The notes under the pieces are model-generated. The model made no database searches and had not been told where the DNA came from. It worked only from the letters and a program-made list of their open reading frames with translations. This document shows positions 1 to 64,000 of a DNA stretch of 64,000 nt, in pieces. The translations under genes were made by a program, and so were the position numbers. Position 1 is the first letter of the stretch. Each line of letters starts with the position of its first letter. The stretch is from Promethearchaeota archaeon (GTDB taxonomy: Archaea; Asgardarchaeota; Lokiarchaeia; Sigyniarchaeales; SOKP01): NCBI GenBank assembly GCA_019057865.1, contig JAHLWP010000021.1:1-64000 (forward strand), read 5' to 3'.

Positions 1-407
1 AAATCTTTACTTTGATGTCCAAAATGATCAATTTTAACTAATTTTTGTAAAAAAAGGAAAAAAAAAGAGATTCAAAAGTAATTAATCCGACAAAAATTTG
101 AGTTTGTACTTTCTTTTCCAATTTGGTTTTAAATGGTTCGCCCTTCGTAAAAATTGTCTCATCCTTAATTCTTAAGACTTTTACGTTACAGGGTTTTTTC
201 TCCCTGTATTCCTTTTTGCCAAACTTAACAATTTCCTTTAAGACATTTCTATTGGAGATCATTATCACTATAAAATTATTTGAAAGATTAATTATATTTC
301 ATTTTTAATTTTTAGATTATTTAGTCAAAATAAGAAATTGTTAGACTCTGACAAATTTTTAATCTTGGAAAATTGTTAAATTTATTGATTTTTTAGAGGA
401 ATATATT

Positions 408-680
408 TTGGGTGAAAAATTTCTTATAGAAAATTTATTTGAATCAAAAGCTCGAATTAAAATCTTAAACATTCTGGTGAAAGAAAAAGAATTGAATATC
501 TCATCCCTCATTAATAAGACAAGACTAAATCATACTAATATTCTAAGACACCTAAATTTTCTTAAAACGCGAGACTTAATCCAAGAGAAGAAATTTGGAC
601 GTATACGAATATTTAGGTATAAAAATGAGAGCATAAAAGCAAGAGCATTAGAAAATTTCATACATATTTGGGAAGATTAA
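408..680 (+). CDS. ArsR-like winged-helix transcription regulator
   Basis: 90 aa; SKARIKILNIL...ELNISSL...LNHTNILRHLNFLK...LIQEKKFGRIRIFRY wHTH pattern; TTG start after AGAGGA. Confidence 0.8.
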   Translation: MGEKFLIENLFESKARIKILNILVKEKELNISSLINKTRLNHTNILRHLNFLKTRDLIQEKKFGRIRIFRYKNESIKARALENFIHIWED

Positions 681-913
681 TTTGATTTTTTTCACAGATT
701 CTATATTATGTTAATAGTGGTTTAAGTTAGGGCTTCGTTTAAATCCTGTTAATAGTTTTTTGAGAAATTATTTTTCATTTTTATTTGTTATAACAATTAA
801 TAAAAACTAAAAAAAGTAAATTCTTTTAAATTTTTTAGAAATATACAATTATCATAGATAAGTTATTTAAGCTAAACTAATCCTAATTTATTCAGAAGTG
901 TGGTTTGTTTTAA

Positions 914-2395
914 ATGGAATTCTATAAATTTATGGGATTTGAATTAATAGAAAAAATAAAAAGCAAAGAAATTACAATTCAAGAGGTTATCCAAAAGACT
1001 TATGAGAGAATTGAAAAAACTGAGGAATTAATACATTCTTTTGTGCATTTATCAAAAGAGAGAGCATTGAAGAGAGCTAAAAAATTAGATGCTCAATTAA
1101 AGGATGGTAAAACTACTGGAAAAATTTTTGGATTACCAATTGGTGTAAAAGATTGTATATGCATAAAAGACAGTCCTACTACATGTGGTTCTCAAATATT
1201 AGAAGGATATCGACCTCCTTATAATGCAACTGTTATAGATTATTTAATTGAAAGGGAAGGAGCTATTTCTGTAGGGCGTACAAATATGGATGAATTTGCT
1301 ATGGGTTCTTCAACAGAAAATAGCAGTTATGGTCCAACCTATAACCCATGGGATTTAGAGCGAGTTCCTGGAGGATCTAGTGGGGGCTCTAGTTCGTGTG
1401 TCGCATCAGGACAGACACCTGTCTCCTTAGGAAGCGACACCGGTGGTAGTATCAGGTGTCCTGCCGCATATTGTGGAATTGTTGGTATAAAACCCACCTA
1501 TGGAAGGGTCTCCAGATATGGATTAGTCTCTTACGCAAACTCCTTAGATCAAATTGGGCCATTAGCGCGATGCGTGTACGATGTAGCATTAATACTTGAA
1601 ATAATCGCAGGGTATGATCCTTTAGATTCAACAACCGTAGATATTGGAGTTGATGAGTATACAAAAGAACTAAATAGATCTATAGAAAAAAAGACTCTGG
1701 GTATCCCTATAGAATTTTTTGGAGAGGGTTTACAGAAGGATGTTAAAGAAAAAGTAAAAAATTCGATAGAAAAGTTGGAGAGTTTAGGGGCAAATACGGT
1801 AGAAGTTTCATTCCCTCACTTAGAGTATACAATTCCTACGTATTATTTAATAGCAATGAGCGAAGCTAGTTCAAATTTAGAACGGTATGATGGATTAAGG
1901 TATGGAAAGATGAGTGATGATTTAAAAGGAGATGTATACGAAGTATTTAGTAGAACACGCGGTGAAAGATTTGGATCAGAAGTAAGAAGAAGAATTATCC
2001 TTGGTACATATACACTATCAGCGGGATATTATGATATGTTTTATATTAAAGCATTGAAAGTAAGGACTCTAATTAAGAAGGATTTCCAAAACGCTTTTGA
2101 AAAGTGTGATGCAATAGTATGTCCAACAATGCCAACTACAGCATTTAAAATAGGGGAATTAGTTGATGATCCTTTGCAAATGTACTTAATGGATGTGTTA
2201 ACATGTCCGGTAAACCTCGCAGGATTACCAGGACTCTCCATTCCTTGCGGTTATGATAACAAAGGACTTCCTATTGGGTTTCAAATTATAGGAAATTATT
2301 TCGATGAAAAGACAATTTTAAATATCGGTTATCAGCTTGAACAAGAATTAAATATATATCGTAAAATTCCATCATTAACAATTAGAGGTAAATAA
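914..2395 (+). CDS. gatA: Asp/Glu-tRNA(Asn/Gln) amidotransferase subunit A
   Basis: Amidase signature GGSSGGS, GSDTGGSIRCPA, NMDEFAMGSSTENS, EVRRRIILGTY; followed directly by gatB. Confidence 0.97.
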   Translation: MEFYKFMGFELIEKIKSKEITIQEVIQKTYERIEKTEELIHSFVHLSKERALKRAKKLDAQLKDGKTTGKIFGLPIGVKDCICIKDSPTTCGSQILEGYRPPYNATVIDYLIEREGAISVGRTNMDEFAMGSSTENSSYGPTYNPWDLERVPGGSSGGSSSCVASGQTPVSLGSDTGGSIRCPAAYCGIVGIKPTYGRVSRYGLVSYANSLDQIGPLARCVYDVALILEIIAGYDPLDSTTVDIGVDEYTKELNRSIEKKTLGIPIEFFGEGLQKDVKEKVKNSIEKLESLGANTVEVSFPHLEYTIPTYYLIAMSEASSNLERYDGLRYGKMSDDLKGDVYEVFSRTRGERFGSEVRRRIILGTYTLSAGYYDMFYIKALKVRTLIKKDFQNAFEKCDAIVCPTMPTTAFKIGELVDDPLQMYLMDVLTCPVNLAGLPGLSIPCGYDNKGLPIGFQIIGNYFDEKTILNIGYQLEQELNIYRKIPSLTIRGK

Positions 2396-2396
2396 A

Positions 2397-3860
2397 TTGG
2401 ACGATGCTCCTGATGATGTTATTATAGGATTAGAAGTTCATATCCAACTTGCAAATTTGAAAACAAAATTATTCTGTAGTTGTAGTAGTGACTATCGAGA
2501 TGCTGAGCCAAACACTTATTTATGCCCAATATGTATTGGATTACCAGGGTCATTACCTGTAATAAATAAAAAGGCAGTCGAATTTGCTACTAGATTGGCA
2601 TTAGCGTTAAATTCCGAGATTAATCAATCGATGTATTTCTTCCGAAAAAACTATTTTTATCCAGATCTACCGAAAGGTTTTCAGATTACTCAATACAACA
2701 AGGCAGGAGGTAAAGCTTTTGCTGATGGTGGGAAAGTTACGATAAAAATAAACTCCTATAAGAAAGATATTCTTCTAAATCGAATACATCTTGAAGAAGA
2801 TCCGGCAAGATTGGTTCATAAGGGAAGTATAAGAGCATCCCCCTATACTTTAGTGGATTATAATCGTTCAGGAATTACTTTAATTGAAATAGTTACAGAA
2901 CCAGTTCTGAGTTCACCTGCAGAAGCAAGAGAGTTCCTAAATCAGCTTAAATTGATTGTTCAATATACTGGAATCTCAGATTTAAGTTTAGAGGGTGCCT
3001 TGAGGGTAGATGCGAATATTTCAATCAAAGGACACCCCAGAGCGGAAGTGAAGAATATAAATAGTTTTAAAGAAGTTGAAAGTGCCTTAATGTATGAAAT
3101 AACTAGGCAAAAACATGAAATAAAAAAAGGAAAAGAGATTATGCAAGAAACAAGACATTGGGATGGAAGAGTTACTATACTATTGAGAACAAAAGAGTTT
3201 GAAAAAGATTATAGATATTTTCCAGAACAAGATTTAGTTCCTATTGTAATCACGAAAGAATTTATTGACGAAATAAAAGACTATTTGCCAGAAATGCCAA
3301 ATGAAAAAGTTTTACGCCTTCAAAAACAATATATGTTATCCGAGTTTGACGCTGAAAATCTAATCCTGGACAAAACTATTGCTGATTTTTATGAAAACGG
3401 AGTTAACAAAGACCCTACATTTGGTCCTGATGAATATAAATTGTATTGCAATTGGCTTATGAATGATATTGTTGGTTGGTTAAATGAAAATAACAAAAAA
3501 ATCGATGAAACTAAACTAAAACCAAGTCACATTATAGATTTAATTTCGAATATTAAAAAGGGAAATACTACTACTAAAATTGCAAAAACTCTCATAGGTG
3601 ATATGATGAAAGGAAACTCTATCTCAAAAATGATTAAAGATAAAGGTAAAAAACGGATTTCAGAAGAATCTATACTTGAAAAATATTCCCGAGAAGTGAT
3701 TGATGAAAATCCTATGATTAAAGATGATTGTCGCAAAAACCCTAAAGCAATAGAAGCATTAATTGGTAGAGTCATGGGAAAGACTAAAGGGCAGGCTGAT
3801 CCTAAAATAACAAGACAGATAATGCTTAAACTTTTAAGGGATATGAGGATTATCGATTAA
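2397..3860 (+). CDS. gatB: Asp/Glu-tRNA(Asn/Gln) amidotransferase subunit B
   Basis: IGLEVHIQL, RKNYFYPDLPKGFQITQ, HLEED, DYNRSG..LIEIVTEP, EVKNINSF, YRYFPE, C-terminal YqeY-like domain. Confidence 0.97.
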   Translation: MDDAPDDVIIGLEVHIQLANLKTKLFCSCSSDYRDAEPNTYLCPICIGLPGSLPVINKKAVEFATRLALALNSEINQSMYFFRKNYFYPDLPKGFQITQYNKAGGKAFADGGKVTIKINSYKKDILLNRIHLEEDPARLVHKGSIRASPYTLVDYNRSGITLIEIVTEPVLSSPAEAREFLNQLKLIVQYTGISDLSLEGALRVDANISIKGHPRAEVKNINSFKEVESALMYEITRQKHEIKKGKEIMQETRHWDGRVTILLRTKEFEKDYRYFPEQDLVPIVITKEFIDEIKDYLPEMPNEKVLRLQKQYMLSEFDAENLILDKTIADFYENGVNKDPTFGPDEYKLYCNWLMNDIVGWLNENNKKIDETKLKPSHIIDLISNIKKGNTTTKIAKTLIGDMMKGNSISKMIKDKGKKRISEESILEKYSREVIDENPMIKDDCRKNPKAIEALIGRVMGKTKGQADPKITRQIMLKLLRDMRIID

Positions 3861-3886
3861 AAAAGAGAAAAAATTTTATTATATTA

Positions 3887-4249
3887 CTATATTAAGCTGC
3901 TTAGTGCCTTAGCAGCAGCAGCTAATTTTAAATTAATTATTCCTAATTTGGCATCTACAGTCGCAATTATTGTGAGAATATTTCCTTTAATTTCACTAAA
4001 AAGTATTTTACCCTTCTCAGATTCTATTATTGCGCTGTGAAATGATCCTTGTTCTAATTCTCTCGTAGCACGTTGACTTGCTTTTAGGATAAGTGTGACC
4101 ATTGCAGCCAAGGCTTCGGGATCTACCCATCCTGGTAAAGCACTACCTTTAATCAACCCAAATTTTTCTATAATAGCAGCTCCATGAACTCCTTTTATAG
4201 TTTTAAGAGAATCTAAAATATTTGATATTTGATCACTCATCGAACTCAA
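3887..4249 (-). CDS. Roadblock/LC7 (MglB-like) domain protein
   Basis: 120 aa; GVHGAAII..GLI...LP...D.EALAAM..ILKASQRA..EL..G....IIESEKGKIL pattern. Confidence 0.85.
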   Translation of the reverse strand: MSSMSDQISNILDSLKTIKGVHGAAIIEKFGLIKGSALPGWVDPEALAAMVTLILKASQRATRELEQGSFHSAIIESEKGKILFSEIKGNILTIIATVDAKLGIINLKLAAAAKALSSLI

Positions 4250-4322
4250 TTTATTTGATTATATTAAGATAATTAATTCTATAATTATATGTTAGATTTA
4301 ATATATTTAAGTATTAAAAGTT

Positions 4323-5501
4323 TTGAGATTAAGATTAGTTAAGAAAAGGATTCATATGGGAAACATTATTTATCGTCATTATAAATCGGGGGATGATCAA
4401 CAATTAGCTAATTTATTTAATATTACATTTCAACAGGGAGGTGGTGGATTTGTGAGAACTCCTAAAACTTGGGCTTGGAGATATGTTCAATCACCTGGAT
4501 TTGAACCCGAGATGTGTCAAATTGCAGAAGATGTTGATAAGAATCTAATTGTAGGTGCCGTTTATGCCAATTTAGTGGAAAGAATTCCTTTAGGTAATAG
4601 TGAATATTTGATAGGAGATATTAATGATGTATCATGTCATCCGGATTATGCAAAGAAAGGTATAGCAACCAATTTAATGAAAATGGCAATTGAATATATG
4701 CAAAAAAGGGGATGTGATTTATCGATACTATCAACAGGCTATAAGGGTTTTGCTCGGAAAAAGCTATACAAGAAATTAAATTATAAGGATGTGAATAAAG
4801 AAATATTTTTCATACACATCCCAAATATATTAAGGCTAATAAGAGACATGTATGCTTTTGCGATTTTATTCCCTGCCCTTTTTATTTATTCTTATATTCC
4901 ACGCTTTATTAACAGAATAAAAATAAAATCATATCCCTCTTTTAAGGATTTTACTTTTGACATTAATCACAATAAAAAACATTTTGAGTATATGAGAGCT
5001 GTTAATAAGATTCTTCCAAAATATTATACAGGTTTTCCTAAATATAATAAAGAAAAATTCCTATGGTCACGTGTTAATGTTCCTGCGAAAAGACAGAGAC
5101 CTACATATGTAATTATAAGAAAAAAAGAGATGATTATTGGCGGAGCAATAATAACCCACCAAAACTATTATGTTTTTAAATATGGAATAAAAATACGAAT
5201 TGGGTTAATTCATGAAATTTTTCTCTATAAAAATCAATTCAAAAATAAAAAAGATATGCAACTAGGATATATTTATTTAATTGATAAGATTTTAAAGGCT
5301 GCTACGCGTCGATTCTTAGGAATCATAATTTATGAATCTGCATCTAAAGATCATGATTTACATAGAGGTTTTAAAGCCTTTAATTTCTTAAAATTCGAAA
5401 ACGATATATTAATGATAAAAGTATTAAAAAAAAATATTAAACAACCAAGATTTAAAAAACCAATTTTTATTTCTCCAAGTGTCTCAATTGGTGTTCCTTA
5501 A
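4323..5501 (+). CDS. GNAT family N-acetyltransferase (two-domain); true start probably ATG 4356
   Basis: Acetyl-CoA motif A: DVSCHPDYAKKGIATNLM; LYKKLNY motif B. Confidence 0.8.
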   Translation: MRLRLVKKRIHMGNIIYRHYKSGDDQQLANLFNITFQQGGGGFVRTPKTWAWRYVQSPGFEPEMCQIAEDVDKNLIVGAVYANLVERIPLGNSEYLIGDINDVSCHPDYAKKGIATNLMKMAIEYMQKRGCDLSILSTGYKGFARKKLYKKLNYKDVNKEIFFIHIPNILRLIRDMYAFAILFPALFIYSYIPRFINRIKIKSYPSFKDFTFDINHNKKHFEYMRAVNKILPKYYTGFPKYNKEKFLWSRVNVPAKRQRPTYVIIRKKEMIIGGAIITHQNYYVFKYGIKIRIGLIHEIFLYKNQFKNKKDMQLGYIYLIDKILKAATRRFLGIIIYESASKDHDLHRGFKAFNFLKFENDILMIKVLKKNIKQPRFKKPIFISPSVSIGVP

Positions 5502-5518
5502 AAAATTTTTGGAGAATA

Positions 5519-5803
5519 ATGATTATGGAATCATCTGAAAAACTTGAAACTGAAGCAGTATATTTAAGCGATAAAAAAGAGCCAAAAATATATGTTTATC
5601 AAGTTAATAAAGGAAAACCTTGTAATACAATTTTAACAAATTTCAAAGAAGTTGATTGGAATGGATACAAAAAAGTTGAAAAATACAAATCGTTAACAAA
5701 ATTTCTAGAAGACGCTTACAAAGAAGGAATATATTATAAAGGGGATAAAGAAAAAAAGGAAGAGGCTTTAAATAGATTAATAAAAGGACCTAAACATCTT
5801 TAG
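5519..5803 (+). CDS. Hypothetical protein; possibly the 5' part of a frameshifted gene continuing to 6104
   Basis: 94-aa ORF with GGAG SD; ends CTT-TAG; +1 frame open from 5784 to 6104. Confidence 0.55.
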   Translation: MIMESSEKLETEAVYLSDKKEPKIYVYQVNKGKPCNTILTNFKEVDWNGYKKVEKYKSLTKFLEDAYKEGIYYKGDKEKKEEALNRLIKGPKHL

Positions 5804-5873
5804 AAGCTGTCAGGATGAAGAGAAGTCGAAAAAAGGAGATACCAGCCCAATTGCTAAGAAGATTGCAAAAGTT

Positions 5874-6104
5874 GTGGCTATAGCAGCAGTTAATATAGTT
5901 GTTTCAGTGGCATTAACTCCAGCAGCTGGTGTTATTACACAGGAACTTGCTGGTGGAGGTGCAATCAGCGGAGATGTACTTGGTCAAGCGGCAGATGCTG
6001 CAGTAGAAGGTCTTCAAAGTTTGGCAGATCCTACAAAATTGGTTAAGAAAGCTATATCAAAAGCAATTACGAAAGGAAAAGATCTACCGGGTGCAAATAT
6101 ATAA
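5874..6104 (+). CDS. Ala/Gly-rich hydrophobic segment; possibly the 3' part of the 5519 gene
   Basis: Protein-like composition; no SD next to the GTG; frame open upstream to 5784. Confidence 0.5.
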   Translation: MAIAAVNIVVSVALTPAAGVITQELAGGGAISGDVLGQAADAAVEGLQSLADPTKLVKKAISKAITKGKDLPGANI

Positions 6105-6191
6105 TGAAATAATAACTTTCTTAACATACTATTTTCTTATTTAATTATTCATATTAAAATTCTATTTAGGACTAATTAAAAAAAAAATTAA

Positions 6192-6680
6192 GTGATTTAT
6201 ATTCCTTTCATCTCAGATTTAATGAAAAACGCTAGAGAAAGAAATATTGAAGCAGGGATCGTTCTCTTTGCTTTATGTAGCCTTATTATTTACATACCAA
6301 CCGGATATGTTTATCCTGGAGTTATTCTTTTTGCTGATTTTCAACTTCTCATTGGAGCAATCATCGGATTAAGATTTACTTTAAAAAATCAGAAACCAGA
6401 GCAAGAAACTCTAAAAACTGGTGTTATAGCTGGAGTTGGTGGGGGTGCTTTATCTGCAATATTTATAGGTTTTTATGAATGGATTATCTTATCTATATTA
6501 GAGGGATTGTACCTTGTTGCACTTTTTTCGTTTATTTTTTACATTCTTATATCAGGAGTAGTTATTGGCTTAATAATGGGAGCATTAATGAGTACCTTCT
6601 ATATGTATAAAGAAATAAAAAGACCAGATGAAGATAAACATATTGATGAAGATTTCTTTAAAGATTTGATTGAAGATTGA
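6192..6680 (+). CDS. Four-TM membrane protein of unknown function
   Basis: Four hydrophobic segments with GxxxG-like motifs; acidic C-terminal tail. Confidence 0.7.
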   Translation: MIYIPFISDLMKNARERNIEAGIVLFALCSLIIYIPTGYVYPGVILFADFQLLIGAIIGLRFTLKNQKPEQETLKTGVIAGVGGGALSAIFIGFYEWIILSILEGLYLVALFSFIFYILISGVVIGLIMGALMSTFYMYKEIKRPDEDKHIDEDFFKDLIED

Positions 6681-6770
6681 GTTCTTAGCAGAATTTAAGA
6701 AATCAAAAATTGGACTCTTTAAGAGATTAATATCTCATTACTTTTTTTTACTTAAAAATAAACAAAGTGT

Positions 6771-7058
6771 TTGTACGAAATGAGTAAAGTAATAAAATGG
6801 AAATATGCTGATTTTTTTCAATCAAGAAGAGAAAAATTAATTAATCTGCTTTTTAGCGAGATAATTTTTCTAAATTCTCATATAAACAAATCTAAAATTT
6901 TAAATGAGCAACAATACCTTAGAAATGCATTAAACAAACTTGAATATACTTTAAACTTTTTGAAAAATTTTGAAAAAGATTTATCAGATAAAGAATTTGA
7001 TAAATTTATAAAGGTTATTTATGAAATTATTAAGGAAATTGTTGTAAATATTGAATAA
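6771..7058 (+). CDS. Hypothetical helical protein
   Basis: 95-aa ORF, no motif recognised. Confidence 0.45.
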   Translation: MYEMSKVIKWKYADFFQSRREKLINLLFSEIIFLNSHINKSKILNEQQYLRNALNKLEYTLNFLKNFEKDLSDKEFDKFIKVIYEIIKEIVVNIE

Positions 7059-7115
7059 AAAAAATTGGAGTAAAAATATTTTTTAAAAATAAAAAAAAAA
7101 TAAATTAAAATAATA

Positions 7116-8057
7116 TTACATTTTAACCATATCGCCTAAAAGGGCATACAAATTTTCTCTTTTGGGTGCTCTTTTCATTAATTCTCTAATTCTTTCGGCT
7201 ATTAATTGTGGTGTAAATGGTTTGTGATCATTTTTGATTTGATTAACAGTATGCCATCCTTGGAATAGCATAACACGATCGCCTACGACTCTAAATACCT
7301 CTCCACTAATTCTTTTAGCTTTATCTGATGCTAAGAATACAAGCATTGGTGCTACATTAGCAGGATTGAAAACATCAAGTCCTGTTTCATCAAGTTTATT
7401 CATTATTTCAACCATTTGCGGAGTAGCATCTGTGGTTAAACGAGTTCTTGCCAAAGGAACGATACAATTAACAGTAGCATATTTTTTTAATTCTGCTGAA
7501 GCGTTCATAGTAAAAGCAGCAATGCCCGCCTTTGCTGCTCCATAATTGGTTTGTCCTACATTTCCGGTTAAACCAGCATCTGATGCAGTATTTATAATTC
7601 TACCGAAATTCCCTAGTGATTCATCTGCTTTACCTTTCTGCCTAAAATAAGCTGCAGCGTGTCGTGTCATATTGAAAGTACCCTTTAAATGTACAGCAAT
7701 TACATCATCAAATTCTGCTTCTGTCATATTAAAAAGCATTCTATCTCGGAGGATACCAGCGTTGTTTACAAGAATATCTAACTTCCCAAATTCAGATATT
7801 GCTTGATCAATCATTGCTTTAGCTTTATTAAAATCAGTGACAGAATCATAATTAGCAACAGCTTTGACTCCTAATTTTTGCACTTCAGCCACAACTTCAT
7901 CTGCAATCTTACTTTCTTGGCCACTTCCATCAAAAGCAGCTCCTAAATCGTTGATAACTAAATTGCATCCTTCTTTTGCCATAGCTAAGGCTTCTTCATG
8001 CCCTAAACCACGCCCAGCGCCAGTAATTATGGCTGCTTTACCATCTAACATTCCCAT
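7116..8057 (-). CDS. SDR oxidoreductase, MFE-2/HSD17B4-like 3-hydroxyacyl-CoA dehydrogenase type
   Basis: TGAGRGLG, VINDLG, NNAGILRD, GNVGQTNYGAAKAG (YxxxK). Confidence 0.9.
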   Translation of the reverse strand: MGMLDGKAAIITGAGRGLGHEEALAMAKEGCNLVINDLGAAFDGSGQESKIADEVVAEVQKLGVKAVANYDSVTDFNKAKAMIDQAISEFGKLDILVNNAGILRDRMLFNMTEAEFDDVIAVHLKGTFNMTRHAAAYFRQKGKADESLGNFGRIINTASDAGLTGNVGQTNYGAAKAGIAAFTMNASAELKKYATVNCIVPLARTRLTTDATPQMVEIMNKLDETGLDVFNPANVAPMLVFLASDKAKRISGEVFRVVGDRVMLFQGWHTVNQIKNDHKPFTPQLIAERIRELMKRAPKRENLYALLGDMVKM

Positions 8058-8200
8058 TTTTAATACTCACTTTAGATTTTTCTTATCATTTTTAAATTTA
8101 ACTTATTATGAATAATTAAGAACGATTTTTAAACTTAAAAAATTTTTATAATTTGATTTGATAATAATTCTTCTTTTCTATTTTACAAAGTGACGGGATT

Positions 8201-8695
8201 ATGAATTTAATCACTCATGTTTTAATTGGTATATTCATTCAAATTTTATGTTTTAAGTTTTTTACTTTTCCCTTTAACTATTTATTCACTTTACTCATTG
8301 CTTTTTTATCCCATTTTATAGTTGATGCATTTGCAAAAATTACATATCATACTCCTGAACCTTATTGGGATGATAAATTCTGGGTTTCTTGGAATATAAC
8401 TGTGCGTATTTCTGGTTATATTGCAATATTTCTTTTCTTTCCTTATTATTTAGGAATGTTATTTGCTAATTTACCAGATATTTGGGATTGGGTTATAATA
8501 AGACGAATTCAAAAGAGAAGAAATATAAATGGAAAAACAGATTACCACCATAGCAACTTTTTCCATAGAATTGTAGATAAAATCAGAGAAAAAACACTCT
8601 ATTGGCTTCCAAATTGGAACTATAAAAAGTTTGGAGTCATACCAGAAATCCTTGTAATAATAGTTTTAATTATTTCAATTATTTTACTAAGATAG
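8201..8695 (+). CDS. Membrane protein, metal-dependent hydrolase-like
   Basis: N-terminal THVL, SHFIVD and LPD motifs among hydrophobic segments. Confidence 0.55.
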   Translation: MNLITHVLIGIFIQILCFKFFTFPFNYLFTLLIAFLSHFIVDAFAKITYHTPEPYWDDKFWVSWNITVRISGYIAIFLFFPYYLGMLFANLPDIWDWVIIRRIQKRRNINGKTDYHHSNFFHRIVDKIREKTLYWLPNWNYKKFGVIPEILVIIVLIISIILLR

Positions 8696-8700
8696 TCATT

Positions 8701-9099
8701 TTATTCTTTTCCTATACTATCAGAATTTTTAAAATAATACAAATGACTTTTGCAATTACAATCAGAAGATCCAAAATCTTTAATATAACCATCAGTACTA
8801 TCCATTAATTCGTTAGATATTGTACATTCCCATCTTTTGGTGGATGGAATGAGATATAAACGCCTTATATTTGAATTTTTATTAGCTAATAAGTAATCAA
8901 TGTGCCAATGGATCTTTTTATTATTTGTAGAAGATAAATGTCTTTTTACTCTATTCACTAAAGTTGATGAATTTGCAGTTCCCATCGCTGAACCTACATA
9001 AAAATAAAAACCTCTATTAAATAGAATGTAGCCTAAAGAGCCAATTTGAATCTCTGAATTTTTACGTAAATTAATAACTAAAATATAGGTACCTTTCAT
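8701..9099 (-). CDS. GIY-YIG/Uri superfamily endonuclease (DUF123-like)
   Basis: KGTYIL...YFYVGSA, RVKRH, HWHIDYLL, EC, FGSSDCNCKSHL. Confidence 0.88.
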   Translation of the reverse strand: MKGTYILVINLRKNSEIQIGSLGYILFNRGFYFYVGSAMGTANSSTLVNRVKRHLSSTNNKKIHWHIDYLLANKNSNIRRLYLIPSTKRWECTISNELMDSTDGYIKDFGSSDCNCKSHLYYFKNSDSIGKE

Positions 9100-9282
9100 T
9101 TATTTACATTTTTTTTTATGATGATGAAAACATCCGTCACATAAATATTCCCCACAATTCTTACAAACATTAGCACACATGTCACATATTGAATTCCCAC
9201 ATTCATAGCAAGAAAATATTTCATCCTCAACATTTTCGCCGCAGTTTTCACAGAACTTAGAATCTTCACTCATTTTTACCAC
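9100..9282 (-). CDS. Small Cys-rich zinc-finger protein (ATG 9273 likely start)
   Basis: Five CxxC pairs plus HHH; stop codon abuts the ATG of the GIY-YIG gene. Confidence 0.75.
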   Translation of the reverse strand: MVKMSEDSKFCENCGENVEDEIFSCYECGNSICDMCANVCKNCGEYLCDGCFHHHKKKCK

Positions 9283-9504
9283 ATTATAAAATACTTTAAT
9301 TAAATATATCTAAGTAAGCTTAAAAACATCCATTATTCAATGGTAAATAATATCTTAGTAGATTAAACTACTAGTTTAAAAATTATTTCGTTATAACATT
9401 ACATATTTCCAATTAAAAAATTATGAAATATAAAAAAAATTTATCTTAGAACTTATTATTAATATTACTTAAAACAATTCAAAACACAAATAAAGGATGA
9501 TAAA

Positions 9505-10647
9505 ATGGATGATATATTCTTTTCAGAGAAACATCATACTTTACGAAAAGAGTTAAGAGAATTCTTTTTAAAAGAATTAGAACCATTAAAGGATGACATT
9601 AATCAGAAAAAAGAAATACCATTATCTTTAATTAAAAAAATTGGAGAAAAGGGATTATTTGGTCCATTAATTCCAAAAAAGTATGAAGGTTCAGAGTTAG
9701 GACTGATCGCTCATTGTATGATTACTGAAGAAATTTCTAAAATGAATGTAGCTGTTTCAGTTATTCGTACCCCGTGCATACTTGATGGGTATCTTCTCAA
9801 TAAATATGGTAATGAAATTCAAAAAGAGAACTATTTAATTAAAATTGCCACTGGAGAGAAGTTATGTGGTATATGTGTTACTGAGGAAGAAGCGGGATCC
9901 AACGTAGCAGGAATTAAAACTGTGGCACAAAAAAAGGGAGATATATACCTTTTAAATGGTTCTAAAAGATTTATAACAAATGCGGGAATTGCAGATTATT
10001 ATTTTATTTGGTGTGTAACAAATAAGAATGTAAATCCTCGGAATGGGATAAGCGTATTTTTAGTGGAAAAAGATACCACTGGGCTAACAATAGAAAATCC
10101 TTATGGACTAATGGGATTAAATGGAGTATATAACGGTATTATTACTCTTGAAAATGCAGAAATTTCAAAAGATAATCTTATTGGGGAGGAAGGGAGTGGT
10201 TTTCAAAGTTTAATGGATACTTTTAATATAGAAAGAATAACCCTAAGTTCTGAATGCAATGGTATATCTTTAGCAGCTCTAGAAGATTCAAAACGTTATG
10301 CAAAAAGCAAAATTCAATTTAATAAACCAATCTCAGAGTTTCAACTCATTAAATTAAAAATTGCTGAAATGGCTACAAAATTGCGCGCAGCACGATTATT
10401 AACCTATAGTGCAGCACAATTAAAGGAAATGAATAGAGATATTACTAAGGAAGCTTCAATGGCAAAAGCTTTCTCTAGTAGATCTGCAGTAGAGATTACT
10501 TCAGAAGCAGTTCAGATTCATGGTGGGGATGAATATACTGATATGTATTCTGTTGAACGGTATATGAGAGATGCAAAATTCTTTATGATCGGAGGGGGGA
10601 CTACAGAGATACAGAACCTAATTATTGCACGGGAAGAGTTAAAATAA
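9505..10647 (+). CDS. Acyl-CoA dehydrogenase, isovaleryl-CoA/LCAD catalytic type
   Basis: TEEEAGSN, LNGSKRFITN, QFNKPISEFQ, AVQIHGG, MRDAK; IGGGTTEI lacks the MCAD Glu, while NIERI carries the IVD/LCAD-position Glu. Confidence 0.92.
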   Translation: MDDIFFSEKHHTLRKELREFFLKELEPLKDDINQKKEIPLSLIKKIGEKGLFGPLIPKKYEGSELGLIAHCMITEEISKMNVAVSVIRTPCILDGYLLNKYGNEIQKENYLIKIATGEKLCGICVTEEEAGSNVAGIKTVAQKKGDIYLLNGSKRFITNAGIADYYFIWCVTNKNVNPRNGISVFLVEKDTTGLTIENPYGLMGLNGVYNGIITLENAEISKDNLIGEEGSGFQSLMDTFNIERITLSSECNGISLAALEDSKRYAKSKIQFNKPISEFQLIKLKIAEMATKLRAARLLTYSAAQLKEMNRDITKEASMAKAFSSRSAVEITSEAVQIHGGDEYTDMYSVERYMRDAKFFMIGGGTTEIQNLIIAREELK

Positions 10648-10664
10648 AGCAAGTTAGTTTCATT

Positions 10665-11168
10665 TTAAAGAAATTTTTCCATAAACAGCTCATTTTCCAA
10701 AATTCCTTCAATATTCACTTGCCGTTCTAATTCACCTTTAGTAATAAATCCTAAATTTTGATAGAATTTTATTGCTCTTTCATTTCCTTTTCTTACATAA
10801 ATAACAATTTTATTATAATCATTAACACGCGCAAAGTCAAAAGTTTGATTTGCCAAAATATAACTAATTCCCTTTCCTCTCAATTCAGGAAGGATAAAAG
10901 TGCCAATAGTTCCAACTTGTCTAAAGGAGTTAAGAACTTTAGACCAAAGATCCAAGGATTGGAACCCAACAATCTTATTATCTACTTCAGCAACGAAAAT
11001 ACCTTCTCTTTCAGATAACGACGAGATATACTCTCTTTCTTGTTGAGCGGTAAAAGCTTTGTCAACGGATGTGTAAATTCTCTCAGCGCATATTACTTCC
11101 CAAATATATGATATACTTTTTGCATCTTTAGGTGTTGCTTTACGGATTTTTAATTCCAAAAATTTCAC
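10665..11168 (-). CDS. GNAT acetyltransferase
   Basis: ILPELRGKGI, NERAIKFYQNLGF; start overlaps the upstream stop (GTGA). Confidence 0.88.
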   Translation of the reverse strand: MKFLELKIRKATPKDAKSISYIWEVICAERIYTSVDKAFTAQQEREYISSLSEREGIFVAEVDNKIVGFQSLDLWSKVLNSFRQVGTIGTFILPELRGKGISYILANQTFDFARVNDYNKIVIYVRKGNERAIKFYQNLGFITKGELERQVNIEGILENELFMEKFL

Positions 11169-11956
11169 TTTTTTCGAAATTGATTGAAATCTGCTTTTCG
11201 TTTCTCGATAAATGCATTCTTTCCCTCTACAGCTTCTTCAGTACCATAGTAAAGAGACAATCCACCAACTCCTAGTTGAGTGATGCCAGTTACTCCATCA
11301 GTTTCAGCCAAAAAAGCATATTTTAGCATCTTCAATGCTGTTGGGCTCTTTTCTAATAGTTCTTGGCACCATTGTTCTACTTCTATATCCAACTTTTCGT
11401 AAGGCACAATAGAATTCACTAGTCCCATTTTCATAGCCTGCTGTGCTGTGTAACGTCGACAAAGAAACCAAATCTCTTTCGCACGTTTTATGCCCACAGC
11501 ACGCATTAAGTCACCAGTTCCATATCCAGGATCAAATGAACCTACACGTGGTCCTGCTTGTCCGAACTGTGCATGTTCTGCCGCAATACTGAGATCGCAA
11601 TTAACGTGCCATACATGTCCTCCTCCAATCGCATAACCATTCACACGAGCTATGACTGGTTTGGGTAATGTACGGATTAGAAATGTCACTCGCTGCCAAC
11701 CTACTTCCAAAGGCAACATATACTCTCCCTTATAACCGCCCTTCTCGCGTGTTGTTTGATCACCACCTGTACAAAACGCTTTATCGCCTGCACCAGTAAA
11801 TACCACAACTCCAATTTCATTATCCATGCATCGGTTAAAAGCGTCAATCAATTCATGGACAGTTTGTAGTGCACATGCATTATAACGTTGAGGTCGATTA
11901 ATGGTTATTCGAGCAATTCTATCTTTCTTTTCAAATATAATATCTTCATAATCCAT
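11165..11956 (-). CDS. Crotonase family MenB/BadI-type enzyme; motifs closer to BadI (2-ketocyclohexanecarboxyl-CoA hydrolase)
   Basis: AFCTGGDQ, VNGYAIGGG, FGQAGPRVGSFDPGYGT, EIWFLCRRY, LYYGTEEAVEG. Confidence 0.85.
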   Translation of the reverse strand: MDYEDIIFEKKDRIARITINRPQRYNACALQTVHELIDAFNRCMDNEIGVVVFTGAGDKAFCTGGDQTTREKGGYKGEYMLPLEVGWQRVTFLIRTLPKPVIARVNGYAIGGGHVWHVNCDLSIAAEHAQFGQAGPRVGSFDPGYGTGDLMRAVGIKRAKEIWFLCRRYTAQQAMKMGLVNSIVPYEKLDIEVEQWCQELLEKSPTALKMLKYAFLAETDGVTGITQLGVGGLSLYYGTEEAVEGKNAFIEKRKADFNQFRKK

Positions 11957-12105
11957 TTTTCTGATTACCTTATGTTTTTAAAATTTCATTTTCAATGATT
12001 AATCACTAAAAATGATCGTATTGTATTTAAAACAAATCCTCTAGTCTGATAAATATATATATCATTTCAACATAAATATATACTAAACTCATAAAGGTGA
12101 GATTT

Positions 12106-12522
12106 TTGGCTAAATTTGAAAGAAAAGTAGAAATCAATTCATCTCCAAAGAAAATTTATGATATATTGAATGATGAAAATCTTGAGGAAAAGTGGAATAT
12201 TACGGTAAAAAAATTAACTACAATTGAACCAGATAAATATTCTGTAAAAACCACAATAGGAGACATTATTTCAACTGTTATTGAAAGAGATGAAAATAAA
12301 AAAATTACAATGGAAATAGAAGGAGGACCCTTCAGTAAGATGGGATACGTTCTTACTCCAAAAGGAGATTCGACTGAAGTAATGGGGTGGGCAGAATTCG
12401 AAGACCCAGAACAAGAGAGTATACTTGGTATGGCTGGTGATATGCTCTTAGAAAGTCTGAAAAAATACGCTGATTATCTTGAAGGTGGTGGAAATCCTGC
12501 TGAATATAATAAAAAGAAGTAG
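12106..12522 (+). CDS. SRPBCC/START-fold protein (paralogue of 42967-43380); TTG start at 12106 after AGGTGA SD
   Basis: ERKVEINSSPKKIYDIL...W pattern; long shared blocks with the 42967 protein. Confidence 0.8.
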   Translation: MAKFERKVEINSSPKKIYDILNDENLEEKWNITVKKLTTIEPDKYSVKTTIGDIISTVIERDENKKITMEIEGGPFSKMGYVLTPKGDSTEVMGWAEFEDPEQESILGMAGDMLLESLKKYADYLEGGGNPAEYNKKK

Positions 12523-12596
12523 ATTGTGACTGAATTTTCAAATTCAATTTTTTTTTTAATTATCTTTTTGTTTTAAAAAGCTGGTTATATTTTATT

Positions 12597-13481
12597 ATGA
12601 TTTGGAAGACGAGAATTACTCAAATAACAGATGTTAAGTATCCCGTTATTATGGGGGCATTTGGTGGATGGGGTAAATCAGAATTTGCATCATCTTTTTC
12701 AAATGCTGGTGGATTAGGAATAATAGCGGCTTTAAATTTTCCAAATTTGGAGGATTTTAAAATTGATATGCAAAATATGAAAAATCTTACTGATAAACCT
12801 TTTGGAGCCAATCTTTCATTACCTCATCATACTTTAAGTGATACTAAAGAAGATATAAAGACAAAAAAAAGGTATTTAGAATATGTGGAAGTAGCTCTTA
12901 ATGAAAATATTAAGATTTTTACTACTTCCGGCTTTAAAGCAAAGTTTTTAGGAGATAGAATACATCAAGCTGGAGGATATTGGTTTCATAAATGCGTTCT
13001 AGTTAAACATGCCATTTCGGCAGAAAAAGATGGTGCAGATGCAGTTACTTTAGTCGGTTTAGAGGGTACTGGATTTAAAAATCCTTTTTCAAATACAACT
13101 TTAGTAAATATAACAATGGCTAAAAAACTGCTTAAAATACCTATTATTGCTGCCGGGGGGATTGGTGATGCGAGAGGGTATCTTAGCGCTTTAGCTATGG
13201 GTGCTGATGCGGTTTGTTTTGGAACAGCATTAATGATGACAAAAGAATGTCCAGTAGCTTTGAATATTAAAAAAAAATGGCTCAATATGGATATTTTTGA
13301 TGAACATTTTTATAATAGGATTTTTCATTATAATGTAAAAAATTTTATGTCTCCTTCTATGGCTTTAGGACACCGGAAAGAAATAGTGCCAGTTAAAGCG
13401 TTTATTGAAGAAATAATCGGTGGTGCAGAAAAGATCTTAAAATTATGGGGTTTTAAAAAGGAAGAATTTAGCACATTATAG
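12597..13481 (+). CDS. Nitronate monooxygenase/FabK-like flavin oxidoreductase
   Basis: KYPVIMG, SNAGGLG, TDKPFGAN, GADAV..VGLEG, PIIAAGGIGD, ALAMGADAVCFGT. Confidence 0.88.
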   Translation: MIWKTRITQITDVKYPVIMGAFGGWGKSEFASSFSNAGGLGIIAALNFPNLEDFKIDMQNMKNLTDKPFGANLSLPHHTLSDTKEDIKTKKRYLEYVEVALNENIKIFTTSGFKAKFLGDRIHQAGGYWFHKCVLVKHAISAEKDGADAVTLVGLEGTGFKNPFSNTTLVNITMAKKLLKIPIIAAGGIGDARGYLSALAMGADAVCFGTALMMTKECPVALNIKKKWLNMDIFDEHFYNRIFHYNVKNFMSPSMALGHRKEIVPVKAFIEEIIGGAEKILKLWGFKKEEFSTL

Positions 13482-13483
13482 CT

Positions 13484-14446
13484 TTACAAAAGGAAATAGA
13501 ATATTAAAGATATAGTACCTAAAATAATCATTGTTGCACCCATTCCTCTTCCCATCGCTTTAGCAGATAATCTTTGCACATAATTAGAAACAATAAATCC
13601 GGTTAAAAATGAACCAATTCCAAGATAGAGAGTAAATTCCCAATTATAATAGAATTGATCCTTAATAGTGAAACCTAAGATTTGGTATATTGAAAATGTA
13701 AAGAAACACATGAAGATACTTAAAAGTAATGCTGTACCAACAGATTTCTTTATTGGATAACCATAAAGGATTATTAAAACTAAAGTTATAATGAATCCTG
13801 AGCTTGCACCAAACATCCCTGAATTGATACCAACAAAAATTCCAAGTATGATCGCTAAAATATAAAACAATCTCGAATAAGGTTTAATAAAACCTTGAAT
13901 TTCTTCATTTTGAACAGGATCTGGTTCCTTAAAATTGTTTTGTATTTCATTATTACCTAAATTATTCGATTTATTCTTTGAAAACCTCTTAATGATATTA
14001 TTTACTGTTCTCTGAACCGATTCAGATGTAGGAAACCCTTTTCTAAGAATGGTTAATCCTAAAAAAATAATAAATATGGGAATCCCCCAACCAAAAACTG
14101 AACCTAAAGGAGTTGTCATTAATATAAAAACTCCCAAAAAAGCGGCAATACTGGCAATTAGCATTAAAATTAATATGTCACGACGGAAATAGAACTGCTT
14201 TTTTCTGGTATAATTAATGCTTACTGCGATTGCTGCTATTAAATCATTTAAAACACTGATAGCGATTGCTAAAAAAACATCTCCAGAAATTATAAGAATT
14301 AGAGGTACCACGATCCCTTGACCAGTTTGACCTATAAAGCTCATAGAAATTCCTACAAGTGAACCAATAATGATCATGAGAATTATTTGGTATAACTCTA
14401 AACTCAAAAAACACAATCCTCCTTTTATTGAAAATAAAATCTTCAT
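13484..14446 (-). CDS. TauE/SafE (sulfite exporter) family permease; probable TTG start at 14407
   Basis: Two repeats with G..G..VPL and SGMFGASSGF, KKSVGT; about 8 TMs; AGGAGG SD before TTG 14407. Confidence 0.8.
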   Translation of the reverse strand: MKILFSIKGGLCFLSLELYQIILMIIIGSLVGISMSFIGQTGQGIVVPLILIISGDVFLAIAISVLNDLIAAIAVSINYTRKKQFYFRRDILILMLIASIAAFLGVFILMTTPLGSVFGWGIPIFIIFLGLTILRKGFPTSESVQRTVNNIIKRFSKNKSNNLGNNEIQNNFKEPDPVQNEEIQGFIKPYSRLFYILAIILGIFVGINSGMFGASSGFIITLVLIILYGYPIKKSVGTALLLSIFMCFFTFSIYQILGFTIKDQFYYNWEFTLYLGIGSFLTGFIVSNYVQRLSAKAMGRGMGATMIILGTISLIFYFLL

Positions 14447-14692
14447 ATAAGTGTAAACCAGATTTTATAATACAAACCATCATAAGTTAAAAATGTTCTT
14501 TTTCCAAATTTCTATAAGATATTTTTATTATTATAAGGATTTGTAAATTTGTAAGTAATAAGATTATACTACTTAGAAAAATAATTACAATAAAATTCAA
14601 AATATTTAAACGATTTAAGAAATTTTGTTTGATATTACTATTCATTGATTTACAAAAAATATTTTAAAAAACTTATAAAAATGTGAAAAATT

Positions 14693-16846
14693 ATGGATGT
14701 ACCAATAATTTTAATTGTTGCATTAATTGCTGGTATAATTTCAATTGGAATGGCTCTATATTTCGCCAAATTAGTTATGAAAGAAGATCCAGGCAATGAA
14801 AGAATGGTTGAAGTCTCGGGATATATCGAAGCTGGAGCTAAAAGATTTATTAGTGTACAATATAAAATGTTAGGAATATTTGTTGTAGGACTTTCGATCG
14901 CCTTATTATTTCTTCCATCTCCTCTTAAGGGAAGCGCAACTTATGATAGAATATTTCCTGATGCTCTAAATTGGGAACAAATGATTGCTTATCTTATAGG
15001 ATCTGTTGGATCTATGTTTGCTGGTTGGCTTGGAATGTTTGTTGGTGTAAAAGCAAACACTCGAGCAGCACAAGGTTGTACCATAAGTACTAAAAAAGGT
15101 TTTGATGTAGCTTTCTTTGGAGGTGCTGTCATGGGACTTGCCGTAGTTGGTGTTGCTTTAATCGGTGTTTCTATTTTATATTGGGTTATCCCTGATCCTA
15201 CTATTATTTTAGGTTTTAGTTTCGGTGCGAGTAGTATTGCGTTATTTATGAAATGTGGAGGTGGGATTTACACCAAAACTGCTGATGTTGGAGCAGATTT
15301 AGTAGGTAAAGCTGAATATAACCTTCCTGAAGATGATCCTCGTAATCCAGCAACTATAGCTGACAATGTCGGTGATAATGTAGGTGACATAGCTGGTATG
15401 GGAAGTGATCTTTTTGACTCATATGTAGCTTCTATCGTTGCTGCAATGATGTTAGCCGCTTCTTTTGCTGTTTTAGGTGTTATCGAATCACCGCTAGTAG
15501 ATGTAACATTATCAGATGCAGGAAAAGCCATTTTTGTGGTAACTCCAGTAGTTTTTTGTGGTGTTGGATTAATTTCCTCACTTATAGGGATATATCTAAT
15601 AAAATGGAAAGGTTCTGAAGAACCTGGAAAGGCTCTAAACACTGGAACCTATTTTGCTACTCTAATTTATTTTGGTTTATCTGCCTTAATTACTTTCTTC
15701 TTAACAATAGGATTGGAAAATGAAGAGATTGGTTTACTATGGCGAATTTGGGGTGTATCCGCGATTGGACTTTTATCTGGAATTGTAATTGGATTTACTA
15801 GCGATTATTTTACAAGAGCTGACAGGAAACCGACAAGAAATATGGCATATGCAGCACAAGAAGGACATGCTGTAGTTATTCTTTCAGGTTTCTCATATGG
15901 ACTAATAAGTGTTGTCCCTCCTGCTATTGGAATTATAATTGCGATAACTTTTGCATATTTGCTTGCTGGAGTTTTTGGAGTAGCATTGGCAGCTGTAGGA
16001 ATGTTAGCTATTGTAGGAACAATCGTTTCTAATGATGCATATGGACCTATAGTAGACAATAGTCGAGCTATAGCAGAACAAGGGGATTTGGGTGAGGATA
16101 TTATCCGAATTGCTGATAAATTAGATTCTGCGGGAAATACTGCTAAAGCTATAACTAAAGGTTTTGCAATAGGCGCAGCAAACTTAACGGTGCTTGCGTT
16201 ATTATTTTCTTTTGCAATTGAAGCTAATGAAATAGAACCTGGAAGTCTCTTACCTGAAGATATGAATTTATTATCACCAAATGTGCTAATAGGAGCGTTT
16301 ATTGGAGTTGTAATACCAGCATTATTTTCTGCTCTATTAATTTTAGCAGTACAGAGAAATGCAGCAATAATGGTGAAGGAAATACGAAGACAATTTGAAT
16401 CTAATCCAAAAATATTGTCGGGTGAAGAAGCCGCTGATTTTGGAAAAACTATTGACATAGCAACTAAAGGTGCTCTAAAAGAGCTTATATTACCGAGTAT
16501 TATTTCTATAGCAACACCTATAATAGTTGGTATTTTATTTGGAGTCGCTTCTTTAGGGGCATTCTTAGCTGGTGCTATCTTATCTGGATTTGTTTTCGCA
16601 GTTATGATGTCTAATGCAGGAGGAGCTTGGGATAATGCTAAGAAATGGATTGAAGATGGCAATTTAGGTGGTAAAGGTACAGAAATTCATAAAGCGTCGA
16701 TAACTGGAGACACAGTTGGAGATCCGTTTAAAGATACAGCAGGTCCAAGTATTAATACTTTATTGGTCGTAATGTCGCTAACAGCATCTATCTTTCTTGG
16801 ATTTCTATTGCTATTTAATGGTGGTGCTGGACTAATTAGATTTTAA
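14693..16846 (+). CDS. hppA: Membrane proton-translocating pyrophosphatase, K+-independent type
   Basis: GGGIYTKTADVGADLVGK, EDDPRNPATIADNVGDNVGD, GGAWDNAKK, GDTVGDPFKDTAGPS; GNTAKAITKG has the Lys/Thr K+-independence signature. Confidence 0.96.
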   Translation: MDVPIILIVALIAGIISIGMALYFAKLVMKEDPGNERMVEVSGYIEAGAKRFISVQYKMLGIFVVGLSIALLFLPSPLKGSATYDRIFPDALNWEQMIAYLIGSVGSMFAGWLGMFVGVKANTRAAQGCTISTKKGFDVAFFGGAVMGLAVVGVALIGVSILYWVIPDPTIILGFSFGASSIALFMKCGGGIYTKTADVGADLVGKAEYNLPEDDPRNPATIADNVGDNVGDIAGMGSDLFDSYVASIVAAMMLAASFAVLGVIESPLVDVTLSDAGKAIFVVTPVVFCGVGLISSLIGIYLIKWKGSEEPGKALNTGTYFATLIYFGLSALITFFLTIGLENEEIGLLWRIWGVSAIGLLSGIVIGFTSDYFTRADRKPTRNMAYAAQEGHAVVILSGFSYGLISVVPPAIGIIIAITFAYLLAGVFGVALAAVGMLAIVGTIVSNDAYGPIVDNSRAIAEQGDLGEDIIRIADKLDSAGNTAKAITKGFAIGAANLTVLALLFSFAIEANEIEPGSLLPEDMNLLSPNVLIGAFIGVVIPALFSALLILAVQRNAAIMVKEIRRQFESNPKILSGEEAADFGKTIDIATKGALKELILPSIISIATPIIVGILFGVASLGAFLAGAILSGFVFAVMMSNAGGAWDNAKKWIEDGNLGGKGTEIHKASITGDTVGDPFKDTAGPSINTLLVVMSLTASIFLGFLLLFNGGAGLIRF

Positions 16847-16960
16847 AATAATAAAAAAATTTCTCTTTAATCTTTTTTTTTAGTTTTCTATTTTAATATT
16901 CTATATAGAGTAGAAATAAAATTCAATCTAAATTTTTCAGTAACATACCAATCTTGAAGA

Positions 16961-16974
16961 CAAAAGTTTAAATA
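16961..16974 (+). promoter_or_regulatory. BRE + TATA box of the RNase P RNA gene
   Basis: CAAAAG-TTTAAATA centred about 27 nt upstream of the P1 5' strand. Confidence 0.7.
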
Positions 16975-16996
16975 CTTATTTTTCCTTTTAGAAGAA

Positions 16997-17325
16997 AGAC
17001 GAGTGAGATATGGAGCTGACGGTGGGTATATCCTGCTGAGGAACCTCGCCCCACTCTCCAAGCAAGGAGTAGAGAACTACTACGGTGAGAACCGTATTTT
17101 AGCTACTGAAACGGTACTGCCTTCTTACAGATATTAATGATTTGGATATAAGCTAATGAAATTGTAGGAAGGAATGGTTGAAACGAGCTAAAACCTTGGT
17201 GCAAGGCCAAATGAAAGCTATGAGTATTTTGGAGCGAGCTTTAGGTAGGCCGCTTAGTTTGATGCTCCAACTGTTCTCCGGTGACGGAAACAGTACAGAA
17301 GGGCGAGTATATATCTCAATCGTCT
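16997..17325 (+). ncRNA. rnpB: Archaeal RNase P RNA
   Basis: GC-enriched island; P1 ends pair (AGACGAGTGAGATAT / ATATCTCAATCGTCT); P4 5' GAGGAACCTCGCCC (17038-17051) pairs with ACAGAAGGGCGAGTAT (17295-17310); internal ACTGAAAC, TGAAAC, GCAAG and GCTTAG motifs. Confidence 0.93.
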
Positions 17326-17385
17326 ATTTAAAATTAGTAATCAATCTCTACTTTTTTATTAAATAAAAATTAATGATTATTAACC

Positions 17386-18213
17386 ATGGAGAAAGTTAAT
17401 CTAATTGAGGGATCTGTTCAAGAAACGATGTTAGGACCATTGTGGGCTCGAGCAAAATTTAGTAAGTTATATCCTGAAATATTAGACGATCAAAAAGCTT
17501 GTGAAATAATTGAAAAACTGGAGTATGATTTTTCAAAAGTACAAGAATACCTTGGAGAATGGCGAGGGATTGGTCTCTTAGTTAGAGCTAAAAATTTTGA
17601 TAATGCACTTAAAGATTATATAGAAAAATTTCCAAATGCAACAATAATAAATATTGGGGCGGGTTTAGATACTACATTTTTTCGTGTAGATAATAGTAAA
17701 ATTAAATGGTATGATTTAGACCTATCTGATGCTATTGATTTTCGCAAGCAATATATACCAGAAACAAATAGATGTAAATATATATCGAAGTCTGCTCTTG
17801 ATTATTCTTGGTTTAATGAGATAGATTTTAGCCATGATAAGGGTATTTTTTTAATTGCCGGAGGATTTATCTATTACTTCCAAGAAAATGAGATTTCTGC
17901 ATTTTTTAGAGCTTTAGCTGAAAAATTCCCTGATGGTGAATTAATATTTGATTGCGTATCAAATTTAGCTATTAAAGTGGCTCATAAGAGAGCAAAAAAA
18001 GTTGGAGTGGAAACGCCTTTTTGGCATATAGGTATTGGTGACCCAGTAAAAAAAATTGCAGAATGGTCTGATAAAATTAAAGTAATTGATTGGTATACTA
18101 TGTATTCACGAGCCAAACCTAATCCAAAATGGAATAAAAAAACTGTAAAAATGGTAAAAATAGCAGAACGATTTAAAACAGCAAAAATTGTTCATGTAAA
18201 ATTTCTTAAATAA
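17386..18213 (+). CDS. Class I SAM-dependent methyltransferase (TcmP/LCM-like)
   Basis: VQETMLGPLWARA, INIGAGLDTTFFRVDN..IKWYDLDL. Confidence 0.88.
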   Translation: MEKVNLIEGSVQETMLGPLWARAKFSKLYPEILDDQKACEIIEKLEYDFSKVQEYLGEWRGIGLLVRAKNFDNALKDYIEKFPNATIINIGAGLDTTFFRVDNSKIKWYDLDLSDAIDFRKQYIPETNRCKYISKSALDYSWFNEIDFSHDKGIFLIAGGFIYYFQENEISAFFRALAEKFPDGELIFDCVSNLAIKVAHKRAKKVGVETPFWHIGIGDPVKKIAEWSDKIKVIDWYTMYSRAKPNPKWNKKTVKMVKIAERFKTAKIVHVKFLK

Positions 18214-18237
18214 TATAATATTAAAATTTTAATAATT

Positions 18238-19065
18238 CTAATGTGGATAACCACAGACAGAACATTTCCAGTCTTGAGGTAAATCTACTTTTTCTTCATT
18301 TCCACATTCTAAGCATACTAAACATACTGAAATTCGTTCTTCTTTTGCTTTAGAGGGTTTTCGCTTAAAATATTCTTTAGAACGTTTACAAGATGGGCAC
18401 TTCCAATTTTCTGGTAATTTATCCTGTTCTATTTGATAACCACATTCCATACAAATCCATCCGCCTTGTTTCAAGTCCTTGTCAGCTTTTAAAATTTCTC
18501 TCTTGAAATACTGTTTAAGATGACCACATGACGGACAAATAAAGTCATTCGGAATTTCATCAACCGCAACCTCATATCCACATTCCATACATTTCCAAAC
18601 AATAATTTTATTCTTCTGAAATATTATATTATCTTGTAGCAATTTTGAAAGAGTTCTAAAACGATGTAGATAATTTCTTTTAATTTGGGAAATTTCTTTT
18701 AATCTAATTGCTACATCAGTATATCCTTCCTTATCCGCAGTATTAATAATGTCGTGGTATATTGGAACTCCATTATATTCTACTTCTTTAATAGCTGATT
18801 CCAAATTTTCAGCAGTTTTACCATAGGTAATAGGGCTTTCAATTTCTATTTTTACATTTTCAATAAGTTCTTCCTTTTTTAATTGTTCTAACATAAAAAA
18901 AATCCAATATGCATGTTCCTTTACTTGCTCTGCAATTTTTATAAAATTTGTAGAAATTAAAGGAAGTTCCTCTTTTTGTGCAATTCTAGCAAAAATTTCA
19001 TACTTCGTCCTCGCTTGGGCTTCATGTATAAAAGCTTTCATTAAATTTTTAGCAGTTTTTTTCAT
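18238..19065 (-). CDS. Rubrerythrin-like protein with three C-terminal rubredoxin-like domains
   Basis: TAKNLMKAF..EAQAR..Y..FA..A..E ferritin-like N-terminus; three CxxCG...CxxC repeats. Confidence 0.85.
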   Translation of the reverse strand: MKKTAKNLMKAFIHEAQARTKYEIFARIAQKEELPLISTNFIKIAEQVKEHAYWIFFMLEQLKKEELIENVKIEIESPITYGKTAENLESAIKEVEYNGVPIYHDIINTADKEGYTDVAIRLKEISQIKRNYLHRFRTLSKLLQDNIIFQKNKIIVWKCMECGYEVAVDEIPNDFICPSCGHLKQYFKREILKADKDLKQGGWICMECGYQIEQDKLPENWKCPSCKRSKEYFKRKPSKAKEERISVCLVCLECGNEEKVDLPQDWKCSVCGYPH

Positions 19066-19218
19066 AATTTTAAACCATGTTGAAAATTAAGAGTCTTATG
19101 AAAACTTAAAAATTAAACGTAAAAGTTCAATTAGAGTTTCTAATATATGTTTTAAAAAATAAAAAATTATATATTATTATTTTCGTTTTTTGTTGTTTTT
19201 AATGGATCTTTTCTTTCT

Positions 19219-19950
19219 TTATAGTTTTTTTAGTAAGTTCCCTATTTCAGTAGGCATAAAAATTACAATTTTTTGAGATGGTTCTTTTGAAATATCTAGG
19301 ATTGTTTGTAAAGTTCTTAATTGAATCGCAGATGGAGATTGTGATAACAATTTTGCCGCTTCTGCTATATTTTTTGCAGATTCAAGTTCGCCTTGTGAGG
19401 CGATTATTGAAGCACGCTTTTCTCTTTCTTTTTCAGCCTCAACGGCCATAGCACGTTTCATAGTCTGAGGTAATTCAATTTGTTGTATTTTAATTTGACT
19501 GATTTCAATACCCCATTCTCTTGTTTCTTCATCTACTACTTTTCGAATTTCTTGTGAAATTTTTTCTCGTTGTGTTAGAATTTCATCTAATGCCATGCCT
19601 CCAATAACATCCCTTAGTGCACCTTGAGTATAGTTGAATACGGCCCTCACAAAATTTTCAATTTTTGTTGTAGCATATTGAGGATTTATAACTTTATAAA
19701 ATACACTTGTATCGGCGGTAACTGGTATATTATCTTTTGTGATAATATCTTGTTTAGAGATATCTAAGGTTTTAATTCTTAAATCAACTTCCATTGATTT
19801 TTCAATAAGTGGAAATTTATATATTATCCCGGGCCCAACAATTCTTTTATATTTTCCAAATCGAAAGATTATTAAACGTTTATATTCAATTACGGTTCTC
19901 AGTCCTGAAAGAATTATGATGGCAACGATAACTAACAAAAAACCTAACAA
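19219..19950 (-). CDS. SPFH/band-7 stomatin-like membrane protein (possible ATT start at 19980)
   Basis: FRFGK...GPG, VDLRIKTLDI..QDIITKDN, LRDVIG...LDEIL, WGI, MKRAMA.EAE.ERE.RA, LRTLQT. Confidence 0.93.
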   Translation of the reverse strand: MLGFLLVIVAIIILSGLRTVIEYKRLIIFRFGKYKRIVGPGIIYKFPLIEKSMEVDLRIKTLDISKQDIITKDNIPVTADTSVFYKVINPQYATTKIENFVRAVFNYTQGALRDVIGGMALDEILTQREKISQEIRKVVDEETREWGIEISQIKIQQIELPQTMKRAMAVEAEKEREKRASIIASQGELESAKNIAEAAKLLSQSPSAIQLRTLQTILDISKEPSQKIVIFMPTEIGNLLKKL

Positions 19951-20094
19951 AACACCTACTATAATAAATATTTCAGAAATTTCAATCCCTCCATAAAGAT
20001 TATTTCAATTTAAGTAACTTTAAGCTAATTATATCTTTTATCCTATATAATATTGCTTTTACAAAAATAGAAATTTTGTTATAAGTATTCAGTA

Positions 20095-21381
20095 TTAACA
20101 ATGAAGATATTTTTTTAATTCCCACTGTTTTTCATTGTCGTTTGATTTCGCGATTTCATATCCTTGAAGTTCAGTATATTTTATATCCAAATAAATTTCT
20201 CGGAATTCTTTTCCTAAAACCTTTTTTATAAATTCACTGCCTTCAAATGCGTTTAAAGATTCTTCTAAACTTCCCGGGAGTTTTTTAATTCCTAATTTTT
20301 CCCTTTCTTCATTAGTTAAATTATCAACATTTTTAGTAGTTGGCGTATTCGGTTCGATTTTATTTTTTATTCCCTCTAATCCAGCTGCAAGTAATATGGC
20401 ACTACCAAGATACATATTCATAGCTCCATCTCCAGCTCTATATTCAATTCGAGCAGATTTTTCATAACCTGGAACACGTATTAGTGCAGTTCTATTACCA
20501 ATTCCCCAAGAAGTATATACTGGTGCTTCATGATTAGGAATTAAACGTTTATAAGAGTTAGTAGAAGAATTTAATAGTGCAGAAATTGCGAATATATGTT
20601 TTTGAATTCCTCCAATATAATATCTAAGAATATCACTTATCCCTTTTTCTTTATCAGCAAAAAGATTTTCACCATTTTTAGAAAGGAATTGATGTATGTG
20701 AAGACCATTACCAGCCATTTCAGGAAATGGTTTTGGCATATAGGTACAAATAAGATCATTATGAAATGCTTTTACTTTTGTAATCAACTTTGCTGTTTGA
20801 ACATTATCCGCTTGGTGTAAAGCATTGTCAGTGGTTAATTCTACTTCTTGTTGACCAGAACCAAATTCATGGTGGAAAGTTTTAACACCAATACCCATTT
20901 GAATCATTTCATCAATAATTTGACGACGTAAATCTTGGAAGGGATCTTTAGGAAGCATATCCATATATGTACCCATGTCGCCTGGATTTTTATCTTTTGT
21001 AATAAAGTACCATTCTAATTCTGGTCTAGTTTTAAAAGTATATCCCAAAGATTTGGCCTTATCGATAATTTTCCTTAAAATTCCGCGAGGACATGTTGGA
21101 TATGGCTTTCCTTTATTATCGGTTAAATCGCAAATAAAGCGCCCAACTCTGGGATTAAATGAGAGTATTGCAAAAGTACTGAAATCAGGAACAGCACACA
21201 TATCACTTTGCTCGGTTTTAAGGAATCCAAGAGATGAACCATCTACTCCTGTACCTTCCTGCATCTCATTCCAGATTTTAGTAGGAAACTCAACAGCTTT
21301 AAATTCACCTAAAATAGTCGTAAACTGGAACTGAATGTAATCTAATCCTTTCTCTTCAAAAATTTTATTAAAATCTGTCAT
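20095..21381 (-). CDS. glnA: Glutamine synthetase type I family
   Basis: DGSS, SDM, PELEW, HHE..SGQQE, MPKP...AGNGLHIH, NSYKRL..HEAP, NRTALIRVP, RIEYR. Confidence 0.88.
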   Translation of the reverse strand: MTDFNKIFEEKGLDYIQFQFTTILGEFKAVEFPTKIWNEMQEGTGVDGSSLGFLKTEQSDMCAVPDFSTFAILSFNPRVGRFICDLTDNKGKPYPTCPRGILRKIIDKAKSLGYTFKTRPELEWYFITKDKNPGDMGTYMDMLPKDPFQDLRRQIIDEMIQMGIGVKTFHHEFGSGQQEVELTTDNALHQADNVQTAKLITKVKAFHNDLICTYMPKPFPEMAGNGLHIHQFLSKNGENLFADKEKGISDILRYYIGGIQKHIFAISALLNSSTNSYKRLIPNHEAPVYTSWGIGNRTALIRVPGYEKSARIEYRAGDGAMNMYLGSAILLAAGLEGIKNKIEPNTPTTKNVDNLTNEEREKLGIKKLPGSLEESLNAFEGSEFIKKVLGKEFREIYLDIKYTELQGYEIAKSNDNEKQWELKKYLHC

Positions 21382-21420
21382 TGTTTTCGTCAGTTATTTT
21401 TAAGTTATTTTTTTTTTATT

Positions 21421-21627
21421 TCATTTATTTAAGACTAGTTTCGCGAAATATTCAAAATCTCTATTATAAGACTTCTCTGCATTTTTTGAGATTTTAGCAA
21501 AAATGCATCCTGGTAATTGATTCATTGAAAGATGATATTCTATACATTCGCAACATTTTCCTCTTCTACTGCAATCATAAGTACAAGAACACCTATTTTT
21601 TATTTCTTCTTGATTACATTCTGTCAT
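21421..21627 (-). CDS. Small Cys-rich protein (DUF6485-like)
   Basis: CSCTYDCSRRGKCCECIEYH...QLPGC.F...AEKSYNR.FEYF. Confidence 0.7.
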   Translation of the reverse strand: MTECNQEEIKNRCSCTYDCSRRGKCCECIEYHLSMNQLPGCIFAKISKNAEKSYNRDFEYFAKLVLNK

Positions 21628-21829
21628 AATTCAATCGATTATTTTGTATATTAGTATAGAAATTATAGAATTTAAATTAATCATACTTTAAAAAAATTAA
21701 AATATATGAAAAAAGGTGGGAAAAATATTAAAGATTATCTAATACTTTCTGAAACTTTAATATTTTTAGTTCCACTATTTACACTTAATAGTCATTCAAT
21801 TATAAGTAATATTTTAAGGTAAAAGTCGA

Positions 21830-22855
21830 ATGCAGAATGAAATAACTGAACCTTCTGATTTATTAGATGAGAATGGTGAATTAATTCAAAAAGGATGGGC
21901 TCGTAAGCTATTACTTAAGTATGATCGCTCAAAAATTAAAGCTGGATGGCTTAGAATCAAAGAATGGGATTATTATGCAATTTTAAATCCCGATTATGGG
22001 GTAACGTTTACCTTTTCAGATTTAGGATATGCTGGACTAATTGCAGTTGTGTGGTTAGATTTTAAAGAGAAAGTTTTTATACTTGATGAAATAATGGTCT
22101 GGTTCACTAAGGGGCATTTGAATTTACCTAACAGCTCTGAAACTGGAGATATCAATTTTTCTGAAAAGGGAATAACACTTTCATTTAAAAAAGAAGAAGA
22201 TATTCGCATTCTTAACTTTAATTTTCCCAATTTCGACAATGGTCGAGGAATTGAAGCAAATTTAGTATTATATCAAGATCCTAATATGGACACAATGGTA
22301 ATTGCTACTCCATGGAAGGAAAAACCAACAAGGTTTTATTATAATCAAAAAATCAATTGTATGCCTACTCAGGGATTTGTGCAATTAGGTAATCAGAAAT
22401 ATGATTTTACTGATTATAATAGTTTTGGGGTCTTGGATTGGGGTAGAGGAGTATGGACTTATAAAAATACATGGTATTGGGGTTCTGCTTCAGGTAAGTT
22501 AGAAGATGGTACTTCAATTGGATGGAATATAGGATATGGGTTTAGTGATAGAACTTATGCCAGTGAAAACGTGATTTTTTATGATGGCATAGCACATAAA
22601 TTAGATCAAATAACTTTTCATTTCGATCCAGAAAGTTATATGAAGCCATGGAAATTTACGAGTAATAATGGGCGGTTTGAGATGGATTTTGAACCTATAA
22701 TAGACAGAAATTCGAAAATTAATTTTTTAGTTCTAAAAAGCCTTCAACACCAAGTTTTTGGCTATTATACTGGATCGCTTATTCTTGATGATGGAACTAA
22801 AATTCAAATAAAACGCCTATTGGGCTTTGCAGAAGAAGTTTTTAACAAATGGTAA
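21830..22855 (+). CDS. DUF2804 family protein
   Basis: RIKEWDYY, FYYNQKINCMP, LDWGRGVWTYKNTWYWGSA, WNIGYGF, HQVFG, GFAEEV.NKW. Confidence 0.85.
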   Translation: MQNEITEPSDLLDENGELIQKGWARKLLLKYDRSKIKAGWLRIKEWDYYAILNPDYGVTFTFSDLGYAGLIAVVWLDFKEKVFILDEIMVWFTKGHLNLPNSSETGDINFSEKGITLSFKKEEDIRILNFNFPNFDNGRGIEANLVLYQDPNMDTMVIATPWKEKPTRFYYNQKINCMPTQGFVQLGNQKYDFTDYNSFGVLDWGRGVWTYKNTWYWGSASGKLEDGTSIGWNIGYGFSDRTYASENVIFYDGIAHKLDQITFHFDPESYMKPWKFTSNNGRFEMDFEPIIDRNSKINFLVLKSLQHQVFGYYTGSLILDDGTKIQIKRLLGFAEEVFNKW

Positions 22856-22910
22856 ATTAGAATTTGAATATTGGTATTAAAATTATAGAATTTTTGAAAA
22901 TATTAAATCC

Positions 22911-23018
22911 TTATTCTACTAAACTAAATGTTCCCTCACTTTCCCCACAATTGGGGCATTCTTCCGGAATATCATCCAGATCAAATTCAAATCCACATTT
23001 ATCACACTGCCAGGCCAA
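22911..23018 (-). CDS. 35-aa rubredoxin-like/zinc-ribbon microprotein (not in the ORF track)
   Basis: TTG start after GGGGT; MAWQCDKCGFEFDLDDIPEECPNCGESEGTFSLVE; two CxxCG knuckles. Confidence 0.8.
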   Translation of the reverse strand: MAWQCDKCGFEFDLDDIPEECPNCGESEGTFSLVE

Positions 23019-23176
23019 GAAAATTTACCCCATTGGGATGATTTAAATGTATTTTATTTAATATAAAAAAAAATTTATCTAAATTTAAAATTTTTTTGGG
23101 AATAATATTGATTTTATTATTTTAGGCGGTAATACCCTCTTTTCAATTATAAAAGGACAAGTATGATAAATTCTGA

Positions 23177-23710
23177 TTATTCAGAAATAATAGCAATTAT
23201 TCTTTGGAATATTTCTTGTTGATTTTGGCGACTTAAAGTAAATACTACTACTTCTGGTATCTTAAGAAGAGAATCCTTTAATGGATGCTCTATTTTTTGA
23301 CCAATTGTTGCTATAATTTTAGTATCTGAATGAAAATATTCATTAATTAGATTTTGAAATTTTCTAGAGAAAAGCTCCATTTTTCCAATTTCATCAATAA
23401 CTAATAATTCTCCTTTATGAAAAACCATATCTTCTAATTTTGAGATTAAATTCTCAAATTCTTCTATAAAGATGCAATATCGCCCTAATTTGTACTTTGT
23501 GTTATAGTTTCCAATCCTTGCTAATTTTCCTCTTTCTCTTGAATTAATATCTTCGAAATCAAAACCAATTCGATTGCCCTCTCTTCGAACTTCTGGAGTT
23601 AAGAAGCCACGAATTGTATAATTGCGCCCAGAGAAATATTCTATTAATTTTACTATTAAAGTCGATTTACCACTTCGAGGTGGACCTGTTATAAGGATTT
23701 TTTTATTCAT
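23177..23710 (-). CDS. NTPase (THEP1/NTPase_1 family)
   Basis: ITGPPRSGKST, GFLTPEVR..G.RIGF, LLVIDEIGKMELFS. Confidence 0.92.
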   Translation of the reverse strand: MNKKILITGPPRSGKSTLIVKLIEYFSGRNYTIRGFLTPEVRREGNRIGFDFEDINSRERGKLARIGNYNTKYKLGRYCIFIEEFENLISKLEDMVFHKGELLVIDEIGKMELFSRKFQNLINEYFHSDTKIIATIGQKIEHPLKDSLLKIPEVVVFTLSRQNQQEIFQRIIAIISE

Positions 23711-23809
23711 TTGATTGATAAATCAAAATTTTAAATATAGTAAGAATTTAAATGAAATTATATAATAATTAATTAATTCTTTTTTAAAAATTATAAAGAG
23801 AGATGAAAA

Positions 23810-24757
23810 ATGAAAAGTTCTACATTTACTTTTACAGATCAAGATGGAATTGAGATTTTTGTGTATAAATGGGAACCAGAAACAGAACCTAAAGCTGCTG
23901 TACAATTTATTCATGGATTAGCAGAGCATGCTAGAAGATATGCTCGAGTAGCAGAAGCTTTATGCAATGAAGGATATATTTGTTATGCGAATGATACTCG
24001 TGGTCATGGAATGACTGGTGGCGATTTAACTGAAGCGACTTTAGAGGGGATTGCTGGAGTTTTAGGATCGAATGGATGGAGAGGAGTAGTAAATGATGTT
24101 TACGAGCTATCAAAAATAGTAAAGAAAGAAAATCTTAACCTTCCTTTATTTTTAATAGGACACTCCTGGGGTGCTATGATTGCACAAGATTATATTCAAG
24201 AATGGGGAAATGAAATCAAAGGGTGCATTCTAAGTGGTACTAATGGAAAAGTAAGAGCATTAGTGCTTAAAGCTGGTAAAGTGATTGTTAAAGGTGAGAT
24301 AAAAAAATTAGGACCAACTGCTCCAAGCGAAAAAATGCATAATATGAATTTTAAGTCATATAATCATGATTGGCAACAAGAAGAAGGCGCAACAGGATTT
24401 GAATGGCTCAGTAGAGACAAAACAGAAGTCCAAAAGTATATTGATGATCCTTGGTGTGGATTCATTAGTCCTGCAACCTTATGGTTGGAATTTATTAAAG
24501 GGAATAAAAAAATATATGATGAAAAAAATGAACAAAAAATACCAAAAAATTTGCCAATTTATTTTATTTCGGGATCTTTATGTCCAGTAGGAAATAAAAC
24601 TAAAGGAGTCATGGCTATGATTAATCGACTAAAGAAATACGGCATTAAAGATCTTAATTATAAATTCTATCAAGACGCCCGACATGAAATATTTAATGAA
24701 ATCAATCGTGAAGAAGTTTTTAAAGATGTTATTAACTGGCTAGATTCTCACTTATAA
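23810..24757 (+). CDS. Alpha/beta hydrolase, lysophospholipase/monoglyceride lipase-like
   Basis: HGLAEH..RY, DTRGHG, GHSWG nucleophile elbow, WLSRD, ARHEIFNE. Confidence 0.9.
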   Translation: MKSSTFTFTDQDGIEIFVYKWEPETEPKAAVQFIHGLAEHARRYARVAEALCNEGYICYANDTRGHGMTGGDLTEATLEGIAGVLGSNGWRGVVNDVYELSKIVKKENLNLPLFLIGHSWGAMIAQDYIQEWGNEIKGCILSGTNGKVRALVLKAGKVIVKGEIKKLGPTAPSEKMHNMNFKSYNHDWQQEEGATGFEWLSRDKTEVQKYIDDPWCGFISPATLWLEFIKGNKKIYDEKNEQKIPKNLPIYFISGSLCPVGNKTKGVMAMINRLKKYGIKDLNYKFYQDARHEIFNEINREEVFKDVINWLDSHL

Positions 24758-24785
24758 CTTAATTTTTTTCTAAATTTTTCCAATT

Positions 24786-25919
24786 CTATTTATTTAATTC
24801 TTTAAATTTCAATAATAGTTCTTTTTGTTTATCAGATATTTTTTCAGGTACTTTAATATTCACTATGACATATTGATCTCCCCTTTCTTTTCCCCGTAGA
24901 TAAGTTGCTCCACTTTTTTTAATTCGAAATTCTGTTCCAGGCTGAGTTCCTGGAGGGATTGTCAACTCTTTTTCTGTCAGCTTCTTTTCTTTATAGTCTA
25001 AAGTTGGAACTTTTATTTTTCCACCTAAAATTGCAGTTATAATATCCAAATCTATTGGTGTATAAAGATCATAACCACGGCGAATAAACTTTTCATTCTC
25101 TTTAATTCTAATCCCCAAATAAAGATCACCAGGAATAGCATTTACAGAAGGTACATGGCCAGCACCTTGAACTTTCAAATGAACTCCATTTTCTATACCA
25201 GGTGGTATATTAACATGTATAGTTTTATGATCAGGAACCACCTTTTTACCATTACACATCTTACACTTCTTATTAATTACTTTACCTATACCATTACAAG
25301 CATAGCATTCTGACTCACGAATAATAGTACCAAATCCAGATTGCGTCATTTTCCTAATTCGACCCGTTCCTTGACACTCTGGGCAATTAGTGATACTTGA
25401 TGGATCTTCAGCCCCTGTTCCTTCACAGGCGTCACAAGGAGTATATCGTTCTATTGGGACATCTTTTTTTACTCCAAACATAGCCTCTTCAAAACTAATT
25501 TCTAAGAAATCTTCTATATCTTGTCCGACTTCTCGACGTGGTGCAGTTCTTCTTCTAGCTCTTGAACCAAAACCACTAAAACCAAAATCATCAAACCCTC
25601 CAAATGGACTAAATTCACCAAAGATGCTTCGAAATAACTCATTGATACCTGGTATTCCACCACGGAAAAAATCACTCATATCTATCTCTACTCCACTAAA
25701 ACCGAAGCGATCATAATTTCTCCTCTTATCAGGATCACTTAATACCTCATAAGCTTCCTGGAGTTCGATAAATTTTTCTTTTGCTTTAGGATCTGTTTTG
25801 TTCATATCTGGGTGAAGTTCCTTAGCTAATCTACGATATGCTAGTTTGATATCGTTCTGGGAAGCATCTTTACTTACACCCAATACCTCATAATAATCTC
25901 TTTTTTTGCTTGAACTCAT
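24786..25919 (-). CDS. dnaJ: Chaperone DnaJ
   Basis: J-domain [13 protein letters not shown] region, four CxxCxGxG-type repeats. Confidence 0.97.
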
Positions 25920-26121
25920 AATCTCTTAGATTCTTGTTGTGATCGAATAAGCTTAAAATTCAAGTAATTAAAATTGTTTCTGAAATTTAATTTTTTAGGT
26001 AATAGGTTATTAATATATGAAAGCTGTGATTATTTATGAATAATCTGAATAATCTATAAAATAATGTAGTTTATTAAAAATTCATAAAACCTTATATATA
26101 ACATTAACTTATCTAAATTCT

Positions 26122-26664
26122 ATGGAATCTAATGAAATTGAAATAACTGAAAATCTTAAAATTAGATATTATGTAGTCTCCGGTTGCTTAGTAATTCTCT
26201 TTATTATACTTACCTATTCGTTTAGTCAATTCCCAGGTAAAGCGTTTTTATATTTTCTCCTTTTTGAGGGAATTTTGGCGGCCATTATAGTTCCTCTTAT
26301 GATTTACGCCTATTCTAGAAACAAATGGGTAACCTATGCCTTATCAGAACAAAAATTTATGATTGTAAAGCCAAAAAAGATTCGCTTTGAAATTAGCTGG
26401 TCGGAATTTGATGTTATGAAATTCAAACTATTAGGGAGTGAGTTTGGCACACTTAAACCTAGAAAACTGGAAAGGAAAACCAATACATTTAAAATTAAAT
26501 TTTTACGTGGAAATGATCAGATTAAAGATATAAAATTTGGCGTACTCGATAAAGCTAAAGCGAGATATCTAGCCGAGACAATAGTTAATTATGCAAAAAA
26601 TATGGGTAAAGAAATCATCGTAAAACAACGTGATATAAAACTAAGAAATCTAGATACTGAATAG
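26122..26664 (+). CDS. Two-TM membrane protein with soluble beta domain (paralogue of 60886-61401)
   Basis: TM hairpin then EQKFMIV..ISWSEFD..NYAKNMGKEII; TATA-like TTATATATA about 25 nt upstream. Confidence 0.65.
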   Translation: MESNEIEITENLKIRYYVVSGCLVILFIILTYSFSQFPGKAFLYFLLFEGILAAIIVPLMIYAYSRNKWVTYALSEQKFMIVKPKKIRFEISWSEFDVMKFKLLGSEFGTLKPRKLERKTNTFKIKFLRGNDQIKDIKFGVLDKAKARYLAETIVNYAKNMGKEIIVKQRDIKLRNLDTE

Positions 26665-26770
26665 AAGCTTAAATTAGATAATTTAGTTTTTTTCAATAAA
26701 AAAGATAAATTAAATCATTTTTTTTATTTAAAATAATTGTAAAAAAAAAGAGTTTTATTCTCTTTCTTAA

Positions 26771-26893
26771 TTATTCAAATTCGGTCGTGTTTGTACAGAG
26801 ACTACCATCCCCTATTCAAGAGAATTAGAAGACCAAGTCCTGCCGAATATAAAAAGGATTGTAAATGAAGCTCTTAAAATTCTAAAGATATGA
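26771..26893 (+). pseudogene. C-terminal remnant of a 2-oxoacid dehydrogenase E1-beta/transketolase-C-like gene
   Basis: No start codon; translates GRVCTETTIPYSRELEDQVLPNIKRIVNEALKIL, matching the RV....PY...LE...LP....I E1-beta tail. Confidence 0.6.
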
Positions 26894-26916
26894 AGAATTT
26901 GAAAGGTATAATTAAA

Positions 26917-28299
26917 TCAATCTTTTTTCTTAGTTTTAACGATTTTATTTGAAATGATAATTGTACTCACTACAGCTACTAAAGTTATTATTGTAACTGA
27001 GAATCCATCTATTTTAAATCCCTCTTCTTCAAAATTTAAATTGGCATTACCCTGGAAACTTCCCTCGACTGCAGCGATTCCCCCATCAAATAACATTATA
27101 TCTGGAGTACCATTACCATTAATATCTGGAACAATGTACATCTCTTCAGCACCATGGAAATGCGTTCCACTTATCGAAATTAATTGAGAACCATTATTTC
27201 CTGAAAAAACTTCATGGGGGTAGAAATCCCCAAAAATTCCATAATCATCATATCCATCAGCATTCACATCACCACAATATATTACTCCATGCATATAATT
27301 TAAAAGGTTTTGAGCAGTATGATTGCGGATTAATGTTCCATCCATTCCTGAACAAACGCCGACTTTATCACCTGTAGTGTATAAACCACCAAAATCTCCA
27401 AATCCATCATTATTTATATCACCCACATAATGCAATGAATGCATATCTAATATATTCGACCAGATAATAGTGTTATCAGATGCATTTATTAAAGTAACCC
27501 CCGCTCCTGTATTAGTTATAATTGCATCTGAGCCAAAACCGGCACCGTCTGGAATGACATCGAGCCCCCATCCAACTCCAGATCTATTCCATATTTCTAT
27601 GCCATTATGTGTTAATACTTGTAAAAAGCCCGAAATTATCAAAATATGTTGTGTTGAATTTATGTTTATAGATCGTATCCCGTTAGACACTTGTAAAAGT
27701 TCATATTCCCAAATCACCGATGCATTTATACTTTCAATACACTGAACAATAGCTCTTGGAGTGTAATCTATACCTGTAATGACATAGTCATTAACACCAT
27801 TACTATTTACATCGTGGTCTAAACCGAATCCACAATCAATAATAGGCCAATAAAAACCATATCTTCTATTTTCTTCATCGGGACTATCTAATGCAACCCC
27901 GTTCTCCCCATTAAGTAGATAATGATTATTCCAAACAGCTTCAAATATTAACTGTTCTGTAATACCATCCCCATTTGCATCAATTCCAGAATCACAGCCC
28001 CAGAGAACTTCATGATGTAACCCCCATTGATTCCAGATCTCTTTTGGACCACCATGTGCAGGATTCACGTCAAGAGCTTTTGTATAAATAGCGCCACATA
28101 TACCTATTTCTCGCCATCCATCACCATTAATATCATCCATAACCCACGCTCCCCACGTTCTTCCCTCTGTTTCCTTATATGCAAATAAGACACCTGTACT
28201 CGTAGCTGCTATACAAATTGGTGTATAACTTAGTAAAAGAGAATTAGGTATAAATAATGAAAGGAGAATTATTAGAGATAGTTTTGCTTTTAAGTTCAT
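26917..28299 (-). CDS. Secreted FG-GAP/VCBS-repeat beta-propeller surface protein with C-terminal TM anchor (Loki-CTERM-like)
   Basis: Signal peptide; DINGDG, DANGDG, DVNSNG, DINNDG, DVNADG, DINGNG Ca-binding loops; IDGF + TM + KKKD tail. Confidence 0.82.
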   Translation of the reverse strand: MNLKAKLSLIILLSLFIPNSLLLSYTPICIAATSTGVLFAYKETEGRTWGAWVMDDINGDGWREIGICGAIYTKALDVNPAHGGPKEIWNQWGLHHEVLWGCDSGIDANGDGITEQLIFEAVWNNHYLLNGENGVALDSPDEENRRYGFYWPIIDCGFGLDHDVNSNGVNDYVITGIDYTPRAIVQCIESINASVIWEYELLQVSNGIRSININSTQHILIISGFLQVLTHNGIEIWNRSGVGWGLDVIPDGAGFGSDAIITNTGAGVTLINASDNTIIWSNILDMHSLHYVGDINNDGFGDFGGLYTTGDKVGVCSGMDGTLIRNHTAQNLLNYMHGVIYCGDVNADGYDDYGIFGDFYPHEVFSGNNGSQLISISGTHFHGAEEMYIVPDINGNGTPDIMLFDGGIAAVEGSFQGNANLNFEEEGFKIDGFSVTIITLVAVVSTIIISNKIVKTKKKD

Positions 28300-28433
28300 A
28301 TTTATTAATATTTCATTTTCAAATATTTAAGCATTTTGCTCTATATTTGCTAACCATCTTCAATTTAAGACAGAATAGTCGATTTTTTTTAACAAATACC
28401 TTGAAATGATTTAGATGTTATTGTAAGTATTAG

Positions 28434-28690
28434 ACTATTGATGGAGAAATAAAAAAAGCCCCTGCAATTTATTTCCGTTTAATTTCAAAAGGTAATAAAT
28501 TTGTGAGTATAAGACCAGAGATAAGTATAAAGCAGACCTATATGAGTTAACTGCTAAGAAAAATGAATTTAGAGTAGAACGGGAGACTCTAAATAAAAAC
28601 CTTCTTTTAAGAATTTTTGGAGATATTCAGGAGGAAGTAGATCAGTTCGTCACTTGTTTAGAAAATAACTTTCTTATAGATGATTATTGA
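28434..28690 (+). pseudogene. Frameshifted gene remnant of unknown function
   Basis: Two overlapping protein-like frames (TIDGEIKKAPAIYFRLISKG... / DKYKADLYEL...LLLRIFGDIQEEVDQFV...DY*) with no intact start. Confidence 0.4.
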
Positions 28691-28753
28691 TAATTTTAGC
28701 AAAAAAAAGTGTTTTGAATTTAATTAAACTTTCTTCTCTTTAACCAGAATATT

Positions 28754-30790
28754 TTAATCTTCTGATTCCTCATCCCATTCAACGTCTACTACACGCTTTT
28801 TCTCTTTTTCATCTTTTTTCTTCTCTGCTTCAGTTTTGTATGTGGCACCACCCGCACCTGTCTCTCCCGTTCCATCAGGGGGTGCTTCACCCATACCACC
28901 TGGAGGAACACCTCCCATACCGCTTGCAGCACGTTGAGCTTGCTCGGCTGCTTGTTGATAAACTTGATCTTGAGCTTGTGAAGCGTAAATTCTTTCGGAA
29001 AAACTATACATAGATTTTTGCAGATTTTCTACTCCGAGTTTTATTCTTTGAACGTCATCAGTCTTAATATCTTCTTCTAGGGAATTCATTGCCGCTTCGA
29101 TTTCTTTCTTTTCATTTTCCTGGATCTTATCTTTATTATCTTCCATTAATTTCCTTGTTTGGTAGATCATAGAATCAGCATTATTTTTAACTTCGACTAA
29201 TTCTCTTACTTTTTTATCTTCTTCTTCAAATTCTTCTGCAATTCTAACCTTTTCCTGAATTTCTTCAGGAGATAAACCTCTAGCTCCAGTAACAGTAATT
29301 CCTGTTTCTTTGCCAGTTCCTAAATCTTTTGCAGTTACGTGGACTATTCCATCAGCATCGATTGAAAATTTAACTTCAATTTGTGGAATACCGCGGGGTG
29401 CAGGTGGAATTCCTGTTAAATGGAACATACCTAAAGAGATATTATCTTTTGCCATAGCTCTTTCTCCTTGAAGAACATTTATGGTGACCGCTGGCTGATT
29501 ATCAGCTGCTGTACTAAATACTTGGCTCTTCTCGGTTGGAATGGTAGTATTTCTTTCAATTAATTTTGTAAAAACACCTCCAAGGGTTTCAACTCCCAAC
29601 GAGAGTGGAGTAACATCTAGTAAAAGTAAGTCTTCAACGTCTCCCGCAATAATCCCTCCTTGGATTGAAGCACCAATCGCAACGCATTCCATTGGATCTA
29701 CTGAATGTTCTGTTTCTTTACCTCCAAAAAATTTCTTGAATCTTTGTTGTACGGATGGCATTCTCGTAGGCCCCCCAACTAAGATAACCTTATCGATGTT
29801 AGTAACTGATAATTTAGCATCAGAAACTGCTCTTTGCATAATAGGATCTAATCTCCTAAGAGTAGGCTCAATTAATGCTTCCAATTTTGCTCGTGTAAGT
29901 TCCATTGTTAAATGAACAGGATTTCCCCCCTTTTGGGAGATATACGGGAGGTTAATTGATGATGAAAGTGTAGTTGATAATTCAATTTTCGCCTTTTCAG
30001 CAGCATCTTTAATTCTTATCCATGCTTTGCTATCGCCCTTTAAATCAATCCCTTCCTTCTTTTTAAACTCCTCAATGACCCAGTCGATAATAGCATTATC
30101 CATATCGGTTCCCCCTAATTGGGTATCCCCTGCCGTTGACATAACTTCTACAACTCCCTCTCCATATTCAATAATTGTTATATCGAAAGTACCGCCCCCA
30201 AGGTCGAGAACGCATATTTTCAATAGCTTACCTTTAGCATCTTTATCTAGGCCGTAAGCCAGGCAGGCAGCGGTTGGCTCATTAATCATTCGCACAACCT
30301 CAAGACCTGCGATTTCACCGGCATCTTTAGTGGCTGTTCGTTGAGCATCATTGAAATAAGCGGGAACTGTGATAACTGCTTTTTTTACTTCTTCTCCAAG
30401 GTATGCAGAAGCATCAGTCTTAATTTTTTTAAGTATCATCGCGCTTATTTCCTCTGGCGAAAATTCTTGCCATTTCTCTCCAACTTTCAATTTTGCCTTA
30501 TAAGATGTGCCCATTTTCCGTTTAATTGCTGTGACTGTCCCATCTGGGTTAGAAACAGCCTGTCTTCTCGCTGGTTCACCAACTATTTTTCTACCGCTCT
30601 CATCAAAAGCAACATATGAAGGAAATGCTTTACCACCTAAGGTTCTTCCTTCTGCTGCAGGGATGATTTCTGGTTTGCCTGTGCCTGTTAAAATAGCACA
30701 AGCACTATTTGAAGTTCCGAGATCTATTCCTATAATTTTTTCCTTTCTAGTAGACTTTTCCTCCTTTTCTCCTTTCTTCTCATCACTCAT
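28754..30790 (-). CDS. dnaK: Chaperone DnaK (Hsp70)
   Basis: [45 protein letters not shown]; lacks the proteobacterial N-terminal insert. Confidence 0.98.
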
Positions 30791-30912
30791 AGTTAAAATA
30801 TCACTTTTTATAGATATTTAATAATTCAATCTTCAAAGATTTTTTAGACTTTAATAATTTAATCTTTATAAAATTGTAAATTGTTCCTATTAAGTAAATA
30901 TATCATAAAAAA

Positions 30913-30933
30913 TAAAATTGATTGTCAATTTTA
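30913..30933. promoter_or_regulatory. Perfect 9-bp inverted repeat in the divergent dnaK/grpE promoter region (candidate operator)
   Basis: TAAAATTGA-TTG-TCAATTTTA. Confidence 0.4.
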
Positions 30934-30987
30934 AATCATAAAATAGTAAGTCATATAACATTCTAACGAATTATTAAGGGAACTGAT

Positions 30988-31839
30988 ATGGCAGAAGAAA
31001 ATAACGATGAAATAAAAGAAGAAGTTAAGCAAGAGGCTTCAGCAGATGAAAATATAACACCTAATGAAAAAATAGCCGATCAAACCAGTTCTGAAGGAGG
31101 ATCAAAAAGCGAAGAGGTCAAAAGACTAGAAGAAAAAGAACATTATGAATTAGAATACTTCTCGAAAGAAGTTCTCGTTAAAAAAAATGAAGATCTTGAG
31201 AAAGAATTAGGCAAACTTAAAGAAAGTGTCGAGAAATTACAAAAAGAAAACTCAGATTCGAAGAATAAGTTTATGAAATTACAAGCAGATTTCGAAAATG
31301 CTCAAAAGCGGTGGGATAAAAACCGCCAAAACTTACGAATTGAATATTCGGCTTCAGTTTTAAAAAATTTTTTACCCTTATATGATTCCTTCAAAAAGGC
31401 TATTGATAGTGATAAAGCAAATGAAACGGAGAAAAACATACTTACCGGGTTTTACAATCAATTTATAAACATTTTTAAGTCATATGGAGCTGAACCAATA
31501 GAAGTTAAAATTAATGATCCCTTTGATTATAGTATACATGAAGCGTTAAGTACGATTGAAAAAGAGGATCTTCCTGAAAATAGTATAGTAGAAATAATCC
31601 AAGACGGTTTCAAATATGGTAAAGAAGTTATAAGATACACAAAAGTTATAACTTCTCGAAAACCAAAACCTCCTGAACCAGAACCTGAACCTGAAGAAGA
31701 GAAAGTTGAAGAAGGAAAAGAAGAGATTATTGAAACCCAAGAAATCTCAACTGATAAAGAGGAAGTTAGGGAAGAAAAACTCAAGAAAAAGAAGTCTAAA
31801 AAAAAAAAGTCAAAAAAGAAAGACGTACAAGAAATATAA
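30988..31839 (+). CDS. grpE: Nucleotide exchange factor GrpE
   Basis: LQADFENAQKR, FLPLYDSF, FDYSIHEAL, IVEIIQDGFKYG.EVIR; divergent from dnaK. Confidence 0.93.
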   Translation: MAEENNDEIKEEVKQEASADENITPNEKIADQTSSEGGSKSEEVKRLEEKEHYELEYFSKEVLVKKNEDLEKELGKLKESVEKLQKENSDSKNKFMKLQADFENAQKRWDKNRQNLRIEYSASVLKNFLPLYDSFKKAIDSDKANETEKNILTGFYNQFINIFKSYGAEPIEVKINDPFDYSIHEALSTIEKEDLPENSIVEIIQDGFKYGKEVIRYTKVITSRKPKPPEPEPEPEEEKVEEGKEEIIETQEISTDKEEVREEKLKKKKSKKKKSKKKDVQEI

Positions 31840-31953
31840 AAGATTAATAGTCTTGATAATCTACATAATATAAATATTGGATCTTTAATTATAAAGATTC
31901 TTTAAATCAATCAATCATTTAAAATAATTAAAAAATTGAGCTGAGATTGAAAA

Positions 31954-32208
31954 ATGAGTGAGGAGCCACAGCTGCCCCCAATACCTAGCATTACTGATGA
32001 CTGGGACCGTAAGAAATCATTTTTTGAGAGAAAAAATAGTGTCCTTAAATGTGGAGCATGTCAGGCTGATTATACGCGAGCTTTTAAACCAGGGGATTTT
32101 GTATTTAAAGAGTTAACAGACGAAGAGTGCGAGAAATGTCAAAGAAGAAGATTAACTATTATTGAAATTTATTCTGAATGGATAAATCCAAAAAAAGAAA
32201 AAAAATAA
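31954..32208 (+). CDS. Archaeal zinc-ribbon protein
   Basis: CGAC...RAFKPGDFVFK...CEKC...IIEIY. Confidence 0.7.
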   Translation: MSEEPQLPPIPSITDDWDRKKSFFERKNSVLKCGACQADYTRAFKPGDFVFKELTDEECEKCQRRRLTIIEIYSEWINPKKEKK

Positions 32209-32274
32209 TAATTTACCTTACCACAATCCTTTTTTTAAAAAATTTTATTGAAATTATTCAAATCATGATGCTGA

Positions 32275-32805
32275 ATGTTAATCGGGAATAAACTTAATTT
32301 AAGGATTATGGAAAAAAAGGATATGCCCATCGTGAAGGAATGGGTGAATGATATTGATTTTATTGGTGATTTTGAACCAATAACTCAAGAAACCATAACT
32401 GATTTGGAAAAACAATATGAGAGTCTTACTGAAGGTCAGTGGTTTTTTATTGAAAAAAAAGATGGTACGAAGATTGGTTATGTAGCACATTTTATCTCAG
32501 GTTTAAAGCAAACAGCAATAGGTTATGCTTTACTACCTAATGAAAGAAGTAAAAGTTATGGTACAGAAGCAATCCAAATGATTGTAGATTATTTATTCTT
32601 ATCGAAAAGTATAATTCGCATTCAAGCTGAAATTCATCCAAATAATATTGGATCTCAGAGAGTCTTAGAAAAAGCTGGTTTTGATAAGGAAGGTATTCTT
32701 CGGAAATGTTTTTTTAGTAGAGGAGAGTGGAGAGACACTGCAATATTTAGTGTTTTACGAGAAGAATGGAAAGAACCAAAAATCTTAACAAAAGCTAATA
32801 TCTAG
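32275..32805 (+). CDS. RimJ/RimL-like GNAT acetyltransferase
   Basis: IGYALLP.ERSKSYGTEA, NIGSQRVLEKAGF..EG.LR, GEWRD. Confidence 0.9.
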   Translation: MLIGNKLNLRIMEKKDMPIVKEWVNDIDFIGDFEPITQETITDLEKQYESLTEGQWFFIEKKDGTKIGYVAHFISGLKQTAIGYALLPNERSKSYGTEAIQMIVDYLFLSKSIIRIQAEIHPNNIGSQRVLEKAGFDKEGILRKCFFSRGEWRDTAIFSVLREEWKEPKILTKANI

Positions 32806-32807
32806 AA

Positions 32808-33704
32808 TTATCGAATTAAGTCGCGAAGTTCTCTATAACCAATTACTTTTAAGTCGAGTTCTTCAACACATTCCTTTATTGTCTTATCTGTAAAGACTTC
32901 ATAATCTTGATTTCGCCAATTTGCTGAATTTGGAGTTATAGCTCTCAATTCAGAACTCATTTTTGCTGGATGAAATAAAAAGTGCGTTAACCCAAGTTCT
33001 ATTTCCCTAATAAGCTTACAATAATAGTCTATTTTATCAGGTTGTTCCCCGCCTGTATCAATAATGATGTGATCTATAAGAGGAAAACCCCAAGATTCAA
33101 TAATTGAAAGGGTTTTTTCAAAAATTTTTATGTAATCTTTTAATCCTCTAGCAATCATTATTTCTCTATTTACTTTTGGAAATAATCCAGGGATCTGAAA
33201 CTCTTTAGCTAAATTTATATAGGATCTAATAAATTTAGGATTTACTATAGTTCCCATATGTGGATCAACGTGAGTTACATCTATTCCATTGTCTAAGGCC
33301 ATTTGGATTTGAGAACGCAATTCAATTTCGGCTGCGTCAGGAGTTACATTAGCAATTGCTTCTTCCGATGTACGCCAAAGAGAATTTTCTGAATCCAATA
33401 ATCCTGTTTTGGGATCAGTACTGCTTAATGCTCGCCACCTATAGAGTTCATATTCACAGGTGAGAGTTAAATGAACACCCAAATCATATTTTGGGTTATT
33501 CTTATAAATTGATGCCACTTCTAAAAACCAAGGAGCCGTCGTAATTATGGCTCCACAGCTGGCAATCCCAAAATCTAAACATTCGAACGATGCGACATTT
33601 GAAGCATGCGAGAACCCCATATCATCAATATGAAAAATAACTACTTTATCGGTGGCTTCATATCCCAATTTTTCAATAATTGATTGATTTTTCATTATAT
33701 ACAA
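32808..33704 (-). CDS. YdjC/ChbG family deacetylase
   Basis: HIDDMGFSHASN, DLGVHLTLTCE, THVDPHMG, LFHP. Confidence 0.88.
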   Translation of the reverse strand: MYIMKNQSIIEKLGYEATDKVVIFHIDDMGFSHASNVASFECLDFGIASCGAIITTAPWFLEVASIYKNNPKYDLGVHLTLTCEYELYRWRALSSTDPKTGLLDSENSLWRTSEEAIANVTPDAAEIELRSQIQMALDNGIDVTHVDPHMGTIVNPKFIRSYINLAKEFQIPGLFPKVNREIMIARGLKDYIKIFEKTLSIIESWGFPLIDHIIIDTGGEQPDKIDYYCKLIREIELGLTHFLFHPAKMSSELRAITPNSANWRNQDYEVFTDKTIKECVEELDLKVIGYRELRDLIR

Positions 33705-33744
33705 CTTGTTCTTTTCATAAAAATAGATATCAATAATTTATTTA

Positions 33745-34737
33745 TTACTCTAAACCTAAAAATTCAATAATTTTATTTGCCATAGAATATGGATCTAAGG
33801 ACTTTTTCATTGCTTTTTCTAAATAAGGTTCAATTTTGTCACTATTATTTACAAGATCTTCAATTTTCTTTGTAAGCTTATGTTTTAGAATTTGTAGGGT
33901 TTCGGATTTTATCCTGTTTAACTGATAATTTTCAAGATATCCTGTACTTTCTAAGAAATTTTTATGAATATCGATGATTTTAAGTAATTCTTCAAAATTT
34001 TCCCCCGTTTTAGAGTTCACCTTAATTACTTGAGGCGTCCATCGTTTCATTTTCACAAGATTTTTGCTAATTTCTTGTGATTCATATACAAAATTCTTAT
34101 TTAATTCTAACATTTGCATAATATCAGCTACTTTCCTGTCTGCTCCCGCTAAATCCATTTTATTAACCACAAAAATATCAACAATTTCCATTATACCTGC
34201 TTTAATGGCTTGAATATCGTCGCCTAATCCTGGTACTAACAAAACTACAACTGTTTGAGCAGATTTGAAGATATCAACTTCAGATTGTCCTACACCAACA
34301 GTTTCTACTATAATAGTATCACATCCATATGCATCTAAAATTTTGATGGCATCTTCAGTTGCTCTAGCAAGTCCACCCAATTGTGATCTATTTGCCATAC
34401 TCCTAATGAAAACATTTTCAAGGGTAAAATTTTGTTTCATTCTTATTCTATCTCCAAGTAGAGCTCCACCAGTAAGAGGTGAAGAAGGATCCACACAGAT
34501 TATCCCGACCTTTTTACCCTTATCAACAAAAATTTTAGTTATTATAGAAATAAAAGTAGATTTACCACTGCCCGGTGCCCCAGTCACCCCTAAAATGTAA
34601 GCATTTCCAGTTTTATTGTAGATATCATTTACAATTTTTTCTGCTGCATCAATGTCATTTTCCACGATAGTAATTAAACGGGCAGCAGCACGAGTGTTTC
34701 CTTCAAATAACTGATCAATTAAATTAGAGTAATCCAT
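33745..34737 (-). CDS. meaB: MeaB/ArgK mutase-associated GTPase
   Basis: GVTGAPGSGKST, VDPSSPLTGGALLGDRIRM, FIRSM, ETVGVGQSE, GDDIQAIKAG, VNKMD. Confidence 0.95.
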   Translation of the reverse strand: MDYSNLIDQLFEGNTRAAARLITIVENDIDAAEKIVNDIYNKTGNAYILGVTGAPGSGKSTFISIITKIFVDKGKKVGIICVDPSSPLTGGALLGDRIRMKQNFTLENVFIRSMANRSQLGGLARATEDAIKILDAYGCDTIIVETVGVGQSEVDIFKSAQTVVVLLVPGLGDDIQAIKAGIMEIVDIFVVNKMDLAGADRKVADIMQMLELNKNFVYESQEISKNLVKMKRWTPQVIKVNSKTGENFEELLKIIDIHKNFLESTGYLENYQLNRIKSETLQILKHKLTKKIEDLVNNSDKIEPYLEKAMKKSLDPYSMANKIIEFLGLE

Positions 34738-35138
34738 TATCTTTTCAAATTATTTTTGACAAATTCAACGATTGTTTTTAATTCAGTACCAGGACCGTGA
34801 AATCCTTTCAATCCATGTTTCTCTAAAAATGGTTTATCTTCATCAGGTATAATTCCACCTACTGCAATTAAAACATCATTAATACCGTTTTCTTTTAGTT
34901 TTTCCATAATTATTGGACATAAAACATTATGAGCACCACTTAACATTGATAGCATCACGGCGTCAGGATCTTCTTGAATGACGGTGTTTACAATATCATC
35001 AGGGGTTTGGTGAATACCAGTATAAATAACTTCCATACCTGCATCCCTTAAGGCTCTAGCGAGGACTTTTGCTCCTCGATCATGTCCATTTAAGCCTGGT
35101 TTGCAAACTAAAACTTTAATTTTTCTTTTTTCTACCAT
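34737..35138 (-). CDS. Cobalamin-binding small subunit of acyl-CoA mutase (IcmB-like)
   Basis: KPGLNGHDRGAKV...LRDAGMEVIYTG, SMLSGAH, VGGIIP; DxHxxG present as NxHxxG. Confidence 0.93.
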   Translation of the reverse strand: MVEKRKIKVLVCKPGLNGHDRGAKVLARALRDAGMEVIYTGIHQTPDDIVNTVIQEDPDAVMLSMLSGAHNVLCPIIMEKLKENGINDVLIAVGGIIPDEDKPFLEKHGLKGFHGPGTELKTIVEFVKNNLKR

Positions 35139-35151
35139 AGTTTATACCCTA

Positions 35152-36786
35152 TTAAAAAACAGAATCTTCATGATAAGTACCAAATACATCCTTTAATGCT
35201 GAAATAATTTCTCCAATTGAAGCATATTCTCTAACAGCATCAATTATATAAGGCATTAAATTTTCAGAACCTTTGGCCATCTCTTTTAATCTATTTAGAT
35301 ATTCTTCAATTTTCTCGTTATTTCTTTCAGCTTTAATTTTAAGAAGCTTTTCGATTTGTTCTTCAGCTACCTTCTCATCAATCTTTAATAATGGTGTAGT
35401 ACAAGGTTCTCTCAATTGGAGATCATTCACTCCAACAATAATTCTCTCTTGATTTTCAATTTCTTGTTGATATTTGTAGGAAGCATTCGCAATTTCTTTC
35501 TGGAAAAAATTAGCTTTAATAGCAGGTATTACTCCTCCCAGTTCATCAATCCTTTCGAAATATTCTTCAGCTTCTTCTTCCATTTTATTCGTAAGCCATT
35601 CTACATAATAAGAACCTGCTAACGGATCTACAGTATCAGCAACTCCAGACTCATTAGCAATTATCTGTTGTGTTCTTAAGCCAATTTTTGCTGCTTTTTC
35701 TGTTGGAAGACAAAGTGCTTCATCAAAGGAATTTGTATGTAAAGATTGCGTTCCGCCTAATACTGCTGCTAATGCTTGTAAGGTTACTCTTACAATATTA
35801 TTTTCAGGTTCTTGAGCGGTTAATGAAACTCCTGCAGTTTGAGTATGAAAACGTAATCGCATTGATTCAAGTTCTTTTGCACCATATTTATTTTTCATTC
35901 TTTTCGCCCAAATTCTTCTTGCAGCTCTATATTTACAGACTTCTTCAAAAAAGTTATTATGAGAATTAAAAAAGAATGATAACCTTGGAGCAAAATCATC
36001 AATATCTAAACCTCTTTCTTTTGCAGCTTCAACATAACCAAATCCATCTGCTAACGTAAAGGCTAATTCTTGAACTGCTGTTGACCCTGCTTCTCTAATA
36101 TGATACCCTGATATGGATATAGTGTACCATTGAGGTACAAATTTCGTACAATACTCAATAGTATCAATAATTAATCGCATTGAAGGTTCAGGAGGAAAAA
36201 TCCAAGATTTTTGTGCGATGTATTCTTTTAATATATCATTTTGTATGGTACCACGTAGCTGATCCGGAGTATGTCCTTGCTTTTCAGCAGTTACAATATA
36301 CATCGCTAATAAAATAGAAGCTGGTGCGTTAATAGTCATCGAGGTGGATATCTTAGATAAATCTATTCCATCAAATAAGGTTTCCATGTCTTTTAATGTA
36401 TCTATACTAACTCCTTCTTTTCCGACTTCACCTAAAGCATTTTCATCAACAGCTTCAATGCCATATATTGTATGCAAACTGAATGCGACACTCAAACCAG
36501 TTTGACCATGCTCTAACAAGAATTTATATCTTTGATTAGTCTGATCTGCTGTTCCAAATCCTGCGAATTGTCTCATCGTCCAAAATCGCCCTCGATACAT
36601 ATTTGGATAAGCACCACGAGTAAAAGGAAATTTTCCCGAATCTCCTAAATCCATAACATAATTGAAATCCTTTATATCATCTGGTGTATATAATCGCTTA
36701 ATTTCAATGCCAGATAGATTTTTGAATTTTTCTTTTCTTTCTTTTTTAGTTGGTCTTAGAGTTTTTTGTTCATCAATTTCTGTCAT
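35152..36786 (-). CDS. icmA: Acyl-CoA mutase large subunit with isobutyryl-CoA mutase signature
   Basis: PFTRGAY..MYRGRFWTMRQFAGFG (F at MCM Y89 position), EYIAQK (Q at MCM R207 position), SISGYHIREAG, QSLHTNSFDEA. Confidence 0.8.
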   Translation of the reverse strand: MTEIDEQKTLRPTKKERKEKFKNLSGIEIKRLYTPDDIKDFNYVMDLGDSGKFPFTRGAYPNMYRGRFWTMRQFAGFGTADQTNQRYKFLLEHGQTGLSVAFSLHTIYGIEAVDENALGEVGKEGVSIDTLKDMETLFDGIDLSKISTSMTINAPASILLAMYIVTAEKQGHTPDQLRGTIQNDILKEYIAQKSWIFPPEPSMRLIIDTIEYCTKFVPQWYTISISGYHIREAGSTAVQELAFTLADGFGYVEAAKERGLDIDDFAPRLSFFFNSHNNFFEEVCKYRAARRIWAKRMKNKYGAKELESMRLRFHTQTAGVSLTAQEPENNIVRVTLQALAAVLGGTQSLHTNSFDEALCLPTEKAAKIGLRTQQIIANESGVADTVDPLAGSYYVEWLTNKMEEEAEEYFERIDELGGVIPAIKANFFQKEIANASYKYQQEIENQERIIVGVNDLQLREPCTTPLLKIDEKVAEEQIEKLLKIKAERNNEKIEEYLNRLKEMAKGSENLMPYIIDAVREYASIGEIISALKDVFGTYHEDSVF

Positions 36787-37242
36787 GAGTTATTCCTTCT
36801 TATTTTAAATTTCTCTCGAAAATATTTTAATTGATTTATACTAGTTTTTTATAGGGATTTAAGTTTATTAACTTTTTTTGTTGAAATTTTTATAAGAATA
36901 CCGATTAAAGGAGTTCATTAAGGATTTATTAAAAAAAATATTATTAAAATTTATATAAATTGAATCAAATAAATTTTTTTAATTTTCAAATGATCACATT
37001 AATTTATTAAAAAAAATTGAATCAATCTTTGATTACATAAGAGTTCTAAAGATTTTACTTTTCTAAATCATCAACATTTCAATACTATGATTTTTATGAA
37101 ACCATTAATGTCCAATAAGAGTTCTTTATGTAAATATCCAAATTATCATATATTCATTCTAACATCAATTCTATTAGATATGAAGTTTATTAATTGAATT
37201 TATAAAGTAATAAATACAAAATAAAAAAAATAAATTTAAAAT

Positions 37243-38073
37243 TTATGCAAAATAGCTATAATGATTTACATAGTAAGGTTCTGACCAAACAGTTCCAGAT
37301 ATACCACCAGTAAAAGTGTTCCAGATTTCATAATGAATAAAAGACACACTATTGATAACTACATACCATATAGTATCAGTTTGGGGTTCTATATAAAACC
37401 AATCATCAACAGAATCACCATTATAATCTTGGCATAATATTACATTGAAAGCATGTCCGTATGAACCATAAGGGTCAGCAGGGTCTTGCCAACCATCATC
37501 TCCATCATAACTATAAAACATACAAGCTATCCTCATTCTCCAATTCATTACTTTAGCTCTACCCATAAGCATCGCAGAAAAGTCTCCACACATAAAAAAC
37601 TGACTATATTCAAACTCATCTGTATTATCACTATCCAACCAATCGATAACTTGGCTAATAGTGGGAGTATCGGGATCTGTTAGAGGATTTCCAACAATCT
37701 CCAATATTGACTGATATTGAGCAAATAAGGCAAGTAGTTCATCATAATCATCTAATAAGTCATCATATTCCCTTTGTAATGCATCTATTTCATTTCTCTG
37801 GTTAGTTGTCATATCTGTATAAACTATATTAATAGATATACCACCAATAAAGAATCCACCAACAAGTCCAATTATTAAACAAATTATTGCTAATTTTTTC
37901 TTTTTTCTTTTAAATCTTGTTTCATTAGATATTTTTTGAGGAGTTTTAGTTTCTTGTTGTGGTATTATTGCTTTCTGTTCAGGTTCAATAATTCTTTTTG
38001 GTGATGCTCCACAATTAGGACATACAATCCAATGTTCTTCTAATTTATTTCCACAATATACACAAAATACCAT
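37243..38073 (-). CDS. Zinc-ribbon + TM + coiled coil + transglutaminase-like (Cys-His-Glu) domain protein
   Basis: CVYCG...CPNCG; one TM; heptad YDDLLDDYDELL; FMCGDFS / GHAFNV / IEPQTD. Confidence 0.72.
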   Translation of the reverse strand: MVFCVYCGNKLEEHWIVCPNCGASPKRIIEPEQKAIIPQQETKTPQKISNETRFKRKKKKLAIICLIIGLVGGFFIGGISINIVYTDMTTNQRNEIDALQREYDDLLDDYDELLALFAQYQSILEIVGNPLTDPDTPTISQVIDWLDSDNTDEFEYSQFFMCGDFSAMLMGRAKVMNWRMRIACMFYSYDGDDGWQDPADPYGSYGHAFNVILCQDYNGDSVDDWFYIEPQTDTIWYVVINSVSFIHYEIWNTFTGGISGTVWSEPYYVNHYSYFA

Positions 38074-38211
38074 TTTTTTAAACCTTTTTTATTACTTCCT
38101 TATTTTTTAATTTTTTGATGTTTACATAAATAACAAAATAAATTTCACACATCCTAAAGTTCTATTACTATTTAAATTTTTCTTTGAAAATTGTTTGAAG
38201 AAAAAAATTAA

Positions 38212-38525
38212 TTATCTTGCTTCCATTTCCAAAAGAATCTTTTGAACTTCTGTGAATTGGTGTTTACAGTCTTGACATGATATGTAGATTTATAATCTTC
38301 GATACAATCCATAACATATTTTCTTCATCTTTCATTTCTGCTTCTATTTCTTTGTTCATCAGTTTCAAATAATTTATAAATCGGTATTAAGTAAAATAAT
38401 TTGCTGTTATTGGATAAATTGCGTAATTCCTTAGAATAATATTCGTTTATGTTATTCTTTCCATTCCTAAGTTTGAAAAGATATTTCTCTATATTTGAAA
38501 TTATATTTTGGTCAGTCATTTTCAA
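38212..38525 (-). pseudogene. Degraded hypothetical gene
   Basis: 66-aa ORF followed by protein-like fragments in other frames, ending SCQDCKHQFTEVQKILLEMEAR*. Confidence 0.3.
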
Positions 38526-38656
38526 TATAATATAATTTTGGATAATTTATAAATATATTTATTTGAAATCATCTATATATTTAGAATATATATTAATTCA
38601 TGAACTATGAATTTATTTTAATTTAAGGTTAATTTATGATTAAGTGATAAATATTC

Positions 38657-39394
38657 ATGACAAAACTCATTTATTTAGGTTGTTTAAGTCAAAAAAATTA
38701 TGAACCTACATGTAAAAATGCCATAAAAATTATTAAATTCCTCGATGATGAATATAAAGTGCTTGATGATGCACCATGTTGTGGGTCCTTAGCTTTTAAT
38801 ATTTCTTCAGATGAGGAATTAAAAACTCATGTTCAATATGTAAATAATTGGTTTAAAGAGAATGATATAACTGAACTTGTCACAATCTGCGCAGGTTGTT
38901 ATAGTTATCTTACGAAATATTATAAAGAATTCTTAGTAACTGATTTTAACGTTGAAATAAAACATTTACTCCAATTTATCGCTGAATCTAGGAATTTAAA
39001 AAAGTTAGATCTACAATATTCAGGAGAGAAATTAAATATAAATTACCATGATGCCTGTCATTTAAGAAATACCTCAAAACCAATCATAGAAGAACCAAGA
39101 ACTATCTTAAAAAGTATTAAAAATGTAAATTTTAATGAAATGAATTATAATAAAACAAATAGTATTTGTTGTGGAGCTGGCGGAGGGGTTTATTCTATCT
39201 TTAAAGAAAATAGTGATTTCAATGCTAAAGCTATTTTTGATAATATGAAAAAAGGAAAAATTTTGTTAACTGCTTGTCCATTTTGTTATACTGCCCTGAA
39301 ACGCATAAAGGAAGAAAATAATATAAAAAAATCTATTGTTAAATTTGAAGATTTTATTGCTAATCTAATGGAAGGAGTTGATCCCATCAATTGA
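38657..39394 (+). CDS. CCG-domain Fe-S protein (LutA/GlpC/HdrB-like)
   Basis: GC, CCG, CAGC, YHDACHL, CCGAGGG, TACPFC. Confidence 0.88.
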   Translation: MTKLIYLGCLSQKNYEPTCKNAIKIIKFLDDEYKVLDDAPCCGSLAFNISSDEELKTHVQYVNNWFKENDITELVTICAGCYSYLTKYYKEFLVTDFNVEIKHLLQFIAESRNLKKLDLQYSGEKLNINYHDACHLRNTSKPIIEEPRTILKSIKNVNFNEMNYNKTNSICCGAGGGVYSIFKENSDFNAKAIFDNMKKGKILLTACPFCYTALKRIKEENNIKKSIVKFEDFIANLMEGVDPIN

Positions 39395-40695
39395 ATGATA
39401 AAGGAAATGAGTTATATGAAGAAGTTAAGGTTAAAATAAATAGATTAAAAGAAGAAGATAGTTTAGAAAGAAAGTATTGGGATCTCTGGAAAATAGGTTG
39501 TTTTTTAAAGACAAAAGCTCATGATTTAAAAAATGTATATGAAGATACCAGCCGAGAATTTGTAGAGAAATATAAAGAACAACTCATAAAAATGAGAGAG
39601 GAAGTTCTTGAAAACTTAGATTACTACGTAGAAAAATGTATTAATGTGATGCGTAAAGCAAATAATTTCAAAGTGCATTATGTTAAGACTAATAAAGAAG
39701 CCCACCACATTTTTATGGAAGAACTTGGAGATAATAATGTTGTTTACAAATCTAAATCAAATGAGGCAAAGGATATTGGGTTAATCGATTTCTTAAAGAA
39801 AAATGATGTAATTATTAAAGAAACAGACTTAGGAGATGTTTTAGTTCAATTATTCGGTTATAAATTACCTAGTTTTCAGGTAGGGCCTGGAGCTCATTTT
39901 TCAATTGAAGATATCGTAGCTAAAATAAAAGAAATGCATGGTGTAGAACTAGAACCAAAACCAAGTGCAATTGTTGATTATTATAGGAAAACATATAGGA
40001 AAGAATTACTTAATGACGTAAAAGTTTCTTTAACGTCTGCTAATGCAATATCGGCTGAGGACGGTACGATAATTTTGGGAGAGAATGAGGGCAATATAAG
40101 CCTTTTAACACGCGCAACTGAAAAACACATTGTAGTATGTGGAATTCAAAAAATTGTTCCAACAGTTTTAGACGCTGTACTTGTAGCAAAAATACAGTCT
40201 AGAATAAATAATGTACCTTTTAATTACATTAATCTTATTTCAGGCCCTTCTAGCACTTCAGATATAAGAGGGATAAATGTTTTAGGAATGTATGGAGCAA
40301 AAGAGGTTGTGGTTATTCTTGTTGATGATTGGAGGATAAAAGCAATAAAAGAAAACCTATTTTATAAGGATTATTTAAAATGCATTTCATGTAGAACTTG
40401 TAATTTTGTCTGTACCGCAGCACGTGCTTTTGGTAATATTTTTGCTTCTAAATATGGATGGGGTGCTACTGCTATTCTAACAGACTATATTCACAATGGA
40501 ATCGAAGCCGCTGTCAAAGATGGATTATTTTTTTGTACTAATTGTGAAAATTGTTATCATTGGTGCCCAGTTTCAATAAATATAGGTGAAATTATGAGAT
40601 CTATGAAAAAAGAAGCAAAATTAGCTGGATTATGTCCTCCACCTCTAAAGCAATATCAGCAAAAAATACTTAAAGATAAGAATCCGTTTAAATAA
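39391..40695 (+). CDS. LutB/LUD-domain Fe-S protein
   Basis: KSKSN, ETDLGD, ENEGNI, ISGPSSTSDI, GMYGAKEV; two CxxCxxCxxxC ferredoxin motifs; overlaps the upstream stop. Confidence 0.88.
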   Translation: MNDKGNELYEEVKVKINRLKEEDSLERKYWDLWKIGCFLKTKAHDLKNVYEDTSREFVEKYKEQLIKMREEVLENLDYYVEKCINVMRKANNFKVHYVKTNKEAHHIFMEELGDNNVVYKSKSNEAKDIGLIDFLKKNDVIIKETDLGDVLVQLFGYKLPSFQVGPGAHFSIEDIVAKIKEMHGVELEPKPSAIVDYYRKTYRKELLNDVKVSLTSANAISAEDGTIILGENEGNISLLTRATEKHIVVCGIQKIVPTVLDAVLVAKIQSRINNVPFNYINLISGPSSTSDIRGINVLGMYGAKEVVVILVDDWRIKAIKENLFYKDYLKCISCRTCNFVCTAARAFGNIFASKYGWGATAILTDYIHNGIEAAVKDGLFFCTNCENCYHWCPVSINIGEIMRSMKKEAKLAGLCPPPLKQYQQKILKDKNPFK

Positions 40696-40701
40696 AAAAA
40701 A

Positions 40702-41583
40702 TTATTTAGAACGGGTTATAATAAAATCCACTAATTTTCCAAGGTTTTTAACGTTTTCATAAACTTTAGGAGCATTTTCTTCTAAAAAATCTTTAAAAAC
40801 CTCCCAATTCTCCTTCTTGCCTGAAGGTGCCTTATCTAGTAATTTTTTAACTTCATTAAAGTCGTAGGCAAAGATTAAAGCATTGTCAACTCTATTAGCA
40901 TCATTACATAATAGAAAAAGATAATAATCATTTAAATCCCAAGGATTTAAAACATGAGCAGGTTTGTTTCCATCCCCGGCACTCTTACCTCTTAATAAAC
41001 GTGTATCTACCTGTGTTGGTAATACCATATTAAAATTTATATTCTCTCGTTTATATTCCATTGTCATGGATTTTTGTAACCCTACGACAGCAAATTTACT
41101 TGCAACGTAGGCAGCGAGTTTTGATGGAGCATTTGGATATGCTTCGCTTCCAGTGATTATAAACCTTGCTTTTTCCTTCTTATCATCCTTCTTCAGGTAA
41201 GAATAAGCCGCTTTAAAAGTATAGAACACTCCTAGTATATTAACATTTAAGATTTCAGAAAATTTCTCATTGATAAACTCATGAGTTGTCCACATTCGAG
41301 AATATCCCGCATTGGCAACAATTCCATTAAGTAAACCTAATTCATTATGAAATGTTTGAAATGCCGCTTCAACTTCTTCAAATTTAGTTATATCTGCTGT
41401 TTTAGCAACAACTTTTACTCCAACTCCTAATTCTTCAATTTCCTTTTTCGAAATATTTAATTCTTCTGAAGTTCTAGAGACTAATCCAATATTAGCACCT
41501 TCTTTAGCGCATGCTATTGCTATCGCCTTCCCTATCCCTCTACCTGAGCCAGTAATTACAACATTTTTTCCTTTTAACAACAT
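40702..41583 (-). CDS. SDR family oxidoreductase
   Basis: TGSGRGIG, ANAG, YVASK. Confidence 0.9.
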   Translation of the reverse strand: MLLKGKNVVITGSGRGIGKAIAIACAKEGANIGLVSRTSEELNISKKEIEELGVGVKVVAKTADITKFEEVEAAFQTFHNELGLLNGIVANAGYSRMWTTHEFINEKFSEILNVNILGVFYTFKAAYSYLKKDDKKEKARFIITGSEAYPNAPSKLAAYVASKFAVVGLQKSMTMEYKRENINFNMVLPTQVDTRLLRGKSAGDGNKPAHVLNPWDLNDYYLFLLCNDANRVDNALIFAYDFNEVKKLLDKAPSGKKENWEVFKDFLEENAPKVYENVKNLGKLVDFIITRSK

Positions 41584-41676
41584 GATTTTTTATAAAAATT
41601 TGATTACAATTATTAATTTTATAAAAAAGTAATAAGAATTTTAAATTTTAAGGGAACTTTTGAGGTCTCCCATTAA

Positions 41677-42810
41677 TTATGAAACTTTATATGCTTCATT
41701 AATAGCAGAACACCCCCCACACCTCACACACCCTGCTACATTTTCTAAAGGATTAACTCCATATTGCTTCATTAATCTTCCAGCATTAAGATAAATTTCT
41801 AGTAAATTTTCATAATTAGTTATTGGAAGATCTTTTTTCCCCGGGATTGAGCGAACTGGAGTAATAAACGGAATAACGCCAAGCGAAATTACTTTTTCTA
41901 TATCCTTAATAAAATCCTCTTTAGATTCCCCAAAGCCAGTTAAAACATAAGTTTCTACTTGATTTTTTCCAAAAGCCTCTAAAGCCTGAATCCAATTTTT
42001 CTCAAACACGTCATATGGAATATGAGCCTTTCCAGGAGTAATTTCTTTTCTTAAATTCTCATCCAGAATCTCTATATGTATACCTATTGTATCAGCACCA
42101 GCTTCTTTCAATTTATTTATGTATTCTAAATCCTCTAAAGCTTCAATTTGCACATGCAATGGGATATCTGGATGATTTCTTTTTATACCCCCTAATAATT
42201 CAATATATCGATTAGCACCTTTATCAACTGTCTCTTCTGTGCCACTGGTTAATGTCATATGAGAACATCGACCTTCTTTTTTAGCGGCTGTAATAACTTC
42301 TGACATCTGTTTATAGTTCTTTTCTAAAATAGTAGTATCATATGATAAACTTAATTCAATGCCACAAAACTTGCACGCTTCCCCACATGCCCAATATACA
42401 CATTTTTGATATATTGTACTTGCTAAACAAGCAATTCCATGTACTAAAGCGATTCTCCTCATCTCAATGCCATCAGATGTTTTTAAATCATAAAATTGTG
42501 GATTATTAACTAGTTTTACTTTCCCAAAGCTTCTCTTTTTCTTCTCATCGTAAATTTCAAAGAATTCTTCCCTCTTTTGTTTTAAAATAAGACTGGTCTT
42601 TGTTTTGTCGTTCCATAAAACTGCATTTACTAAAGTTTTATTATCTTCTAGTAAAAAATACCTACCTCCAAGAGGACCAGCTCCACCTTTGCGACCAAAA
42701 TTAATTTCAATTCCTTGTTCTTTATAATACTCAATTAATTGTTTATCTAAGAAAATTCCTTTACATAATAATTCAGTCTTTTGTTCTAATGCTGTAAGAG
42801 GATCTATCAT
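41677..42810 (-). CDS. Radical SAM protein, MSMEG_0568/NitD-like
   Basis: GRKGGAGP, IALVHG..CLASTIYQKCVYWACGEACKFCGI, HMTLTSGT, C-terminal AGCVRCGGCS. Confidence 0.8.
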   Translation of the reverse strand: MIDPLTALEQKTELLCKGIFLDKQLIEYYKEQGIEINFGRKGGAGPLGGRYFLLEDNKTLVNAVLWNDKTKTSLILKQKREEFFEIYDEKKKRSFGKVKLVNNPQFYDLKTSDGIEMRRIALVHGIACLASTIYQKCVYWACGEACKFCGIELSLSYDTTILEKNYKQMSEVITAAKKEGRCSHMTLTSGTEETVDKGANRYIELLGGIKRNHPDIPLHVQIEALEDLEYINKLKEAGADTIGIHIEILDENLRKEITPGKAHIPYDVFEKNWIQALEAFGKNQVETYVLTGFGESKEDFIKDIEKVISLGVIPFITPVRSIPGKKDLPITNYENLLEIYLNAGRLMKQYGVNPLENVAGCVRCGGCSAINEAYKVS

Positions 42811-42966
42811 ATTAATAAAATTAGATTATTATTAATCTTCATGGATTTAAATTATCTCGCTTATTTAATTTTAAGTGTTATTAAAAGAAAGAAAATTTTA
42901 TTAACTAATCTATAGTATTCATATTTAATCAATTTTTATAACTCAATATATAAAAGGTGTGAATTT

Positions 42967-43380
42967 TTGCCACGTGTTGAAAAAACAATAGATATTGCAG
43001 CATCCCAAGATAAAATTTTCGAGATTATAGACGATGATGATAATTATCCTAAGTGGAATATTGTTGTAAATGAAGTAACTAAACTTGGTGAAGGTAATTA
43101 TTTTTTTAAAACAAATGTTGGAGATATAACGTCTACTCGTATAGAAACAAATGCCCCTGAAAGTCTTTCTGCTACTCAAGAAGGAAGTCCAATGACAAGT
43201 TTAGGTTACGTTTTAAAACCTAAGGGAGAAAATGTAGAAGCGACAATTTGGGCTGAATTTGATGATCCAGGTCAAGAATCAATACTTGGAATCGCTGCAG
43301 AAATGCTCTTAAAAAGCTTGAAGAAATACGCTGAATATCTTGAAGCGGGTGAAAATCCAGATGAGTTCAGTAAAAAATAA
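42967..43380 (+). CDS. SRPBCC/START-fold protein (paralogue of 12106-12522)
   Basis: VEKTIDIAAS.DKIFEII.D...YPKWN; GYVL.PKG, WAEF.DP.QESILG.A..MLL.SLKKYA.YLE.G.NP shared with the paralogue. Confidence 0.8.
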   Translation: MPRVEKTIDIAASQDKIFEIIDDDDNYPKWNIVVNEVTKLGEGNYFFKTNVGDITSTRIETNAPESLSATQEGSPMTSLGYVLKPKGENVEATIWAEFDDPGQESILGIAAEMLLKSLKKYAEYLEAGENPDEFSKK

Positions 43381-43534
43381 ATGAAATTTTAAAGCTTAAA
43401 TCATCTTTTTTTTTTACTTTTATAAGAATTACAGTTATGCATAACTATTTTACGAATTCTCTTTTTCTACGAAAAATTTTTTAATCATTCATTATTACTT
43501 CATGTGTATTTTAATTTAAAAAAGTGAAAAAGAA

Positions 43535-44167
43535 ATGGCTCATCGAAGACCTTGGAAATGTTATTCGAAATGGACTCGTAGACCCTATCAATACAAAAGA
43601 AGTTCAAATCGTAGGCGGGAATTTGCTCGGGGTGGAGCTCAGTCCAAAATAGTTCGTTTTTGGGGTGGAAACAAGGAAGCTCCATGGGAGGATTGGGAAC
43701 TTGTCGTTGGGTTGAAGGTTAATTCTCAAGTCCAGATCTCTTCAAACACGCTCGAAGCTATAAGAATTACTATAAATGGTGTTCTTCAAAGAAAACTAGG
43801 AAGACAGAATTATCGGCTTCGAATTCGTCCTAAACCATTTCAAAAGATTCGAGAGAATCGTATGTTGGCTTTTGCTGGCGCAGATCGGGTACAATCAGGT
43901 ATGAGGAATTCTTTTGGGAGATCTACTGGAGTATGCGCCCGAGTTAGAGCAGGTCAAATTATTGTTGATGTAGGTACTTATATAAGAAACCTTCCATTAG
44001 TAAGAGATAGACTTAGAGTAGCAAACATGAAAGTACCAAGTTCATGCCAAATTGTTATTCTTAAGTATAAGACTCCAGAACTCTTAAAACAGTCAGGATT
44101 GCCATTATATGACGATAAAAAAAGAAGAGAAATACCTCTTTATGAATTAGAATTTGCGACTGCTTAA
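43535..44167 (+). CDS. rpl10e: 50S ribosomal protein L10e (uL16), archaeal/eukaryotic type
   Basis: RPWKCY, QISSNTLEAIRI, RENRMLAFAGADRVQSGMRNSFG...ARV..GQ. Confidence 0.95.
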   Translation: MAHRRPWKCYSKWTRRPYQYKRSSNRRREFARGGAQSKIVRFWGGNKEAPWEDWELVVGLKVNSQVQISSNTLEAIRITINGVLQRKLGRQNYRLRIRPKPFQKIRENRMLAFAGADRVQSGMRNSFGRSTGVCARVRAGQIIVDVGTYIRNLPLVRDRLRVANMKVPSSCQIVILKYKTPELLKQSGLPLYDDKKRREIPLYELEFATA

Positions 44168-44197
44168 TATTCAAATATAAGTGTAAATAAACTCTCT

Positions 44198-44346
44198 CTA
44201 TTTTTCATTACTTAAAACTTCTTCAGATTTTTTAAGAATTTGCATTAAGAAAATGCCCACAATAATTATTCCATGGCTTTTGCAAGATGAAGAATAAGAG
44301 TATTAATTATACCAAATAATAGACCTAAAGCAATAGAATCTACCAT
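44198..44346 (-). pseudogene. Internally deleted membrane-protein gene (N- and C-terminal remnants out of frame)
   Basis: MVDSIALGLLFGIINTLILHLAKAME* joined out of frame to IIIVGIFLMQILKKSEEVLSNEK*. Confidence 0.45.
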
Positions 44347-44469
44347 GGAATCATTTGTAATGATTTTAATTCTAGTTTATTTAACTATGAAAAATTATAA
44401 ATTATAATTGATTTTAAGAAATTTAAAATTATCCGGTTTTGGGAAATTTTCCATTGAAATAACGTAATG

Positions 44470-45927
44470 TTATCCCCAAAATGGTTTCCAGCGATTCCAT
44501 ATATCCCATCGCTGTATATTTTTTATGTTATACCAGACTGCTTTTTGTCTATATCTACTTTTTAAGATTTTATAAATTTGGTGGGAGATGTAGCGGGGTC
44601 GCTGCATAAACTTTCTATGAGTTTCTTTTATACGTGCCATTAGTTCACTCAAAGGTATATTAAGAATAGCAGTACCAACTTCCCAACATTCATCCGGGTT
44701 AATTCGCTTTGCATCTACCATCTGATCCCAAATCCAATTTCCGGGAATTATGCCTAAAATATGAAATTGTGGAAAATCAATATCTAATTTAAGTGATAAA
44801 TTAAATGTATCAATTATTTCCTCACGTGTCTCAATTGGCGCACCCACTATAAAATTTGCTAGAATAATATCAATCCCAACTTTTTTCGAATTTTTTATTG
44901 CATCATAGACTTGATTTAGTGTAATCCTTTTATTGTACCAGTCTAAGACTCTTTGTGAGCCACTTTCGACGCCATAACTAATAATCTTGCAGCCCATATG
45001 TTTCATTGCAGTCAGAAGCTCCCTTGAGCTCTGAGTTACCCTCCCCTCAGCCATCCACTTTAAATCTATCTTTTCTTTTCTAATTAAATAAGATAGTTCC
45101 ATTAATCTTTTTTTACTTATAGTAAAGTTATCATCAACCCAATACAAATTTTGATAACCTTGATTCTCGAGAAGAGAAAGTTCTTCTACTATATTTTTAG
45201 GAGATCTTGGGCGCCATCTGCCCCAAAACATAGCGCTTGAGCAAAATGTACATTGAAATGCACAACCTCTTGAAGAAGAAGCAGTGGCAAAATTTCCTAG
45301 CGAAATATCAAGACCTTCTACTTCACTTTTATATTCTACATTTCCTAATAATTTCCTATTTGGAAATGGAAGTGTGTCAATATTTTCTATAAGGGGTCTA
45401 TCTTCATTTCTAATAATTCTACCATTATTTCGATACGACACACCTCTTATATCTTCAAAGCCATGACCTTTTTCAGTTTTTTCAGCAATTTCTAAAAGAG
45501 TGTTTTCCCCTTCTCCTCTAATGCAAGCATCAATGAATGGGTACTTATTTAATATTCTGGTATCATTGAAAGTTGCGTGATAATTCCCAAATAAAATCTT
45601 AACATTCGGATTTATTTCTTCCTTTACTCTTTTAGCAATTTCTGCTGATGTAATTCCAGTTCCTGAGGTGGTTATCGTTGAAAAACCTAAAATATCTGGA
45701 TCTTCGTGTTTTATCCGCTTTAGAGTATCATTAATCGAAGCCCCCCTAGCGAATTGATCATATATAGATACATCAAAATTATTTTCGCTTAGATAAGTAG
45801 CGAGGTATAGTATCCCCATTGGCGGAAATCCATAAAAATCTATTTTTTCTTTGACATACTGTTCGGCATCTTTAACGGAAAAAAATCCTTTTTCAGGTGG
45901 CTTTGGGAAAATTAAAGATACTTTCAA
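44470..45927 (-). CDS. Cobalamin-binding radical SAM enzyme (class B-like)
   Basis: PPMGILYLA, GNYHAT, RGEGE (B12 domain); SSRGCAFQCTFC; VDDNFT, GVESGS. Confidence 0.92.
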   Translation of the reverse strand: MKVSLIFPKPPEKGFFSVKDAEQYVKEKIDFYGFPPMGILYLATYLSENNFDVSIYDQFARGASINDTLKRIKHEDPDILGFSTITTSGTGITSAEIAKRVKEEINPNVKILFGNYHATFNDTRILNKYPFIDACIRGEGENTLLEIAEKTEKGHGFEDIRGVSYRNNGRIIRNEDRPLIENIDTLPFPNRKLLGNVEYKSEVEGLDISLGNFATASSSRGCAFQCTFCSSAMFWGRWRPRSPKNIVEELSLLENQGYQNLYWVDDNFTISKKRLMELSYLIRKEKIDLKWMAEGRVTQSSRELLTAMKHMGCKIISYGVESGSQRVLDWYNKRITLNQVYDAIKNSKKVGIDIILANFIVGAPIETREEIIDTFNLSLKLDIDFPQFHILGIIPGNWIWDQMVDAKRINPDECWEVGTAILNIPLSELMARIKETHRKFMQRPRYISHQIYKILKSRYRQKAVWYNIKNIQRWDIWNRWKPFWG

Positions 45928-46124
45928 AAAATCACTTTAAATTTGAATTAAATTTAATTGTTCTTTTAATTAAAACATCATCATTTCAATTCTAGTTTAA
46001 TTATGTAAGTTAAATAAATCTTAAAAATAAAATCACTTTTAATGTATTTATTAGAAAAGAGATAAAAATTCGTAAAATTAAAACAAATAATATCATATAC
46101 AACCCTGTGAAAATGGTCTATTAA

Positions 46125-47585
46125 ATGAAAATAATTGATAAAAAAATCCAAAAAGTAGCGTTAGTAAATCCCAATTTTATTACAAAAAGCATTACAGATA
46201 AATTTACAATCCCTGCTTTAGGATTAGAATATCTTGCTGCTAATATTTTAGATTTAGCTGAAGTGAAGATAATTAATGGTAAAGTAAGGAATTTAAACCT
46301 CAAGGAAATTATGGAGGAAATTAATGAATTTAACCCAGATATTGTTGGAATTTCATGTTGTTTAACAACAGGAGTTAATTTTGCCTTAGAAATAGCAAAA
46401 GAGTCAAAAAAACTTGGATATTCAATCGTATTAGGGGGGTGGCATCCTAATTTTGCACCTTCTGAAGTTTTAAAATATCCATTTGTAGATATTATTGTCC
46501 GAGGAGAGGGAGAAGTCACCTTTCGGGAATTAATCGAAAACAAAAATCTAGAAAATATAAAAGGAATATCATATAAAAACAATGGGAGTATTATAAACAA
46601 TCCAGATCGCCCATTAATCAAAGATTTAAATAAACTACCATTTCCTGCAAGGGAATTAAGAAATAAAAAGTCTTATTTTCAAATCTTTCAGATGCCTATA
46701 GATGCGATTGAGACATCAAGGGGTTGCCTATTTAAATGCACTTTCTGTAATATTCATCTTTTTTATCGAGGAACCTATAGAACAAAAAGTCCAGAACGGG
46801 TTATTCAAGAGTTAAAAATTATTACAAATGGAAAAAAACATATAAATGTAATGATTGTGGATGATAATTTCACAACAGATATTAAAAGAGTAGAGAAAAT
46901 TTGTGATTTAATAATCAAAGAAGGAATTAAAGTGGATTTAACTTGTCAAAGTCGCATTGATGTTATAAAAAAGAATCCAAATGTAATCAAAAAAATGTCT
47001 AAAGCAGGGTTTTGGTGTTTTTTCCTTGGTATTGAATCATTTAACCAAAAATCTTTAAACAGTATTCAGAAAAGAGTTCAATTACGGGATATTTTTGAAG
47101 CAATTAAAATACTTCATGATAACGATATAGTAATAATTGGCAGTATGTTGGTGGGTTCAAATCTTGATGAGGAAGAGAAAGATACTGATTTAATGATAAA
47201 GGTTGTTAAAAAGTTAGGAATAGATTTTCCGTTATATTCGGTAATGACACCTTTACCAGGCACGAAATTCAGAGATGTATTGATCGAAAAAGATTATCTG
47301 CTATCTCATAATTGGAGTGAATACAATTTTACCACAGCAGTAAATCGATTAAATAAACTTTCAAAGGAAAAGTTAGACCAACTTTTATCTAAGGCATATT
47401 ATTATGGATATTTTCATAGGGGGTGGAAAGATACTTTTATGAGATTATATAGGAAAAAAGGAATTAATTTATTTTTAAATACAAGAAAATTTAGAGCTAT
47501 TAAGAATCTTTTAGGTTTTTTTAGAAGTATTAGAAGAATGAAAAATGAAATAGATTCAATATCCCCTACCATAAAATTTAATTGA
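46125..47585 (+). CDS. Cobalamin-binding radical SAM enzyme (class B-like)
   Basis: PALGLEYLAA, GGWHP, RGEGE; ETSRGCLFKCTFC; VDDNFT, GIES, TPLPGT. Confidence 0.92.
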   Translation: MKIIDKKIQKVALVNPNFITKSITDKFTIPALGLEYLAANILDLAEVKIINGKVRNLNLKEIMEEINEFNPDIVGISCCLTTGVNFALEIAKESKKLGYSIVLGGWHPNFAPSEVLKYPFVDIIVRGEGEVTFRELIENKNLENIKGISYKNNGSIINNPDRPLIKDLNKLPFPARELRNKKSYFQIFQMPIDAIETSRGCLFKCTFCNIHLFYRGTYRTKSPERVIQELKIITNGKKHINVMIVDDNFTTDIKRVEKICDLIIKEGIKVDLTCQSRIDVIKKNPNVIKKMSKAGFWCFFLGIESFNQKSLNSIQKRVQLRDIFEAIKILHDNDIVIIGSMLVGSNLDEEEKDTDLMIKVVKKLGIDFPLYSVMTPLPGTKFRDVLIEKDYLLSHNWSEYNFTTAVNRLNKLSKEKLDQLLSKAYYYGYFHRGWKDTFMRLYRKKGINLFLNTRKFRAIKNLLGFFRSIRRMKNEIDSISPTIKFN

Positions 47586-47652
47586 AATTCCAAATTTTCA
47601 ACAACAATTCCAATCCTTTCTATGAGATAATTCAAAACTACTTACTAATGCA

Positions 47653-48804
47653 ATGTTAAGCATTACACATAAATCGAAAAATCAATCTTTTCAATTGCCA
47701 ATATCAGGATATTTGGGATATACTATAAGTAAATTTTTTCATTTATGTACACCTATTACTTTTCTTCATGAGAGATTTGAAACTATAACATTATTTAATG
47801 ATATCCGTAAATTGAAAATAAATAAACCTATTTACATTACTGGTCTCGCTCGTGCAGGAACAACCATCGTATTGGAAATGTTAAGTAAGCACCCAGATTT
47901 AGCAACACATCAATATAAGAATCTTCTTATACCATATTTCCCTAATTGGTTATATAAACTTACCAATAAGGTTAGGCTTTTTTCAAAACCGACTGAAAGG
48001 ATTCATAAGGATGGTATAATGGTTACGCGTGATAGTCCCGAAGCAGTAGAGGAGATATTCTGGAGAAAATATTTTAAGCACACGAGTACTGAAAAATCTT
48101 CACATATAATAAATGGGAACATAATAAACCCCAAATTTGAGAGATTTTATCCAAATCATATCCGAAAGCTCTTAATTGCCCAAAAGCGTTCTCGTTATTT
48201 AGCAAAAAACAACTACAATATCACTAGATTGGAGTATTTGCTACGAATTTTCCCATCTACCAAATTTTTACTAATTATTCGTAATCCAGTAAATCATATT
48301 GCTTCATTAATTAAACAAACAAAACTTTTCATGAAGATGGAAAATCAAATACCTCTTTTACAAGATTGGTTGAAAATCCTAGGGCACCAGGAATTTGGCC
48401 ATCATAGCATTTGTATAAATGTAAATAACACAGAATCAATTCATAAAATTCGTAAATTGTGGAGCAATAAAAAAACATATGTAAAAGGATGGGCATATTA
48501 TTGGGTGTCCATTTACGATTTTATTGCCGATAGTCTTGAAGCAAATGAAAAACTCAGAAGTGCGACCTTTATAGTTAATTATAATGAATTATGCGAAAAC
48601 CCAGCAGATATTATTGATAGAATACTTGAACATACTGAACTGCCCTTAGATAAATTTCTGAAAGTTAGAGAATATTATATTAATCATTTACATAAACCCA
48701 CCTATTATTCTCCTGACTTTTCTGAACAAGAACTCTCAGATATTTACGAGATTACAAAGGACACTGCTTCTCGATTTGGATTAAAAATTTCTTTAGGCAA
48801 TTAA
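47653..48804 (+). CDS. PAPS-dependent sulfotransferase
   Basis: 5'-PSB loop PIYITGLARAGTT; 3'-PB KFLLIIRNPVNHIASL; YNELCENP. Confidence 0.88.
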   Translation: MLSITHKSKNQSFQLPISGYLGYTISKFFHLCTPITFLHERFETITLFNDIRKLKINKPIYITGLARAGTTIVLEMLSKHPDLATHQYKNLLIPYFPNWLYKLTNKVRLFSKPTERIHKDGIMVTRDSPEAVEEIFWRKYFKHTSTEKSSHIINGNIINPKFERFYPNHIRKLLIAQKRSRYLAKNNYNITRLEYLLRIFPSTKFLLIIRNPVNHIASLIKQTKLFMKMENQIPLLQDWLKILGHQEFGHHSICINVNNTESIHKIRKLWSNKKTYVKGWAYYWVSIYDFIADSLEANEKLRSATFIVNYNELCENPADIIDRILEHTELPLDKFLKVREYYINHLHKPTYYSPDFSEQELSDIYEITKDTASRFGLKISLGN

Positions 48805-49539
48805 CTGTTTTAAAGTTATGAATTCCGCTTTTCTAGCTAGAGATTCCACAATAAAACCACGTAATGTTTCTAAAAATGTATTTCCTGTATGAAGCCAACG
48901 ATCTAGTCTAAATAAAATATTTTTTATTGTTTCAAACTTACTTGCATGCTTACGAATTAAATTTTTCATATTTATTGCTTCACAAGGATGAAAATATAAT
49001 ATAAGTAATTCATTTTTAAAGATCTTCCGTTTTAGAAAAGGATAAGGTAATCTCAAATAGATACTATATTTTGAAGGGTGAAATTCTTGGATTTTTTTGT
49101 TATCTATTTGGTAATGTGGTAATTTCTTGGGTGATACAATCGAGGAATCGTATCTAAATCCTAAATTACTTAATATTTCAAATAAAAATTTTGGTGGTTT
49201 TAAATAAGGAGCTCGAAAACCGATAATCTCTGAATTTTGACAAGTTTCTTCTAGAACCTTTTTATTCTGATAAATTACATCTTGGCATTTAATAAAATCT
49301 AAGAGATTTAATCGTTCATGAGTTAAGCCATGACAAGCAATTTCATGACCTTTTTGCTCGATTTGTCTTATATACTCTGGTAGATGCTCAACGACATTTC
49401 CAGTACAAAAAAAAGTCCCCTTGACATTGAAATTATCTAAGATATCCAATATTTTCAATAATCCAATTTCCACGCCGAAATAGGTATCCAAAACATTAGG
49501 AAGATCCCTTTCAATATCAAAAGTCAGTGCAATCTTCAT
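48793..49539 (-). CDS. Polysaccharide deacetylase (CE4/NodB)
   Basis: TFDIE, TFF, HEIACHGLTH, GFRAPY, YDSS, YFHP. Confidence 0.9.
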   Translation of the reverse strand: MKIALTFDIERDLPNVLDTYFGVEIGLLKILDILDNFNVKGTFFCTGNVVEHLPEYIRQIEQKGHEIACHGLTHERLNLLDFIKCQDVIYQNKKVLEETCQNSEIIGFRAPYLKPPKFLFEILSNLGFRYDSSIVSPKKLPHYQIDNKKIQEFHPSKYSIYLRLPYPFLKRKIFKNELLILYFHPCEAINMKNLIRKHASKFETIKNILFRLDRWLHTGNTFLETLRGFIVESLARKAEFITLKQLIA

Positions 49540-49672
49540 TATTTACGCAATAATCTTTGAGATATAAAATTTTATTTAAAAGCATTGTTATTAAATTTTA
49601 TTTAAAAGCATAAAACTGAAAAATTTATTAATAATTTCAATATTTAATTTCAGAAAAGTAGATTAAAAAACA

Positions 49673-50788
49673 ATGCGAGTTTTAATATTAGGTGCTGGGA
49701 TTACTGGGTGCACATTGGCAAGACTGATGAAAGATAAGGATTATCTTGTTTCAATTAAGGAAAAACAAGATCATATTGGAGGATTATGTTATACAAAAAC
49801 AAATCCTAACGGAATTTTATATGAGCCCTATGGTGGACATGCATTTCACACTAAAGATAGTCGTATTAAAAAGTTTGTTCTTAATTTTTCAGAGTTTAAT
49901 AATTACATTCACAGAAAGGGGATTTTTATCAATGGTGTATTGTGGCATTTTCCTCTCAGTAAGAAGACTATTTTTGAGATGGAAAGGAGCGAAAAAATTC
50001 TTAAGGAATTAGAAGAACGACCAACTACTCCTGATTTAACTAATTTTGAAACATTAGCTATTTCTCAATTTGGAAATACTTTATATAGATTATTTATTTA
50101 TAATTACTCCAAGAAAATGTGGGGTGTAGAACCCAAAGAATTAACAACTGAATATATCCAAAATCGTATTACACTGAAAGACTCTAATACTCAGTTATTT
50201 GAAGATAATTTTCAAGGACTACCTGTTAAAGGATATACAAAATTCCTTAGAAATATGATACATGACATCCCCATTGAATTAAATACTAGTGAATTTGACG
50301 AGTCTTTGTATGATCTCATTTTATACTCAGGTCGAATAGATGAACTATTTAAATTTAAATTTGGAATTTTACAATTTAGGTCTTTACGATTTGACTATAA
50401 GGAAAATGATGTTTGGGAAAATGATAATTATGGTTCAATTAACCTCCCTCAACATGCGAAATATATACGAAAAGTAAATTTTAAAATTATGTATCAACAG
50501 AAAATAAATAAATCATGGATCCAATATCAAGAACCGATATCATTCAATAATAATATGCCAATGTATCCAATATATACTAAACAAAATATTGAATTATTTG
50601 ATAGATATCTTATTGAAGCTTGCAAGTCTAACAAAATTATTCCCGTTGGTCGTTTGGGATTATGCAAATATTTAGAAATGGGTCAAGCTATTTCTTTAGC
50701 AATGAATATGATTCTTTTAATAAAAAAATGGAAAAAATTAAGCCCTAAAAATAGATATCTTGAAATTAAGAAGCTATTAAATAATTAA
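49673..50788 (+). CDS. glf: UDP-galactopyranose mutase
   Basis: GAGITG FAD motif, IGGLC, YGGHAFHT, KKMWG, FQGLP..GYT, RSLRF, GRLG. Confidence 0.88.
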   Translation: MRVLILGAGITGCTLARLMKDKDYLVSIKEKQDHIGGLCYTKTNPNGILYEPYGGHAFHTKDSRIKKFVLNFSEFNNYIHRKGIFINGVLWHFPLSKKTIFEMERSEKILKELEERPTTPDLTNFETLAISQFGNTLYRLFIYNYSKKMWGVEPKELTTEYIQNRITLKDSNTQLFEDNFQGLPVKGYTKFLRNMIHDIPIELNTSEFDESLYDLILYSGRIDELFKFKFGILQFRSLRFDYKENDVWENDNYGSINLPQHAKYIRKVNFKIMYQQKINKSWIQYQEPISFNNNMPMYPIYTKQNIELFDRYLIEACKSNKIIPVGRLGLCKYLEMGQAISLAMNMILLIKKWKKLSPKNRYLEIKKLLNN

Positions 50789-50803
50789 TAAGTCTAATTC
50801 TAG

Positions 50804-51574
50804 CTATAATTGTTTCTTCCAATTAATATCTTTTGCTAAATTATAAAAAATGTCTTTTTTTGAATGGTATTGGACAACACGTCCTAAACTACGACGAGTG
50901 CTTAAATATCTTCCACTTGTTAACACTGAAATAAAATTTAGAGTTTTAATTTTACCCTTTTTCATAATTCTACTTAGATATATTAACGAATCTGAGAATA
51001 CCTTGTCAATTCCCATTAAATTTGGCGGTAGTTGCTTAAATCCACCAACTTTAAAAAATATATCTCTTCTAACAATTATATTACACCCTAAAAGTTCAGG
51101 ATATCCAAGTAAAGTTTTAAAAAAATACCATAAGTGCATACTAAAGTTAAGAAAAAAATAGATCGTTATAGTAAATATCTGGGAACCCAAATTAAATGTA
51201 ATGGCTCTTCCATCATAATATTTAACTCTGGCACTACAAGCAAAAAGATTTTTATGTTTCTCAAAGATTCTATAGACTTTTTGTAAGAAATATGGATCTA
51301 TTAACGTATCTGCATCTAAAAATACAAGTAAATCACCAGAAGTTTTAGGTACAACAAAATTTAATTGAGATGACTTTCCTCTTTTTGGTGATATATACAC
51401 TTCTGCAAATTCTTTTGCTAAAGAAACGGTTTTGTCAGAGCTTTGTCCATCAACTACAATAATTTCATAAGGAATGTTGCAATTTTGCCTTTTAACGGCT
51501 GTTAATGCTTTTATTATGTGTGTCTCTTCATTATAGGTGGGAATAATAACTGAAATTTTTGGTTTATAATTCAT
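50804..51574 (-). CDS. Glycosyltransferase family 2
   Basis: ISVIIPTYNEE, VVDGQSSDKT, FLDAD, VGGF, TSGR. Confidence 0.92.
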   Translation of the reverse strand: MNYKPKISVIIPTYNEETHIIKALTAVKRQNCNIPYEIIVVDGQSSDKTVSLAKEFAEVYISPKRGKSSQLNFVVPKTSGDLLVFLDADTLIDPYFLQKVYRIFEKHKNLFACSARVKYYDGRAITFNLGSQIFTITIYFFLNFSMHLWYFFKTLLGYPELLGCNIIVRRDIFFKVGGFKQLPPNLMGIDKVFSDSLIYLSRIMKKGKIKTLNFISVLTSGRYLSTRRSLGRVVQYHSKKDIFYNLAKDINWKKQL

Positions 51575-51685
51575 TTTAATTTTATCTATAACAATTGAGA
51601 ATAGAAAACCTATTTATTATTCTAAAATGATTTCATATTATTCTATAAAAATTTCAAAAGCATTAAAAAATTAATTGATTTTAGA

Positions 51686-52801
51686 ATGTCTAAAGCTTCC
51701 GGTAAAACGAAATTTTTTACTAAGGGATTCATAATTTCATTTATTTTTTTAATCTTAAGTTCTACAATTATCATTTTATTTATAATAAATAGAATTTTTT
51801 TTTCAATTTCATGGATTGATACAATTTATGATTATATAGCACCACTATTATCAAAAATTTTCTATAAATATAATATCTACGTCTATGGTGGAATTTTAAT
51901 CGCTTTTGTGTTTCTACTTCCATTATTTGTATTAGGATATAACCTAGCAAAAACGAGACAATTAACTGGGTCAATTTTGTATATTTTTAGTTTATTAGGA
52001 TTCGTAATGATTATTTTCATAGCATCTTATTATACCTATTTTAGTATCTTATTTAATCAAGATTTAACTCTAAATACCAGGTTATTGCTATTCTTACTTT
52101 TTTTACCAATTAATTTTACATTGAGTTTAATCTTGTTTCTTGTAAATATAGATTTCATCATTTTTTTTAAGGATTTGGTTAAAGCAAGGAAAATTTGGAA
52201 GCACAAAAGACCTAAATTTGAAATTGAAGTTAAAGGTAAAATAACTAATATCAATATAGAAACGGATGAATTTATTTTCACACCTGTACCAATGTTAATT
52301 ATTGCGAAATATCTTCAAACTAAAGGTTTTTCTGTATCGTGGTTTGTAAGAGGCGCTTTTAATCATTTAATATCTTTAGTTATTACATATTTGACAGGCT
52401 GGCCACGAGCTAGAAATGTATTATTTCGACTTACCGGAATGAAAATAGGTAAAAATTGTCATATTTCTCAAAAAGCAATACCTGATCCACTCTTACCAGA
52501 ATTAATTGAATTTGAAGATGGTAGTGGCTGTGGTATTGGTACAAAATTATTAACCCATAATGCAATGAATATAAAACATGGACGCTTCAGTTTTGGGCCT
52601 ATTAAAATTTGTAAAAATGCAAGAATAGGAGCATACTCACTTGTATTACCTGGAGTTACAATTGGTAAAGGATCGATTATTGGAGCACATTCAGTAGTAG
52701 CAGATGATATTCCACCATATTCTATCGCACATGGTTCACCAGCTAAAGTAGTACGGCGATTAACTGATGATGAAAAAAAGGAAGTAAATAAAAAATATTA
52801 G
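51686..52801 (+). CDS. Membrane-anchored acyltransferase: about 4 N-terminal TMs + left-handed beta-helix (hexapeptide) domain
   Basis: Hydrophobic N-half; GMKIGKNCHI, LLTH, ARIGAYSLVLPGVTIGKGSIIGAHSVVADDIP..SIAHGSPAKV. Confidence 0.85.
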   Translation: MSKASGKTKFFTKGFIISFIFLILSSTIIILFIINRIFFSISWIDTIYDYIAPLLSKIFYKYNIYVYGGILIAFVFLLPLFVLGYNLAKTRQLTGSILYIFSLLGFVMIIFIASYYTYFSILFNQDLTLNTRLLLFLLFLPINFTLSLILFLVNIDFIIFFKDLVKARKIWKHKRPKFEIEVKGKITNINIETDEFIFTPVPMLIIAKYLQTKGFSVSWFVRGAFNHLISLVITYLTGWPRARNVLFRLTGMKIGKNCHISQKAIPDPLLPELIEFEDGSGCGIGTKLLTHNAMNIKHGRFSFGPIKICKNARIGAYSLVLPGVTIGKGSIIGAHSVVADDIPPYSIAHGSPAKVVRRLTDDEKKEVNKKY

Positions 52802-52890
52802 ATCAAAATTATCTAATTAAAATTTTAAAAAAATCTCAAGAACAAACTTTTTTAAGTAAATAAAATAAATTATAGAATGGGTGAATTAGT

Positions 52891-54075
52891 ATGGCATCCG
52901 AAATAATGCTTAGTGATATAAGGACTGAAGTAGAAGCAACTTCTAATGATTGTAAACTATATAAACAAATCTGTGAAGAAAAAGAATATGATTTTGATCA
53001 GACAATTAAAGGATCAAATCTTGATGAAATACCTTATGTAAATTGGAATTATTTTAAAGAATCAAATAAAAAATTTCAGGAATTATTACGAATTCCTTAT
53101 AATGAATTATCATATTGGACAATTAGTTCATCTACATCCGGAGATCCAAGTCTAGTAGGAAGAGATGCTGAAGACATTGAAGTATTTAAAAATAATTATC
53201 GAAAAGTATTTGAAGAATATTCAAAAATGCGCTTAATTAAACGCTTAATTTTATTTGCGCCATCAATTGAATTTATGAATAAAATGCCAGGAAGCTGGTT
53301 AGGAAAACGAGGTTTTCTTTTTTATCGAGATATTGCAGATATTTGGAAAAATTATGAGATAGATTATTTATTGAAATTTAAAGTTTGGAAGGTTCTTCTC
53401 TACTTAATTAGTCATTTTAAGGCAAAAGCATTTATCGAAATAAATGGAAAATTGATGGTGAAAAGTCTTAAAGAGGTAGAACACCAGAAAACCCCTACAT
53501 TAATCGCTAATTCAGTCCCTCTAATGTATCAAAATTTTGTAGATTATTACAAGAAACATAAAAAAGGCTTTAATATGCCTGAAACTTTCAGAATTCAGCT
53601 TGGAGGTGGAGGATGGAACGGTATAAAAGGGAGAGTAAAACTTGAGCATAAAATAGATAAAGTGGACTTTATGGAAAAGATGTCTGGTTTTTTCAACATC
53701 CCATATGATAATATTACAGATAATTATGGTGCAACTGAAGTTCCAATTGCTTGTGGTGGTCATTGGAGTAAAAATTATGAGGATTTTCTATTTCATATTG
53801 ATAAAGATGAAGCTTATATAATCATCCGTGATATAGAAAATCTCGAAAGAATTAAAAAAACAAAAGAACCCGGTATAATAGAGGTATTAACCCCTTATGG
53901 TGTTAAATCCTATGCTGGTGTTGCTGTCATGCTTGATGATATAGTTGAAATAGTAGATTTTAACAAATGTGTTGAATGTGGTAGAGAAGGATTAGTATTT
54001 AGAATAACAGGAAGAATGACACCAGAAATTGGAAAAGGATGTAGTTCTTTTACGAATTTGTTCCCTTTTAAATAA
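52891..54075 (+). CDS. LuxE-like acyl-protein synthetase (ANL superfamily), paralogue 1
   Basis: SSSTSGDPS, GGGGWNG, DNYGATE, IIIRD..NLE, DDIV, CVECGREG..FRITGR....GKGCS terminal Cys. Confidence 0.8.
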   Translation: MASEIMLSDIRTEVEATSNDCKLYKQICEEKEYDFDQTIKGSNLDEIPYVNWNYFKESNKKFQELLRIPYNELSYWTISSSTSGDPSLVGRDAEDIEVFKNNYRKVFEEYSKMRLIKRLILFAPSIEFMNKMPGSWLGKRGFLFYRDIADIWKNYEIDYLLKFKVWKVLLYLISHFKAKAFIEINGKLMVKSLKEVEHQKTPTLIANSVPLMYQNFVDYYKKHKKGFNMPETFRIQLGGGGWNGIKGRVKLEHKIDKVDFMEKMSGFFNIPYDNITDNYGATEVPIACGGHWSKNYEDFLFHIDKDEAYIIIRDIENLERIKKTKEPGIIEVLTPYGVKSYAGVAVMLDDIVEIVDFNKCVECGREGLVFRITGRMTPEIGKGCSSFTNLFPFK

Positions 54076-54193
54076 AGGGCTTCTCATTTTTTGTCTAATA
54101 ATTAGTATAATAGCGCTATTTATTCTTTTTGATGATCATGGCTACATATGGACAAAAATTAGAGAAAAACCCTAATAAAAATAAGTGGAGAAA

Positions 54194-55495
54194 TTAGTGA
54201 AGCCAATCTATTATAGAAGAACAACTTCTACCTTGAGCATCCGTTAACCTTCCAATTACTCTAAATGTAGCACCTTCATAACCACATTCTGGACATTTCC
54301 TTTTTGAAATAAGCTCTACAATATCGTCAACTAGAACTGCTTGATTTATGCTACCATTTACACCATAAGGAGTAATTACTTCGAGTAAACCTTCCATACC
54401 ATCATTTACTGGTTCTAACTTATCTAGATCTCTTACTATAATCCTGGCAGTATCAGGGCAATGTAATAAGAAATCTTGGTATTTTTCAGACCAATGTCCT
54501 CCAAAGAGAGTCGGACCCTCTGTAAATGCATAAATATCTGCAATATCTTTCGATTTAATGTTAAAAACTTTTTCATAATTTTCAATAAATTTAACTTTTT
54601 CTACTGCGTCTAACTTTGCTTCACCCTTAACGCCATCCCATCCTCCACCACCGCAACCAACGAAAGCTTTTCCATCAAGATCAAAAAAAATGTTTTCTTT
54701 TAATAATCTTTTCTCAAACATATTATTCATTAAAAGTGGACTCCCACCAAATATAATTTTGCTCACTTCTATTCCTTTCCAATGTCCAGTTTTTAGAATT
54801 GTTTTAACCATTTTCAGCATTTTACTTACATCTAAAATAAAACCCCCTCTTATTGAAAGAGATGAAATTATTGCCCCAATTGTTTTTAAAATTTTTCCTT
54901 TTATCATATATTCCTCATGCCCATAATATTCCCATGGTTTATTCATACATGCTGTGAAGTAGCGTGTTTTTTTAACATGTTCAAATCCTTTAGCATTTTT
55001 TTTCGCCATAAATGACATCATTAAACGATTTGGTGCAAAATTAAAAACAAGACATCTTTTGGGACCAACTTTTAAGTCCTTCCATCTAAAAAACTCTGTA
55101 AAAACTTTAATTGAATTATATTGTATCTGGTCAAAATCCTCTACTGTTCGAGGAACTATTGAGGGATCTCCTGTTGTAGAAGACGAACATGAAAATAATA
55201 CAATTTTATCAATAGGTACTTTTAGAAGTTGTGAGGTTCGACCTTCTGATTTTTTATAAATGTCAGTAGGAGTATATGGGATTGTTTCCAAATTATCGAT
55301 TGTTAAATCCTCTGGAATTGTAAAATCGAACTTCTTACAAAAGTTTTCTTTGTAATAAGTACAATTATTATAGGATAACTTTATTTGATCTAGCAAATCT
55401 TTGCAAAATTTTTCATCTGGGTAAGGAGTTGGTTTAAAATCAAAATATTTTGTCTGTAATTCTTCAGGTAAATAATCATGTGCTTTAAATACCAA
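54194..55495 (-). CDS. LuxE-like acyl-protein synthetase (ANL superfamily), paralogue 2
   Basis: IPYTPTDIYK, SSSTTGDPS, GGGGWDG, DIYAFTE, IIVRD..KLE, DDIV, CPECGYEG.TFRVIGR....GRSCS. Confidence 0.82.
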   Translation of the reverse strand: MVFKAHDYLPEELQTKYFDFKPTPYPDEKFCKDLLDQIKLSYNNCTYYKENFCKKFDFTIPEDLTIDNLETIPYTPTDIYKKSEGRTSQLLKVPIDKIVLFSCSSSTTGDPSIVPRTVEDFDQIQYNSIKVFTEFFRWKDLKVGPKRCLVFNFAPNRLMMSFMAKKNAKGFEHVKKTRYFTACMNKPWEYYGHEEYMIKGKILKTIGAIISSLSIRGGFILDVSKMLKMVKTILKTGHWKGIEVSKIIFGGSPLLMNNMFEKRLLKENIFFDLDGKAFVGCGGGGWDGVKGEAKLDAVEKVKFIENYEKVFNIKSKDIADIYAFTEGPTLFGGHWSEKYQDFLLHCPDTARIIVRDLDKLEPVNDGMEGLLEVITPYGVNGSINQAVLVDDIVELISKRKCPECGYEGATFRVIGRLTDAQGRSCSSIIDWLH

Positions 55496-55597
55496 AAAAA
55501 TGACCTAATTTCGAAATTTTTTGTATTAATTTAAAGAATTACAGTCTAATAATTAAATCTTATCCGATATCTATATTAAAAAAAAGTAGAAAATAAA

Positions 55598-56950
55598 TTA
55601 TTTTGTAGATAAAGCTACTATTTCTGCTTCTTGTCTTTCAAATAACATTGGTGTTTTTTCCCAACTTAAATCTTTAGGAAGTTTAAATTGACGTAAAAAC
55701 ATATAAAGATGAATAAAGCCACTTATTGGAAAAAATAATAAAAGACTGTAATGTTTATCGCAATATTTTCGTATCGCATTGAATATAAATCCAAATTGAA
55801 AGATCAAGCAGAAAAGGCTCCAACTTAGTAAATAAAATTCTCCAATCATAAAATAAAATATTGCAAAACCAATTATAATAGGGATCCACGTATCCAAATT
55901 CGCTATAACCATCATTGTCATATTTCTGGAGATAATTAGTGATTTCCCATTCTTTTCTTCGCTTTTCATTTGCATTAATTTTGGCATATCAAAAATAAAT
56001 CCTGCAAGCCAGCGTGTTCGTTGTTTTACTAAAATCTCCCAAGTATTTGGCACATATTCATAAATTTTTGCCTTGGGCGAAAAGTAAATTTTTACACCAT
56101 CTAAATTTAAAAGCACAGAAAGATATAGATCTTCTGTCATTGAATCTTCATTAAAACCTTCATACTTCAATAAATATTTCGTCCGAACAGCAAAATTTCG
56201 CCCAAATGAATAAGCTGATGACCCTAATCTGTTTTTAATTTCAAATAATAATCCGCCTCCAGAAACAATAGAATAATCAAGAAAGATACCTTTAGTCAAT
56301 TTATTATCTTTCCAATTTTTAACTAAAACAGGACCTATAACTGCATTATACTTATCATCTTGAAATGGTGAGATTAAATGTTTTAATGTATCTGGTTGTA
56401 AAATACAACCTGCATCATAAAGGACAACAATATCATTTTTTACATATTTTAAGCCATAATTCAGGGCTGGAGGTTTTCCCTTTTTAGGAAGATCCTCTGA
56501 TAACACTTCTATATCTATTGTGTTATGCTCTTTTGCAAAATTTCTACAAAATTCTGATGTATCATCTGTTGATCCACTTGTAATTACAATTATTTGGATG
56601 TTTTCTTCAGGATAATTTGACTCAATAATCGATTTTAAAGTTCTTTCTAATAATATTTTTTCATTTTTACAAGCAATTAATATACTTATATTTGTATAGT
56701 AAGGTGTTTTGGTTCGATAACCTTTCCCAAATGACGCTAAGAAATGTATTCCATAAAAAATAACAAATCCTAACAACATTATTAGACCAATTAATGGAAA
56801 TATGAACCACCAGTAAGTTAAAGGGTTAAGAATGAATCTATCAATTGCTCTTTTTACTCCAGATGACCAGAAAGGTGGAAAATATATGTGTAGTAGCACA
56901 AAAACTATTACCCATACTGATCCATATAACAAATATCTTGAGATTTTCAT
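55598..56950 (-). CDS. Membrane GT2, cellulose/hyaluronan synthase-like (D,D,D,QxxRW type)
   Basis: GSTD, GKPPALNYG, YDAG, TEDL, KQRTRWLAG; N- and C-terminal TMs. Confidence 0.9.
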   Translation of the reverse strand: MKISRYLLYGSVWVIVFVLLHIYFPPFWSSGVKRAIDRFILNPLTYWWFIFPLIGLIMLLGFVIFYGIHFLASFGKGYRTKTPYYTNISILIACKNEKILLERTLKSIIESNYPEENIQIIVITSGSTDDTSEFCRNFAKEHNTIDIEVLSEDLPKKGKPPALNYGLKYVKNDIVVLYDAGCILQPDTLKHLISPFQDDKYNAVIGPVLVKNWKDNKLTKGIFLDYSIVSGGGLLFEIKNRLGSSAYSFGRNFAVRTKYLLKYEGFNEDSMTEDLYLSVLLNLDGVKIYFSPKAKIYEYVPNTWEILVKQRTRWLAGFIFDMPKLMQMKSEEKNGKSLIISRNMTMMVIANLDTWIPIIIGFAIFYFMIGEFYLLSWSLFCLIFQFGFIFNAIRKYCDKHYSLLLFFPISGFIHLYMFLRQFKLPKDLSWEKTPMLFERQEAEIVALSTK

Positions 56951-56954
56951 TTTT

Positions 56955-57890
56955 TCATTCTCCTTTATTTTTATCCATTTTTTTTAAATTTTTCCAAATA
57001 TAATTAGCAAAAAGAATCACTGAAAGGGTCATAATAGCTAAAAGACTGATTTGATAAGTCAACATTGACCAAGTTATTATCCACTCGTGCGATGCAGACC
57101 ATATTGCTGTAGCATCGGGATTGATCAAATGTGTTATCAATACCACAAGACTAGAAGTACCATAGAGTGCAAAAAATGTAGTGATTAATAAGATTCGCGT
57201 TATTCTCTCACCAACAAACGGTTTTGTTTCATGTAAACCTAAACCTTCATGTCTTGCTCTCATATACTCATAAATAAATATCAGTAAGATATTGGTCCAA
57301 ACCATCCATGCAAAATCGAATCCATTCGATAAAACCACTAAATTAGTAGGAACTAAACATACCAACATTAATGTATCGCTTACTCTATCAATCACATTAT
57401 CTAACCAAGCACCACTTTTAGATTTTATATGCAATAACCTTGCTATTGCTCCATCAATCCCATCAATAACTCCTGTAAATAGTACTAAAGCAGCAAGAGC
57501 AAAAAACCAAGAGCCATAGCCTAGTTGGTCAGAAAATAAATCTAATGTGTGACCCTTACTAGCCATTATAACACCATAAAAGATGAGAAATGATAAAATT
57601 AAATTCATAAAAGATACCAAATTTGGAGTTAAGCCCCATCTTATAAAGATTTTTGCTCCGTGATATGTTGCAGGCATATAAAGTTTACCAGCGGGATCCT
57701 TTTTCATTTGTGCAAATTGTTCTTCTAACTTATGAGCTTGTCCATGATCATTAAGCCAATCTTTTATGAATTCATCCAAACTCATAAAATCTTGTTTTGG
57801 TTTTTTATTAAAGAGTCCACTAATGAAAATAATTAAAAGAATCCCTAGTAAAACTAGCGGAAATACTATCTCAAATATTAGATTTGTCAT
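56955..57890 (-). CDS. CDP-alcohol phosphatidyltransferase
   Basis: TPNLVS; DGIDGAIARLLHIKSKSGAWLDNVIDRVSD (DxxDGxxAR...GxxxDxxxD); YMRAR; extra N-terminal TM. Confidence 0.92.
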   Translation of the reverse strand: MTNLIFEIVFPLVLLGILLIIFISGLFNKKPKQDFMSLDEFIKDWLNDHGQAHKLEEQFAQMKKDPAGKLYMPATYHGAKIFIRWGLTPNLVSFMNLILSFLIFYGVIMASKGHTLDLFSDQLGYGSWFFALAALVLFTGVIDGIDGAIARLLHIKSKSGAWLDNVIDRVSDTLMLVCLVPTNLVVLSNGFDFAWMVWTNILLIFIYEYMRARHEGLGLHETKPFVGERITRILLITTFFALYGTSSLVVLITHLINPDATAIWSASHEWIITWSMLTYQISLLAIMTLSVILFANYIWKNLKKMDKNKGE

Positions 57891-58072
57891 AATTTTCGCC
57901 TAACTTAATTTTATTCTTTATTGTTCCTATAAATTTGAAATTGGTAATTTAATATAGAGTACAATATATTATTTAAATTTAGTGTTGAATTTATTATATG
58001 ATTAAATGAAAATTTATTATATTCAACTTGTATTTATAATATTAATACTATTGTCTAGGTAGAATAAATATT

Positions 58073-59422
58073 TTGAAGAACCTTGAACCTTTTTTTAACC
58101 CAAAAAGTATCTTAATTGTAGGCGTTTCAAGGAAAGCTTATACTTTTAGTTATACTGTATTGAAAAACCTTTTAGAGATTTTTTATCAAGGCAAACTCTA
58201 CATATTAAACCCAAATGCTAATGAGGTATTAGGTGTTAAATCCTATCATTCTTTAGAAGAATTACCTGAAATTCCAGAACTAGCAGTAATAGTTTTAGGT
58301 ACGAAAATATTAGACATTGTGGAAGAATTAGGGAAGTATGGTGTAAAATATGTAACAATTCAATCTGAATTAAAAACAGGAATTAATGATACTGATTTAA
58401 CATTAAAATTGCATAAAGTCTGTGAAAAATATGGGATAACATATTTAGGACCTTCAATGATAGGAATTATTAACTTTATTGATAACTTTACGACATCAAT
58501 TATTCCTGTTAGACAACATATAATGCGAGAAAATAAGAACATAACAGAGGGTATAGGTTTCATAGCACAATCTGGAGGGTTAGCAGGTGCTCTAGGGTGG
58601 TGGACTCCTTCACAAAAATTACCCATATCAAAAGTTGTACACTTAGGAAAAGGCTTTCACGTTAGTGAACAAGATATTATTGAATTCTTTCTTAATGATA
58701 AAACAGTCAAAGTTATTTCTTTGTTTTTAAGGGAAATTTCGGATGAATTAATAGACGCAGTAAAGAATGTCTCTCTATATAAACCTGTTCTTTTCTTTTA
58801 TGTAGGAAAAGATGAATTAAAAGAAAAAGAATTAGAAAAAGCAGGAGGAATATCAGTATTAAATTATATTGAGCTTTTTGAGATAGCTAAGATATTCTTA
58901 TGGTGTCCGGAGCCTAAGGGTCCCAATTTAGGGATTATTGGACCTAGTTCTGGTGCAATTCATCTAATTGTAAAAGAAATGAGAAAACAACATTTATCTT
59001 TGGCAAAGCCAGATAAAGAATCTCAAGACATAATTATAAATAAAATAGGTGGCTCTACTTGCGCATATGGTAACCCTGTTGATTATTGGCCCCCAGAGAA
59101 ATTTATAGGTATTAAAATCTGTGGTATATATAATACATCTGCCTCTACCTTATTAAAAGACGAACATGTTGATGGATTAATTATTGCCTTGGAATTTTTT
59201 ATTGAAATTGAATTTGATTTTAATATATTTGATAGTATAAGAAGAACAAATCCAGATAAACCAATTATCGCAATTCTTATACAAGCTGAACATGAAGGAG
59301 CCAAACGAGTATTCAAATCTGCTTCTGAGATAAAGATTCCCGTCTTTGAAAATGAAATAGAGCGCGCTGTACGAGGATATAGATTGTTATATGACTATTA
59401 TTCAAAAATAAAAAAGAAATAA
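58073..59422 (+). CDS. ADP-forming acyl-CoA ligase alpha-subunit homologue lacking the phospho-His loop
   Basis: FFNPKSILIVGVS CoA-binding domain, LGPSMIG, IAQSGG, NPVD; the SHTG segment after KPVLF is missing. Confidence 0.8.
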   Translation: MKNLEPFFNPKSILIVGVSRKAYTFSYTVLKNLLEIFYQGKLYILNPNANEVLGVKSYHSLEELPEIPELAVIVLGTKILDIVEELGKYGVKYVTIQSELKTGINDTDLTLKLHKVCEKYGITYLGPSMIGIINFIDNFTTSIIPVRQHIMRENKNITEGIGFIAQSGGLAGALGWWTPSQKLPISKVVHLGKGFHVSEQDIIEFFLNDKTVKVISLFLREISDELIDAVKNVSLYKPVLFFYVGKDELKEKELEKAGGISVLNYIELFEIAKIFLWCPEPKGPNLGIIGPSSGAIHLIVKEMRKQHLSLAKPDKESQDIIINKIGGSTCAYGNPVDYWPPEKFIGIKICGIYNTSASTLLKDEHVDGLIIALEFFIEIEFDFNIFDSIRRTNPDKPIIAILIQAEHEGAKRVFKSASEIKIPVFENEIERAVRGYRLLYDYYSKIKKK

Positions 59423-59432
59423 AAAAATTAGC

Positions 59433-60686
59433 TTAAGAAAAAATTTCCTTTAGTTCTTCAGGTACCTCATCTGATTCATCCATTAAGGAAAGAGCATAGA
59501 TAACTTCTCCACATTTACACTCTTTTCCCTCAAATAAGTAAAATCTAAACTGATTTTTCCAATTGCAAATTTGAACATTACTAATATTAGCAACATCACC
59601 ACAAAGACAAAATATTGCCAAATTTGGCGAATAAGCTGGAATTATTGTCTTGAAATCTTGGGGTGCTTTGCTAAATTCACATTCATTTAACATATCATTA
59701 ATTTTTTCCGCTAAAGTATCTTTTAGAGTTGGAATAAAGCTATTTATTATTCCACTGCTCCCTTTCATTTCTGTAAGAACAATGAAATTTTTTTCGCGCT
59801 TTTCTGCTTTAGCTTTTTCTGGAAAAATTGGCTGTTGGTATTGCAGAAGGTTCTCAGGTACAGGAATTGGTTCCACATCAGGAGGATAATCAAAAGTATA
59901 GAAAAATTGATTAGTACCTTTTACACTTTTATGGCTAATCATTTTTAGATTTTCATAATCTCTACTAGATAATGTAAATTTTATCAATTGAAGTGGAACT
60001 TTCAATTCAAGAAGTTTTGATCTGACATTATCTAAGACTTCGCCTGCAAAACTTTTTAGAATCACAATATCTTCTCTATTCTCTGCATACATCTGATTTT
60101 TATTTTGCTCTTTAAATTTAAACCATTTTTTAACAACACTTCCCTTTATCAATTGAGGAACCATACAAAACACACATAAGAGTGGAAAGATAAAGAAGAG
60201 GATTCCCTCTATAAATGATAACCCAATGATAAGAACAAACATAGGGATTAAAAGTAAGAAAGTTAACTTCCGTAATCGCTTATCCATTGATGATTTAATT
60301 CCTTTGCTAAATGCAAGCTCTTCAGAATTAGATTTTAATTTTTTTACAATTTCAATAATTTCTTTTGATTCAAAGCTTTGTACCAATAATTTATCTTCTT
60401 CCCCTGCTTTAAAAGTTGTCATGTGACTTCCTATTTGATTAATATATTGACCTATGGCACGTTCTTTATAGATAAAATCTAAGGTCTCTTCAGAAAAATA
60501 ATCTAAAAATCGTGCTATAAAAAGTTTTTTCTCAACATCTTGGATGGCTGTTGGACTTAAACCAAGAGCTTCTTGAATCAGTTGACCCTGCGTTTTTCTA
60601 ACCTGTTTTTTAGATCTTCTCTTTTCTTCAGTTTGCGTTTTTGAAACTTCAGATTCTACTTCTTTATCGCTATCAGTTTCACTCAT
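59433..60686 (-). CDS. Hypothetical membrane protein with TM hairpin and C-terminal CxC...CxC putative Zn site
   Basis: 417-aa ORF; hydrophobic hairpin; FCLCG and ECKCG. Confidence 0.6.
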   Translation of the reverse strand: MSETDSDKEVESEVSKTQTEEKRRSKKQVRKTQGQLIQEALGLSPTAIQDVEKKLFIARFLDYFSEETLDFIYKERAIGQYINQIGSHMTTFKAGEEDKLLVQSFESKEIIEIVKKLKSNSEELAFSKGIKSSMDKRLRKLTFLLLIPMFVLIIGLSFIEGILFFIFPLLCVFCMVPQLIKGSVVKKWFKFKEQNKNQMYAENREDIVILKSFAGEVLDNVRSKLLELKVPLQLIKFTLSSRDYENLKMISHKSVKGTNQFFYTFDYPPDVEPIPVPENLLQYQQPIFPEKAKAEKREKNFIVLTEMKGSSGIINSFIPTLKDTLAEKINDMLNECEFSKAPQDFKTIIPAYSPNLAIFCLCGDVANISNVQICNWKNQFRFYLFEGKECKCGEVIYALSLMDESDEVPEELKEIFS

Positions 60687-60885
60687 AATCTAATCAATAT
60701 TAGAATTTTTAAGAAATATATACTATTAAATTATACTAAGATAATTAACTTTTCTAAAAATTCTATTAAATTTAGATGGCAATAAACCACTCTTCTAATA
60801 AGTTCTCTCCAAAAATTGCTAAGAATTTTCTTATTAAGTAATTCTTAGTTAAATTTTAAAAACCAGTCTACTTTATATAAAATCT

Positions 60886-61401
60886 ATGGAAGTCACAATC
60901 GATGAATTTCACAGGTTTAGAACTTATTCTTTTATTGGTCTTACACTCTGTTTTACAGTTTTCCTTATGATATTAACTGGTTTCGGAATTGCTGAAGGTG
61001 GTATGATGCTACAAGCATTTATTTTCATCGATTGCCTTGTACTTATACCTCTTGGTCTTGGTTCTTTTTATTTTTATTACTTTAAGCTTTGGATAAAATT
61101 TGTAATTAATGAAGAAAAATTTGAAATTGTTGGACCGCATTATACAAAATCGGTTTACTGGTCTGAGTTTGATCGTATGAGGTTGAAAGTAAAAGGCAAC
61201 AAAATAGGGCTTACTCAAGCTACATCCAGAGATAGAGTTAATTTTAGGATTCATTTCTATCGTAAGGATTCTAAAAGAATAGTGAAGTATATTAAGTTTC
61301 ATTTTTTTAAACAATGGAAGGGAAAACAAATTTTAGATCTTATACTCACTTATAGTCAAGATATGGGTAAAGACGTAATTTTAACGAAAAGGTATATATA
61401 A
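60886..61401 (+). CDS. Two-TM membrane protein (paralogue of 26122-26664)
   Basis: EEKFEIV..VYWSEFD..TYSQDMGKDVI. Confidence 0.65.
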   Translation: MEVTIDEFHRFRTYSFIGLTLCFTVFLMILTGFGIAEGGMMLQAFIFIDCLVLIPLGLGSFYFYYFKLWIKFVINEEKFEIVGPHYTKSVYWSEFDRMRLKVKGNKIGLTQATSRDRVNFRIHFYRKDSKRIVKYIKFHFFKQWKGKQILDLILTYSQDMGKDVILTKRYI

Positions 61402-61513
61402 TTTATTTTTTTTTTATTTTCTTTTTCTAAAAAATAAGGAAGAATCAGATTTGGACACAATAAACTTTATTTAAAAAGAGAATATAAAAAAACTAATTTT
61501 CTGTAATACTTTA

Positions 61514-61750
61514 TTATGGAACACTCACTACTTCTTTGACTTCGGGAATAAACTGCTTAAGAGCTCGTTCAATGCCTAATTTTACCGTCTGTTGACTATA
61601 AGGACAGCCTGCACAATGCCCTAATAGCTTAACCTTTACAGTACCATCATCTTCAATACTGAGAAGTTCCACATCTCCCCCATCCATCTGAAGTTGGGGC
61701 CTTATCTTATCGATTACTTGTTTAACTTTTTCTTTATCCATTCTTTTCAC
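61514..61750 (-). CDS. NifU-C/Nfu Fe-S scaffold domain protein
   Basis: IRPQLQMDGGDVEL, GHCAGCPYS..TVKLGIE. Confidence 0.92.
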   Translation of the reverse strand: MKRMDKEKVKQVIDKIRPQLQMDGGDVELLSIEDDGTVKVKLLGHCAGCPYSQQTVKLGIERALKQFIPEVKEVVSVP

Positions 61751-61909
61751 ATAAAAGTTATATATTTCTTAATATAGAATATAAAAACTAACTCTTAAAA
61801 CCTTTGTTTTATATTTTATTAATCTTTATTCAAAATATTTACAATTAACAAGAAATTATCCAATAAGATTAATAAAACAAAAATAGCTGCTTTAAAGAAA
61901 GGATTAACC

Positions 61910-62287
61910 ATGAAAAATCAAGAATTTATAGAACAATTAAGTGAAGTTCAGGACCTAATGAACCAAGAAAAATATAAGGAAGCCATTAAATTAATCCAAA
62001 AATTGAAGGAAATTGACAAAAAAGGTGATTTTGATTATGATCTTACTCATAAATTATATCAACTTGATTCTAACTGCAATTCTCTTTATAATCAACAGGT
62101 TATTTTGAACCACATTAATGAATTATCTAAAAAGCAGGAATCAATTTCTTTTCAAGAAATAAACTTATTAATAAAAAAAAGTACCAAATTAGACTTGAGT
62201 GATGATATTTTAAGGAGAGAAATTGAATTATTAATTTTAAGAAACCTTTTAAATTGCGAAATAGAGGGAGATCTATTGAAATTTTAA
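61910..62287 (+). CDS. Helical-repeat + winged-helix protein (PCI-like)
   Basis: TPR-like KYKEAIKLI; SISFQEI...REIELLILRNLLNCEIEG C-terminus. Confidence 0.45.
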   Translation: MKNQEFIEQLSEVQDLMNQEKYKEAIKLIQKLKEIDKKGDFDYDLTHKLYQLDSNCNSLYNQQVILNHINELSKKQESISFQEINLLIKKSTKLDLSDDILRREIELLILRNLLNCEIEGDLLKF

Positions 62288-62372
62288 AACCTGTTTTCTA
62301 AAAGTTCATCAAAAATTCTCGACTTTTATAAGTCTATATTTAGAATTAACTTAAAACAGATTAAATTAAAAC

Positions 62373-62966
62373 ATGATAATTGATCATCTTGATAGGGTAC
62401 TGGCTCTCAAGGTAGTTTATTACGGTCCGGCTCTGAGTGGTAAAACAACTTCTTTAAAAGCTCTTTTTAATCACTTTGGAAAAAAAGACAAAGTATTCAG
62501 CATTGAAAGTACGCGTAAAAGAACACTTTTTTTTGATTATGGGACTGTACTCTTCCAAAACGAATTATGGAAGATTAAAGTTCATATTTATAGTACAACA
62601 GGTCAGGATTTTTACCTTGTAACTCGTCCTATTACTTTAAGGGGGGTGGATGGAATTATTTTTGTTGCTGATTCTCAAAAAATTGTTTTTGAACGCAATC
62701 TTATTTCTTGGACTGAATTAGAAAAATATTTCCAGGATTCTTTATTAAGTCTTCCGAAAATTATAGCCTTTAATAAACAAGATTTGCCTGAAAAATTTAA
62801 TCCAGAGGATTTTTTGGATGAAATTGGCTATAAAAATTACGAAAATATTGATACTGAATATACTATCGCAATTAATGCAGAAGGAATTTTGGCATCGTTC
62901 GAGAATATTCTGAGACTGATTTTCAAGGAATACTCTGAAAATCAATTGATTTCAGCTATTAGTTAA
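62373..62966 (+). CDS. MglA-like small GTPase
   Basis: KVVYYGPALSGKTTSL, RTLFFD, TTGQ (G3 lacking Asp), LRGVDGIIFVADS, NKQD. Confidence 0.9.
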   Translation: MIIDHLDRVLALKVVYYGPALSGKTTSLKALFNHFGKKDKVFSIESTRKRTLFFDYGTVLFQNELWKIKVHIYSTTGQDFYLVTRPITLRGVDGIIFVADSQKIVFERNLISWTELEKYFQDSLLSLPKIIAFNKQDLPEKFNPEDFLDEIGYKNYENIDTEYTIAINAEGILASFENILRLIFKEYSENQLISAIS

Positions 62967-63002
62967 ACTATCAATGTAGTTTATTATTTACTTCAATTTT
63001 TC

Positions 63003-63836
63003 TTAAAATCTTAATGTATTAGGCTTAATATCATTCTCTTTACCAAACGTTGGAATTATCCATAAGTATAAACAATAATTAAGAGTTTTATAATATGGTT
63101 TAGAAAAGTTGATATGACCTAAATTCCCAGGGAAAAAAACTCCTTCTCCATCAGTTAGATCCTTACAGACTGATTGACCTTTAGAATTAATAAGATATTG
63201 AGTCACAGCGTAATGCTTATCATCAATACAATATATATACACTTCAGGGTAATTTGGATGCACATGTGAATAGATTTCATTTTCTTCTAAATTTATACTT
63301 GTTACAACACCTTCTTTCATTGATTCATTTGGAATGTTTGTAAAACCAGACATGAAAAAACTATTTTTAATAGCTGTCCAAACAGTTCTATACGTTGCCA
63401 TTTTATGTTCTGAGCCAAGTTCTCCTCTTGGAATAAATTTTTCTAAATTAAAACGTTGAATTTCAAATTTTGCATCTACATCTTTCACTGAAAGGCTAAA
63501 AACCAGACAAATTTTATTTTTATTTTTATTTTTTGGTTTAATTCTAAATTCTTTTTCAGGAGGCATAAAGAATATATCAAATTGATTTAAATCAAATTTA
63601 GCATTATTATAAGTTAAAATTGCGTTTCCTTCTAATAACGAGCCATTTAATACTTCTTTATTCTTTGTTTTTAATTTCAATTCAGAATCAAAATAAAAAT
63701 ATTTCAATCTAACATTTTTAAATTCTCTTTCAATTGATTCTTTAGGATCATCAAAATAAAAAGAATTCATTGTTGATTTCGTTAACTCTTTATTCTGAAA
63801 TGAAGAATTGCCTAAACCTTTCAAATTTAAAACCAA
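63003..63836 (-). CDS. Bicupin protein, KduI/IolB-like
   Basis: LEGNA...FDIFFMPP cupin 1; HVH...PEVYIY and DG..VFFP..LGH cupin 2. Confidence 0.55.
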   Translation of the reverse strand: MVLNLKGLGNSSFQNKELTKSTMNSFYFDDPKESIEREFKNVRLKYFYFDSELKLKTKNKEVLNGSLLEGNAILTYNNAKFDLNQFDIFFMPPEKEFRIKPKNKNKNKICLVFSLSVKDVDAKFEIQRFNLEKFIPRGELGSEHKMATYRTVWTAIKNSFFMSGFTNIPNESMKEGVVTSINLEENEIYSHVHPNYPEVYIYCIDDKHYAVTQYLINSKGQSVCKDLTDGEGVFFPGNLGHINFSKPYYKTLNYCLYLWIIPTFGKENDIKPNTLRF

Positions 63837-63866
63837 TTTTTAATTAATTAATTTTTTAATATGGAT

Positions 63867-64000
63867 TTAAAAAAAATCAGAAGAAACTGGCGATTGAAGT
63901 CTTATGTTCTTTTGTGAATTATCAGAAATTACAGAAATTAAAGCTGAAATATTTTGCTTGGTTTCATATACGATCTCTTTTTCTTCATCTTTTTTCCATT
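63867..64000 (-). CDS. 3' end of a gene truncated by the window edge
   Basis: Open frame WKKDEEKEIVYETKQNISALIS...SSDFF* running off the window. Confidence 0.45.
   Translation of the reverse strand, partial: WKKDEEKEIVYETKQNISALISVISDNSQKNIRLQSPVSSDFF

What the first reader, a model, noticed from the sequence alone, without database searches (positions are those of the whole stretch)
44470..59422. Candidate Asgard membrane-lipid/glycolipid tailoring cluster built around twin LuxE-like acyl activators
Seen: twelve contiguous genes encode two B12 radical SAMs, a sulfotransferase, a CE4 deacetylase, Glf, two GT2s, a TM-LbH acyltransferase, two LuxE-like proteins, a CDP-alcohol phosphatidyltransferase and a His-less CoA-binding protein. 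The CDP-AP and GT2 genes are only 4 nt apart. No flippase, OST or nucleotide-sugar epimerase set typical of N-glycosylation loci is present. Established: CDP-APs attach head groups to CDP-archaeol or CDP-DAG; LuxE activates fatty acids; B12 radical SAMs modify archaeal lipid cores (GrsA/B, Gmm). Inference: one pathway making a phospho-glycolipid that is galactofuranosylated, deacetylated then acylated, sulfated and core-modified. It may add fatty-acyl groups to an archaeal lipid, which bears on the lipid divide in eukaryogenesis. I do not know of a described system with this composition, but novelty is unverified.
Basis: partly seen in the sequence, partly recalled or inferred. Interest (0 to 1): 0.9.

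Follow-up and report, generated by a model that had tools for sequence, protein, structure and literature searches.

The report
Asgard accessory glycoconjugate/glycolipid biosynthesis island
A Loki-type Asgard archaeon carries a real, co-inherited but optional 11-gene island that most likely builds a decorated amino-sugar phospholipid (or other membrane-anchored glycoconjugate) at the inner face of the membrane; the product is unknown and a link to fatty-acylated "bacterial-like" lipids is not supported.

Summary
The gene content is confirmed: all twelve ORFs have the stated domains, and the CDP-alcohol transferase and large GT2 genes are 4 nt apart. The unit is eleven genes (44470-57890), not twelve. 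The His-less CoA-binding gene is a backbone gene, present in 37 of 41 relatives. It lies directly beside L10e in genomes that lack the island.

The island is an insertion/deletion polymorphism. CDP-AP, large GT2 and TM-LbH orthologues occur in the same 12 of 25 genus genomes. LuxE-family genes occur only in those 12.

Diverged versions (26-46% identity) recur in other Loki families and in Hel-type contigs. They keep CDP-AP + QxxRW GT2 + deacetylase + B12 radical SAM, usually with LuxE and/or TM-LbH.

"Twin LuxE" is not conserved: one, two or no copies occur. All tailoring enzymes are cytoplasmic.

The best reading (0.45) is a membrane-face pathway: phospho-alcohol anchor, HexNAc transfer, de-N-acetylation, re-acylation, then Galf, sulfate, O-acetyl and radical-SAM decoration. 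A secreted oligo- or polysaccharide remains possible.

Fatty-acyl chemistry and the lipid-divide angle are speculation. This scan has already met the same island family in other Asgard genomes, with similar conclusions. No described system has this composition.

The parts
44470..45927 (-). B12-binding radical SAM 1 (485 aa)
   Evidence: PF02310 + PF04055. Best NCBIfam hits are BchE 188 and HpnJ 164 bits, all far below cut-offs. Orthologues at 80-94% in G012, G003, G011, G004 and G024; 39-44% copies lie inside the G026, G027 and L042 clusters.
46125..47585 (+). B12-binding radical SAM 2 (486 aa), divergent from radical SAM 1
   Evidence: PF02310 + PF04055. BchE 185 and HpnR 157 bits, below cut-offs. 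74-96% orthologues in seven genus genomes.
47653..48804 (+). PAPS-type sulfotransferase (383 aa), cytoplasmic
   Evidence: PF13469 71 bits. No TM segment. APS kinase is present elsewhere in the genome. Present in all genus versions but at variable positions.
48793..49539 (-). CE4 de-N-acetylase (248 aa), cytoplasmic
   Evidence: PF01522 67 bits. TIGR03006 90 bits and NodB 64 bits, sub-threshold. The motifs TFDIERD, HGLTH and RAPY are present and the first starts at residue 6, so there is no room for a signal peptide. 36-38% copies occur in the Hel-type L025, L040 and L042 clusters.
49673..50788 (+). UDP-galactopyranose mutase (Glf)
   Evidence: PF03275 134 bits. TIGR00031 240 bits against a cut-off of 304. 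71-95% orthologues in genus clusters.
50804..51574 (-). Small soluble GT2 (256 aa), candidate Galf or side-chain transferase
   Evidence: PF00535 99 bits. No TM segment. 36-43% copies sit next to the large GT2 in L025, L040 and L042.
51686..52801 (+). Membrane-anchored LbH acyl/acetyltransferase (about 5 TM + hexapeptide beta-helix)
   Evidence: Hexapep. TM segments in residues 10-167. The LbH domain is closest to galactoside/maltose O-acetyltransferases (3ftt, 1kqa) and to the heptaprenylglyceryl-phosphate O-acetyltransferase model (78 bits against 300). It has the same phyletic pattern as CDP-AP and the large GT2. The only look-alike in the ESM Atlas is a Promethearchaeota cluster.
52891..54075 (+). 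LuxE-like acyl-protein synthetase 1 (394 aa)
   Evidence: PF04443 65 bits. Invariant SSxT..S..R loop, GGGGW, GR hinge and C-terminal Cys. Orthologues: G012 93%, G026 62%, G008/G021/G004 49-52%.
54194..55495 (-). LuxE-like acyl-protein synthetase 2 (433 aa)
   Evidence: PF04443 88 bits. Cys425 aligns with the C-terminal Cys of the GCS motif of LuxE 7xc6. 75-95% orthologues lie next to the large GT2 in seven genus genomes; 52% in Hel-type L025 and 39% in L040.
55598..56950 (-). Membrane GT2 of cellulose-synthase-like fold (450 aa; D179, TED273-274, QRTRW310-314)
   Evidence: PF13641 120 bits. PgaC_IcaA 109 bits against 422. Catalytic residues are invariant in 22 homologues. AF2 model pLDDT 88; best folds are PcManGT, BcsA and hyaluronan synthase.
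56955..57890 (-). Divergent AIPS-like CDP-alcohol phosphotransferase with an ~80-aa N-terminal extension (311 aa)
   Evidence: PF01066 47 bits. AIPS model 70 bits against 180. D143-x2-D146-G-x2-A...G160-x3-D164-x3-D168 is invariant. It is one of 7 CDP-AP paralogues in the genome. The subfamily is tiny: 22 hits at E<=1e-10 among 1.84 billion representatives. It is adjacent to the large GT2 in nearly all loci.
58073..59422 (+). NOT part of the island: His-less ACD-alpha-like CoA-binding protein (backbone gene)
   Evidence: Found in 37 of 41 relatives, including all cluster-less ones where assembled. It is directly next to L10e in the cluster-less genomes G006 and G002. It is detached from the island in G003, G011, G017, G007, G004 and G024.

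Best explanation
The 11 genes at 44470-57890 are one accessory biosynthetic island of Loki/Hel-type Asgard archaea. It assembles and decorates a membrane-anchored amino-sugar glycoconjugate on the cytoplasmic face of the membrane, most likely a glyco-phospholipid. Proposed order, inferred except where noted: (1) The divergent AIPS-like CDP-alcohol phosphotransferase uses a CDP-alcohol to form a phosphodiester anchor or head group. The default donor is CDP-archaeol, since the island has no cytidylyltransferase. The acceptor may be inositol phosphate, which the genome can make. (2) The adjacent membrane GT2 (catalytic D / TED / QRTRW set shown intact) transfers one or a few HexNAc residues. (3) The cytoplasmic CE4 enzyme removes the N-acetyl group. 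(4) A LuxE-type enzyme adenylates a carboxylic acid, probably loads it on its invariant C-terminal Cys (residue conservation shown, chemistry inferred), and the acyl group goes to the freed amine or a hydroxyl. (5) The membrane-anchored LbH enzyme O-acetylates or O-acylates. (6) Glf plus the small GT2 add galactofuranose. (7) The sulfotransferase adds sulfate from PAPS. (8) The two B12 radical SAM enzymes C-methylate or otherwise modify an unactivated carbon of the sugar, acyl or lipid part. Shown: the module is co-inherited, optional, and conserved in its core across deep divergence. Not shown: the product.
For: Domains confirmed. Empty site: in cluster-less G006 and G002 the order is SDR-rSAM377-L10e-CoAb-hyp417, so the island sits exactly between L10e and CoAb in this genome. 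Synteny holds in 11 other genus genomes, in either orientation and at two insertion points. Phyletic pattern: CDP-AP, large GT2 and TM-LbH orthologues occur in the same 12 of 25 genus genomes and in G026, G027 and G029. Any LuxE-family gene occurs in those same 12 genus genomes and in none of the other 13. Deep conservation of the core: Hel-type L025 has LuxE, B12 rSAM, CE4, CDP-AP, large GT2 and small GT2. L040 has the same set plus extra radical SAMs. L042 has TM-LbH, B12 rSAM, CE4, small GT2, large GT2 and CDP-AP. L044/G026 have CDP-AP, large GT2, LuxE and a LuxC-like gene. An analogous trio occurs with non-homologous parts: a CDP-AP of the same subfamily with an HpnB/CruG-like lipid GT2 and a PIG-L/BshB1-like deacetylase. 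Topology: CE4, sulfotransferase, Glf, small GT2, both LuxE and both radical SAMs have no TM segment or signal peptide, whereas CDP-AP, large GT2 and TM-LbH are polytopic. This fits lipid-linked assembly at the inner leaflet rather than post-export polymer tailoring. The CDP-AP motif is intact and its nearest models are archaetidylinositol-phosphate and PIP synthases. MIPS and APS kinase are present in the genome. Established analogies for 'GlcNAc on, acetyl off, new acyl on': the GPI steps PIGA, PIGL and PIGW (PMC7125958), and lipid A, Nod factor and mycothiol (own knowledge).
Against: No experiment or lipid-specific signature ties the island to lipids. The large GT2's nearest characterised relatives by sequence and fold are polymer synthases (PgaC, BcsA, HAS) and an N-glycan mannosyltransferase. 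The CDP-AP is far below the AIPS cut-off (70 against 180), so donor and acceptor are unknown. LuxE is missing from some versions (G024, and L042 within +/-10 kb). One close LuxE2 homologue stands alone in a Hel-type contig. Some distant CDP-AP relatives stand without a GT2 (L039, L043). The genes lie in at least seven transcription units on both strands. LuxE homologues in bacteria sit in flagellin glycan islands, not lipid loci (PMC7874193, PMC4875605). The radical SAMs match no named lipid enzyme model.
Confidence: 0.45

Rival explanations
1. Surface or secreted polysaccharide or oligosaccharide island. The large GT2 would be a processive PNAG-, chitin- or cellulose-type synthase-exporter. 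CE4, sulfotransferase, Glf/GT2, LbH and LuxE would tailor the polymer or its precursor. The CDP-AP would add a phospho-alcohol substituent or a lipid primer to the glycan.
For: PgaC_IcaA is the best near-full-length NCBIfam match (109 bits, residues 49-401). TED and QRTRW are invariant. The fold matches BcsA and hyaluronan synthase over about 470-500 columns. GT2 + CE4 is the PNAG logic. LuxE, O-acetyltransferase and sulfotransferase genes are common in bacterial glycan islands (PMC7874193, PMC4875605). The patchy strain-level distribution is typical of surface-glycan islands.
Against: All tailoring enzymes are cytoplasmic, and the CE4 catalytic motif starts at residue 6. Synthase-dependent polymers are deacetylated or modified after export. 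There is no PgaD/IcaD-like, export, polymerase or flippase gene in the island. The invariant partner is a phospholipid-type CDP-AP. The best fold hit, PcManGT, is a non-polymerising enzyme with the same minimal fold.
Confidence: 0.25
2. Nod-factor-like lipo-oligosaccharide. A short HexNAc oligomer (NodC-like) would be de-N-acetylated (NodB-like), N-acylated through LuxE, O-acetylated (NodL-like LbH) and sulfated (NodH/NoeE-like), giving a diffusible or membrane-associated signal or surfactant.
For: There is a one-to-one functional parallel. Sub-threshold NodC (44 bits), NodB (64 bits) and NoeE (27 bits) hits occur. The LbH is of the LacA/NodL acetyltransferase type. All steps are cytoplasmic, as in Nod factor synthesis.
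Against: All Nod models are far below their cut-offs. The Pfam scans of the island's ORFs show no NodA-type acyltransferase or NodIJ-type exporter. The scheme gives no role to the invariant CDP-AP or the B12 radical SAMs.
Confidence: 0.1
3. There is no single pathway. The stretch would be a variable hot spot next to L10e where unrelated accessory genes (radical SAM, glycan, lipid) accumulate.
For: The segment between TM-LbH and LuxE2 is highly variable. G003 has an alpha/beta-hydrolase, a radical SAM and a GT2 there. G004 has U32, SCP2, an ABBA prenyltransferase and four radical SAMs. The island sits at two different insertion points and in both orientations. Its genes lie on both strands.
Against: The same core set recurs at 26-46% identity in other families and in Hel-type contigs with different flanks. 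There is strict phyletic co-occurrence within the genus.
Confidence: 0.08

Closest known systems
Early GPI-anchor / GlcN-phosphatidylinositol pathway (PI synthase, PIGA, PIGL, PIGW) and the mycobacterial PIM early operon
   Same: Same order of chemistry: a CDP-alcohol-type phospholipid synthase, then GlcNAc transfer, de-N-acetylation and acylation by a polytopic acyltransferase, starting on the cytoplasmic face (PMC7125958). The CDP-AP here is nearest to AIPS and PIP synthases. A distant relative locus even uses a PIG-L-family deacetylase.
   Different: The enzymes are not homologous to the GPI ones. Here there is a GT2 instead of GT4 PIGA, CE4 instead of PIG-L (no PIG-L in this genome), and LbH/LuxE instead of PIGW. 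There are no mannosyltransferases, no EtN-P transferases and no transamidase. The acceptor alcohol is unknown.
Rhizobial Nod-factor pathway (NodC, NodB, NodA, NodH/NoeE, NodL)
   Same: A QxxRW GT2, a cytoplasmic CE4 deacetylase, re-acylation of the freed amine, a LacA-type LbH O-acetyltransferase and a PAPS sulfotransferase.
   Different: All matches are sub-threshold. The Pfam scans show no NodA or NodIJ. A LuxE-type activator, a CDP-AP, Glf and B12 radical SAMs are added.
PNAG synthase systems (PgaCD/PgaB, IcaAD/IcaB)
   Same: The best NCBIfam model for the large GT2 is PgaC_IcaA. It has 2 N-terminal and 3-4 C-terminal TM helices, and a GT2 plus CE4 pairing.
   Different: 109 bits against a cut-off of 422. 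The CE4 is cytoplasmic rather than exported. There is no PgaD/IcaD or PgaA. A CDP-AP is the fixed partner.
LuxC-LuxE fatty-acid reductase (PDB 7xc6) and LuxE/LuxC genes of bacterial flagellin glycosylation islands
   Same: Match to the PF04443 family. The adenylation loop and the C-terminal Cys, which aligns with the Cys of the GCS motif of 7xc6 LuxE, are conserved. In family f3 (G026/L044) the LuxE next to the large GT2 is followed by a LuxC-like gene. Bacterial homologues sit in glycan-tailoring islands (PMC7874193, PMC4875605).
   Different: There is no LuxC anywhere in this genome or genus. The scores of 21-37 bits are far below the LuxE equivalog cut-off of 550. The acid substrate is unknown.
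Hopanoid side-chain pathway HpnI (GT2), HpnK (deacetylase), HpnJ (B12 radical SAM)
   Same: A lipid-linked GlcNAc is added by a GT2, deacetylated, and then rearranged by a B12 radical SAM. Radical SAM 1 and 2 hit HpnJ/HpnR at 148-164 bits and the large GT2 hits HpnB/HpnI weakly.
   Different: All scores are far below cut-offs. The deacetylase is of another family. There is no hopanoid synthesis context.

Membership tests
LuxE acyl-protein synthetase (PF04443 / NF052244) | Pfam family match above the gathering score | tested here: met
   65.2 and 87.7 bits against 24.9.
LuxE acyl-protein synthetase (PF04443 / NF052244) | Equivalog-level match (long-chain-fatty-acid--protein ligase) | tested here: not met
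   21.4 and 36.9 bits against a cut-off of 550; 28 bits to PDB 7xc6 LuxE.
LuxE acyl-protein synthetase (PF04443 / NF052244) | Adenylation loop and C-terminal acyl-accepting cysteine | tested here: met
   SS-T--S---R loop, GGGGW, GR hinge and Cys425 are invariant in 13 homologues. Cys425 aligns with the Cys of the GCS motif of 7xc6. That this Cys is the acylation site in LuxE is from my own knowledge.
LuxE acyl-protein synthetase (PF04443 / NF052244) | Partner LuxC acyl-protein reductase | tested here: not met
   No PF05893 match in this 99.7%-complete genome, and none in 24 genus relatives. A LuxC-like gene follows LuxE in G026/L044.
LuxE acyl-protein synthetase (PF04443 / NF052244) | Fatty acid as substrate | not testable with these tools
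   Needs an ATP-PPi exchange or acylation assay.
CDP-alcohol phosphatidyltransferase (PF01066); archaetidylinositol-phosphate synthase (NF040950) | D-x2-DG-x2-AR...G-x3-D-x3-D catalytic motif | tested here: met
   DGIDGAIAR...GAWLDNVID. D143, D146, G147, A150, G160, D164 and D168 are invariant in 20 sequences.
CDP-alcohol phosphatidyltransferase (PF01066); archaetidylinositol-phosphate synthase (NF040950) | AIPS equivalog score | tested here: not met
   70 bits against 180. Three other paralogues in the genome score 135-157.
CDP-alcohol phosphatidyltransferase (PF01066); archaetidylinositol-phosphate synthase (NF040950) | CDP-archaeol donor and inositol-phosphate acceptor | not testable with these tools
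   MIPS genes are present and there is no cytidylyltransferase in the island. This is circumstantial only.
PgaC/IcaA poly-beta-1,6-GlcNAc synthase (TIGR03937) | Equivalog score | tested here: not met
   108.7 bits against 422.3.
PgaC/IcaA poly-beta-1,6-GlcNAc synthase (TIGR03937) | Processive-GT2 catalytic set (D, D, TED, QxxRW) and cellulose-synthase-like membrane fold | tested here: met
   D179, E273-D274 and Q310-R311-x-R313-W314 are invariant. Foldseek hits to BcsA, HAS and PcManGT at E 1e-15 to 1e-11.
PgaC/IcaA poly-beta-1,6-GlcNAc synthase (TIGR03937) | Extracytoplasmic deacetylase and small membrane partner (PgaB/IcaB, PgaD/IcaD) | tested here: not met
   The CE4 has no signal peptide or TM segment. 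There is no small membrane ORF in the island.
Nod-factor pathway | NodC, NodB and NoeE equivalog scores; NodA acyltransferase | tested here: not met
   NodC 44 against 550, NodB 64 against 240, NoeE 27 against 500. No NodA-type domain among the island's ORFs.
Archaeal N-glycosylation (Agl) locus | AglB/STT3, flippase or dolichol-phosphate priming GT in the locus | tested here: not met
   The only STT3 is on contig C60. None lies in 44470-59422.
Archaeal lipid-core B12 radical SAMs (Grs, Gmm, GDGT methylases) | Specific homology to Grs or Gmm | not tested
   No reference sequences or models were at hand. Only generic class-B matches were seen, with the named lipid model TIGR04072 at 80-90 bits against 360.

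The most novel reading that the evidence does not exclude
Island-bearing Lokiarchaeia would make a GPI-, lipid-A- or Nod-factor-like aminoglycolipid. This would be a hexosamine on a phospho-(inositol?)-archaeol anchor whose amine is re-acylated by a self-acylating LuxE-type synthetase, then furanosylated, sulfated, O-acetylated and C-methylated. It would be the first amide- or ester-linked acyl chain on an archaeal ether lipid. It would also be a GPI-like core assembled by enzymes not homologous to the eukaryotic ones.
Probability: 0.15. Interest if true: 0.85.

Novelty: new variant of a known kind. Interest (0 to 1): 0.55.

Why it matters
Polar-lipid and envelope chemistry of Asgard archaea is almost unknown. 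It is also central to debates on how the eukaryotic membrane arose.

This island is a concrete, lineage-restricted and experimentally tractable gene set. It has three membrane enzymes plus soluble tailoring enzymes, and it predicts a specific class of molecule: a de-N-acetylated, re-acylated, sulfated, Galf-bearing phospho-glycoconjugate.

The island is present in only about half of one genus, so paired strains or MAG-resolved lipidomics could test it directly.

It also offers two enzymological novelties. One is LuxE-type acyl-protein synthetases that work without LuxC. The other is a membrane-anchored LbH transferase known only from Asgard archaea.

It does not at present bear on the lipid divide. 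No fatty-acid chemistry is shown, and the enzymes are analogous, not homologous, to eukaryotic GPI enzymes.

Tried and rejected
Complex prediction of large GT2 + CDP-AP: no verdict, so it is not used as evidence either way.

Expression: no RNA holder is listed for the locus among public runs.

Literature: searches for LuxE with Asgard, for acyl-protein synthetase in archaea, for Asgard with CDP-alcohol transferases, and for glucosaminyl archaetidylinositol found no description of this cluster. 'LuxE' mostly matched 'Luxembourg'.

ESM Atlas by features (LuxE2) and by shape (TM-LbH) returned only their own Promethearchaeota clusters.

The homologue search with the large GT2 was saturated by close Loki orthologues and gave no distant named relatives.

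The idea that the CoA-binding protein feeds acyl-CoA to the island was rejected on phyletic and synteny grounds.

The idea that TM-LbH is a Pls/PosA-like condensation unit rests on a 45-bit hit to the LbH part only. It was dropped in favour of a LacA/NodL-type acetyltransferase.

L041's GT2 is not an orthologue of the large GT2, so that locus is used only as an analogy.

Full report
OBSERVATION. Their domain content is as described:
- Two B12-binding radical SAM proteins.
- A Sulfotransfer_3 protein.
- A CE4 polysaccharide deacetylase.
- A UDP-galactopyranose mutase.
- A 256-aa soluble GT2.
- A protein with about five N-terminal TM helices and a C-terminal hexapeptide beta-helix.
- Two LuxE-family (PF04443) proteins, tail to tail.
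- A 450-aa membrane GT2.
- A CDP-alcohol phosphotransferase, 4 nt upstream of the 450-aa GT2.
- An ACD-alpha-like CoA-binding protein whose phosphohistidine loop falls in an alignment gap.

No OST, flippase or epimerase lies in the stretch. The only STT3 is on another contig. Names attached to close homologues place the organism among Promethearchaeota/Lokiarchaeia.

WHAT THE UNIT IS. Comparison with 40 relatives shows an eleven-gene accessory island, not a twelve-gene cluster. In two cluster-less genomes of the same genus the order is SDR - radical SAM (MSMEG_0568 type) - L10e - CoA-binding protein - hyp417. These are G006 (single contig) and G002 (100% complete), and in both L10e and the CoA-binding gene are neighbours. 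In this window the same genes flank 44470-57890. The CoA-binding gene occurs in 37 of 41 genomes, with or without the island. In G003, G011, G017, G007, G004 and G024 the island lies on the other side of L10e/rSAM377, detached from the CoA-binding gene. That gene is therefore backbone, not part of the island.

CO-INHERITANCE. Orthologues (69-94% identity) of the CDP-AP, the large GT2 and the TM-LbH protein occur in exactly the same 11 of 24 genus relatives. Copies at 30-46% identity occur in G026, G027 and G029 of two other families. None were found in the 11 genomes of family f2. Any LuxE-family gene is found in those same 11 genus genomes plus this one, and in none of the other 13. These genomes are kin, so the counts are not independent. 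Even so, a patchy pattern inside one genus that four genes share is strong evidence for one module.

Within the genus two blocks are syntenic: rSAM1-rSAM2-(Sulfo)-CE4-Glf-GT2s-TM-LbH and LuxE2-GT2L-CDP-AP. A variable segment lies between them:
- In G003 it holds an alpha/beta-hydrolase, a radical SAM and a GT2.
- In G004 it holds U32, SCP2, an ABBA prenyltransferase and four radical SAMs.

'Twin LuxE' is not a conserved feature. Seven genus relatives have the LuxE2 type at the CDP-AP/GT2 block; of these, G012 and G004 also carry a LuxE1-type copy, as this genome does. G008 and G021 have only the LuxE1 type. G024 has none in the island.

DEEP CONSERVATION. The CDP-AP belongs to a very small subfamily with an ~80-residue N-terminal extension. 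Among 1.84 billion representative proteins only 22 score E<=1e-10, and about ten of these are full length. Those that carry a name are Asgard. Their contexts repeat the core:
- L044/G026: CDP-AP - GT2L (46%) - small ORF - LuxE - LuxC-like.
- L040: GT2L, GT2s, CE4, four radical SAMs, CDP-AP and LuxE.
- L042: TM-LbH, B12 radical SAM (39% to rSAM1), CE4, GT2s, GT2L and CDP-AP.
- Hel-type contig L025: LuxE2 (52%), B12 radical SAM, CE4, CDP-AP, GT2L and GT2s.

A more distant member (L041) pairs the CDP-AP with an HpnB/CruG-like, lipid-type GT2 and a PIG-L/BshB1-like deacetylase. This is the same logic with different parts. There are exceptions. One LuxE2 homologue stands alone, and two CDP-AP relatives lack a GT2 neighbour.

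PROTEIN-LEVEL READING.
- CDP-AP: the catalytic motif is intact and invariant. Its best models are archaetidylinositol-phosphate and PIP synthases, but at 70 bits against a cut-off of 180. The genome has six other CDP-AP paralogues, three of them near-canonical AIPS-like, so this one is supernumerary.
- Large GT2: D179, TED and QRTRW are invariant. The AF2 model (pLDDT 88) has the cellulose-synthase-like membrane fold. Its nearest structures are PcManGT, BcsA and hyaluronan synthases. This fits either a processive synthase or a single-addition enzyme.
- CE4: the TFDIERD, HGLTH and RAPY motifs are present. The first starts at residue 6, so the enzyme is cytoplasmic.
- Sulfotransferase, Glf, small GT2, LuxE1/2 and both radical SAMs are also soluble. 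APS kinase and two MIPS genes exist elsewhere in the genome.
- LuxE1/2: the adenylation loop, the GR hinge and a C-terminal Cys are conserved. That Cys aligns with the Cys of the GCS motif of LuxE 7xc6. This genus has no LuxC, and the scores are far below the LuxE equivalog cut-off. These proteins are therefore probably self-acylating acid activators of unknown specificity.
- TM-LbH: the LbH domain is of the galactoside/maltose O-acetyltransferase type. The simplest role is a membrane-anchored O-acetyltransferase. The whole architecture is seen only in Promethearchaeota.
- Radical SAMs: these are generic class-B enzymes. Class-B enzymes do modify archaeal lipid tails (bioRxiv 10.1101/2025.10.20.683597; PMC11214058), but they equally modify sugars and other metabolites.

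MECHANISM. The best-supported scheme is a membrane-face assembly line:
1. A phospho-alcohol anchor or head group is made by the CDP-AP.
2. HexNAc is transferred by the adjacent GT2.
3. The cytoplasmic CE4 removes the N-acetyl group.
4. A LuxE-type enzyme mediates re-acylation.
5. O-acetylation, Galf addition, sulfation and radical-SAM modification follow.

The order mirrors GPI early steps (PMC7125958), lipid A, Nod factors and mycothiol (own knowledge). I prefer a glyco-phospholipid product (0.45) for three reasons. The fixed partner of the GT2 is a phospholipid-type transferase. The island has no cytidylyltransferase for a soluble CDP-alcohol. All tailoring is cytoplasmic, and there is no export or polymerisation gene.

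A PNAG-like or other surface glycan (0.25) and a Nod-factor-like lipo-oligosaccharide (0.1) are not excluded. The GT2's characterised relatives are polymer synthases, and bacterial LuxE homologues sit in glycan islands (PMC7874193, PMC4875605). A mere hot spot of unrelated genes (0.08) is contradicted by the conserved core.

COMPARISON AND NOVELTY. Each enzyme belongs to a known superfamily, but none reaches an equivalog threshold. No described system combines a CDP-AP, a QxxRW GT2, a deacetylase, a LuxC-less LuxE, a TM-LbH and B12 radical SAMs. Literature searches found no description.

This scan has already flagged the same island family in other Asgard genomes, and follow-up agents reached similar readings. 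Those are not independent evidence. I class it as a new variant of a known kind (a glycoconjugate/glycolipid biosynthetic island). It is of moderate to high interest because it is Asgard-restricted and testable. The claim that it adds fatty acyl groups to archaeal lipids, and so bears on the lipid divide, is not supported by anything found here.

LIMITS. There are no expression data. The complex prediction gave no verdict. Substrate identities are all inferred.

Noticed in passing
window 58073-59422: ACD-alpha-like CoA-binding protein lacking the phosphohistidine loop; the SHTGS region of 4xyl falls in an alignment gap. It is near-universal in the order (37 of 41 genomes) and always lies near L10e, so it is a conserved backbone protein of unknown, probably non-ligase, role.
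   Followed up: partly
L018 7205-16900 (G004:C109): In G004 the variable segment of the island holds a U32-family protein, an SCP2 protein, an ABBA aromatic prenyltransferase (PTase_Orf2, 179 bits), two B12 radical SAMs and two SPASM radical SAMs. This looks like a prenylated-aromatic (quinone-like?) tailoring set inserted into the island.
   Followed up: no
L044 14042-15274; G026:C133:82131-83363; also G027, G029, G035, G037, G038: LuxC-like reductase genes lie directly beside LuxE-like genes in other Lokiarchaeia families. In G026/L044 the pair lies inside the CDP-AP/GT2 cluster. This genus has LuxE-like genes but no LuxC.
   Followed up: partly
G000:C9:78588-80962: A 485-aa fused protein with a C-terminal CDP-AP domain (IPCT/DIPPS-like, 55 bits) is followed immediately by a myo-inositol-1-phosphate synthase. 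This is a CDP-inositol-type module separate from the island.
   Followed up: no
G000:C29:13222-14397 (L003 922-2097): A third LuxE paralogue (37% identity to LuxE2) lies outside the island, next to a pyridine-nucleotide-disulfide oxidoreductase gene on an identical ENA contig.
   Followed up: partly
window 41677-42810: An MSMEG_0568-family radical SAM (272 bits against a cut-off of 304) is conserved in the backbone next to L10e in all relatives examined. It is not part of the island.
   Followed up: no
window 33745-36786 and 32808-33704: A split B12 acyl-CoA mutase operon (large subunit, B12 subunit, MeaB) lies next to a YdjC-like (HpnK-family) carbohydrate deacetylase homologue, 11 kb upstream of the island.
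   Followed up: no
window 62373-62966: A small Roc/Arf/Ras-like GTPase (197 aa) lies in the conserved flank; it is also present beside hyp417 in G002.
   Followed up: no
A1 alignment, column of R151 in the CDP-AP: In the 38-41% identity branch of the CDP-AP subfamily (L027, P0247, P0248, P0249) the Arg of the DG-x2-AR signature is replaced by Thr (P0250, at 31%, has Tyr), while all Asp residues are kept.
   Followed up: no

Follow-up and report, generated by a model that had tools for sequence, protein, structure and literature searches.

A LuxE-type gene pair without LuxC in a Lokiarchaeial genome

LuxE-type enzymes and their described settings

To our knowledge, LuxE has been described solely as the synthetase component of a two-enzyme reductase that converts acids to aldehydes. 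LuxE of the LuxCDE fatty-acid reductase of Photobacterium phosphoreum (PDB 7XC6) belongs to the same Pfam family as the gene pair described here; its functional residues are Lys238, which is carried by the loop GGGWKTKQK and whose replacement (K238A) inactivates the enzyme, Arg355, and Cys364 in the motif TRxxKGCxLS (PMC9157457). The Asgard pair shares with this enzyme the truncated form of an adenylate-forming (ANL) protein that lacks the C-terminal subdomain, together with the phosphate-binding loop (P-loop), the hinge Arg, a GGGW loop on which a putative catalytic Lys is found, and a short C-terminal Cys motif that is flexible. It differs in reaching only 21–37 bits on the LuxE equivalog model (cut-off 550), in placing the Lys at W+4, and in carrying a CxxC ahead of the hinge, a GGHWS insert and an additional amphipathic helix. 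Moreover, LuxC, LuxD and a lux operon are all missing from the Asgard genome, where the pair is accompanied by a family 2 glycosyltransferase (GT2) and a CDP-alcohol phosphatidyltransferase.

Among the nearest relatives (30–40% identity) are uncharacterised luxE-luxC(-SDR) operons of Clostridia and Paenibacillaceae (e.g., Clostridium, Caloramator, Anaerocolumna and Cohnella), whose LuxE belongs to the same subfamily as the Asgard pair, with D at position 120, Lys at W+4 and an [HY][WYF][SD] insert; unlike the Asgard proteins, these lack the amphipathic helix insert and have LuxC directly downstream in 24 of the 24 bacterial loci with clustered neighbourhoods. Other genera of Lokiarchaeia encode type D LuxE-LuxC pairs of the same phylum and Pfam family; type D LuxE groups with the LuxE-LuxC fusions in the opposite half of the family tree, always lies beside a LuxC of 564–588 aa, and is absent from the genome studied here. 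The best structural match is to the N-terminal domain of the phenylacetate-CoA ligase PaaK and of BT_0428 (PDB 2Y27, 4RVN; Z 25–26), but PaaK uses CoA and has an additional C-terminal subdomain of ~100 residues with a catalytic Lys, which the Asgard pair lacks. EhpF (PDB 3HGU), a truncated ANL enzyme from a phenazine cluster, also has no C-terminal subdomain (Z 19.5–19.7), although its identity is only ~11% and its context unrelated.

Two further systems resemble the locus in gene content. The mycobacterial pgsA1-patA-pimA operon for acylated phosphatidylinositol mannosides brings together a CDP-alcohol phosphatidyltransferase, a glycosyltransferase and an acylating enzyme, the last being an acyl-CoA acyltransferase and the glycosyltransferase a GT4; the gene combination is similar to that of the Asgard module, and we draw an analogy without claiming homology. 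In Aeromonas, flagellin glycosylation islands hold luxE, luxC and ACP genes, and acylation of the glycan is suspected (PMC7874193). These islands likewise place a LuxE-family gene within a glycan-biosynthesis island, but they include LuxC and ACP, neither of which occurs in the Asgard genome.

Family membership, fold and candidate catalytic residues

Within the window, the whole stretch of 64,000 nucleotides that we analysed, LuxE_C (P0001; 52891..54075, plus strand; 394 aa, ATG start) and LuxE_A (P0002; 54194..55495, minus strand; 433 aa, TTG start) lie tail to tail across a gap of 118 bp. LuxE_A is the conserved core paralogue and a predicted LuxE-family acyl-adenylating enzyme, and LuxE_C is a faster-evolving, optional paralogue; the two are 35% identical over 406 columns (BLASTP, E 2e-59), a likeness far beyond chance given that E value. 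An earlier note had read these genes as a convergent pair of LuxE-like paralogues sharing a series of motif blocks, and had proposed a comparison with the LuxE model of Pfam. We recovered both open reading frames at these coordinates and all of the blocks in both translations, and PF04443 scored 65.2 bits for LuxE_C and 87.7 bits for LuxE_A against a gathering threshold of 24.9; a third paralogue on another contig of the same genome (G000:C29:13192-14394) scored 68.5 bits. The pair does not reach the level of the LuxE equivalog NF052244 (21.4 and 36.9 bits, cut-off 550). Assignment to the LuxE family rather than to the PaaK or GH3 CoA/amide ligases nevertheless holds, given that the C-terminal subdomain is absent, the PaaK equivalogs score only 15–26 bits over the N-terminal 90 residues (cut-offs 646–700), and Pfam GH3 remains at 13.6 bits, below its threshold of 23.6. 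The top PDB sequence match is P. phosphoreum LuxE (7xc6_E), with the C-terminal Cys aligned. By sequence criteria, both genes are confirmed as encoding predicted, genuine LuxE-type acid-activating enzymes of an archaeal branch that has shed its usual reductase partner, LuxC.

The AlphaFold2 models of LuxE_A and LuxE_C have pLDDT values of 89.8 and 90.4, respectively. Residues 20–422 of the LuxE_A model match only the N-domain of PaaK1 (chain residues 7–332 of 425; Z 26.4); the ANL C-terminal subdomain is missing, and only 17 residues remain past the hinge Arg. This Arg (R416) does not vary within the clade, and it lines up with the RR of LuxE. The phosphate-binding loop, ANL motif A3, reads SSSTTGDPS in LuxE_A (55160..55186, minus strand), where it aligns with the PaaK P-loop and S104, S105, T107 and S112 are invariant, and SSSTSGDPS in LuxE_C (53125..53151, plus strand; S79 and S87 invariant). 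The counterpart of the LuxE Lys238 loop is GGGGW-DGV-K-GEA-K in LuxE_A (54614..54652, minus strand; G282–G285, W286, K290 and K294 invariant), and the same GGGGW...K loop occurs in LuxE_C (53602..53640, plus strand). The invariant Lys residues of this loop stand at W+4 and W+8, as opposed to W+1 in LuxE; W+4 is common to the LuxC-coupled Firmicute relatives.

The earlier note had also held that both proteins keep the C-terminal Cys of LuxE, and the alignments bear this out. The candidate acyl-carrier Cys425 of LuxE_A (codon at 54221..54223, minus strand) falls opposite the KGCS Cys of 7xc6_E (Cys364) and is the same residue in all of 15 clade members and 108 type-A orthologues. Its LuxE_C counterpart, Cys384 (codon tgt at 54040..54042, plus strand), occupies an invariant column of alignment A5. 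Both candidates lie on disordered tails with pLDDT below 50 (residues 379–394 in LuxE_C). G422, C425, S427 and W431 are conserved at 100% among the 108 type-A orthologues, and the disordered tail of LuxE_A has a conservation of 0.83 compared with 0.79 for the protein as a whole. Judged from sequence conservation, such a tail fits a mobile arm that would dock somewhere.

Absence of LuxC and linkage of type A to a glycosyltransferase and a phosphatidyltransferase

The source genome, which belongs to Lokiarchaeia, is 99.67% complete. We found no match to LuxC (PF05893, E<=0.01), no match to LuxD (PF02273) and no PP-binding/ACP domain in the whole genome; with the same PF05893 model, 9 of 14 control genomes gave a match. 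The earlier note had reported luxC and luxD missing from the window; this now extends to the genome as a whole, and a cognate luxC elsewhere in it is ruled out. A role independent of both LuxC and ACP fits these absences. Three of four congeners likewise have no LuxC, and the fourth has a weak, generic match only; across the genomes with type A, true (LuxE-adjacent) LuxC is absent from 10 of 14, two of these 10 having only weak, generic matches.

Phylogenies place types A, B and C in one Asgard-specific clade (FastTree support 99; IQ-TREE SH-aLRT 92), apart from the LuxE-LuxC fusions and from the canonical type-D LuxE of Lokiarchaeia. The nearest relatives are in Clostridia and DPANN archaea; in these sister lineages luxC adjoins the LuxE gene in 36 of 37 non-Asgard loci, compared with 1 of 43 Asgard loci. 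Type-A orthologues are 65–95% identical across Lokiarchaeia and Helarchaeales. Of the 41 genomes of the family, 9 encode a type-C orthologue (identity of 49% or more), and between genera type C is only 49–52% identical where type A is 69–77%. Among the papers searched, none joined LuxE with Asgard, Lokiarchaeota or Promethearchaeota.

Directly upstream of LuxE_A and on the same strand is a gene for a PgaC/IcaA-like membrane GT2 (55598..56950, minus strand; Pfam Glyco_tranf_2_3, 119.9 bits; NCBIfam PgaC_IcaA, 108.7 bits, under that model's cut-off). Four nucleotides upstream of it lies a CDP-alcohol phosphatidyltransferase paralogue (56955..57890, minus strand; Pfam CDP-OH_P_transf, 47 bits), one of seven paralogues in the genome, for which the nearest NCBIfam model is archaetidylinositol-phosphate synthase (70 bits, under the cut-off of 180). 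Orthologues of the GT2 are present in 19 of the 41 family genomes, including all 14 that carry LuxE_A, and lie within 3.3 kb of LuxE_A in 12 of those 14; the phosphatidyltransferase paralogue occurs in 20 genomes, namely the 19 with the GT2 and one more (G129). Type A is thus restricted to genomes with the GT2/phosphatidyltransferase pair (14/14), and none of the 22 genomes without the GT2 carries it. The one-strand order of phosphatidyltransferase, GT2 and LuxE_A is kept in 6 of 7 loci of other genomes. Type A is dispensable to the pair, as 5 of the 19 genomes with the pair lack it. The module is present in roughly one-third to one-half of the genomes in the family; it is accessory and does not count among the core traits of Asgard archaea. 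Linkage to a lipid-headgroup and sugar-polymer gene pair suggests that LuxE_A probably supplies acyl groups to a glycolipid or glycan of the cell envelope and does not make aldehydes.

The island extends to the other side of the LuxE genes. A membrane-anchored hexapeptide (left-handed beta-helix, LbH) O-acyltransferase (51686..52801, plus strand; Pfam Hexapep) lies 89 nt ahead of LuxE_C in the same orientation and adjoins it in 3 of 9 type-C loci; its nearest NCBIfam model is heptaprenylglyceryl-phosphate O-acetyltransferase (77.6 bits) and its nearest PDB entries are galactoside/maltose O-acetyltransferases. A small GT2 (50804..51574, minus strand) is a conserved companion of the LbH gene. 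The same island holds a CE4 (NodB-type) polysaccharide deacetylase (48793..49539, minus strand; Pfam Polysacc_deac_1, 67.3 bits; NCBIfam NodB, 64 bits, under the cut-off), which is syntenic in 5 of 7 related loci. A sulfotransferase is also part of the island. Type B genes are found beside MTHFR and methyltransferase genes, and neither they nor most type-C genes have a conserved functional neighbour.

Possible acyl acceptors and the clade-specific insert

One explanation, to which we would give about an even chance, is that these proteins are a LuxC-free, self-acylating pair of LuxE type whose acyl acceptor is a membrane-associated glycoconjugate. Each truncated ANL enzyme would activate a carboxylic acid as its adenylate, the likeliest substrate being a fatty acid or another organic acid, and would then pass the acyl group to the invariant tail Cys of the same protein (Cys425 in LuxE_A, Cys384 in LuxE_C). 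The flexible tail would thereby serve as an acyl carrier built into the enzyme, in an organism that lacks ACP. The glycoconjugate, taking LuxC's place as acceptor, would be built by the CDP-alcohol phosphatidyltransferase paralogue and the PgaC-like GT2 and tailored by the CE4 deacetylase, the LbH O-acyltransferase, the small GT2 and the sulfotransferase. LuxE_A would be the conserved acylating partner of the core pair, and LuxE_C a second, optional activator that probably serves another acid or another position on the acceptor. A reductase-less clade that strongly conserves a putative self-acylating Cys arm implies an acceptor other than LuxC, and its members would in effect be stand-alone "adenylation plus carrier" proteins in organisms without ACP. 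Some observations nevertheless count against this explanation: the spacer between the GT2 and LuxE_A is 102 bp long and AT-rich, with a T-run, so that the two genes may or may not be co-transcribed; the putative catalytic Lys is at W+4 and not at the W+1 of LuxE; 5 of the 19 genomes with the GT2/phosphatidyltransferase pair do without type A; types B and C mostly lie in unrelated, non-conserved contexts; PaaK-fold relatives such as ClxA, NatL2 and the GH3 family transfer directly from the adenylate; and the class to which the LbH neighbour belongs, maltose/galactoside O-acetyltransferases, uses acetyl-CoA, so that LuxE need not be its acyl source.

One may postulate instead that the enzymes are direct amide or ester synthetases, in which an acceptor amine or hydroxyl, such as the free glucosamine amine that the CE4 deacetylase of the island would expose, attacks the acyl-adenylate while the tail Cys is structural or regulatory. 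GH3 enzymes, ClxA and NatL2 work in this way and are not known to pass through a thioester. The nearest solved folds include ClxA (Z 24.4), NatL2 (Z 23.1), AjiA1 and GH3 enzymes, the last at a Z of only 15–17 compared with 26 for PaaK. We consider this unlikely, however, given that the tail Cys is invariant across the clade, the LuxC-coupled relatives and the LuxE-LuxC fusions, in the latter two of which it is the carrier, and that the disordered tail is conserved above the protein average. Ordinary CoA ligases, with a tail Cys transiently or never acylated and acyl-CoA feeding the LbH acyltransferase and other enzymes, would agree with the PaaK-like fold, with acyl-CoA as the normal donor of LbH enzymes, and with a gene for a CoA-binding protein nearby; this we regard as very unlikely, since the enzymes lack the C-terminal subdomain that, in ANL ligases, carries the A10 Lys and gives the CoA-thioesterification conformation, and the genome already encodes about 19 full-length AMP-binding ligases. 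The CoA-binding, ACD-alpha-like neighbour was itself discarded as a part of the module, as it occurs in 35 of 41 genomes with or without the module.

Reduction to an aldehyde or alcohol (e.g., for ether-type or wax-type lipids) could also persist if a non-homologous reductase stood in for LuxC. Every close relative from outside the Asgard archaea is coupled to LuxC, frequently together with an SDR, and the window contains an SDR gene (40702-41583) 12 kb away; yet no reductase gene is conserved beside types A, B or C in the loci compared, and type A has a glycosyltransferase and a phosphatidyltransferase as its conserved neighbours, which leaves a substitute reductase highly doubtful. The earlier note had further suggested that the two proteins might form a heterodimer, and their genes are indeed adjacent both here and in one congener. 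This convergent adjacency was seen only in the window's own genus (G000, G008), however, and in most genomes with both types the genes are on separate contigs. Type C is moreover optional, being missing from 7 of the 14 type-A genomes and present without type A in two others, and its divergence between genera outpaces that of type A; an obligate A-C heterodimer is therefore extremely unlikely.

Returning to transfer from a self-acylated tail to a glycoconjugate, a more specific and quite unlikely version is that island-bearing Lokiarchaeia make either an acylated glycosyl-phospho-lipid resembling GPI or PIM or a lipo-oligosaccharide resembling Nod factors, with the LuxE-type tail replacing both ACP and CoA as carrier. 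The former would proceed from an inositol-phosphate-type headgroup through addition of GlcNAc and de-N-acetylation to acylation; the latter would use the PgaC/NodC-like GT2, the NodB-like deacetylase, the LbH O-acetyltransferase and the sulfotransferase. If correct, either would represent a new mode of acyl transfer and would place an acyl, possibly fatty-acyl, lipid component in archaeal relatives of eukaryotes.

The amphipathic helix insert of the two proteins (LuxE_A residues 201–213, 54857..54895, minus strand; LuxE_C residues 164–176, 53380..53418, plus strand) is predicted as a helix at residues 202–212 (lowered pLDDT, 65–70) and 165–175 (pLDDT 71–78), respectively. Of the inserted, membrane-binding helix that the earlier note had envisaged, the insertion stands: the alignment shows it to be specific to the Asgard clade, with a gap at that place in the LuxC-coupled relatives. 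A transmembrane segment is ruled out, given that the hydropathy maximum of the insert is 1.4 compared with 2.5 in the neighbouring membrane GT2 (Kyte-Doolittle, 19-residue window). Peripheral membrane binding by the modelled helix is possible, and the insert may in this way hold the enzymes at the membrane. The CxxC motif is no peculiarity of this pair: proteins of PF04443, the LuxE-LuxC fusions among them, generally have a CxC or CxxC ahead of the hinge.

The LuxE-like pair and its family assignment

The window lies on contig C40 of a 4.26-Mb, 99.67%-complete Asgard genome; close homologues are labelled Promethearchaeota or Lokiarchaeia, and metagenomes with the same DNA come from marine sediments and cold seeps in several studies, the listing containing no RNA run. 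Two genes, LuxE_C (P0001; 52891-54075, plus strand, 394 aa) and LuxE_A (P0002; 54194-55495, minus strand, 433 aa, TTG start), are arranged tail to tail with a gap of 118 bp. An earlier note had described them as LuxE-like paralogues, and the motif blocks that it listed are all present in the translations, which share 35% identity over 406 columns (E 2e-59). The LuxE-like identity was confirmed with the Pfam model PF04443 (65.2 bits for LuxE_C and 87.7 for LuxE_A; cut-off 24.9). Both proteins were below threshold on the GH3 model and reached just 15-37 bits on the NCBIfam LuxE and PaaK equivalogs (cut-offs 550-700), which speaks against a grouping with PaaK/GH3 CoA ligases; judged by these scores, they are therefore members of the LuxE family and not orthologues of lux-operon LuxE. 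The feature is real, and represents a variant of a known enzyme kind. A third paralogue of the same genome, type B (P0003, 391 aa; G000:C29:13192-14394, locus L004:9223-10398), also keeps the tail Cys; its neighbours are methylenetetrahydrofolate reductase genes and a pyridine-nucleotide disulphide oxidoreductase, a neighbourhood common to only a few close genera.

In the cryo-EM study of LuxC-LuxE, four features define LuxE: an ANL fold without the C-terminal subdomain, a catalytic Lys238 on the loop GGGWKTKQK, Arg355, and a flexible C-terminal motif TRxxKGCxLS in which Cys364 is acylated (PMC9157457). LuxE from that study (7xc6_E) is the top PDB sequence match of LuxE_A, the Arg of a GR pair aligning opposite LuxE RR and the C-terminal Cys opposite the Cys of KGCS. 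Invariant in 15 clade members are S104, S105, T107, G282-G285, W286, K290, K294, E326, R416 and C425; this alignment and the invariance of C425 are consistent with the claim that the carrier Cys was retained. The loop Lys is at W+4 in the LuxE_A clade, as in LuxC-coupled bacterial relatives, but at W+1 in LuxE. AlphaFold2 models were of high confidence (pLDDT 89.8 and pTM 0.90 for LuxE_A; 90.4 and 0.88 for LuxE_C), with pLDDT below 50 confined to the last 14-16 residues, which include the Cys. VIA-align placed residues 20-422 of the LuxE_A model onto residues 7-332 of PaaK1, its N-domain only (Z 26.4), leaving the PaaK C-terminal subdomain without a counterpart. Despite its predicted disorder, the type-A tail exceeds the protein's average conservation across 108 orthologues, with G422, C425, S427 and W431 present in 100%; a tail both conserved and disordered is what a mobile arm that needs to dock would be expected to show.

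The internal basic/hydrophobic stretch noticed earlier in both proteins (LuxE_A residues 201-213, LuxE_C residues 164-176) is genuine; it is a predicted helix of lowered confidence and an insertion that sets the A/B/C clade apart, LuxC-coupled relatives having a gap there. A transmembrane helix was rejected, as the segment is too short and too polar (Kyte-Doolittle maximum in a 19-residue window 1.4, versus 2.5 in the membrane GT2 nearby). Because the insert is amphipathic, peripheral binding to the membrane or to a partner is plausible.

Phylogeny and linkage to LuxC

Related sequences were rare, with just 256 clusters among 1.8 billion cluster representatives scanned. In the phylogeny that the earlier note had proposed (FastTree, 135 rows; IQ-TREE quick, 51 rows), Asgard types A, B and C formed one clade within the LuxE family (FastTree support 99, SH-aLRT 92). 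The clade shares a subfamily with Clostridia/Paenibacillaceae and DPANN sequences, and is separated (support 99) from the other half of the family, which contains LuxE-LuxC fusion proteins. A fourth Lokiarchaeial LuxE, the canonical type D, falls in the latter half. Where other genera have it, it always adjoins a LuxC of 564-588 aa; the window's genome lacks it. Type D (about 395 aa) directly followed by this unusually long LuxC was observed at L106 (G117:C421), L105 and L107, and also at G030:C39 and G019:C231; some Lokiarchaeia genomes carry the type D-LuxC pair together with a reductase-free type A.

Among bacterial relatives, LuxC (418.7 bits) lies directly downstream of the LuxE-like gene in 24/24 loci, often followed by an SDR. 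LuxC occurs within 8 kb in 36/37 non-Asgard loci, the sole exception being a 2.5-kb contig, versus only 1/43 Asgard loci, and that one has a bacterial-type copy; loss of the linkage therefore characterizes the Asgard A/B/C clade. The single Asgard locus with adjacent LuxC (L025, MBAA01000079.1, Promethearchaeota CR_4; LuxE 37% identical to a Firmicute query) may reflect lateral transfer from Firmicutes. Within the taxonomic family, 14 genomes carry type A; 10 of them lack a true, LuxE-adjacent LuxC, two of these 10 having weak, generic matches only. The earlier observation that the window holds no LuxC partner extends to the whole 99.67%-complete genome, where PF05893 had no match at E<=0.01, arguing against a cognate luxC elsewhere; among 14 control genomes, this model gave matches in 9. 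Neither LuxD nor any PP-binding/ACP domain was found in this genome, which encodes about 19 ordinary AMP-binding ligases.

Genes associated with LuxE_A

LuxE_A is preceded on its own strand by a PgaC/IcaA-like membrane GT2 (55598-56950), itself 4 nt downstream of a CDP-alcohol phosphatidyltransferase (CDP-OH) paralogue (56955-57890), one of seven in the genome, with archaetidylinositol-phosphate synthase as its nearest model, below cut-off. The order CDP-OH, GT2, LuxE_A is retained in 6/7 loci from other genomes (68-95% identity). Across the 41 family genomes, in counts that are descriptive only because the genomes are related to each other, 19 have GT2 and 20 have the CDP-OH paralogue (those 19 and a further one, at a contig end). 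Type A is present in 14, all with the pair (14/14) and 12 with type A at most 3.3 kb from GT2, and in 0/22 genomes without GT2. Also recurring nearby are a membrane-anchored left-handed beta-helix (LbH) O-acyltransferase, a small GT2, a CE4 (NodB-type) deacetylase, B12-radical-SAM enzymes and a sulfotransferase.

Several further genes were observed. At 44470-47585, two divergently oriented genes for B12-binding radical SAM enzymes have BchE, HpnJ and HpnR as best models, all below cut-off, and up to three tandem copies directly follow LuxE_A in related loci L020 and L021. A radical SAM protein near the MSMEG_0568 family (41677-42810; 271.9 bits, cut-off 303.7) is syntenic with an L10e ribosomal protein gene in relative L018. 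Another genome (G135:C47:2026-9063) has, apart from its LuxE_A, three tandem PgaC-like membrane GT2 paralogues 57-62% identical to the window's copy and a second CDP-OH paralogue. The CoA-binding ACD-alpha-like neighbour (58073-59422; 209 bits on AcCoA-syn-alpha, cut-off 567; no beta subunit adjacent) was rejected as a module member because it occurs in 35/41 family genomes regardless of the module, and is a housekeeping-type gene. A small GTPase-like ORF with a P-loop (62373-62966, 197 aa) is of a kind common in Asgard archaea.

Proposed role, alternatives and the second paralogue

One explanation, to which we give roughly even chances, is that the LuxE-type enzyme activates a carboxylic acid as its adenylate, transfers the acyl group to the tail Cys to form a thioester, and from there hands it on to a glycoconjugate built by the CDP-OH/GT2 pair; the built-in tail arm would then stand in for ACP in an organism without one. 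One may postulate alternatively that the acyl group passes straight from the adenylate to an amine or hydroxyl without the Cys, which we consider unlikely; reduction via a non-homologous reductase and plain CoA ligation each appear improbable. The earlier note had also suggested a heterodimer. In its obligate form this is very improbable, since 7/14 type-A genomes lack type C, two genomes have type C without type A, and the convergent A-C adjacency was seen only in the window's genus. Our literature search found no paper linking LuxE to Asgard archaea; LuxE and LuxC genes within bacterial glycosylation islands were already known (PMC7874193).

LuxE_C looks like an optional second activator. 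At an identity of at least 49%, 9/41 genomes have an orthologue. In the window, 89 nt separate it from the LbH gene upstream, an arrangement present in only 3/9 type-C loci. Two other genera carry different genes between LbH and LuxE_A, namely an alpha/beta hydrolase, a SPASM-type radical SAM and a further GT2 (L017:6077-8949; L022:5770-8626), which makes this position a variable tailoring slot. This hydrolase, of which the window's genome has no orthologue, is a possible acyl-transfer or thioesterase partner for LuxE_A. In a congener, a 90-aa fragment resembling the type-A C-terminus (G008:C2:3601-3858; 51% identity, in-frame TGA) is probably a pseudogene remnant.
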